A stretch of DNA of 30,702 nt from Methanobacteriota archaeon (GCA_020696385.1 JAEHCQ010000010.1:1-30702), one strand, 5' to 3'; shown: positions 1-30,702, counted from the first letter of the stretch. Program-made: numbers and translations. The notes: generated by a model from the letters alone, not told the origin.

Positions 1-77
1 ATATATATTGTTAGGGTTCAGAGAATTGCTGGCTCCGATGTTTCGGGGTATGAAATCGCTGTTTTTGTCCCCGGGCG
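1..77 (+). repeat. Terminal direct repeat, left copy (circularisation overlap)
   Basis: atatatattgttaggg...tttttgtccccgggcg is identical to 30626-30702; 77 bp is a common assembler k-mer length. Confidence 0.97.
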
Positions 78-992
78 GAACATCGATGCATTTCTGTAAA
101 CCTCCGACATATCCACCAGGTCGATCCCCAGATATTCGATGGTCATGTTTATACTCGCATGGCCTAACATCTTGGACACTGTTATCAATGGTGGCTCTCT
201 CGGTTGTGGGTTCATCTGTAAGAGATTGAAGTAGGTTAATCTCGCCCCGGTTCGCCTCAGAGTGTGCGGGCTGACCTCCAGCCCTGCCCTCTCCCCGATG
301 CCTCTCACGGTGTTGTATATCTTTGTTTTCGAGGCTGGAACCAGACCCCACCGATATGAGTGGGTTAGCAATAGATTGTCGGGTATTGCCTGATCCTTTG
401 CTTTGGCTATCAGAGAATCCCGATAAGGTAGATACCTCTCCAGGACGGTTCTGGTCATTGGGTGAAACGGTAAGGTTCTCCATTTCCGGCCTTTGCTCAA
501 TACTGTGACAGTATTGTTCTGGAAGCTCTCCGGATATTTTAGGTTCCTGGATCCAATGGACCTTAACCACATTTCTAATAATAGATGGGTGATCATTTCC
601 TCCATTGGGGTTTCTATTGCTCCGAGGTAGCTTATCACTTCGGATTCTTGGAGCCAGTGGGCGTTTGGTCTTGGAGGCTTCTGGAAGTTCAGATATACCT
701 TTGTCATTTCTGGGTTCTCGGCCCATGTTAAGAATGTCTTGATTATCTTGGCCTCGAATTGGTAAGTGCTGATCGATACATCTTCTTTCCTTGCTTCCAG
801 AGTGACCATGAAGTCCTCTTTGGTGATCTTCAACGGCCTGGGGTGTATCCCTTGATCTGATAGGCGTTTCTGGAAGCCTGTTAATATGCTTCGGTATGTG
901 TCTATCGTCCTGGGGCTTCTGTTCCTCTCCTTCAATTCGCTTAGATATTTGTCCATTTGCCTTGTGTAAACTGTTTTGTAATTTCTTGGCAT
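18..992 (-). CDS. int: Tyrosine recombinase / site-specific integrase (full length)
   Basis: N-terminal core-binding region (YLSELKERNRSPRTIDTYRSIL). Catalytic set R (MWLRSIG), K (SKGRK), HxxR (PHTLRR), H (LGH), Y (TIEYL). Confidence 0.95.
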   Translation of the reverse strand: MPRNYKTVYTRQMDKYLSELKERNRSPRTIDTYRSILTGFQKRLSDQGIHPRPLKITKEDFMVTLEARKEDVSISTYQFEAKIIKTFLTWAENPEMTKVYLNFQKPPRPNAHWLQESEVISYLGAIETPMEEMITHLLLEMWLRSIGSRNLKYPESFQNNTVTVLSKGRKWRTLPFHPMTRTVLERYLPYRDSLIAKAKDQAIPDNLLLTHSYRWGLVPASKTKIYNTVRGIGERAGLEVSPHTLRRTGARLTYFNLLQMNPQPREPPLITVSKMLGHASINMTIEYLGIDLVDMSEVYRNASMFRPGTKTAISYPETSEPAIL

Positions 993-1037
993 TTGTATTG
1001 CCCCCTATTGGTGTGATAATATTAATTTGTTTCATGG

Positions 1038-1667
1038 TCACGCCTCCGCCTTGATGCCTCTGGCGTATTCGCGCCCCAGATCAATGATGTTCTTTGATCT
1101 TTCACCAACTCTCCTGGCCGGAGTGCCTGTATAAATGCCCCAGGGCTCCAGGTCTTTTGTTATGAGAGTGCATGAACCTGTGACCGATCCTTCTTTTATT
1201 GTTGTGCCTGGGTGGATTACTGAGTTTGTACCCATGACAGAGTAATCTTGCATTTCCACCACATCAGCCATGTTTGGCTTTCTGAATTTTGTGGGTACTG
1301 TTGGGCTTACCATGTATTCCCCTGTGAAATCATCTGAGCCAGTTATTACCCGGCATCCGGCTGTTAAAGAAGCGTAATCACCTATGATGAACTTACCGCC
1401 CCCAATGATGGAAACGAAAGAACAAATGTGTACATTTTTGCCTATCTCGATGCCCTGGCCTCCATAAATGAATGAAAAATCATCTATCTGGGTGTTATCG
1501 CCTATTTCTATGACTTCCGGCTTTACGATCTTGGCTAATGGGTGGATGGTGACATTCTCCCCGCATGATTTTAATAAAAGCTTTATATCGATCTCCCCAG
1601 ATCCTTTGCATTTATCACAAATTCGCCCCGCAAACTCCCCAGAGCCTCCGCAATTAGGGCAGTTCAT
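1038..1667 (-). CDS. Left-handed beta-helix (hexapeptide) sugar O-acetyltransferase with N-terminal CxxCxGxG zinc finger
   Basis: Hexapeptide repeats (IEIGDNTQIDDFSFI, IEIGKNVHI, IIGDYASL); C-terminal TKDLEPWGIYTGTPARRV; N-terminal CPNCGGSG...CDKCKGSG. Confidence 0.9.
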   Translation of the reverse strand: MNCPNCGGSGEFAGRICDKCKGSGEIDIKLLLKSCGENVTIHPLAKIVKPEVIEIGDNTQIDDFSFIYGGQGIEIGKNVHICSFVSIIGGGKFIIGDYASLTAGCRVITGSDDFTGEYMVSPTVPTKFRKPNMADVVEMQDYSVMGTNSVIHPGTTIKEGSVTGSCTLITKDLEPWGIYTGTPARRVGERSKNIIDLGREYARGIKAEA

Positions 1668-1801
1668 ACGATGCCTCCAAATTCGATGGTGTTTTCTTCT
1701 ACTTTTATTTTAGCGATGGTTCTTTTCTTAAAATCACACTCTGGGCAGTTGTGATCGTCACCTTTGAGGTTGTGGCAAACTGGACATTCTTCATTAATCA
1801 T
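1664..1801 (-). CDS. 45-aa zinc-binding micro-protein
   Basis: Manual translation MINEECPVCHNLKGDDHNCPECDFKK...; RBS GGGGGCGAG; ATGA overlap with next gene. Confidence 0.7.
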   Translation of the reverse strand: MINEECPVCHNLKGDDHNCPECDFKKRTIAKIKVEENTIEFGGIV

Positions 1802-1987
1802 TCACTCGCCCCCTTCTTTGTGTGTAGTGCCTATTATTTTTTGAATGCCCATTAATGCCAATAACAATGAAACAACTGCCAACAATATCGTATAGTACCA
1901 TTGCTGTACCTCGATAGAATTAATGGCAAATATTAATGCCATAGCAAAATACATTCCAGCATCTATAATCCTTAGTGCTATGCGCAT
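1802..1987 (-). CDS. Small two-TM membrane protein
   Basis: 61 aa with two hydrophobic segments; RBS and TGAATG junctions at both ends. Confidence 0.75.
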   Translation of the reverse strand: MRIALRIIDAGMYFAMALIFAINSIEVQQWYYTILLAVVSLLLALMGIQKIIGTTHKEGGE

Positions 1988-2164
1988 TCACTCGCCCCCT
2001 CTCTGCCTTGCCTCGATTGATGGGCAGATTGCTTCGGTATCGTAAACCTTATGTTCTGCCATGAAAATACAGGAATGACATATCATCCCGTCCCAGGTTG
2101 GATCTCCGCAAACTGGACATTCTGAGATACTACCGCCTAAAAGCACTGAGGATTCACCGACCAA
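1988..2164 (-). CDS. 58-aa CPxCG-type zinc micro-protein
   Basis: Manual translation from TTG after AGGAGG: ...ECPVCGDPTWDGMICHSC... Confidence 0.7.
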   Translation of the reverse strand: MVGESSVLLGGSISECPVCGDPTWDGMICHSCIFMAEHKVYDTEAICPSIEARQRGGE

Positions 2165-2182
2165 AATAATCCCTCCTTATGC

Positions 2183-2443
2183 TTATTCGTAGATTGAGCT
2201 TGCTTGCGACATTCCGAGATCGGATGCTGGCAAGTTGATTTCGTCAATCATTGATGGCTCGATGTGTTCGATGCTCTGGCCTGTTTGCCTCCAAACCTCG
2301 TAAAGATGCGGGTGATATTCCTCAAATTCGGAGATATGGCCTACAAACTTTTCATCGTATGTGCCATCCTCGTATTGAATGGCTATAATCAACATGGTTG
2401 GTGTAGCTTGCTCAACTTCTATCATACTTACTTGATTTTCCAT
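2183..2443 (-). CDS. Acidic hypothetical protein
   Basis: 86-aa ORF with upstream GAAGGAG RBS. Confidence 0.7.
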   Translation of the reverse strand: MENQVSMIEVEQATPTMLIIAIQYEDGTYDEKFVGHISEFEEYHPHLYEVWRQTGQSIEHIEPSMIDEINLPASDLGMSQASSIYE

Positions 2444-2579
2444 TTATTCAACTCCTTCTATTTTTCCTCTTTTACTACTTATTAAAATGTGATCGTTGTA
2501 GGGGCTCCCGGATGGTGTTGGAAGCCCTGGTTTACCTTCTATTATATGAGGCGATGGATTCTGGGATATAAAGGGGATT

Positions 2580-2618
2580 AAAAAAGTGGTGGGCTCCGGT
2601 GGGATGGACTGGAGCCCA
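2580..2618 (-). terminator. Hairpin + T-tract terminator
   Basis: 8-bp stem TGGGCTCC/GGAGCCCA followed on the minus strand by CCACTTTTTT. Confidence 0.6.
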
Positions 2619-2652
2619 AGAGAGGAAGTAATCTTGATCTTCTTAGAGGTGG

Positions 2653-2970
2653 TCATTGGGATGCCTCCTCGCTGAGTTTCGTGTGGTATATGGATATTAT
2701 TCGATCATCGATCAATGCGCTGAATAAAACGAATGTGGTGAACATCATCCCGAATGTAATTAAAACCGGGAAATAGAACATAAATGCCACTACAATAGCA
2801 GATAGTGTTATCTCTGCGAGTATTATATTATTTATATTCCTACCTTCTGATGCCCACATTTTTTTTGCGTATTCGCCAGTCTGCTTTGGCTTGTTCTTTG
2901 AGTTCATCGTATCAATTATAATTCCACAAGACAACATGGCGATTGCTAATAACATATAAAAATCATTCAT
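2653..2970 (-). CDS. Membrane protein (about 3 TM)
   Basis: 105 aa with hydrophobic segments; ATGA-coupled. Confidence 0.75.
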   Translation of the reverse strand: MNDFYMLLAIAMLSCGIIIDTMNSKNKPKQTGEYAKKMWASEGRNINNIILAEITLSAIVVAFMFYFPVLITFGMMFTTFVLFSALIDDRIISIYHTKLSEEASQ

Positions 2971-3128
2971 TGGGATACCTCTGGTTCGCTCAGTATCTCC
3001 TGGAGTTCCCTCATGGCCGTTTCTCTCAATAATTCAGATGCAAAAAGTAAATCTCCGAGGCTGATAATCTCAGGGTCTGTTATCAATATAAAACCATCAT
3101 CCAGTTTTATTGTTATTGTCCTGGTCAT
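2967..3128 (-). CDS. 53-aa hypothetical protein
   Basis: Manual translation MTRTITIKLDDGFILITDPEII...EVSQ; ATGA overlaps at both ends. Confidence 0.65.
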   Translation of the reverse strand: MTRTITIKLDDGFILITDPEIISLGDLLFASELLRETAMRELQEILSEPEVSQ

Positions 3129-3262
3129 TGCGCGACCATCCTCTTATCAATGGCTTCTCTGATCAATCCGCTAACATTTATTGATGGGTGTTTGTCCAGC
3201 CATGTCTTTTGATCGTGTCTTATGGTGGCGTTTATCCTTTCCATCTTTTCCGTCTTTGTCAT
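3125..3262 (-). CDS. Ribbon-helix-helix (CopG/Arc-like) regulator, 45 aa
   Basis: MTKTEKMERINATIRHDQKTWLDKHPSINVSGLIREAIDKRM: beta strand plus NVSGLIREAI helix. True start likely 3262 rather than 3496. Confidence 0.8.
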   Translation of the reverse strand: MTKTEKMERINATIRHDQKTWLDKHPSINVSGLIREAIDKRMVAQ

Positions 3263-3388
3263 TAGAGGGTATATTGCAGGGTGTGTATAAATACTTGTCG
3301 GTGTGCAAATAGCACTTTGCTTATTGTTACCAACCATTATGGATAAAATTATATATATACTGACATACCAATATACAAAATAGATAAA
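3263..3388. promoter_or_regulatory. Divergent promoter region between RHH and wHTH genes
   Basis: AT-rich, with TTATATATA at about 3349-3357 and TATAAATA at about 3286-3293, between head-to-head regulators. Confidence 0.6.
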
Positions 3389-3667
3389 ATGGAATATCAA
3401 AGAAGGGTTTGGGATCTCGAAAAGCAATCTGGCATCGTGAAATGCCTTATTGCCATGTGTGGTAAAGATAAACAAATGCTTTCGACAATCGCACATAAAA
3501 CGGAACTATCGACTACTGTATTGCATAGAGCAATCCAGAGGCTTATTGATTTAGAGCTGGTCGATCAAGATAGAAGCGATAAATTGAGAAGGTATTTGGT
3601 TTTGACAGATAAAGGTCAGAAAATTGCTGAAAAGCTTAAAGAGATTGATAAAATAATGATAGGATAG
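3389..3667 (+). CDS. Winged-helix (MarR/ArsR-like) transcription regulator
   Basis: LSTIAHKTELSTTVLHRAIQRLIDLELV...RRYLVLTDKGQKIAEKL. Confidence 0.88.
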   Translation: MEYQRRVWDLEKQSGIVKCLIAMCGKDKQMLSTIAHKTELSTTVLHRAIQRLIDLELVDQDRSDKLRRYLVLTDKGQKIAEKLKEIDKIMIG

Positions 3668-3714
3668 TGTTATTTCAGCCAATCCATGTAAGCGTGATTT
3701 GTACTGATATGATA

Positions 3715-3755
3715 AAAATAAAAGAATAAAAGGGTTAGATCAAAATTCTAACCCT
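3715..3755 (-). terminator. Terminator hairpin between convergent operons
   Basis: AGGGTTAGA/TCTAACCCT stem (3731-3755) with a T-rich run downstream on the minus strand. Confidence 0.6.
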
Positions 3756-3881
3756 GGCCCCGCACATAGAGCAAACATAATAGTTCGCTTTACCCTGGGC
3801 CAATCTTTGATGTTCTTTATAAACCAGAGATCCGAGCGCGCTACATTGTGGACAGTTTCGCTTATCTAACCGATCGACCAT
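3735..3881 (-). CDS. 48-aa zinc-ribbon micro-protein
   Basis: Manual translation MVDRLDKRNCPQCSALG...YYVCSMCGARVRILI. Confidence 0.7.
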   Translation of the reverse strand: MVDRLDKRNCPQCSALGSLVYKEHQRLAQGKANYYVCSMCGARVRILI

Positions 3882-3885
3882 AAGA

Positions 3886-4038
3886 TCAGGCCACCGGGTT
3901 AAAACATATGGTTATATCTGGATCTTCTTTTGTGTATTTCCATAGTATTTCAGCCAATAGCTTCGCATCGTCCGGCTCCATATCTCCGATCTCTAAGGTT
4001 AATTTATCACCCTCAAATATTGATATGCTCGATCTCAT
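3886..4038 (-). CDS. 50-aa hypothetical protein
   Basis: MRSSISIFEGDKLTLEIGDMEPDDAKLLAEILWKY...; follows the DUF3560 stop directly, with AAGGAG RBS. Confidence 0.6.
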   Translation of the reverse strand: MRSSISIFEGDKLTLEIGDMEPDDAKLLAEILWKYTKEDPDITICFNPVA

Positions 4039-5313
4039 TTAATCAGCTCCTTTGATTGTGGCTGGCTTAAATGCTTCTTTAAGCCCCTGGTATTCCTCGC
4101 CCTTGTCATCTATCACCGAAATGAAGTTATCGTCCGTATGGGCTTCTTTCACGGTGTATTTGTCACCTATCGCGCTGGTTACTATGTCACCTTTGACGAA
4201 TTGCATATTAACCCCTATCGTGATATTGTTTATTAGTTTACCCTCTATATCATTTAATTCGATTTCGGTTTCCTGTATCGGTTCGGGTTCCTCCGAATCA
4301 TGGAATATTGGAACTTGGTTTAATTCCAGCTCGCCCATGATCGCGCTGTAATCATCCTGTGATATTTCAGTTTCCTGGGGTTGATCTGGCTGATGTGAGG
4401 GGGACTTCGCCCCGGTTAATCGCTTGGCTGTATCGGTTGCGTATCTCGATCTTTTCCTCTGCCAAGCCCCCTCATTCCTGGACCATCTAAAACCATTTGA
4501 TTTTAATTTATTCCTGGTTTCCTGGTCTGGGATATCATCATATATTATTTGTAATCTGTTTATTTCCACATTATCAATTATGACCCCATCATTAAATTTT
4601 ATCTCCTGGGTTTCGTCTTGGGCTTGGGATTCTAATAAAGATAGTCTATCTTTCATCCTTTTCATATTGCTGTTATTGTTGGTTAGCTCGAAGGATGGAA
4701 ACCCAACACGGCCACAAAAATCGGGTTCTCTCAGCTTAATTATATTGCTTTCGGATATTCCCATATCCTTTAATTTCGCGTTTCCTTTGTCCTGGTCCTT
4801 TAGTCTGATTGCTGAATTAACTGCTTTCATTAATGTTTGTTTCTCCTGGGCCTTTTCAATCTTTGCTTTTAGCTTAATAATTGCGTCTTGATCGTCTGAG
4901 GAAATGGATTTATTCGCTTTCACGGTTTCGGCTCGCTGGCTGTAATATTGCGCTTTATCGCTTTCCTCTATGCTTTTTCTTATTGCGCTGTGTGATCTTT
5001 TTATTGCATTCCTGTGCTTCGATTCTGAATGATGGCCTACTAAAATGGGCTGACCGAAAACTATACCATCCGTGTAACTGTGAGATCGTTTCATGGATGA
5101 TGTGGCCCTCTCGCTGGCCTTTTGTGATCGTTCCTCGTACCTCTCAGCTTTGGCCTCTATGCGTTCCTGATATTCTGTTATATTCCCGGTTTCCTCTCTC
5201 CATTCTAATAGAGCTTTAAGATATTCCTGGGAGCTGTTATAATCGCTTTCCTGGGGTTGTGGTGTTTCCTGGAGTTGATCGAACTTGGTAAAATCAGTTT
5301 GCATTTTAATCAC
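4039..5313 (-). CDS. DUF3560-domain protein (polyvalent-protein-associated domains)
   Basis: Signature FGQPILVGHHSESKHRNAIKR...KAQYYSQRA; second domain NRLQIIYDDIPDQETRNKLKSNGFRWSRNEGAWQR. Confidence 0.85.
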   Translation of the reverse strand: MIKMQTDFTKFDQLQETPQPQESDYNSSQEYLKALLEWREETGNITEYQERIEAKAERYEERSQKASERATSSMKRSHSYTDGIVFGQPILVGHHSESKHRNAIKRSHSAIRKSIEESDKAQYYSQRAETVKANKSISSDDQDAIIKLKAKIEKAQEKQTLMKAVNSAIRLKDQDKGNAKLKDMGISESNIIKLREPDFCGRVGFPSFELTNNNSNMKRMKDRLSLLESQAQDETQEIKFNDGVIIDNVEINRLQIIYDDIPDQETRNKLKSNGFRWSRNEGAWQRKRSRYATDTAKRLTGAKSPSHQPDQPQETEISQDDYSAIMGELELNQVPIFHDSEEPEPIQETEIELNDIEGKLINNITIGVNMQFVKGDIVTSAIGDKYTVKEAHTDDNFISVIDDKGEEYQGLKEAFKPATIKGAD

Positions 5314-5713
5314 CCCATATTCCGGTTTCGTATTGTGGGAGATCGCGTATTATCTCAGATCCAATCATATCCTTTATTGATTCCATAGCTTTGAATAATC
5401 CCAATTCCATGATCTTTCCCTCTGTGCATTGATAAAGGAAACATTGGATTGATTTATAAACCTGGATCTTATTTGTGTATTCTGCTTTGATCGTTATCGG
5501 TTCTATATCCATCATTTGATCATTATATCTGTGTTCAACTGCGGAAACATTCATATTCATAAGATCGTTTCCTAATTGCTGGATTGTTTCCCGGTCCTCG
5601 AAGTTATATCCTAATTCTCCGAGTAATTTTATTTTCATATAATGTGAATCCTTATTCTCTATATATGTTAGTATCTGATTAATTGTTTTATCCCCTACTA
5701 TAAACGCACTCAT
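5306..5713 (-). CDS. Phage/plasmid-type hypothetical protein
   Basis: Likely start MSAFIVGDKTINQIL; motifs NVSAVEHRY and KSIQCFLYQCTEG recall a widespread mobile-element family (from memory). Confidence 0.75.
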   Translation of the reverse strand: MSAFIVGDKTINQILTYIENKDSHYMKIKLLGELGYNFEDRETIQQLGNDLMNMNVSAVEHRYNDQMMDIEPITIKAEYTNKIQVYKSIQCFLYQCTEGKIMELGLFKAMESIKDMIGSEIIRDLPQYETGIWGD

Positions 5714-5715
5714 TT

Positions 5716-6012
5716 TTAAGCCCCCATGTTTCTCTCTGCTATCTTGATCGAATCCAGGGCCATTTCCATACATTGTGCGTTTAATGTATCCTTTACCACT
5801 GAATACATTCCTGTTTCATGTATTTCTTTCCATTCCATCATTAAACGATCATAATTGTTTTTTACCGTTTCCCTCATTGCTGGAAGTAAAAGAGATATCA
5901 TTTTATCCTGGCTCAGATCGTTTAATTTTGATTCTGTCCTTTTCATCCCTATTATACTTGCTTTCATCGTTCCCTCGCATACGAGTTTCCATAGTTGATT
6001 TGAGTTTTCCAT
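5716..6012 (-). CDS. Hypothetical protein, first gene of the operon
   Basis: 98 aa with GAGGA RBS and upstream TATA. Confidence 0.7.
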   Translation of the reverse strand: MENSNQLWKLVCEGTMKASIIGMKRTESKLNDLSQDKMISLLLPAMRETVKNNYDRLMMEWKEIHETGMYSVVKDTLNAQCMEMALDSIKIAERNMGA

Positions 6013-6044
6013 TTTATCATTCCTCTAACCCATGTATATCACTT

Positions 6045-6062
6045 GTAGTATATAAAGATTAC
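6045..6062 (-). promoter_or_regulatory. Archaeal TATA box for the 6012-3735 operon
   Basis: Minus-strand TTTATATA at 6056-6049, about 37 bp before the ATG at 6012. Confidence 0.6.
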
Positions 6063-6151
6063 TGTAACATTTCGATACATTCCACTCTATAAGCATAATA
6101 ATAGTATAGTGATAATATAGAAGTGAAATAGTATAGTATCAGTATGATCTT

Positions 6152-6187
6152 AAAATAAAATGCGGGCTGAAAATAGGGCCAGCCCGC
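6152..6187 (-). terminator. Terminator of the structural operon
   Basis: GCGGGCTG/CAGCCCGC stem (6162-6187) followed by ATTTTATTTT on the minus strand. Confidence 0.7.
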
Positions 6188-6202
6188 GAACCCATGAAGG
6201 AT

Positions 6203-6478
6203 TTATAATCTGTCCTTTCTGCTCATATCGGATCGGTTCCTTCGCGTTTCCGTGTATCTTCTCCCACTCTTGGAAACTCTCCGGCCTGGTTTCATTGCGG
6301 TTCTTTGACGGTCTTTTTTTACGCTTCCGATCTTCCCGGTCTGTGGTAAAGTCCGAATATGTGATTTTACCCTTACGGTTCTCTTTTTGGCCGGGGCCTT
6401 CTTTCTCTTTGCTGGAGCTTTTCTTTTGGCTCCTAACTTGGTTTGCTTGGTTGATTTCCTTTTTGCGATAATTTTCAC
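6203..6478 (-). CDS. Highly basic small protein, putative nucleoprotein / DNA-condensing protein
   Basis: 36 of 91 residues are K/R; histone-H1-like KAPAK repeats; last gene of the structural operon. Confidence 0.8.
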   Translation of the reverse strand: MKIIAKRKSTKQTKLGAKRKAPAKRKKAPAKKRTVRVKSHIRTLPQTGKIGSVKKDRQRTAMKPGRRVSKSGRRYTETRRNRSDMSRKDRL

Positions 6479-6493
6479 CTCCCTTTAATTATA

Positions 6494-9268
6494 TTATAAT
6501 GCTCCGATTTGATTCCATGCTGATAACATTCCGAATAAAAGGAATAAACATAGCCCTGTAATGAAGATAAACCCACCTTTGGCTTTCTGCTTTGTTCCAA
6601 CATACAAACCCATTCCAAGAAGGGCTAATACACCTCCCAGGGCTATTAATGAGCCGTTTATAGATAATGGGGAACCTCCGGGCGGGTTCGCAAAGAGCCA
6701 TGATGTGTCTGATTCCTCCGGCTCGTAGATGTGGAAGTATATGCCGTATTGCACTTCCTCGCCGTTCCCCAAGTCTGGAACTGCTGTATGTTGTATCAAT
6801 ACCGTAGATCCCGAAACTGTGAAATCGTTATTTTCCCTTGAAAGTGCGCGATCATTGGTTAGATCCACGATGCGAACTTCATCCGGGTTTATCTGCCCTC
6901 CAGCATCCAGGATATTGATTTGTAGGTCCCCTGTAAATACCAGGCTTTTCGGGTTCTGCCAAATAGCCAATCCATAATAGTATGAGATCGTTCCGAGGTC
7001 TTTCATGTAATATGGGGCTTGAATGTTTGTTATCTCAGTTTGTGCATTGGTTCCGTTGTCAGCGTAGTATTTGAAGGTGAATGATCTCGTATCTGTTGTA
7101 GTCGCGGAATTGTTTAAATGGTCAAAATTCATGTGATAACCACCCATAGAAACGAGATAATGAGTGCCATGAGTGAGCCATGCGCTATTATCGATATCTC
7201 GCAATACCGCGCTTTGAAGGTCTGGAGTTAAACCGCCCTCGCTTTCCGGCACGAATGGAACCATCCAAGATATATCATACCAATCGAAAGGCGTGGTGTT
7301 ATTCAATACCAGGCTTGTATCATATAATTGGCTTGTCGCGTAGTATGTCCACCAGAATACTGCCGAATTTCTAAATGTAGTCTTTCTCACTATGCTTATG
7401 GATCTATTCGCCCAGTATGTGAGGTTTTCCGAATCGCTGTAAGCTGTTATGTCCACCAATCCCGGTATGTAGGTTAAATTAAGGAAATTAACGCCTGTTG
7501 CTGTGACATTCAGCATTATGTTTGTCGAATAGTTCCCGGAGATATACAGTTCATCGGTTAAGATTGTTGTTGTCCCGGCTGATGGGGTGGGGTCGTAGAG
7601 TGTACCCGCTTGGCCATTGACTGAGTTTAATGTGCTGGCCTCAGTGACGGCGTAAGGATGAAGCAATACGCCATCGTCTATGATTTCATTAGAAGGTTCT
7701 GTACCTGATCTTGTCAATGGTTCTATACCTTCAACCGGAGCAACTGGGAGATTCTCACCGATAACTAAAACACTGGGGGTAACCCAGGATTCTATCGTGT
7801 TTATGGTGATCGTGTTAGAATTGATATTTGTGGATATTATCTCGATCTGATTATTGCCTATGTTAATTGTGTATGTGGCATCAATCGTGAGATTATAAAA
7901 AGTTGTGGCTGATACTGTGGTCGAGCCGTTGGCTGTGCTGTCCAGCCAATCGAAACGGAACATATACAAACCCTCCCTAACTGCCATTTCCTTTAATTCC
8001 TCACTTGGGCAGTGGTCTTGATAGGGTGTGCCTGTTGAATTGTAGTAAATCGCGTATGCTGTGGTATCTGTGCGGAAGCTCTTTATGTTCATCTGGTAAA
8101 CTGGCACACTAACAGATATATCCATGTCTAAGGCATTGGCCACGAATGAAGTATTTGTTATGTGATTGTTGAAATAATCCAAAACTGTTACTGTGTAGGT
8201 ATCCCCATAGGTAACTTGATAATCTGGATTCCATACCCTTGAAGCTGTTGTATTATCGTATGAAGTGCCTGTGTTTATCGCTACTTGCCACTTTTCCCAA
8301 AAGAAGCCCTCGCCCAGTGTGGAATGATAAAGGGCTATGTGGATTGTGGTTTCGACCAGTGCCTTTTCTCTCAAAAACCACATACTGTAATATGCCTTTT
8401 CGTAGTTGATCGTGACATTATAAAAGCCAGTGCCATAATCTGTCACTGTGGCTGGCGGGATGATCGACTGGTATTCCATGCCGGAATCTACCGAGAAATT
8501 GATATAATCCTGTTGAGCTACCCAGTAATCGAATCGAATTTGCTCATGTGTGGCGTTCCAGCTTGATATGTAAGCCGGGTATCCGTTTACAGTTTCCCAG
8601 GTCGCGCCATCGACATATACCATTTCAGCTCCACTTATCGGCTCCGAAACTATTTCAATGTATGGGTCATAAGACGATTCCGCCGTGTAGAATGTTATTT
8701 GCTGTCTGTCTGTTGGTGTCGAGGCATCGTTTGAAGCTGTTAAAAAGTATTGGGTGTTTCCTGTTTTATCTATCTTGGAAGTGTCCAGAGATAAAGATAT
8801 CCAATCCCCGCCAGATATAGCTGTGGTGTCTGCAATAATGCCCTCGTAGGTTCCTGTCGCGTTCCAATCGTCCTGGTCTAATGCCACGCCGTAATCTGTG
8901 TTTGTTACTTCTATTTGGAAGTTTGCGGGCGGATAAATTAAGTTCACTCTCAGATATAGGGTTGCACTTATTATGCTGTCCGTGTCCACGATTGCCGAAG
9001 TGTCGAAAGTCAGGAATGATCTATAAGTGTAATATGCTGGAGTTGGTATTAATCTTTGCCCCAGGTTCATACTTGTTGCTGTATCGACCACTGTATTATT
9101 TATTCCGCTTAATGCCTTCGAGTAGGTTTCATCATAACAGTTTATGGAGCCATCCATAGCTGATGTTGATGGAAAGTCCACTGTGGACCCCTGCGCGTTC
9201 TCTGTCATTATAGGTATTGACCCGGCCAGCATGACAAACACCAATACCAAAATTGTTAATTTCTTCAT
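6494..9268 (-). CDS. Large type I membrane surface protein (putative spike) with N-terminal DNRLRE/CBM96-like domain
   Basis: Signal peptide; YRSFLTFDTSAI...IISATLYL...WISLSL...DPYIEI pattern; many N-x-S/T sequons; two C-terminal TM helices. Confidence 0.85.
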   Translation of the reverse strand: MKKLTILVLVFVMLAGSIPIMTENAQGSTVDFPSTSAMDGSINCYDETYSKALSGINNTVVDTATSMNLGQRLIPTPAYYTYRSFLTFDTSAIVDTDSIISATLYLRVNLIYPPANFQIEVTNTDYGVALDQDDWNATGTYEGIIADTTAISGGDWISLSLDTSKIDKTGNTQYFLTASNDASTPTDRQQITFYTAESSYDPYIEIVSEPISGAEMVYVDGATWETVNGYPAYISSWNATHEQIRFDYWVAQQDYINFSVDSGMEYQSIIPPATVTDYGTGFYNVTINYEKAYYSMWFLREKALVETTIHIALYHSTLGEGFFWEKWQVAINTGTSYDNTTASRVWNPDYQVTYGDTYTVTVLDYFNNHITNTSFVANALDMDISVSVPVYQMNIKSFRTDTTAYAIYYNSTGTPYQDHCPSEELKEMAVREGLYMFRFDWLDSTANGSTTVSATTFYNLTIDATYTINIGNNQIEIISTNINSNTITINTIESWVTPSVLVIGENLPVAPVEGIEPLTRSGTEPSNEIIDDGVLLHPYAVTEASTLNSVNGQAGTLYDPTPSAGTTTILTDELYISGNYSTNIMLNVTATGVNFLNLTYIPGLVDITAYSDSENLTYWANRSISIVRKTTFRNSAVFWWTYYATSQLYDTSLVLNNTTPFDWYDISWMVPFVPESEGGLTPDLQSAVLRDIDNSAWLTHGTHYLVSMGGYHMNFDHLNNSATTTDTRSFTFKYYADNGTNAQTEITNIQAPYYMKDLGTISYYYGLAIWQNPKSLVFTGDLQINILDAGGQINPDEVRIVDLTNDRALSRENNDFTVSGSTVLIQHTAVPDLGNGEEVQYGIYFHIYEPEESDTSWLFANPPGGSPLSINGSLIALGGVLALLGMGLYVGTKQKAKGGFIFITGLCLFLLFGMLSAWNQIGAL

Positions 9269-9272
9269 CCTT

Positions 9273-12200
9273 TTAACCTCCTAATAGGTAGTATCTTGAT
9301 AAAATGATTAGGGAAATTCCGATAAATATCAGAGTGAAATATATCCTTTTCATAGTGTCGCGCTTGATTATTGAAAATAGATCAGACATTGGGTTATATT
9401 TCATGGCCAGGAGTATTAAGCCGAATATCGCAGACAGTATGATGTAAATCCCGGCCTTTTCTATCGGGATCTGATCGCCGAATACTGTATTCACTTGTGG
9501 GCCTGGTTCTATGAATATCATTTTTGTGGTCCACATGGTCGCGCCGTTCTCCAGCTCTATTTCCAGAGTTACATTATAATAGCCTGGGGCTCCATACTCG
9601 TAGATCGGGTTTTTGTCTGTGGTTCCGTAGCCATCCCCGAAAGCCCAGTTATATTCTGATGCCTCGGTTCCGTTGTATGTGAAATAAACCGTATGGCCTT
9701 CTATATCATAGGTAAAGCCAAATGTTACAGTTGTAGATGATAGACCGCCGGAGCCTCCACCTGCTGATGCGTTGGTCGGGGTTGCTGTGGCAGTTACATT
9801 AGATGGCAGTAACTCCACTAAATTAAAAGATGTCGATATTATGCTTCTATTAGATACGGCTGTCGTTATGTATCGGGTTGTACTGCCATCGCTACTATTA
9901 ATATAAATTGGCGTTGTTGTGCCGTTTGAAATTATACTGCTGATTGCCATATTTGAAGATATAAATGTTGTTGTGCCTTCGTTGAAAGTGCAACTGTTTA
10001 GGCTTGTGGCATCTGCGAAGGTTGTATTTGTGGCAGTGTTTGATATTGTTGCATTGTACAAAGTGCCGTTCGTTGTGGTGATGTATTGGGGTGTTGAGCC
10101 GGTAAAGTTCATCGTTGATTTGCCATAGTCTGTTTGATGAATGTAGCCGTATCCTATCGCGCCATCTAGAAACGAGTCAGAGGAAGGTAAGCCGAAATAT
10201 AATAAGCCAACTGCATCTGTGCCGATATCGTCTTTGAATAATTCCAAATGCTCTATCCGAGCATCATCCCAATCGCCTGATGGCCCCACATCTAACAGAA
10301 TTTTCCCATAATCGAGCCAGCCCGAATCTATGGCATCAGAATATAATATCGCGCCCCTCCATGCGCCAGGAGATATTATTGCGTTCACTCCTAAAATATA
10401 TTTGCCAGCCCCCAATTCTGTAAATCTTGGGTTGGCTATGCCCGATCCTGTGGCCCATTCACATACAGAGGTCGTTATTATCGGATCCCCTGCGTTCTCT
10501 ACTGACCACGAGCCTGTTGGAATATCGTTGTTATCGGCAGAGGCTAAAACTATATCTATTGCCCCATGCTCGATGTACATGATCCATTTTCCAGCATCCG
10601 CGCCATACTGTAATTTCCTCACACAAGGATAATTTATGCTCCTTGTTGTCGAGAAATCGCTATCGTTTATTATTGGTGTTGTTTCTGGAACCCAAGTATA
10701 GCCATCTGTTGAAGTGGCGTAATAAACATCATAATTGCCTGTGTTACTGCCCCCAAAGAACATGATATAATCGTTTGTGCCATTCTTTATTACAGATCCG
10801 ACAAAAACATCTGCTGAAGCATCGGCCCAGGACATATCGGAAGGTTCCAATACGGGGCTTCTGCCATCCTTTACCATAGAAGCATTGCTTTTATCTGCAT
10901 TTCTTGTTAAATTTGATACCCCTACGCTTGTTAATCCGGCATTGGTCCGGCCATCATAATAAACGGTGTAAACATCTCCATTCTTTACAGGTTCTCCATA
11001 AGGGTCTGTCAATATGCAGTTATCCCTTATGCCGTATTCATCCCATGAACCGCCAGACCCTTTCGTTAATTCGGGGTTCGCATCCGATTTGATTATTTCA
11101 TTAGAATCTATCGTATCCCATATTTGATATTTGTGGGCTGTGGCTAATGATGTGTAATTGCCATTTATGACTATCGTGTTCTCTCCCGCTTGGAAAGATC
11201 CGCCATTGTTTATAGTTATATTCTCAAATGTTAAATTAGAGTTTGCCGTTAATACCCCGTTGCTCTGGCATATAACATCACCGAGATTTAACTTTGTCGC
11301 GCTGGCATCGTGTATTGATGATTTGTTTCCTGTTATATTTATTTGGTTCGCGCTGAAACTGGAGCCGTCAGATATATTGAAATGCCCGCTTAATACCAAA
11401 TTATTGTTATTTGTTTGTAGATCGAGATCGCCATCCCATAATTGTAATGTGTGGGATGCAGGCAAATTGCCGTTAAATATTACGGAATCAGAGGCGTGGC
11501 TATTGTCTATGTATACCTTAGAAAATGTATGATTCCCCGTCTTGATGGTCTGCTCTACACTACCGCATATCATTACATAACTGCTATTGCTCATTGATAA
11601 AGTAAATGATTCTGTGAAATCTGCATCTTTGTAAATTGATGGTTTGAATATCCAATTTAGAGCATCGAGTGTTATAGTGTTAGATGTTATATTGAAATCG
11701 CCATATATATGCGGAGTTCCAGCTATGTTTATATCTACATTGCCTGAATTTGAAATAATGAAATCATTATAATCCTCCGATAAGTAAAATATGTCTTGTC
11801 CTATGCTTCCGTCAAATTCAATTATCGAAGTGCCTTTTATGAAATTGCCTGATTCGGCATAATCCCCCGATATTTGTATGTGTGAGCTTTCAGCATTTAT
11901 CGTGCCCGTGGTTGCTGTTATTATTACATTCGATGAGTCCACAACACCACTACCGCATCTTAACTCTCCGTTTCTGTTCGAGCTGTAACCGATTGTTATA
12001 TCGTCTGTGATCAGATCGTATGTTACCATGTCCAGTATTGCCGTTCCTGTATAGCCTGATGCAGAATATAGAGATAGTTTACTGCCCCCGGCTGAGTGCG
12101 TTATATCTCCACCAGCCGTTATAAAAATATCTGTGTTCGATTCTGCGAATATGCTAAAGAAATTCGGGTATGTGCCAGAATCTAAAATCATGTTGGCAGA

Positions 12201-12836
12201 CATATACATTATTAGGCCAGATAATGAACCCCATCCGCTATTAGTTCCCAATTTAACAGATGAACTGTTGTCTGCTATGTTGTGAGTGTAAAGATATTGG
12301 CTTGCTCCAGATATGCCCCCAGATGTTGTACAATTATTCATATCTAAAACCCCATCTAAAACCGCCCTGGCTGTCAAAGTTACTGTTGCCGTGTCTTGTA
12401 TGGTTATATTGTGCGCCTGGATTGTTGTTGATGATACATATTTCAATTTCAATGATGCTGATGATGTAAAATTTAAATTGCCTGTGCCTTGCGTGAATGT
12501 TCCTGCCGAACTGTCAAAAGTTCCCGATAGGCTTAGTGTGTGTGTGGTCATTACGAGAGTTCCGCCCGTTTGTACTGTGACGCCTGCACAAACCTCATGG
12601 CCTGTTATTGTTACGGTGTGTGTATTGGCTATTGTGGCCGTATCCCCTGTTTGAGGATATCCGCCCCCGCCCCATGTTGCGACATCGTTCCAATCTCCTG
12701 TTTGTGTGCTTGTATAGGATGCTGTTGGCGTTGGTTGAATAGGTGATTCTCCTTTTACTGCAAGCGTGCTAAATGCTGTTATAATCATCATGGCTATGAA
12801 TAGCCCTGTAATGAGCTTCATCCTCATTTGTTTCAT
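9273..12836 (-). CDS. Giant membrane-anchored adhesin: beta-helix repeats, glycoside-hydrolase-like beta-propeller, PKD domain
   Basis: Signal peptide; TGDWNDVATWGGGGYPQTGDTATI head; propeller motifs GSWDEYGI, YATSTDGYTW, GDWDDARI; PKD YNWAFGDG...PIYEYGAPGYYNVTL; two C-terminal TMs. Confidence 0.85.
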   Translation of the reverse strand: MKQMRMKLITGLFIAMMIITAFSTLAVKGESPIQPTPTASYTSTQTGDWNDVATWGGGGYPQTGDTATIANTHTVTITGHEVCAGVTVQTGGTLVMTTHTLSLSGTFDSSAGTFTQGTGNLNFTSSASLKLKYVSSTTIQAHNITIQDTATVTLTARAVLDGVLDMNNCTTSGGISGASQYLYTHNIADNSSSVKLGTNSGWGSLSGLIMYMSANMILDSGTYPNFFSIFAESNTDIFITAGGDITHSAGGSKLSLYSASGYTGTAILDMVTYDLITDDITIGYSSNRNGELRCGSGVVDSSNVIITATTGTINAESSHIQISGDYAESGNFIKGTSIIEFDGSIGQDIFYLSEDYNDFIISNSGNVDINIAGTPHIYGDFNITSNTITLDALNWIFKPSIYKDADFTESFTLSMSNSSYVMICGSVEQTIKTGNHTFSKVYIDNSHASDSVIFNGNLPASHTLQLWDGDLDLQTNNNNLVLSGHFNISDGSSFSANQINITGNKSSIHDASATKLNLGDVICQSNGVLTANSNLTFENITINNGGSFQAGENTIVINGNYTSLATAHKYQIWDTIDSNEIIKSDANPELTKGSGGSWDEYGIRDNCILTDPYGEPVKNGDVYTVYYDGRTNAGLTSVGVSNLTRNADKSNASMVKDGRSPVLEPSDMSWADASADVFVGSVIKNGTNDYIMFFGGSNTGNYDVYYATSTDGYTWVPETTPIINDSDFSTTRSINYPCVRKLQYGADAGKWIMYIEHGAIDIVLASADNNDIPTGSWSVENAGDPIITTSVCEWATGSGIANPRFTELGAGKYILGVNAIISPGAWRGAILYSDAIDSGWLDYGKILLDVGPSGDWDDARIEHLELFKDDIGTDAVGLLYFGLPSSDSFLDGAIGYGYIHQTDYGKSTMNFTGSTPQYITTTNGTLYNATISNTATNTTFADATSLNSCTFNEGTTTFISSNMAISSIISNGTTTPIYINSSDGSTTRYITTAVSNRSIISTSFNLVELLPSNVTATATPTNASAGGGSGGLSSTTVTFGFTYDIEGHTVYFTYNGTEASEYNWAFGDGYGTTDKNPIYEYGAPGYYNVTLEIELENGATMWTTKMIFIEPGPQVNTVFGDQIPIEKAGIYIILSAIFGLILLAMKYNPMSDLFSIIKRDTMKRIYFTLIFIGISLIILSRYYLLGG

Positions 12837-12874
12837 GTTCGTTTCTCCTGTGCCATCTAAGGCAGATTGTTGGA

Positions 12875-13582
12875 TTATGGGCTTGTGTCGGTGGCTGACA
12901 TCGATATATCTACTATGTCGATTGTGATCTCTCCCACACTGCCGACATGGATCTGAATCTGTGCGTTTGTGGTTGCCTCAGATGTTCCGATCATTGAAGT
13001 TAAATCTATATTGAACATTGAATTATCGAGCATGAAGCCGTTTAATGGGTGGTCCATCCCTGCGTAATTCACACCGTCAAAATATTGGCTGTTGTTCTTT
13101 GAAAATTCAATTTGTGAGTTCTGGCCTATTGTGTAAGGCACATTCTCGATAAGTCCCTGGGTTACACCGTTGGGAATTATGAAGTTTCGCTGATCGTCAC
13201 CGTACATATAATATCCAGAGATCGAGCCTGTTAATTCTCCCTCTGTGATATCGCCTGGGGTTTCCACATCGACCAAAACATCTAAAAAGAACTCGATTTC
13301 ATACTCTCCGTTTAGATCAACCGGGGGAACATCTACATCAAAGGTAGTTAGAGGGGCATAAGAGGGTTTGAATATTGTTTGTGATGTGGATAAGTCCTCG
13401 ATGGTGATGAGGAACTCTTGGCTATCTCCTGTTGCTTTCTCGGTGATGATAATAGACATTGAGCCTGTTGGAGCATCCGAGTTATCGGCTGTTGCGTTCA
13501 TTAATACAGCTCCGCCGACTAAGGTCAGTGCCACGATCATAACTGCGAGTTTGTTCTTTATTAGAAAGTTTATTGTTTTCAT
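12875..13582 (-). CDS. Secreted or N-anchored acidic beta-rich structural protein (235 aa)
   Basis: Likely start MKTINFLIKNKLAVMIVALTLVGG at 13582 (ATGA overlap, GGAGG RBS). Confidence 0.8.
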   Translation of the reverse strand: MKTINFLIKNKLAVMIVALTLVGGAVLMNATADNSDAPTGSMSIIITEKATGDSQEFLITIEDLSTSQTIFKPSYAPLTTFDVDVPPVDLNGEYEIEFFLDVLVDVETPGDITEGELTGSISGYYMYGDDQRNFIIPNGVTQGLIENVPYTIGQNSQIEFSKNNSQYFDGVNYAGMDHPLNGFMLDNSMFNIDLTSMIGTSEATTNAQIQIHVGSVGEITIDIVDISMSATDTSP

Positions 13583-13854
13583 ATTAGCCCTCCAGATGTA
13601 TAGGTACTGTAAATTATCAGAATCATGCCGACCCCTGCGATAAACCAGAAAGGCGGGGAAACTGGCTTTTTGTGAACTATTACCGGGATGGTAGCCAGTA
13701 GAAGGAATGCTATTCCTAATATTGCCCATCCATCCATGTAATCGAGCCAGAGGACATTAAGAGCCCTCTCAAAAATAATGGCTGTTAAGCTCGCGAGGAA
13801 TACCATTGAGAATAAAAGGGCGATTGGCTGTTTTAGGAGTGCGACTAAGTTCAC
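13579..13854 (-). CDS. Small multi-TM membrane protein
   Basis: 91 aa with three hydrophobic segments; coupled to both neighbours. Confidence 0.8.
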   Translation of the reverse strand: MNLVALLKQPIALLFSMVFLASLTAIIFERALNVLWLDYMDGWAILGIAFLLLATIPVIVHKKPVSPPFWFIAGVGMILIIYSTYTSGGLI

Positions 13855-14054
13855 ATTATCAACTCCTGGATCATATCCACTGTGACTATATTCAGCAAGA
13901 ATAATGCCCCCACTACTATGAAGGCCAGGGATAATAATTTCAGAGGGCCGAATAATTTATTGAAAGAGTAAACTCCAGCCAATAAGAATATCCCCCCGAT
14001 AATTAAGCCCTGTAGCCAACTTGGGAATATGACTTGTAGAAGGCCATCTTCCAT
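13851..14054 (-). CDS. Small two-TM membrane protein
   Basis: 67-aa hydrophobic hairpin. Confidence 0.8.
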   Translation of the reverse strand: MEDGLLQVIFPSWLQGLIIGGIFLLAGVYSFNKLFGPLKLLSLAFIVVGALFLLNIVTVDMIQELIM

Positions 14055-14080
14055 TAACCCCAGGACATGAGGCGATATTA

Positions 14081-15634
14081 TCAGATCACCCCGAAGCCGA
14101 ATAATATTATCATTATCGCTATGAAGAACTCAGACCAGGCGATTATCTGGATCTTGATCTTCCAAGCCATGCTTTTTATGTAGTATAACATAACGATAGG
14201 GATTGCAATAGCCAGAGCTAACAATAATATAACTGCCAGACCCCAGGTCCATACCAAAGGCGGGGAACTGTCGGCTGGAGTGGGTGTATCGCCCGGATTC
14301 ACTGCATTGAATGTATAATCCTCGCTTTCTGCCCCTCTGCCGAGATCGTCCACTGCCCTAACATTGATTGTTATTTGCCCAGGTCGGTTGCCTGGTATTG
14401 TAAATTGATATGTTGCTTCCCCGTTTGCATCTGCGTTTTCATCGTGTTTTAGGACAATATACTGCTCGACCTGATCCACCCCAGGCATTTGCCAGGGTGT
14501 GCCATACCAAACATATATTCTGAAATAATCGATTGGGCTTCCGCTTTCTGCATTGGGTATGCCTTTAAGGTCAAGTGTGACTGTTGAACCTGTGATTTGT
14601 GTTGTGTCCACATTTTGAATGGTTCCTGTTGGATCACCTGGAATGACTGGCACTGGATCTTCTGGATTGTCTGGGTCTGTTGGTGGTGTGATTGGCGAAC
14701 CCCCTCCCGATGGAGCGAGCTGGACATTGTCATTTACCCAGATGGCGTCTTGTGTGCCTCTGAATTTACCGTTGATGATTTCCACGATTGCTTCATTATC
14801 TCCCGACAATAAGAACCAATCTTCGGGAATGTCGGCCTGTACATCGCCATTGAAATCATCTGGTACAGTTCCGAGATCAATAACTTCATTGCCTGTGTGA
14901 TCGGGGCCAATTATTCTTAAATCGAAGCCAGCCCCTCCGCTTGAATGTGTTACTACTGGAATGTCGATTTCAGTTCCAGCCTCGACTATATCTTCCTCGA
15001 AATAAACATAGGCATTACCGCTTTTCAGATTGGCCGAGTATTCTCCCATGAATTGTTTTTCGTATGTGTTTGTGCGAGTTGTTAAATATGGATCGTCACT
15101 CACTTCAATATTAGCATAAAGTTTGACGGTTAAAACACCATCTTCATCCCCTGTTAGTTGATATGCTGGAGGCTTTGCGAATTGCCATGTTTCGTGATTT
15201 GTGTCGTAACCATCTGCGCTATCTACTAAATTGACTTTCCCTGTGAGGATCGGGGAGATGTGTCTTATGGTTCCATCCACCCAATATTCATAATAATATT
15301 CTGAATCTATTTCTCCCTTTGTTAGCCATAATGGTTGATCTGCAACTCTGAAATCTACAAATATGGGGGCATCCTCAACAGATATATATTCAGATAGATA
15401 ACTGCCATCGCTGGCTTTCCAGCCGGTAATGTATTCATTTGCATTAAGTTCTATGTGTGATAGCGAGTGGCAAACTTTATCACCATCTATATAATAATTT
15501 GATCCGATAGGTGATATTGTGCCTATTGTCAAAGTTTGGAAATTCCCCCCTACCATAATGGCCAGTAATAAAATGACCATTAATGAGATTGCTATTTTGC
15601 TCTTTGCCAGTTTCATAATCATTGATCGCAACAT
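14081..15634 (-). CDS. Membrane-anchored surface protein with Pro-rich linker (candidate spike/fusion protein)
   Basis: N-terminal hydrophobic segment; acidic beta-rich ectodomain; SPITPPTDPDNPEDPVPVIPGDP linker; Ig-like segment ending INVRAVDDLG; two C-terminal TMs. Confidence 0.82.
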   Translation of the reverse strand: MLRSMIMKLAKSKIAISLMVILLLAIMVGGNFQTLTIGTISPIGSNYYIDGDKVCHSLSHIELNANEYITGWKASDGSYLSEYISVEDAPIFVDFRVADQPLWLTKGEIDSEYYYEYWVDGTIRHISPILTGKVNLVDSADGYDTNHETWQFAKPPAYQLTGDEDGVLTVKLYANIEVSDDPYLTTRTNTYEKQFMGEYSANLKSGNAYVYFEEDIVEAGTEIDIPVVTHSSGGAGFDLRIIGPDHTGNEVIDLGTVPDDFNGDVQADIPEDWFLLSGDNEAIVEIINGKFRGTQDAIWVNDNVQLAPSGGGSPITPPTDPDNPEDPVPVIPGDPTGTIQNVDTTQITGSTVTLDLKGIPNAESGSPIDYFRIYVWYGTPWQMPGVDQVEQYIVLKHDENADANGEATYQFTIPGNRPGQITINVRAVDDLGRGAESEDYTFNAVNPGDTPTPADSSPPLVWTWGLAVILLLALAIAIPIVMLYYIKSMAWKIKIQIIAWSEFFIAIMIILFGFGVI

Positions 15635-15919
15635 CTAACCCACCACCAGGCCGAACCATTCCGGCTTTACGAAAACAGAAATAGCCGATACAAAGAATAA
15701 TAGGGAAATTACGAGTTTCCAGAGTGGCCGAGATGTGAGGAAAGGGCTGATTAAGAAGCCGATCCCGATCACGATAAGGCCAGCCATTATCAGAATATGA
15801 GGCATTGTTAGAAGGATTGGAAGCCCGAATAATGCAAATATAATTATTCCGATGCCTGTTATCGCCAATACAGATGGTCTTTTCATTAGATTCCCGATTA
15901 AACTTATTGTTGGATTCAT
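15635..15919 (-). CDS. Small multi-TM membrane protein (94 aa)
   Basis: Likely start MNPTISLIG; strongly hydrophobic. Confidence 0.8.
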   Translation of the reverse strand: MNPTISLIGNLMKRPSVLAITGIGIIIFALFGLPILLTMPHILIMAGLIVIGIGFLISPFLTSRPLWKLVISLLFFVSAISVFVKPEWFGLVVG

Positions 15920-15920
15920 A

Positions 15921-16088
15921 TCATGCGCCCCCACTCAGTACAAACAAACCGATGAATAAGACTATGAATAGAGATATGATGATGATTCCAGCGATCCATA
16001 TATATCTAAGGAAAAAGGCCCTGAATGGCTTTGATTTGACCAGTAATATTAAGACCAATACCGCAAAAATGAAAGTTAAATAGTCCAT
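15921..16088 (-). CDS. Small two-TM membrane protein (55 aa)
   Basis: Likely start MDYLTFIFAVLVLILL after GGGAGG. Confidence 0.78.
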   Translation of the reverse strand: MDYLTFIFAVLVLILLVKSKPFRAFFLRYIWIAGIIIISLFIVLFIGLFVLSGGA

Positions 16089-16090
16089 GT

Positions 16091-16552
16091 TCAAGCCTCC
16101 CAAACCCAAACTAAACAAGTTGTGCCGTGATTGTTATTCGTTACTATGAAGCCCAGGGCTCCATTTCCAGGGGCGTACATTCCCCCATATTCCACATTCC
16201 AGTCTATGAGAGTAGAAGTTGGAGTGCCTACGACATTGATGGTGTCAGATGTTACTATCGTGGCCGTGTCTGGTGTTGGCCCATGTAGCATAACTATCTG
16301 ATATTGTCCATCTTCATACCAATAAGATGTGAGCTGTGCGCCTGTGACCTCATAGCCGACCCTAACATCTGCCAAAGAATCGTGTAGGTTGTCCACCCTC
16401 ACATCATCTTCCGGCAATATGCTTAGATCCTCAGCCATTTCCTCGACTATGCCATCATTTGAGCTTTCGTAATCGCCCCAATTAAGCATAAGCATACTTC
16501 CCAAGATCAGTATAATTATCAACAATAAGGCCGTTCCAAGTCCGATTTTCAT
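16091..16552 (-). CDS. N-terminally anchored structural protein (153 aa)
   Basis: Likely start MKIGLGTALLLIIILILG; acidic ectodomain. Confidence 0.8.
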   Translation of the reverse strand: MKIGLGTALLLIIILILGSMLMLNWGDYESSNDGIVEEMAEDLSILPEDDVRVDNLHDSLADVRVGYEVTGAQLTSYWYEDGQYQIVMLHGPTPDTATIVTSDTINVVGTPTSTLIDWNVEYGGMYAPGNGALGFIVTNNNHGTTCLVWVWEA

Positions 16553-16556
16553 ATTA

Positions 16557-17330
16557 TCATACTCCCGCATATACTCCGATTAATGCCCCGGTTACTATGA
16601 GATTCCAGCCTGCATGAAGGCCCATCGTTGGGGCGAGGCCTCCGAATTTGTGTTCTCTCACTGATAAGAATAATATCCCGAATAGAAAAGAAGTGATTAG
16701 CGCGCCCTTTAGGTTCGGGCTGTCCCAGTATGCCGATATGTGGAATAGTGCGAATAAACCCTGGCTGATGCCGTACCTTGTCGCTGTCTGTATGTGTGGG
16801 TGTACTCCCTTGATCTTTTTTAATTTCTTTTCGATCACTCCAGGCAATACCCCATGAAAGCAAACCGTTTCTGAAACTGTGACTAATGTCAGATTGAAAA
16901 TTATAAGTGGCATTGCTTGGCTCTGGAATATCGGCTGAGTTGTCGGCCAGTTGAAATTGATAATTGTCAATAGTAAAATGAATACTGTTATTGAAAAGCC
17001 CATGAAGAACCAGATGAATTGAACCTCCAAGCTCCGACCCTCCAGGCCGTACTTCTTGCCCTTCACAAACTCCGAGATAAGGCATTTCTTGTTTGTCATG
17101 TCCTCCAGGTCGGATATTGTGAAATCCCCTGTCATGTGGAAGTATAGTAGAGGAATCCACATAAGGAGCATATACCCGGTTGTCGCATCTGCTGAGATCC
17201 CCCAGAACTTCGGCCCTATGAAATAAATTAGAAGCTGAATAATTATTAGTAATGGTATAAGTGATCGGCCTCTTAGAAAAGAAACTGCTGGCTTCGTTAA
17301 AGCCTCTGTTTTCTGTGTTGTGCTGGACAT
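16557..17330 (-). CDS. CPBP (CAAX/Abi/Rce1-like) intramembrane glutamic protease, divergent motif 1
   Basis: Multi-TM; SETVCFHG (canonical EExxxR), FALFH (FxxxH), LHAGWN (HxxxN). Confidence 0.85.
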   Translation of the reverse strand: MSSTTQKTEALTKPAVSFLRGRSLIPLLIIIQLLIYFIGPKFWGISADATTGYMLLMWIPLLYFHMTGDFTISDLEDMTNKKCLISEFVKGKKYGLEGRSLEVQFIWFFMGFSITVFILLLTIINFNWPTTQPIFQSQAMPLIIFNLTLVTVSETVCFHGVLPGVIEKKLKKIKGVHPHIQTATRYGISQGLFALFHISAYWDSPNLKGALITSFLFGILFLSVREHKFGGLAPTMGLHAGWNLIVTGALIGVYAGV

Positions 17331-17374
17331 TCATCGACACCCTCCAGGGTTGTTTATTTAGTGCCATTTCTTTT

Positions 17375-17409
17375 AAAAATGGAAAAGGTGGAGGGGTTTT
17401 ACCCCCTCC
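17375..17409 (-). terminator. Internal terminator after the first structural gene
   Basis: GGAGGGG/CCCCTCC stem (17390-17409) followed by ACCTTTTCCATTTTT on the minus strand. Confidence 0.65.
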
Positions 17410-17445
17410 TTGTTTTCGTGGTCGATTTGCATTATTGTTGCATCA

Positions 17446-18171
17446 TCAGGCGGATGAAGCAGTTCCACTCAAATTGTCGATCAATGTCAGCATCCATGTG
17501 ACCTTGATAACCTGTCCACCAACGATGAACTCCTGGCTGAATGAATCATACAGGCTCATGTCATCCGGGATGATCTGGTCAGGACGGCATGAGAATGTGA
17601 ACGAATCCGTCCTCATTGTATCAAGCCTGGGTATTCCCATGTCCACGCCGGAATGTGCGGCGGAATTGCTGTCAGTCCAGATGTAATTATATGAGCCATC
17701 GGCGTTCTTCTCTACAACGTCCCTGGTTCCCCATGTTGCTGTCTGGGCTGTGTAGGTAGATACTGAACTGATCGCGCAGTTTGTGAAAGCTGGCGCGGAT
17801 CCTGTGTCTGCCCTGGAAACAGTTCCAGTTATGTTGAACCATTCAGAATCATTGTTATACTGTGCCAATGTCTGATCGTACTCGAACTGTACGAGGTATT
17901 CATGTGGCTGTGGTTCGGTGATGTATGCGGATGCTTCTGCATCTGCAACTATCCACTCAACTGTTGAATCTCCAACGATGGCCTGCGTGTCGGTAGTGCC
18001 TCCGATGATAAGTCCTGGCGTTAGTAAAACTCCGGCTATGCCGAGTACACCAACTATCAGAAATGCGTTCTTTGTCTTTGCCTTCCAATTACCGAAGTAA
18101 TATAGGGCAAATCCCAATACTGCCATGAGGATGAAGGTTGCCATCCATCCAATTCCTAAAGGATCTGTCAT
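17446..18171 (-). CDS. Putative major envelope/structural protein (two N-terminal TMs + beta-rich ectodomain)
   Basis: First gene of the 12-kb operon; CAGGAGA RBS; followed by its own terminator, which implies excess expression. Confidence 0.75.
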   Translation of the reverse strand: MTDPLGIGWMATFILMAVLGFALYYFGNWKAKTKNAFLIVGVLGIAGVLLTPGLIIGGTTDTQAIVGDSTVEWIVADAEASAYITEPQPHEYLVQFEYDQTLAQYNNDSEWFNITGTVSRADTGSAPAFTNCAISSVSTYTAQTATWGTRDVVEKNADGSYNYIWTDSNSAAHSGVDMGIPRLDTMRTDSFTFSCRPDQIIPDDMSLYDSFSQEFIVGGQVIKVTWMLTLIDNLSGTASSA

Positions 18172-18424
18172 TTTTTTTTATCTCCTGATTATTTATTTTG
18201 TTCTTTTGTGTCAAACTTGCTCAGTTTTCATTATTATGGTTTCTAATCGATAAGGTAATGCTCGGAAAAACATATAATAATACATGAAAATGGATTTATG
18301 ATAGTTTTAGGCTTGTATGTTTACCAAAAGTATTTATAAAACCACGTCCTTTATCGGTCTTGTAAGATATGCGATGAACCTTCTATTGTCTGAGGCAAAA
18401 AGATAAAGGAGTTCGTGCATAGTT
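18172..18424. promoter_or_regulatory. Divergent promoter region for the structural and ATPase operons
   Basis: 253-bp AT-rich gap; AAAAGTATTTATAAA at about 18326-18340 (BRE/TATA-like, +) and TTATTATATG on the minus strand at about 18280-18271. Confidence 0.55.
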
Positions 18425-18928
18425 ATGACAAGTGAAGAAGAAAATAAATTTAGATTCGCTGTAAGGCGTGGCGATCCATCGGCTGGCGATTGTCAGAATT
18501 TGTATATAGATAGTAAATTAACTGAGCCTTTTTTTAGATTGTTGAATACAAAAGAGAGGGATACTCTTTTTCCGATAATGATCGATAGGGCTGAGGCGAT
18601 ATCTAATTTATCGGCTTGTGGCTTCCCCGAACATCAGCCGAAAAAAGGTATTAGGAAAACCCCTGCTTACAAGTGCCTCTTTGATTCGCCCAAGAGGGAT
18701 TTGCAATTAAACCGCATACATGATAATATTCTTGGCGGGTTTAATTGGTCTGTGTCATCGAGGTATATTATGACGATTGCATATTGTGAGATACTCGCCA
18801 GTGGTTTTAATATAGATCGAGAGGGATTGAAAGCATATTCGGATAAGGTTGTTGCCGAACATATCGATTTAGATCAATCAGATGCGCTGAAACAAAGCCT
18901 TAGATTGCCATTGGGGGTGTACGCATGA
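18425..18928 (+). CDS. Hypothetical soluble protein
   Basis: 167 aa; AAGGAG upstream; ATGA-coupled to the next gene. Confidence 0.75.
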   Translation: MTSEEENKFRFAVRRGDPSAGDCQNLYIDSKLTEPFFRLLNTKERDTLFPIMIDRAEAISNLSACGFPEHQPKKGIRKTPAYKCLFDSPKRDLQLNRIHDNILGGFNWSVSSRYIMTIAYCEILASGFNIDREGLKAYSDKVVAEHIDLDQSDALKQSLRLPLGVYA

Positions 18929-19248
18929 ATATCATCGATAGATATAAGAAAAAAGAGATTGAAGAATGGCATTATTATTATAAAAAGATGGCGCTGAGAA
19001 GCGATAAGAAAAACACCATTAGACATAATAAAATTATGATGGTGATAGGGTTTGCTGGATCTATGTTCGTTTACGCAATGGTTTTTTATCCCAGTTATAT
19101 ACCTATTGATTCTCCACTTAATAACGGTTGGTTGATGCTGGCTTTGATATGCTACACTGGGCTATCTATCGGCACTTATGATGCCATGTACTCTGAAATA
19201 AGATATCTCAGAGGTTGGGTTAAACACCTTAAAGGGAAGGTGGAATGA
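18925..19248 (+). CDS. Two-TM membrane protein with SPLNNxW loop
   Basis: 107 aa; FYPSYIPIDSPLNNGW between TM helices. Confidence 0.8.
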   Translation: MNIIDRYKKKEIEEWHYYYKKMALRSDKKNTIRHNKIMMVIGFAGSMFVYAMVFYPSYIPIDSPLNNGWLMLALICYTGLSIGTYDAMYSEIRYLRGWVKHLKGKVE

Positions 19249-20177
19249 TGAATAAGATAATATTCGCGCTGATCTTCATTACTCTGGCTTGCTCGGTTGT
19301 GGCATCTGCCCAAGATGATCTTGTTTTTGCTGATGCTTATTGGGATATGGAAGTTTCCAATAGAGTTATTGCCATTGGTGAAACGCTCTGGATTAATGTT
19401 TCTGGTATCCCTCGCACATCATTCGATATTGTCTTTACACTCACTGGAACTAATGAAACTAATGAAGTAAAGTATGATGGGTACACGAATATAACAGGCA
19501 ATCAAACAATGGAGTTCGATCTTGAATTAACCAGGGATCCAGGAACTTATATCATTGCCCTGGTTGTGAATGATACGGTTTATTCTTGGGCTGATTTGGA
19601 TATACGGTGGGATGAAACGCACTCGCTGAAGCTCGACATACATGATATCAAAAGAGAGTTGGCAACCGAGAAGAGTGATAAGGAGGCTATGCGGATAGAG
19701 ATTGGGCAGTTGATCGTTGAGTTTCGGAAAGATAGGGCTGGATTGACATTCTTATTCTGCTATGCGATTATAACCACTACCATATTATTGCATTTCTTTG
19801 GACCCTTTTTTATAAATTATGCTATCAAATGGAACACCGAAAGGCAGTATGTGGCCGAGCATCGAGATAAGAACAAACCACACCCTAATGATCAGCACTT
19901 TACAGATTACGGCGGAACCTACATTAAACAACAGGGGGAAATGGCCACAGTTGGCGATGATTTCCCCGAAGAATACCAGGAGATCAGAGGGAAAAACCAC
20001 GATCAGTTTTTAGAATATCTGAAAGAGTGCGATGCAAAGGGCGATGATTATCGGAAAATCTCTAAAATGCCGAAACCACCGCTATTCGCATGGCGTATGC
20101 TGAAGATAGGAAAGAAAGCAGATATTGAGAAGGTAGAGAAAGTAAAGAAGGTCAAGAAAGTGAAAGGAGCTGATTAA
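19245..20177 (+). CDS. Type I membrane protein: signal peptide, Ig-like domain, coiled coil, TM, basic tail
   Basis: SVVASAQ cleavage-like site; DPGTYIIALVVN Ig-like strand; LDIHDIKRELATEKSDKEAMRIEIGQL heptads; EKVEKVKKVKKVK tail. Confidence 0.82.
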   Translation: MMNKIIFALIFITLACSVVASAQDDLVFADAYWDMEVSNRVIAIGETLWINVSGIPRTSFDIVFTLTGTNETNEVKYDGYTNITGNQTMEFDLELTRDPGTYIIALVVNDTVYSWADLDIRWDETHSLKLDIHDIKRELATEKSDKEAMRIEIGQLIVEFRKDRAGLTFLFCYAIITTTILLHFFGPFFINYAIKWNTERQYVAEHRDKNKPHPNDQHFTDYGGTYIKQQGEMATVGDDFPEEYQEIRGKNHDQFLEYLKECDAKGDDYRKISKMPKPPLFAWRMLKIGKKADIEKVEKVKKVKKVKGAD

Positions 20178-21041
20178 ATGAAAATAAACTTTAAATTCAT
20201 AACGCATATTAGTGTAGTGAACACCATAATAATATTTTTTATATTGTTCTGGTTCTTTATGATGATATTCTATCCGAGGCAGATCCCGGAAAATAGTCCT
20301 TTGAATAATTCCTGGTTTGTGATCGGGCTTGGCGTTGGCATGGTGATGTTCGCAATTTTCTTTATTGGATATAGGGAGCTTCAAAAGTCACCTATCATAA
20401 CATGGCCTGGAGGGTGGGATACTCTACACTCCCCAGTACCAACGGCCACTTATGAGTTTCCACCACACAAAGGCGTTTCAACATTCAAATATCCGCTTGT
20501 GATCTATCCCAGGAAATCCTTTAAGATCCCTCTCGTAGATTGGCCAGGTGGCGGGCGCGATGGTTATTATGTTATCGAGGATGTTCCTGGCATGATAGAA
20601 AGGCGGGGGCATAATATCCACATCAACACGGCAGAGTTTATTTCATACCTTCCAGATGAACTTTCAGACCATTGGAATCATTCAAGATTGGAAAATATAT
20701 ATTTGAACATCGCCAGCAAGTTAGAGAGTATGACTGGCGCGACATTCTCCCGAAATGCCAGGTTTGATCTCGCCCTGGTTCCAAGCGAGGGGCTTATTGA
20801 TAAGATCAACAAAGGGCTGAAAGAGAATGGAAAGGCTCCGATATCTGCTGGCGCATGGGATGATCTTGTTAATATTCCAGCCCTATTAGCTCAGAAAAAT
20901 GACGAGATAAAACACCTTAAAAGGCAGATAGACAGAAGCCAGCATGACGATGCCATGAGTATCGCCCTGGTCAATTTGGCTAAAGATAGTAGTAAGCCAG
21001 ATGCACAAAATACGCAAAATAGCCAGGGGGCCACGCCTTAA
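20178..21041 (+). CDS. Two-TM membrane protein with SPLNNxW loop and cytoplasmic domain
   Basis: FYPRQIPENSPLNNSW between TMs; C-terminal short coiled coil. Confidence 0.82.
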   Translation: MKINFKFITHISVVNTIIIFFILFWFFMMIFYPRQIPENSPLNNSWFVIGLGVGMVMFAIFFIGYRELQKSPIITWPGGWDTLHSPVPTATYEFPPHKGVSTFKYPLVIYPRKSFKIPLVDWPGGGRDGYYVIEDVPGMIERRGHNIHINTAEFISYLPDELSDHWNHSRLENIYLNIASKLESMTGATFSRNARFDLALVPSEGLIDKINKGLKENGKAPISAGAWDDLVNIPALLAQKNDEIKHLKRQIDRSQHDDAMSIALVNLAKDSSKPDAQNTQNSQGATP

Positions 21042-21595
21042 TGGAAGAAGAAATCGTAAACTCTGGGGTTGGAGAATCGGCGGATCGTATTACAACGGTT
21101 CGCCGAGAGGTCATAAAGAAAGAGAAAGAAATTTCAGAGTGCGCCGACCCATCAGAGAAGGATGATAAGTATGGTATCCTAATTAATATGAAGCTCCGGC
21201 AAGTCAAAAGAATGATCGAACAATCTGAGGAAGATGGGTATGATCTCGAAAATGGGAAAACACTCGAAGAAGCTGAAAGAGATTATGCTTCTTTTATCCG
21301 CGATCTGAAAATGATTAGAAAGCCCGATGTCACCAGTGAGCCGACAATGAGGGGGCGATATCTGGCCACGAACATATACATAGACAATGAGTTGTATTCT
21401 TGCGCATATAATGATAATTCTCTCGAAATGTTCAAGAACCTGGCGGAAGTCCAAGCCTATGAAAGAAAGTGCGAGGGTTACGCCTTGCTCGATGTTCGGC
21501 TCAATGAATATATAGATGTTGGGTGGGACAATGATGATTCTGATTCGAGTATGACGGCAGATAAACTGATCGGGAGGGTTCGCAATTCAGCCTGA
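21041..21595 (+). CDS. Acidic hypothetical protein
   Basis: 184 aa; TAATG coupling. Confidence 0.78.
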   Translation: MEEEIVNSGVGESADRITTVRREVIKKEKEISECADPSEKDDKYGILINMKLRQVKRMIEQSEEDGYDLENGKTLEEAERDYASFIRDLKMIRKPDVTSEPTMRGRYLATNIYIDNELYSCAYNDNSLEMFKNLAEVQAYERKCEGYALLDVRLNEYIDVGWDNDDSDSSMTADKLIGRVRNSA

Positions 21596-21695
21596 CCCTA
21601 ACGAATCAAAGTTCGCCAGGGAGCAGGGGCTTATCGCCGAGAAGATCACCAGAGCTTTTCCGCGCCTGGTTCGGAATGTCGAAACCTATGAGGAT

Positions 21696-23102
21696 ATGTT
21701 AAGCATAATATCAAAGATATTCTGCCCGCATGAGCCGAGAATTGGCAATGTGCAATCTTGGGTTGAAATGATATCTGAATACAAAAACGCCCTTGATGAT
21801 TTCGGGGAAAAGAAATATCCTTTCCCCTGGATGGTTCCCGGCCTTTTAACATTGTTCGAGGAATCTGCTTATATCCAGTTCGCATTGTTCAAGCAAAATA
21901 ATCTTAACCTAACGCAAACATCATTATCCAAGCTGGAGGATCCCACGCTTGGCCGGAGGAACTTCCGAGGCATGGCAGAGGATTATTTCATACTTGGAAT
22001 GAGTGCAGAGGGTGGGGGGATAGTAACTGGGCCTAAAGGCGCGGGAAAGTCTGAATTTGTCGTGCAGAATGTTATTTGCCCATCCTTGGAATTAGATAAT
22101 ATCCAGGTTGTCCACAATATGAATATCATCGACCCGCGCGAAGTCTGGAAACCAGGAAAGGGGCAATACCCTTATTGTATCCTGGATTATTCAGATATTC
22201 CTAAAAATGCGCCCTTCCTGGATAACTGCCATTACGCGACATCGATAGAGGATGCTTTGATAATGATAATCACCCACGCGCTTAGGGGCATCCGGGAAAC
22301 TGGCAAGCCATACCTTACCCTTTGGGTAGTGGATGAAGCCGGAATATCCAGATCCAAACAAAGGACCATGAGTAATAAAATGATGAATCAAAAACATATT
22401 ACTCTCATATCTCGAAAATTAGGGTGTTATCAAGTAACGATATATCAGCTCGATGATGCCCCGAAAGAGGTTAAGGACTTCGCCAGCCACATATTCCATA
22501 AGCCTTCGGCCATCAATAAGACCCTGGTAGATTCAGAGATCCATACCGAGGCTTTCCGAGAATCCTCTATAATATCAGGATTGATGGATTGGACCAGGCT
22601 TAAAAAGATCGGGAGGCCGTATATCGAATATGGAACCTGGGATATATCCAATATGGATACAGATTTCGATGTACAGGGGCTATTTGACTATATGAACACT
22701 CTGGGCGGGTATGGTTCACCTGTGCAAACTGAAACTCAATTCATGGGAGCCCTGGATTTCATCAATAAGGTGAAAAATAGGAAATTGAAAGACTATGGCC
22801 GAGATCGGTTCTTGATTTATCTTTATCGGCTGTACAATTTCTGCAATGATGAATATGATAAGCTCCAAAGTGCAGGGAAGCTCTCGAAGTCTGAAAAGAT
22901 GTTAAAAGCCAAATGGAGGGCGATTGGGTCTTATTCATCCTGTGTTATCATGGCATCCCTGGAGTTTCCAGACGAGAAATGGTCAGAAATGAAGATCAAA
23001 AGGCAGTTCGATAGGGTGGCAGATCAATATCCCGATGCCCTGGAAAGGGAAGAACTGCCGGGAGATAACTACCCGATGGACATGGAGCCGATCCCTGTAT
23101 AG
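21696..23102 (+). CDS. P-loop ATPase of Zot/pleolipovirus-NTPase type (FtsK-HerA-related), putative assembly/extrusion motor
   Basis: Walker A GPKGAGKS; Walker B LWVVDEAG; downstream SRKLGCYQVTIYQ (Arg-finger then strand-Q pattern). Confidence 0.85.
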   Translation: MLSIISKIFCPHEPRIGNVQSWVEMISEYKNALDDFGEKKYPFPWMVPGLLTLFEESAYIQFALFKQNNLNLTQTSLSKLEDPTLGRRNFRGMAEDYFILGMSAEGGGIVTGPKGAGKSEFVVQNVICPSLELDNIQVVHNMNIIDPREVWKPGKGQYPYCILDYSDIPKNAPFLDNCHYATSIEDALIMIITHALRGIRETGKPYLTLWVVDEAGISRSKQRTMSNKMMNQKHITLISRKLGCYQVTIYQLDDAPKEVKDFASHIFHKPSAINKTLVDSEIHTEAFRESSIISGLMDWTRLKKIGRPYIEYGTWDISNMDTDFDVQGLFDYMNTLGGYGSPVQTETQFMGALDFINKVKNRKLKDYGRDRFLIYLYRLYNFCNDEYDKLQSAGKLSKSEKMLKAKWRAIGSYSSCVIMASLEFPDEKWSEMKIKRQFDRVADQYPDALEREELPGDNYPMDMEPIPV

Positions 23103-23191
23103 GTATAGTTGTTATGACATAATCTATATAATAACTGCATAGCAGTTATTACAAATCATAACAAACAACATAGGCTCCCCAATTAGTAAAG

Positions 23192-23235
23192 AGAGAGGGC
23201 AAACCCCCGCCCCCTCTCTGTTTCTTTCTATTTTG
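23192..23235 (+). terminator. Terminator of the ATPase operon
   Basis: AGAGAGGG/CCCTCTCT stem followed by GTTTCTTTCTATTTT. Confidence 0.6.
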
Positions 23236-23296
23236 ATGTTAAGGTGATCCGAGGAAACAATAATAAAGAATGAGAGTATTACATCAGAATATAGAG

Positions 23297-23384
23297 TGCG
23301 CAGGGTGTGGCATCGCAACCATCCAACCGTTATCTTTGGAAGGACATGGCCGAGCATTGCCCGGCTATGTTTCCACCCTGTGCA
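23297..23384 (+). ncRNA. Candidate structured RNA or ssDNA element (four-way junction)
   Basis: P1 23297-23307/23374-23384; P2 23308-10/23319-21; P3 23322-26/23336-40; P4 23342-52/23362-72. Four G-U pairs work only on the + strand. Confidence 0.5.
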
Positions 23385-23477
23385 ATAACCTTATTGTAGG
23401 CATCGGATAAAAAACTTTTTAGATGGGAGGTCGGCGAAAGTGAAAGTGTTATCAAGTATTGTTCGATAAAATGATTA

Positions 23478-23509
23478 TATGCGCATAGAAATATTTGTAT
23501 GCGCATAGA
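23478..23509. repeat. Tandem pair of 10-bp palindromes TATGCGCATA
   Basis: TATGCGCATAGA at 23478-23489 and 23498-23509, 20-bp period. Confidence 0.8.
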
Positions 23510-23526
23510 TTAAGATCGTTTGTTGA

Positions 23527-23799
23527 TTACTTGAATGGTTTTAGTTTCCTGGATACTATACCCAAATATTCTGGATTCTTGATTGGTCCCTCTTTGATCT
23601 TATTCAGATACGCCTCTGGCAACGGCCTGTTATCGTATATGTCGAGTATGATGTCCCTAACTACCTGGAGCTTTGTTTCATACATTCCGATGCCGTGGCT
23701 ATCGCTTTGTGCTGTCTTTTCCGCGATCATCACTCTGTAATATATTGCCCTCTTTTCCAAATTAGATAATATTTGTTCTGTGTTCATGTTAATCACCAT
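23527..23799 (-). CDS. Hypothetical protein downstream of the mini-recombinase
   Basis: About 86-90 aa; GGTGA RBS suggests start MNTEQ. Confidence 0.7.
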   Translation of the reverse strand: MVINMNTEQILSNLEKRAIYYRVMIAEKTAQSDSHGIGMYETKLQVVRDIILDIYDNRPLPEAYLNKIKEGPIKNPEYLGIVSRKLKPFK

Positions 23800-24374
23800 C
23801 CCTGTTTCTTCATAAGTTCGGCCCTGGACTTCGGCCCCATCCTATTATAGTATTCTCTAATTGTCTTTATTGATGTTCCTGTCATATCAGAGATATCGAT
23901 CTCAGGGATTCCCATTTCAAAGAATATCATAAAGGCCGTATGCCTCAGAGTGTTTGGGGAAAGTTCCGGGATGCCTATCTCTTTCCCGAATACCTGGAGC
24001 CTGTCGTATATTAATTGTTTCCAGGCAGAGTTTTTTCTTTTGGATCTTAGATTATCCTGGTAGAACTCGCTAACATCAAAATCTAAATGCTGGCTCTTGG
24101 GAACTCCCTTAACCTCTTTCCAATAGTTCTTTACTCCCTTCTTTGCCCCCTTCATCGGCCTGGACCATACTATTATCAATGTTCCGGCCTGGTTGATCTC
24201 TCTTATATTCGCCTCCGGCCTGTATAGTGCAGAGCTGTGCAACCCTGTATATCTGAACACTTTAAGGGCTTTGTAGAGCCATGCGCCCTTATTCGTGGTT
24301 CTGTCTATCTTAGATATTGCTGTATCTAATAAGATGACCTCCTGGGCTGTTAAGGGGTGTTTTGTTGACCCCAT
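23793..24374 (-). CDS. Catalytic-domain-only tyrosine recombinase (193 aa) with non-canonical active-site residues
   Basis: FRYTGLHSSAL (box I, R->H), LSPNTLRHT (box II, H->N), DMTGTSIKTIREYY (H->T, Tyr retained). Confidence 0.85.
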   Translation of the reverse strand: MGSTKHPLTAQEVILLDTAISKIDRTTNKGAWLYKALKVFRYTGLHSSALYRPEANIREINQAGTLIIVWSRPMKGAKKGVKNYWKEVKGVPKSQHLDFDVSEFYQDNLRSKRKNSAWKQLIYDRLQVFGKEIGIPELSPNTLRHTAFMIFFEMGIPEIDISDMTGTSIKTIREYYNRMGPKSRAELMKKQGW

Positions 24375-24376
24375 CG

Positions 24377-24691
24377 TTATGCCTCCTTTTTCTTTTCATA
24401 TTCTTTTTGTACCTCTGCATCGAATCTGTCTGCTAATCTCTCTGTTATTGTGTTCATGGTTCCGCATTTAAAATTAAGGCATGAGTGGTCGGGCTCTGTT
24501 TTAGATCCGTTGTCCCCCTCTACACCATAGAACCCACTGCAAACCCCATCGCCCCAATGCCAACAAAATGAGCATTTCGGCCTAATTTCTCTGAACCCCT
24601 CCAATAATGGCAATACTGCATCTAAATCTATCTCTGCAACATTTTCATTATAGCCCATGAATACTTTGAATATCTTTTCTCCATCTGTCAT
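24377..24691 (-). CDS. Cys-rich hypothetical protein
   Basis: CSFCWHW...C...HSCLNF metal-binding pattern; AAGGAG RBS. Confidence 0.75.
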   Translation of the reverse strand: MTDGEKIFKVFMGYNENVAEIDLDAVLPLLEGFREIRPKCSFCWHWGDGVCSGFYGVEGDNGSKTEPDHSCLNFKCGTMNTITERLADRFDAEVQKEYEKKKEA

Positions 24692-24702
24692 TTATCTTTC
24701 TC

Positions 24703-24789
24703 CTTACTGAATGTTTAATCAGTAAGTCCAGTAATGCACTAAAAGTATATAAACCTTACTGAACCATATTAAATGCTTATTTCAGTAAG
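24703..24789. promoter_or_regulatory. Promoter of the mini-recombinase operon flanked by two CTTACTGA inverted-repeat sites
   Basis: CTTACTGA-8bp-TCAGTAAG (24703-24726); minus-strand TTTATATA (24753-24746); CTTACTGAA-17bp-TTCAGTAAG (24755-24789). Confidence 0.7.
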
Positions 24790-24811
24790 AAAAATAACAT
24801 AATAGAAATAT

Positions 24812-24856
24812 TGAAGATAAAGCCCGATCTCCGCGAAATGTCTAAAGTATCGGGCT
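24812..24856 (-). terminator. Hairpin terminator ending the long coupled operon
   Basis: AGCCCGAT/ATCGGGCT stem followed by a T-rich tract on the minus strand. Confidence 0.5.
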
Positions 24857-25007
24857 GTCTATATAGAGAATGGATATTATTCATCTTTTCTGCCCTCTCT
24901 TAACCCTATTCACTCTTGGTGTGATGAAGCCATTAATGGCGATGTTCTTTGCCATTTCTTCCCCGATTATTTTAATCCGTGGTTGGAGTTGCTTGGCCAA
25001 ATCCAAC

Positions 25008-25115
25008 TCAATCGCCCCCCTCTGGTATCAATAGTGCGACAATACAAGCCCCTATGAAGATGATGAAGCCCCAGACCAGGCCAAAGGCTTCCATGATCGG
25101 GTGTGGGGGCTTCAT
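25008..25115 (-). CDS. 35-aa single-TM micro-protein
   Basis: MKPPHPIMEAFGLVWGFIIFIGACIVALLIPEGGD; ATGA-coupled. Confidence 0.55.
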   Translation of the reverse strand: MKPPHPIMEAFGLVWGFIIFIGACIVALLIPEGGD

Positions 25116-25648
25116 GGAGATTGCTCCCAGTCTAATACCCTTATAGAGTGTTCCCAATCTATTTCCCAGTATGTTGCGCCATCCTCCGCCACTAATTCTT
25201 TTAATTCGTGTGTAAGGTGATATACGCCATCCTGTTTTATCTGGATCTCATTGTATGATTCGTTAAAATAAAGATCGTGTATCATCCAGATATTATCTGG
25301 CCTGGTTAATTGGATTGTGTAATTTCCAGTTGGGAGCCTAACACTTCGATCACTACTAAGTGCAGTTTCCCCATATTGCCATGTTTGATTATCGGGTGTT
25401 CTGTAATTTCGTGATGTTATCTGTATGATATAGCCTTCGCCATCATCCATTTTGTTTTTTAGTTCCAGTTGGGTCGTTTCCAAGTCCTCGGCTGTCCATG
25501 TCGTGTCCAGGAATGTCATAAACCTTTGGTGTTCTGGCTCGTATTGGTCTGGGTGTGTTACGTCATACAATAGATATCCGGCACTGCCCCCGATAAATAA
25601 AAATCCAATCAATACCCAGCCCAATAGTTTATCTGTGTTTTTCATCAA
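25112..25648 (-). CDS. N-terminally anchored membrane protein
   Basis: LLGWVLIGFLFIGGSAGYLLY TM followed by a beta-rich ectodomain (LPTGNYTIQL); start probably ATG 25645. Confidence 0.8.
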   Translation of the reverse strand: MMKNTDKLLGWVLIGFLFIGGSAGYLLYDVTHPDQYEPEHQRFMTFLDTTWTAEDLETTQLELKNKMDDGEGYIIQITSRNYRTPDNQTWQYGETALSSDRSVRLPTGNYTIQLTRPDNIWMIHDLYFNESYNEIQIKQDGVYHLTHELKELVAEDGATYWEIDWEHSIRVLDWEQSP

Positions 25649-25730
25649 ATACGCCCCTGTTTATATAGTTTCATAATTAGGAATGGATCTCCCCCACCCA
25701 ATACTAATAAAATGGCTTTAGTGTGGTTGG

Positions 25731-25883
25731 TCATGGATTTACCTCTAAGAATTTATCTATTGGTATGGATTTGAGTTTTCCATTAGCCTTTGTTACTTTG
25801 ATATTCTGGCCAGCTATATCATTAATGATTGCTGAACAGTATATTTCCCTCACTCTACCAGTTTCTAAATATGTTATTTTCAT
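25731..25883 (-). CDS. 50-aa hypothetical protein
   Basis: MKITYLETGRVREIYCSAII...; GGAGG RBS; TGATG coupling. Confidence 0.6.
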   Translation of the reverse strand: MKITYLETGRVREIYCSAIINDIAGQNIKVTKANGKLKSIPIDKFLEVNP

Positions 25884-26455
25884 CAAATACGCCTCCTTAG
25901 ATACTCTTTTTCATCTGAATTTAAGAATTGAACTCCATACCTGGCGATCTTTAGCCCGATAGTGCCTTTACAATGGCGATGCTTGGAGAATCCCATGCAC
26001 TCACAATGTGTTAGGCCAGATTCGTATAATATCGAGCCGTGAAGCTTGTCGGGATCTTCTGAGCTTGGATGGGTGGTTGTGGCTATTGCCTTCGGCATAC
26101 TGCTTAATTGGATTGGCTGGCGGTCACGGTCTTGGAGATATACGCGCTTGTAGGTGTTTACCTTTCGCGATTTCTTCGATATTGTGCAGGGTCTTTTTTC
26201 ACATTTGACTATAAGGCAATATGGTGGCTGGCTGAGATCTGTTAGCCTGGGGCTTATTTGGTTAGGGTCCAGGGAGCTGTACATTCCTCTATCGTGGCCA
26301 TAGTGTAATAATTCCTTTGCTGTCGATCCCGGATACATTTCCACCATGTCCAGAGCTTTTAATCGCATTATGTCGGCTGTGCCATCCTGGATTATTTCAT
26401 CGAACACATCTAAGGATACAGGGTCGAATATGCGGGGCTTTGTGGCTATGGTCAT
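25883..26455 (-). CDS. wHTH protein with C-terminal SWIM-like zinc finger
   Basis: GSTAKELL...NQISPRLTDL...KRPCTISKK wHTH pattern; HCECMGFSKHRHCK; likely start MTIATKPR. Confidence 0.75.
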   Translation of the reverse strand: MTIATKPRIFDPVSLDVFDEIIQDGTADIMRLKALDMVEMYPGSTAKELLHYGHDRGMYSSLDPNQISPRLTDLSQPPYCLIVKCEKRPCTISKKSRKVNTYKRVYLQDRDRQPIQLSSMPKAIATTTHPSSEDPDKLHGSILYESGLTHCECMGFSKHRHCKGTIGLKIARYGVQFLNSDEKEYLRRRI

Positions 26456-26625
26456 GCGTACAACCCCCATGTGAGTGTTGTTGCCAAATTGTACATTGCC
26501 TGTAATAACGCTATGTGGATCGGTGTTTCAGGATATTCTTCCCTAATGCTTGCAGATTCCCACACGATTGATATGAATAATACAGTTATAAGGATGTATA
26601 TTATAAATGAGCCTGGGTGCATCAT
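26452..26625 (-). CDS. 57-aa membrane micro-protein
   Basis: MMHPGSFIIYILITVLFISIVW...; coupled at both ends. Confidence 0.6.
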   Translation of the reverse strand: MMHPGSFIIYILITVLFISIVWESASIREEYPETPIHIALLQAMYNLATTLTWGLYA

Positions 26626-26689
26626 GCTACTTCGACCCCCTTTACGAAAATGTTTAAACTGCCGTTCCATGGTGTTAACATTTTGATAA

Positions 26690-27688
26690 TCATGCGCACT
26701 CAACTCCTTCGTTTGGTCTTTCATCTGCTTTGAGGCCCGGGGGGATCGGGTCGGTTGGGGTGGGTGGTGTTGTTTGTTCTGGCTCTGGCTGATTGAATTT
26801 AGATAGTAAATCATTAAGAGCTTTCTTACTGTCTGCCTGGTCGTGTATAAGATTTGCTACCGTGGACATTAGTATATCATTCTGTGCGTGTAAGTATTGG
26901 AGCTCCTTCAACATCTTGTTTTGAATCTCAGGCATATCTTCCCAAGCCTGGACCTTCTCAGAAACTTCGGTAGGATCTGAGCCTTTGAAATTTATCTCAC
27001 CTTCAAGTTTGCTGGCATCCAAGTGTCCGCTTACATACCCATATTCACCATGTAGAGCTCTTGTTACTTCATCAGATATCTCTATTGTGATATTCTTTCC
27101 AGGTTCGCCAGTACCTAATATAAAACCGAATTGCCTTTGTAGTAGGTGAGCTCCACTATCGCATATTGCCCGGGCTCTCAATAGCAGGGTGTTCTTATCC
27201 TTGCCAATCATACTCAATGGCTCTATGGTCAGGCTGATCGGTTTACCGTCATTGGTTTCATTAAGTCGGATATTACAATCTTTCCAGTTATCGATCTTCT
27301 GGATCCAATTATTCATCTGAACTATGTTCGGGGTGAATATCTCGCCCTTCTTGATGATCGGGTATTTTACCGAATAACCTTCGAGAGAATAAATGGTCTT
27401 TTGAGATTGCAGAATATCGGGGTGTTCGAGAGTTATGCAATTTCGGAGTTCTGTTAGCTTCTGGCCTCCTTTGTATGTGAGGTCAAAAAGTTGAGGTCTT
27501 GTATTTGGGATCCTTAAAATAAGTTCTTCGTCATTTTCCAAAATATCTAACCATCTGCCTAAAGTTGGATTTGACACTTTCCCATTTTTGTTTAATGATG
27601 CCAATGCTCTTTTTCTGTCCTGTTTGTCTTTGAAAAGATTGAGTATTTTAAGCAGTTTCTTATCGTCTAATTCTCTTGGCCGGGCCAC
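26690..27688 (-). CDS. N-terminal winged-helix protein, putative replication initiator/regulator
   Basis: VSNPTLGRWLDILENDEELILR...FDLTYKGGQKL wHTH; C-terminal coiled coil and Pro-rich tail; adjacent iteron-like repeats. Confidence 0.75.
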   Translation of the reverse strand: MARPRELDDKKLLKILNLFKDKQDRKRALASLNKNGKVSNPTLGRWLDILENDEELILRIPNTRPQLFDLTYKGGQKLTELRNCITLEHPDILQSQKTIYSLEGYSVKYPIIKKGEIFTPNIVQMNNWIQKIDNWKDCNIRLNETNDGKPISLTIEPLSMIGKDKNTLLLRARAICDSGAHLLQRQFGFILGTGEPGKNITIEISDEVTRALHGEYGYVSGHLDASKLEGEINFKGSDPTEVSEKVQAWEDMPEIQNKMLKELQYLHAQNDILMSTVANLIHDQADSKKALNDLLSKFNQPEPEQTTPPTPTDPIPPGLKADERPNEGVECA

Positions 27689-27711
27689 TATGAACCCCCC
27701 TGGTGAGATTG

Positions 27712-27755
27712 CACATTATGAAATTTCAAATTAGCCAGATTATGCAATTTCAAAT
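27712..27755. repeat. Two 20-bp imperfect direct repeats (iteron/operator-like)
   Basis: CACATTATGAAATTTCAAAT (27712-27731) and CAGATTATGCAATTTCAAAT (27736-27755), 18/20 identical; core TTATGCAATTTC recurs at 27433-27444. Confidence 0.75.
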
Positions 27756-27776
27756 ATTTGGGCAATATTACGCCCC

Positions 27777-27929
27777 CTAATTGAACGCCCCTAATTCGAT
27801 CCTTGTTTCCCCTGCTAATTCGCTTTCTATTAACCCTTTGATATAAGGTAAATCTTCGGGGTTCTTCTCGATCACCGTAACTATTCTCAACATCGCGGAA
27901 TATACCGCTACTTTTGATTCGTTTGACAT
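27777..27929 (-). CDS. 50-aa hypothetical protein whose start codon lies inside the inverted repeat
   Basis: Manual translation MSNESKVAVYSAMLRIVTVIEKNPEDLPYIKGLIESELAGETRIELGAFN. Confidence 0.6.
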   Translation of the reverse strand: MSNESKVAVYSAMLRIVTVIEKNPEDLPYIKGLIESELAGETRIELGAFN

Positions 27930-28022
27930 TTTGATTACCGAGCCTTACAATGTTGGGGATTGATATAAAAGTTTCGATGTGAGAATCATTAGGGGGCGGG
28001 GTCGGGTGGTAATCAAAATGTC
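27925..28022. promoter_or_regulatory. TATA promoter enclosed by perfect 15-bp inverted repeats (candidate invertible switch)
   Basis: GACATTTTGATTACC (27925-27939) and GGTAATCAAAATGTC (28008-28022); 68-bp spacer with minus-strand GAAACTTTTATAT (27975-27963). Confidence 0.7.
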
Positions 28023-28091
28023 TAAAAGACAATTGTCCCGGCCCTGCCTTTCCCTGGTTGATTGGAGAATGTGAGAGGTGTATATTAAGGT

Positions 28092-28706
28092 TCATGCTGT
28101 GGCACTCTCCGATTGTGGTTCGGTAATATCTAACTGCAGTTTGTCTTTTTTGTAAATAGAAAAATAAGAAGTCAGATACACGCCTTTGTATATTCCGATT
28201 TGTGGGATGTCCCTTAACCAACCATACCCATTCCCATTTAATCGGATATAGATTTCATGGTTCCATGGGTGGGCTGATTTACAAATCAGTACACCACCAG
28301 GTTTTATTATTTTAGAAATCTGCTCTAGAGATTCATCCAGGAATTTGGGGAAGTCCTCTTTTTCCATGGGGCAGTATTTCTGAATCATGTCGTTTAACCC
28401 ACCTGATTTCGATGGCCACGGCGGATCGTAAACATATCCGTCTGCAGTGTTAAATAGTTCTTCTGGAGGTTCTGTAATATCGCATATATAATCCAAATCC
28501 TTTAATTCCCTGATATCGCCAAATATGAAATTATAATCTGTATCGTCCAGGGTTCTATTTCCATTCATCTTCCGATACATCCGCCTCTCGCCAGCGCATA
28601 AATCGATTATTGTGGCTGGAGGTGGTATGAAGTGTCTTAGTATCTTGGCGAACTCTGTACCAGTGTTGGCTTTCCAGCCGATTATCACATTTCCAACTCG
28701 GCTCAT
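28092..28706 (-). CDS. Orphan amino-DNA methyltransferase (m6A/m4C type)
   Basis: Motif I IIDLCAG; motif IV YVYDPPW; IIKPGGVLICK. Confidence 0.85.
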   Translation of the reverse strand: MSRVGNVIIGWKANTGTEFAKILRHFIPPPATIIDLCAGERRMYRKMNGNRTLDDTDYNFIFGDIRELKDLDYICDITEPPEELFNTADGYVYDPPWPSKSGGLNDMIQKYCPMEKEDFPKFLDESLEQISKIIKPGGVLICKSAHPWNHEIYIRLNGNGYGWLRDIPQIGIYKGVYLTSYFSIYKKDKLQLDITEPQSESATA

Positions 28707-28879
28707 GCGGTTGGACCTCCATCCAGCTCGAACACTGTTGGCCTGTGAAAGTCCTCTAAGTTTAGTAGATCGTGATCAACCTGGCCAGTTCCCTTACAGG
28801 CTCGGCATCCACATAAGATAACTTTGTTGTGCGGGTCTGTGTAAAGATAGCCCTCGCCTTTGCATACTGGACACTTCAA
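28703..28879 (-). CDS. 58-aa DnaJ-type CxxCxGxG zinc-finger micro-protein
   Basis: Manual translation MKCPVCKGEGYLY...CRACKGTGQV...; TTGA and ATGA overlaps. Confidence 0.72.
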   Translation of the reverse strand: MKCPVCKGEGYLYTDPHNKVILCGCRACKGTGQVDHDLLNLEDFHRPTVFELDGGPTA

Positions 28880-29043
28880 ACACTCGCCCCCTTACACCCT
28901 TCGCACAATATCAGATCATCCCTGGAAGCAATACAACCACATCCGAATGTGATTGTCCTGCGTGCTGTGACTGTGATAGTATCTTCTCGCGCTGTGGCCT
29001 TTGTTGGCGTTCTGGTGGGTTCGTGGAAGTCCTGGAGGTTCAT
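28876..29043 (-). CDS. 55-aa Cys-containing micro-protein
   Basis: MNLQDFHEPTRTPT...FGCGC...LCEGCKGASV; coupled at both ends. Confidence 0.62.
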   Translation of the reverse strand: MNLQDFHEPTRTPTKATAREDTITVTARRTITFGCGCIASRDDLILCEGCKGASV

Positions 29044-29288
29044 GCGGTGGCCTCCTTGAACATATCTATGAAACTATCCGCTATTTCGATAGGTATCTGG
29101 ATGTGTTGAATCGGCTGAAATAATGATTGTTTGCCATCTTCCATTTCCACATACTTCATAACATCCAGGCATTTGCTACCGTCTGGCCATGTCTTAATCC
29201 ATCCTTTTAGAAGTGTCCTTTTGCCATTGCCTAATGCGTCTAAAGGTATTATTCCAGCCAGTTCCCTATTTATCCATTTCTGGCTCAT
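29040..29288 (-). CDS. Small protein, possibly PC4/YdbC-like ssDNA-binding
   Basis: WIKTWPDGSKCLDVMKYVEMEDG...IQIPIEIADSFIDMF resembles the PC4 strand/helix pattern (weak, by eye). Confidence 0.55.
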   Translation of the reverse strand: MSQKWINRELAGIIPLDALGNGKRTLLKGWIKTWPDGSKCLDVMKYVEMEDGKQSLFQPIQHIQIPIEIADSFIDMFKEATA

Positions 29289-29328
29289 GCCCCGGCCCCC
29301 TTCAAAAAAATAAAGGGTGGGCTATTCA

Positions 29329-29517
29329 TTAATGTTTGAATATGCCCATTAGTTGAGGTAGTGCTTCCCTTCCGATATGACCCTCTACAATGTGCCTTAT
29401 GTCCGTTGAATCGGCCTCTGGATGGCTTTCCATGTAAAGGATTGTATCTAACGATCCCCTCAAATACTCTATACTTAAACTCCCCTCGTACACTTCTATC
29501 ATGGGTTGATGCCCCAA
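29329..29517 (-). CDS. Hypothetical protein
   Basis: 62 aa with protein-like composition; TATTTAAATA upstream at about 29540-29549. Confidence 0.5.
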   Translation of the reverse strand: MGHQPMIEVYEGSLSIEYLRGSLDTILYMESHPEADSTDIRHIVEGHIGREALPQLMGIFKH

Positions 29518-29707
29518 AACACATCAACCGTGTTAAGGTATTTAAATATTGAGTATGGGCGGGGTTTGGTGGCAGTAAACTGACTTCAAAAGTGGGGAGG
29601 GGAGAGAATAAGACCGGGGCATCAACACCATGATCTAATCCTTCCCCTTTGGTCCCCATGTTACGATTGTTCATTTTGCTATTAATAAATTCCCCTAACA
29701 TTTTCTT

Positions 29708-29782
29708 AAAAAAAAGGGTGGCCTGACCGGAAAGAAAGAGTTGAAAAACACGGGGAGAGGAAGCCCCTGGAAAGGTCAGGCC
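29708..29782 (-). terminator. Long-loop hairpin + T8 tract (terminator or small RNA)
   Basis: GGCCTGACC/GGTCAGGCC (29720-28/29774-82); inner GGGG/CCCC; minus-strand ACCCTTTTTTTT. Confidence 0.55.
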
Positions 29783-29949
29783 GTTGATCGTCATTTATGG
29801 TTGCCCCTGAGTGGTGGGGCTTGACCCTGGTGGGGTTTCTTCACATTCATGTGGTTTGGATTTGTCATATCTCTCACCGCATAATCTACAATCTGTGACA
29901 ATTGTGGGTATGTAACCAGTGCCATTACTTGCGAATCCATCTGAATAGC

Positions 29950-30210
29950 TCATAATGAACCCCCTTTGATTTTAGTGACAAAAGAACCCGCGCCAATCGT
30001 TGAACTCCTGGCGAGGCTTCCACCTTCGTTCTCTGCTTCGTGCATGATGTACAGATCCACTTCATCCCTCTGGATTGGTGTGTTTATGCCGTCATTCGCT
30101 TCCAGCCAATCGAGATATGCATCGTGCGGAACATCTGGAATCCCCATATCGAACCATAACTTTTGTGCGTATGCCTCCGGCTCCATCCCTGGGAGTGGGT
30201 TGGATATCAT
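29950..30210 (-). CDS. Hypothetical protein
   Basis: 86 aa; GGAGG RBS; ATGA-coupled. Confidence 0.7.
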   Translation of the reverse strand: MISNPLPGMEPEAYAQKLWFDMGIPDVPHDAYLDWLEANDGINTPIQRDEVDLYIMHEAENEGGSLARSSTIGAGSFVTKIKGGSL

Positions 30211-30452
30211 GCGGTGGCCTCCCCAACTGGCTTTAATTGGATTTGTAAAATCATATCATCCTCGAACATGGATGATCCTCTGATTTCCTCTGGTAAATGC
30301 ATCCGTGGGATTAAACGAACATGAGCTATATCGACCCTCATAGTTTCCCCAGTTTCCTCGCAAATCAGCGTTAAATGGGCATCCCTGTACTCGATTGTCT
30401 TGGTTCCGTTCTTGATTTGGTCAAAATATCTCTTTTTGATTGGTAGTTTCAT
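30207..30452 (-). CDS. ASCH-domain protein
   Basis: MKLPIKKRYFDQIKNGTKTIEYRD (GxKxxExR signature); AGGAGG RBS. Confidence 0.85.
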   Translation of the reverse strand: MKLPIKKRYFDQIKNGTKTIEYRDAHLTLICEETGETMRVDIAHVRLIPRMHLPEEIRGSSMFEDDMILQIQLKPVGEATA

Positions 30453-30625
30453 AAAATTCCTCCTGTTATTGATTGCTCGATGTGATCTGAAATAAAATTA
30501 TCTGGGCTTTCGCTGATATTGACTGAATTTTCCTCGTTGAAATCTTTTACAATTTTAACATAGGCCAGGGACAAAAACCCGAAATTCGTACCCCATGCCT
30601 CTATGTCTGGCTTATAGGGTAATGT

Positions 30626-30702
30626 ATATATATTGTTAGGGTTCAGAGAATTGCTGGCTCCGATGTTTCGGGGTATGAAATCGCTGTTTTTGTCCCCGGG
30701 CG
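30626..30702 (+). repeat. Terminal direct repeat, right copy (circularisation overlap)
   Basis: Exact copy of 1-77, including the integrase 3' end. Confidence 0.97.

What the first reader, a model, noticed from the sequence alone, without database searches (positions are those of the whole stretch)
1..30625. Complete genome of an apparently new, large, capsid-less enveloped archaeal virus lineage
Seen: a circular 30.6-kb element with about 14 membrane-protein genes in two divergent operons, an extrusion-type ATPase and an integrase. I recognise no capsid, portal, terminase, polymerase or rolling-circle Rep. Known: pleolipoviruses use membrane/spike proteins plus an NTPase, but have much smaller genomes and few structural proteins. 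Inference: this is a more complex budding virus or vesicle-packaged element, probably of a Thermoplasmata-like host.
Basis: partly seen in the sequence, partly recalled or inferred. Interest (0 to 1): 0.85.

Follow-up and report, generated by a model that had tools for sequence, protein, structure and literature searches.

The report
Oversized pleolipovirus-like element of a Thermoplasmata archaeon
This 30.6-kb DNA circle, found with an uncultured Thermoplasmata archaeon, is most likely a large relative of the membrane-wrapped, capsid-less pleolipoviruses, because its ATPase is related to theirs and sits in the same gene order, but no test here could tell a virus from a plasmid.

Summary
The window is a whole contig with a 77-nt terminal overlap, giving a 30,625-bp circle. 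It carries two tyrosine-recombinase genes, a P-loop ATPase and about 19 membrane or secreted proteins in two divergent operons. Pfam and PHROGs found no capsid, portal, terminase, polymerase, Rep or conjugation gene in the 40 ORFs scanned.

The bin is an archaeal Thermoplasmata MAG with TBP and no mcrA; its RpoB is 87% identical to a MAG labelled Methanomassiliicoccales.

The ATPase belongs to a rare family (36 cluster representatives in 1.84 billion proteins) never seen on a contig longer than 36 kb. Profile comparison ties this family to the pleolipovirus VP8 NTPase (97.8%, E 9e-13, 279 columns). The part after Walker B matches VP8 on its own (93.4%) but not M13 pI or PAV1 ORF375.

In 9 of 12 Thermoplasmata loci the ATPase follows a protein with two N-terminal membrane helices. 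Most also have a large C-terminally anchored glycoprotein upstream, as in pleolipoviruses.

The hallmark VP4 fusogen was not detected (inconclusive), and the genome is about twice the published pleolipovirus maximum. Verdict: an oversized, rearranged pleolipovirus-like element, a new variant of a known kind. Whether it makes virions is unproven.

The parts
1..30625 (.). Unique sequence of the circular element; 30626-30702 repeats 1-77
   Evidence: 77-nt identical termini. Whole contig C1. GC 42.3% against 44.5-46.4% for the large host contigs.
18..992 (-). Tyrosine recombinase / integrase (324 aa)
   Evidence: PF00589 3.6e-12 and PF02899 1.3e-4. phrog_1 integrase 1.3e-22. NCBIfam archaeal XerA 5.6e-27, below its cut-off. 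29% identical to the integrase of the integrated element in G087:C7.
1038..1667 (-). Hexapeptide-repeat (sugar) acetyltransferase with an N-terminal CxxC zinc ribbon
   Evidence: PF00132 1.1e-11. WcaF-family 2.3e-14, below cut-off. Sequence.
3125..3667 (.). Probable regulator pair: a ribbon-helix-helix-like C-terminus of the - strand ORF 3125-3496, and a wHTH-like + strand ORF 3389-3667
   Evidence: Read from the translations. No family hit. Assignment by eye only.
4039..5313 (-). DUF3560 protein (424 aa), a promiscuous mobile-element protein, possibly for replication or establishment
   Evidence: PF12083 9.6e-38. phrog_6744 9.8e-64 and phrog_19458 'primase' 5.7e-41. tblastn matches in 531 plasmid records, up to 45% identity, 265 of them conjugative, and in 17 phage records.
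6203..6478 (-). Very basic 91-aa protein, a candidate DNA-condensing protein
   Evidence: 36 K+R against 4 D+E. The G140 element has a 90-aa basic protein (29 K+R) directly after its largest glycoprotein gene. No family hit.
6494..9268 (-). 924-aa secreted glycoprotein-like protein with an N-terminal hydrophobic segment, a DNRLRE-like domain and a C-terminal two-helix anchor
   Evidence: TM scan. NF033679 5.4e-6, below cut-off. 20 N-x-S/T sequons. No Pfam or PHROG hit.
9273..12836 (-). 1187-aa secreted protein with a G8 (beta-helix) domain, a PKD domain and a C-terminal two-helix anchor; candidate receptor-binding or glycan-binding spike
   Evidence: PF10162 G8 1e-6 and PF18911 PKD 4.9e-9. 28 sequons. 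TM scan.
12875..16570 (-). Block of small 2-3-TM proteins (13579-13854, 13851-14054, 15635-15934, 15921-16118) interleaved with secreted or anchored proteins of 284, 517 and 159 aa
   Evidence: TM scan. The 517-aa protein has no homologue by the word-indexed search of 5.8 billion proteins, no PDB match and only atlas scores below 0.8. No paralogy among the small proteins.
16557..17330 (-). CPBP / Rce1-like intramembrane protease (257 aa) inside the glycoprotein operon
   Evidence: PF02517 2.8e-9. Myxosortase core NF040914 6.8e-5, below cut-off.
17446..18171 (-). First gene of the long - operon: 241 aa, an N-terminal two-TM hairpin plus a beta-rich domain
   Evidence: no significant family.
18172..18424 (.). 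Divergent promoter region with TATA-like boxes
   Evidence: Sequence. Similar TATA-like boxes lie at 6040-6070 and 24737-24767 (repeat family D12).
18425..21595 (+). Five genes before the ATPase: 167 aa; 107 aa (TM); 310 aa (signal-like segment plus a TM at about residue 164); 287 aa (two N-terminal TM); 184 aa (acidic, soluble)
   Evidence: no family. The 287-aa protein has no homologue by the word-indexed search. The same order of topologies lies before the ATPase in G064:C92, G140, G087:C7 and G071:C111 and in His2 ORF30-ORF33 as annotated.
21696..23102 (+). VP8-like P-loop NTPase (468 aa), the one gene with a sequence-level link to pleolipoviruses
23793..24374 (-). Short second tyrosine-recombinase-like protein (193 aa)
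   Evidence: PF00589 2.2e-4, below cut-off. phrog_1 8e-5.
25883..27688 (-). Two putative DNA-binding proteins: 195 aa, and 332 aa with an N-terminal helical (HTH-like) domain. The 332-aa protein is a candidate replication or regulatory protein
   Evidence: No family in Pfam, PHROGs or NCBIfam. No tblastn match in phages. The single-sequence AF2 model is confident only for residues 1-52.
28092..28706 (-). DNA methyltransferase-like protein (204 aa)
   Evidence: phrog_954 6.6e-7.
29982..30019 (.). 38-nt stretch 89% identical to the first hairpin of a dispersed repeat specific to the host genus

Best explanation
The element is the episomal, circular double-stranded form of a temperate, pleolipovirus-like mobile element of a non-methanogenic Thermoplasmata archaeon. 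Most probably it is a virus whose particle is a host-derived membrane vesicle rather than a protein capsid.

Shown:
- It is a 30.6-kb circle with a tyrosine integrase.
- Its ATPase belongs to a rare family that is homologous to the pleolipovirus VP8 NTPase beyond the nucleotide-binding core.
- In this element and in 8 of 11 related Thermoplasmata loci, the ATPase follows a protein with two N-terminal membrane helices. Four of those loci also have a signal-plus-anchor protein before it, and 7 have a large C-terminally anchored glycoprotein further upstream. This is the pleolipovirus order spike, ORF6, ORF7, NTPase.

Inferred mechanism:
- The + operon (18425-23102) is the morphogenesis module. 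Its two membrane proteins and the NTPase would gather the genome at the cell membrane and drive budding.
- The divergent 18-kb - operon supplies the envelope. It encodes three large, heavily sequon-bearing or Ig-like proteins held by a C-terminal helix hairpin, for host recognition and fusion. It also encodes several small membrane proteins, a CPBP protease that may trim the anchors, and a very basic 91-aa protein that may condense the unusually long DNA.
- The remaining genes serve maintenance, host-surface modification and integration: the DUF3560 protein, the methyltransferase, small zinc-ribbon and HTH proteins, the acetyltransferase and the integrase.

Compared with described pleolipoviruses, the genome is about twice as long and the spike genes have moved to a separate, expanded operon.
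For: Circle and integrase.

Size and rarity of the ATPase family:
- 7 relatives at 36-49% identity among 5.8 billion proteins.
- 36 cluster representatives at E<=1e-3 among 1.84 billion.
- For the 20 clusters looked up, the longest contigs are 1.6-36.2 kb. Seven of them (counting one further cluster member) lie between 24.3 and 31.8 kb, one is 36.2 kb, and none is longer.

Link to VP8:
- The family profile A3 (32 sequences) against a profile of six pleolipovirus NTPases gives 97.8%, E 9.3e-13, 279 columns.
- HRPV-1 VP8 alone gives 89.3% over 162 columns.
- Single-sequence controls: M13 pI gives 35%. PAV1 ORF375 gives 79%, but over only 33 P-loop columns.
- The piece after Walker B alone gives 93.4%, E 2.6e-7, 89 columns against VP8. 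The same piece gives 0.6% against pI and 1.3% against PAV1.
- The G140 ATPase alone against the VP8 profile gives 94.6% over 220 columns.

Gene order: 9 of 12 loci examined (window, G140, G064:C92, G087:C7, G071, G252, G270, G276, G120) have a 250-401-aa protein with an N-terminal TM hairpin within three ORFs upstream of the ATPase. Seven of these also have a protein of 460 aa or more with a C-terminal TM further upstream on the same strand. His2 is annotated the same way (ORF30 signal plus anchor, ORF31 two TM, ORF33 ATPase).

Integrated relatives: the G140 copy lies beside tRNA-Asn/tRNA-Met with an integrase in a closed genome. The G087:C7 copy has an integrase 29% identical to the window's.

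Nearest ESM-atlas clusters of the ATPase are mostly virus-labelled (score 0.94).

No conjugation, capsid or terminase family was found.
Against: - The window's own ATPase, or its narrow subfamily, gives only weak direct signals to VP8. The single sequence gives 25% over 33 columns. Profile A1 gives 21% over 42 columns. The link therefore runs through more distant family members.
- No window protein matches profiles of pleolipovirus VP3, VP4, ORF6 or ORF7, nor the spike and two-TM profiles of Thermoplasmata relatives. The gene-order argument rests on membrane topology from a crude hydropathy scan.
- Of the 12 loci, 2 do not show the pattern: G209:C29, which is the best ATPase hit among the genomes, and G059:C4. 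In G347 the ATPase ORF was not called.
- The VP4 hallmark was not found.
- The genome is 30.6 kb against the published 7-17 kb.
- The DUF3560 protein is far more common on plasmids (531 records) than in phages (17).
- No particle, virome or expression evidence exists.
- Host assignment rests on binning. The tetranucleotide correlation to the host is 0.762, below all 66 host chunks (minimum 0.771). The host has no CRISPR array or Cas1, and no att-like match was found.
Confidence: 0.5

Rival explanations
1. It is a plasmid, not a virus: an integrative plasmid that carries cell-surface genes, or a plasmid moved between cells in membrane vesicles in the manner reported for the haloarchaeal plasmid pR1SE (recalled, not read here). 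On this reading it shares the VP8-like ATPase with pleolipoviruses because the two kinds of element exchange modules.
For: - There is no virion hallmark.
- The DUF3560 protein is typical of plasmids: 531 plasmid records, 265 of them conjugative.
- Methyltransferase, acetyltransferase, integrase and small regulators are ordinary plasmid cargo.
- The abstract of PMC10599561 states that pleolipoviruses are thought to have evolved by recombination with archaeal plasmids.
Against: - No replication initiator, partition system, relaxase or type IV secretion ATPase was recognised.
- The ATPase has no match in 72,556 plasmid records.
- The ATPase sits in the gene order of a virion-formation module.
- Over half of the coding capacity goes to secreted and membrane proteins, which is unusual for a plasmid.
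Confidence: 0.3
2. It is a spindle-shaped (lemon-shaped) virus like PAV1/TPV1 or the fuselloviruses. On this reading one of the small two-helix hydrophobic proteins is the major capsid protein and the large lectin-like proteins form the tail fibres.
For: - Six small proteins of 61-105 aa have 2-3 hydrophobic helices.
- PAV1 as annotated shows a similar interleaving of small membrane proteins with large lectin-like proteins and a P-loop protein.
- The genome is circular and carries an integrase.
Against: - No window protein matches a PAV1 protein by blastp at E<=0.01. The two best are 0.044 and 0.045 over 18-31 residues.
- The small membrane proteins do not match PAV1 ORF121 (at most 2.8%).
- The ATPase shares only the P-loop with PAV1 ORF375, while it matches pleolipovirus VP8 beyond it.
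Confidence: 0.08
3. It is an icosahedral virus with an internal membrane (sphaerolipovirus- or turrivirus-like). Its jelly-roll capsid proteins would be too diverged to be recognised by sequence.
For: - The size is close to that recalled for alphasphaerolipoviruses (about 28-31 kb).
- It has many membrane proteins and very large spike-like proteins.
- The Foldseek hits of the ATPase model include the STIV2 B204 and A32-like packaging ATPases.
Against: - Those Foldseek hits are generic RecA-fold matches (TM 0.2-0.5) to a model of pLDDT 62.7.
- The profile link goes to VP8 instead.
- Every beta-rich candidate carries a membrane anchor.
- No PHROG or Pfam capsid family was hit.
Confidence: 0.05
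4. The contig was binned wrongly and belongs to another organism of the same community.
For: - The tetranucleotide correlation is below every host chunk.
- There is no CRISPR, att or paralogue link.
- The DUF3560 protein is closest to those of bacterial plasmids.
Against: - Archaeal-type TATA-like boxes lie before the operons.
- The ATPase family occurs in 20 of 401 genomes of the same class, counting G000.
- The integrase is most like archaeal XerA.
- A 38-nt stretch is 89% identical to a dispersed repeat found in 3 of 3 other genomes of the host genus and in 0 of 37 other relatives.
Confidence: 0.05

Closest known systems
Pleolipoviridae (HRPV-1, HHPV-1, HRPV-2, HRPV-9, HRPV-10, His2)
   Same: - A VP8-type NTPase, homologous at profile level including the region after Walker B.
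- The NTPase follows a protein with two membrane helices and a signal-plus-anchor protein.
- Large C-terminally anchored glycoprotein-like genes, an integrase as in the temperate members, and no capsid gene.
   Different: - 30.6 kb against 7-17 kb (passage in PMC10919331); the 100 of 184 pleolipovirus-like genomes judged complete in PMC10599561 average 13.5 kb.
- No detectable VP3, VP4, ORF6 or ORF7 sequence similarity.
- The spike-like genes lie in a separate, divergent 18-kb operon with three large proteins, a CPBP protease and a very basic small protein.
- The host is in Thermoplasmatota rather than Halobacteria.
- The ATPase is longer (468 against 317-400 aa).
Pleolipovirus-like proviruses of Methanomassiliicoccales (Medvedeva et al. 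2023, known to me only through a passage in PMC10919331)
   Same: The host class is the same. The mcrA-positive genomes G270 and G252 carry the ATPase with spike-like and two-TM genes in pleolipovirus order, and these are probably elements of that kind. The window's ATPase family includes them.
   Different: - I could not read that paper or its tables, so identity with its proviruses is not checked.
- The window's host lacks mcrA.
- Its membrane proteins share no detectable sequence similarity with those loci.
- The integrated relatives for which I estimated a size are smaller: about 12 kb in G087:C7 and about 20 kb in G140, both rough estimates from ORF content.
Zot / pI assembly ATPases of filamentous phages (PF05707)
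   Same: A P-loop core followed by an RKLG-like motif. 9 of 32 family members hit Pfam Zot weakly (best 1.6e-5). The nearest atlas clusters carry Zot on 12-54% of their members.
   Different: - The window's protein itself has no Pfam hit.
- M13 pI matches the family profile at only 35%, and not at all after Walker B.
- The P-loop lies at residue 112 rather than at the N-terminus, and the protein has no membrane helix.
PAV1-type spindle-shaped viruses of Thermococcales
   Same: A circular genome in which small membrane proteins are interleaved with large lectin-like proteins.
   Different: No protein-level similarity. The ATPases share only the P-loop. No match to the PAV1 Rep-Arvir protein ORF528.

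Membership tests
Pleolipoviridae in the broad sense | Conserved putative NTPase (HRPV-1 VP8 type) | tested here: met
   hhalign of the family profile against six pleolipovirus NTPases: 97.8%, E 9.3e-13, 279 columns. The post-Walker-B part alone: 93.4%, with controls at 0.6% and 1.3%. Caveat: the window's narrow subfamily alone reaches only 21%.
Pleolipoviridae in the broad sense | VP4-like spike/fusogen with the V-shaped fold (called the hallmark in PMC10919331) | tested here: inconclusive
   hhalign of the 241-, 284-, 310-, 517- and 924-aa proteins (the 1187-aa among all 46 ORFs) against a six-member VP4 profile gave at most 0.6%. The spikes of mcrA-positive relatives, where VP4-like proteins are reported in print, also gave at most 1.1%, so the test lacks sensitivity.
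Pleolipoviridae in the broad sense | VP3-like internal membrane protein | tested here: inconclusive
   The best match of any window protein to a five-member VP3 profile is 6.4% over 9 columns. Several small membrane proteins are present.
Pleolipoviridae in the broad sense | Gene block in the order spike, ORF6, ORF7, NTPase | tested here: inconclusive
   A signal-plus-anchor protein (310 aa), a two-TM protein (287 aa), a 184-aa protein and the NTPase are present in that order. The spike-like genes lie on the other strand. There is no sequence similarity to ORF6 or ORF7.
Pleolipoviridae in the broad sense | Genome of 7-17 kb | tested here: not met
   30,625 bp against the range quoted in PMC10919331.
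Pleolipoviridae in the broad sense | Pleomorphic enveloped virion without a capsid, released without lysis | not testable with these tools
   Needs particles.
Conjugative plasmids / integrative conjugative elements | VirB4- or TraG-type ATPase, relaxase, VirB6-like channel protein | tested here: not met
   No such Pfam family in the 40 ORFs at E<=0.01 (<=1 for the ten ORFs). The only ATPase is VP8-like.
Zot family (PF05707) | Match to the Pfam model above its cut-off | tested here: not met
   The window protein has 0 Pfam families. 9 of 32 relatives hit weakly.
Rep-Arvir (DUF7845, PF25227) replication initiators | N-terminal DUF7845 domain followed by a wHTH | tested here: not met
   No Pfam hit in the 332-aa or any other ORF scanned. 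hhalign of the 332-aa protein against PAV1 ORF528 gave 0.1%. The AF2 model was too poor to test the fold.
Tyrosine recombinases | Phage_integrase catalytic domain | tested here: met
   PF00589 3.6e-12, above its cut-off.

The most novel reading that the evidence does not exclude
The window and the metagenomic contigs of about 24-36 kb that carry its closest ATPase relatives would form a separate, family-level lineage of 'complex' budding viruses of Thermoplasmata. On this reading they descend from pleolipovirus-like ancestors but have doubled the genome. They have moved the envelope genes into a dedicated operon with several different spikes. They have also acquired their own intramembrane (CPBP) protease to mature the hairpin-anchored glycoproteins, and a protamine-like basic protein to condense the DNA. 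That would be the first membrane-vesicle-type archaeal virus with a nucleoprotein and a virus-encoded envelope-maturation protease.
Probability: 0.25. Interest if true: 0.75.

Novelty: new variant of a known kind. Interest (0 to 1): 0.55.

Why it matters
No virus of Thermoplasmata outside the methanogenic gut lineages has been isolated, to my knowledge. Pleolipoviruses are the only known prokaryotic viruses that are essentially infectious membrane vesicles.

An element that keeps their NTPase module at twice their genome size would show two things. First, this way of building a virion is not limited to very small genomes. Second, it is spread across non-halophilic, non-methanogenic archaea. 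Such an element also carries an expanded set of envelope proteins, its own intramembrane protease and a DNA-condensing protein.

It also sharpens the open question of where membrane-vesicle plasmids end and enveloped viruses begin. The rare ATPase family described here (36 cluster representatives) is a practical marker for finding more such elements.

Tried and rejected
Related contigs:
- The search for related loci with the ATPase, its alignment A1 or the relative P0004 found nothing in viral contigs, metagenome contigs or genome contigs.
- tblastn of the ATPase found nothing in phages or plasmids.

Structure:
- The AF2 model of the ATPase (pLDDT 62.7) gave only generic RecA-fold neighbours in the PDB and BFVD.
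- The PDB sequence search with A1 gave only weak AAA and PilT hits.
- AF2 of the 332-aa protein without an alignment failed (pLDDT 42.3) and was not searched further.

Homologues: none for the 517-aa or the 287-aa protein by the word-indexed search. The atlas search of the 517-aa protein scored below 0.8.

Paralogy among the small membrane proteins and among the large proteins: none.

Rfam at gathering threshold on the window and two host loci: no match. tRNA in the window: none.

Host links:
- No CRISPR array, only tandem repeats, and no Cas1.
- No 16S rRNA gene in the assembly.
- No exact match of 20 nt or more between the element and the host.
- A substitution-only search for the host hairpin module missed the window copy, because the blastn alignment has a gap.

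Repeats in the window: no iterons or convincing origin.

Sequencing runs: none was listed and no RNA holder was listed.

Medvedeva et al. 2023 is not held. Supplementary tables of PMC10919331, PMC10599561 and PMC13107129 were not seen. They may list the integrated relatives found here.

Full report
WHAT IS THERE

The window is the complete contig C1 of a 2.28-Mb, 50-contig genome rated 94.5% complete. Its first and last 77 nt are identical, so the assembler closed a circle of 30,625 bp. It has no N and no tRNA gene. Rfam at gathering threshold found nothing.

I read about 46 ORFs. Six lie on the + strand (18425-23102) and the rest on the - strand. The two sets diverge from an A/T-rich 253-nt spacer (18172-18424) with TATA-like boxes. 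Similar boxes lie before two other - strand genes (6040-6070 and 24737-24767; family D12).

Two long ORFs are wrong-frame shadows. The 405-aa ORF across the origin lies over the integrase, and 16549-17367 lies over the CPBP gene.

A Kyte-Doolittle scan finds at least one membrane segment in 19 of the 42 ORFs translated. The multi-pass CPBP protease adds one more.

WHAT THE GENES ARE

Pfam on 40 ORFs, PHROGs on 40 ORFs and NCBIfam on 10 ORFs recognise only the following:
- A tyrosine integrase, 18-992(-): PF00589 3.6e-12.
- A short second recombinase-like ORF, 23793-24374(-), below cut-off.
- A hexapeptide acetyltransferase with a zinc ribbon, 1038-1667(-).
- A DUF3560 protein, 4039-5313(-): 9.6e-38.
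- A 1187-aa protein with G8 and PKD domains, 9273-12836(-).
- A DNRLRE-like domain in the 924-aa protein, below cut-off.
- A CPBP/Rce1-like intramembrane protease, 16557-17330(-): 2.8e-9, with a weak likeness to myxosortases.
- A DNA methyltransferase-like protein, 28092-28706(-).
- An ASCH-like fragment and a zinc ribbon.

No capsid, portal, terminase, polymerase, Rep, relaxase, VirB4 or TraG family appears.

The three largest proteins (924, 1187 and 517 aa) each begin with a hydrophobic signal-like segment. Each ends in helix, short basic loop, helix at the extreme C-terminus. The 924- and 1187-aa proteins carry 20 and 28 N-x-S/T sequons; the 517-aa protein has none.

A 91-aa ORF directly after the 924-aa gene has 36 K+R and 4 D+E.

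THE HOST BIN

The genome encodes TBP and an unsplit RpoB. The RpoB fragment is 87% and 82% identical to its two best matches, MAGs labelled Methanomassiliicoccales archaeon and Methanobacteriota archaeon. The 80 loci listed are archaeal MAGs, most of them labelled Thermoplasmata, Thermoplasmatota or Methanomassiliicoccales. No mcrA was found.

The link between contig and bin is only moderate:
- No element gene has a paralogue in the rest of the genome beyond weak hits to the integrase, the acetyltransferase and one large protein.
- There is no CRISPR array or Cas1.
- There is no exact match of 20 nt or more.
- The tetranucleotide profile correlates with the host at r = 0.762, below all 66 host chunks of the same length (minimum 0.771, mean 0.963).

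In favour of the link:
- Archaeal-type promoters.
- An integrase most like archaeal XerA.
- The ATPase family occurs in the same class.
- A 38-nt stretch (29982-30019) is 89% identical to the first hairpin of a repeat of about 220 nt. That repeat has 23 matches in this genome and 6-22 in each of the 3 other genomes of the genus. It has none in the 37 other relatives searched.

THE ATPASE IS THE INFORMATIVE GENE

ORF 21696-23102 (468 aa) has Walker A and B motifs but no Pfam or PHROG hit.
- Among 5.8 billion proteins it has 7 relatives at 36-49% identity.
- A profile of these (A1) finds 36 cluster representatives at E<=1e-3 among 1.84 billion.
- For the 20 clusters looked up, the longest contigs range from 1.6 to 36.2 kb. 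They include 36.2, 31.8, 30.7, 29.8, 27.1 (a further member of the P0004 cluster), 24.5, 24.4 and 24.3 kb, and none is longer. That fits a family living on elements of about the window's size, although most metagenomic contigs are short anyway.
- Of 32 members scanned, 9 hit Pfam Zot weakly (best 1.6e-5) and 9 hit the KaiC-type ATPase family.
- The nearest ESM-atlas clusters (0.94) are mostly virus-labelled, and some carry Zot.
- The AF2 model (pLDDT 62.7) gives only generic RecA-fold neighbours.

LINK TO PLEOLIPOVIRUSES

I fetched HRPV-1, HHPV-1, HRPV-2, HRPV-9, HRPV-10 and His2 and aligned their NTPases as A4.
- The 32-member family profile A3 matches A4 at 97.8%, E 9.3e-13, over 279 columns.
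- Single-sequence tests against A3: HRPV-1 VP8 gives 89.3% over 162 columns. M13 pI gives 35% over 113 columns. PAV1 ORF375 gives 79% but over only the 33 P-loop columns.
- I then cut the alignments into three blocks. The block after Walker B (window residues 223-340) matches the same block of VP8 at 93.4%, E 2.6e-7, 89 columns. It does not match pI (0.6%) or PAV1 ORF375 (1.3%). The N-terminal blocks do not match.

So the homology is specific, not merely shared nucleotide binding.

The caveat is that the window's own sequence and its narrow subfamily give only weak direct signals to the VP8 profile: 25% over 33 columns and 21% over 42 columns. The link runs through more distant family members. 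One example is the ATPase of G140, which alone matches the VP8 profile at 94.6% over 220 columns.

GENE ORDER

Searching 401 genomes of the class with A3 gave 20 with a match, counting G000. The single protein had found none in 60 relatives. I read the surroundings of 11 of these places.

Counting the window, 9 of 12 loci have a 250-401-aa protein with an N-terminal pair of membrane helices within three ORFs upstream of the ATPase on the same strand. These are the window, G140, G064:C92, G087:C7, G071, G252, G270, G276 and G120.
- Four of the relatives (G140, G064, G087, G071) also have, just before it, a 200-330-aa protein with a signal-like segment and a later anchor, as the window has.
- Seven relatives have a protein of 460-1547 aa with a C-terminal anchor further upstream.
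- G209:C29 does not show the pattern, G059:C4 is unclear, and in G347 my ORF caller missed the ATPase.
- G071 reads 1405 aa (signal, C-terminal anchor), 202 aa (signal, anchor), 270 aa (two helices), ATPase. That is the order and nearly the sizes of HRPV-1 VP4, ORF6, ORF7 and VP8 and of His2 ORF29-31 and ORF33 as annotated.
- The G140 copy lies in a closed genome beside tRNA-Asn/tRNA-Met with an integrase.
- G087:C7 has an integrase 29% identical to the window's.
- G270 and G252 have mcrA; G140, G071 and G087 do not.

WHAT COULD NOT BE SHOWN

None of the window's membrane or secreted proteins resembles pleolipovirus VP3, VP4, ORF6 or ORF7 profiles, the corresponding proteins of the Thermoplasmata relatives, or PAV1 proteins.

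The relatives' own spike profile also fails to match the haloarchaeal VP4 profile (1.1%). Yet a passage of PMC10919331 states that VP4-like fusogens were found in Methanomassiliicoccales proviruses. My test is therefore too weak to count as a negative.

The 517- and 287-aa proteins have no homologues by the word-indexed search, so no alignment-based model was possible.

COMPARISON WITH PRINT

- From passages of PMC10919331: pleolipoviruses have 7-17-kb genomes and a conserved block with two structural proteins and an NTPase. VP4 is their hallmark. VP4-like proviruses are known in Methanonatronarchaeales and Methanomassiliicoccales (citing Medvedeva et al. 2023, not held).
- From passages of PMC10599561: of 184 pleolipovirus-like genomes, the 100 judged complete average 13.5 kb. 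Integrase carriers are larger. All derive from hypersaline sites.
- From the abstract and section 28 of PMC13107129: many archaeal viruses and plasmids use a Rep-Arvir (DUF7845) initiator. I found none here.

My literature searches listed no paper describing a pleolipovirus-like element of about 30 kb or one in non-methanogenic Thermoplasmata. That is a statement about those five searches only.

VERDICT

The best reading (about 0.5) is an oversized, rearranged pleolipovirus-like element kept as an episome and able to integrate. A plasmid that shares the module is the main rival (about 0.3). Spindle-shaped or icosahedral viruses and misbinning are minor rivals.

It is a new variant of a known kind. 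The NTPase module and host class tie it to known pleolipovirus-like proviruses. The genome size, the separate multi-spike operon, the CPBP protease and the basic protein set it apart.

Noticed in passing
window 29982-30019; host G000:C48:16919-17159, C22:273214-273422 and 21 further places: The host genome holds a dispersed, non-coding repeat of about 220 nt with two hairpins. The second hairpin shows compensatory changes between copies. There are 23 matches in G000 and 6-22 in each of the 3 other genomes of the genus, but none in 37 other relatives. The element carries a 38-nt, 89% identical copy of the first hairpin inside ORF 29950-30210. Rfam has no family for it.
   Followed up: partly
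window 6494-9268, 9273-12836, 14081-15634 and 16557-17330: All three large secreted proteins end in the same arrangement: helix, short basic loop, helix at the very C-terminus. A CPBP protease with weak likeness to myxosortases is encoded in the same operon. Large proteins with two C-terminal helices also occur in G252, G270 and G120. This may be a sorting or maturation system.
   Followed up: no
window 4039-5313: The DUF3560 protein is 43-45% identical over about 58% of its length to proteins of bacterial plasmids of 40-44 kb (one of 61 kb), some annotated ArdC. It also matches a Caudoviricetes genome assigned to Methanofastidiosa at 35%. This suggests transfer of a mobile-element gene between domains.
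   Followed up: partly
window 4035-4053 and 20163-20181: A perfect 19-nt inverted repeat turns out to be the same gene junction on opposite strands (...KGAD stop overlapping the next ATG). Many - strand genes end in ...ATA or ...AGA just before the next start. This looks like a ribosome-binding site embedded in the preceding gene, with translational coupling.
   Followed up: no
window 3125-3667: The 123-aa ORF 3125-3496(-) is probably too long; only its C-terminal part looks like a ribbon-helix-helix protein. The overlapping + strand ORF 3389-3667 reads like a winged-helix regulator. Together they may be a divergent regulator pair.
   Followed up: no
L100+L101 = G140:C1:517450-537800 (approximate): An integrated element of about 20 kb in a closed 1.86-Mb Thermoplasmata genome without mcrA, beside tRNA-Asn/tRNA-Met. 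It has low-GC stretches (26-30%). It encodes an integrase, an ASCH-like protein, a VP8-like ATPase, two membrane proteins, a 90-aa basic protein and a 1547-aa anchored protein.
   Followed up: partly
G000:C22:179355-179593, C22:197886-198014, C33:151406-151735, C46:40505-40723: Four short tandem-repeat arrays in the host genome that a k-mer scan for CRISPR picked up. Their 'spacers' are identical, so they are tandem repeats, not CRISPR.
   Followed up: partly
G252:C54, G270:C1, G276:C2, G120:C2 (L120, L121, L123, L125): The two-TM proteins of these four loci are clearly homologous to one another (E 1e-74 to 1e-7). Three of their spike-like proteins are too (E 1e-32 to 3e-17). This defines a tighter subgroup, and two of its genomes are mcrA-positive.
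   Followed up: partly
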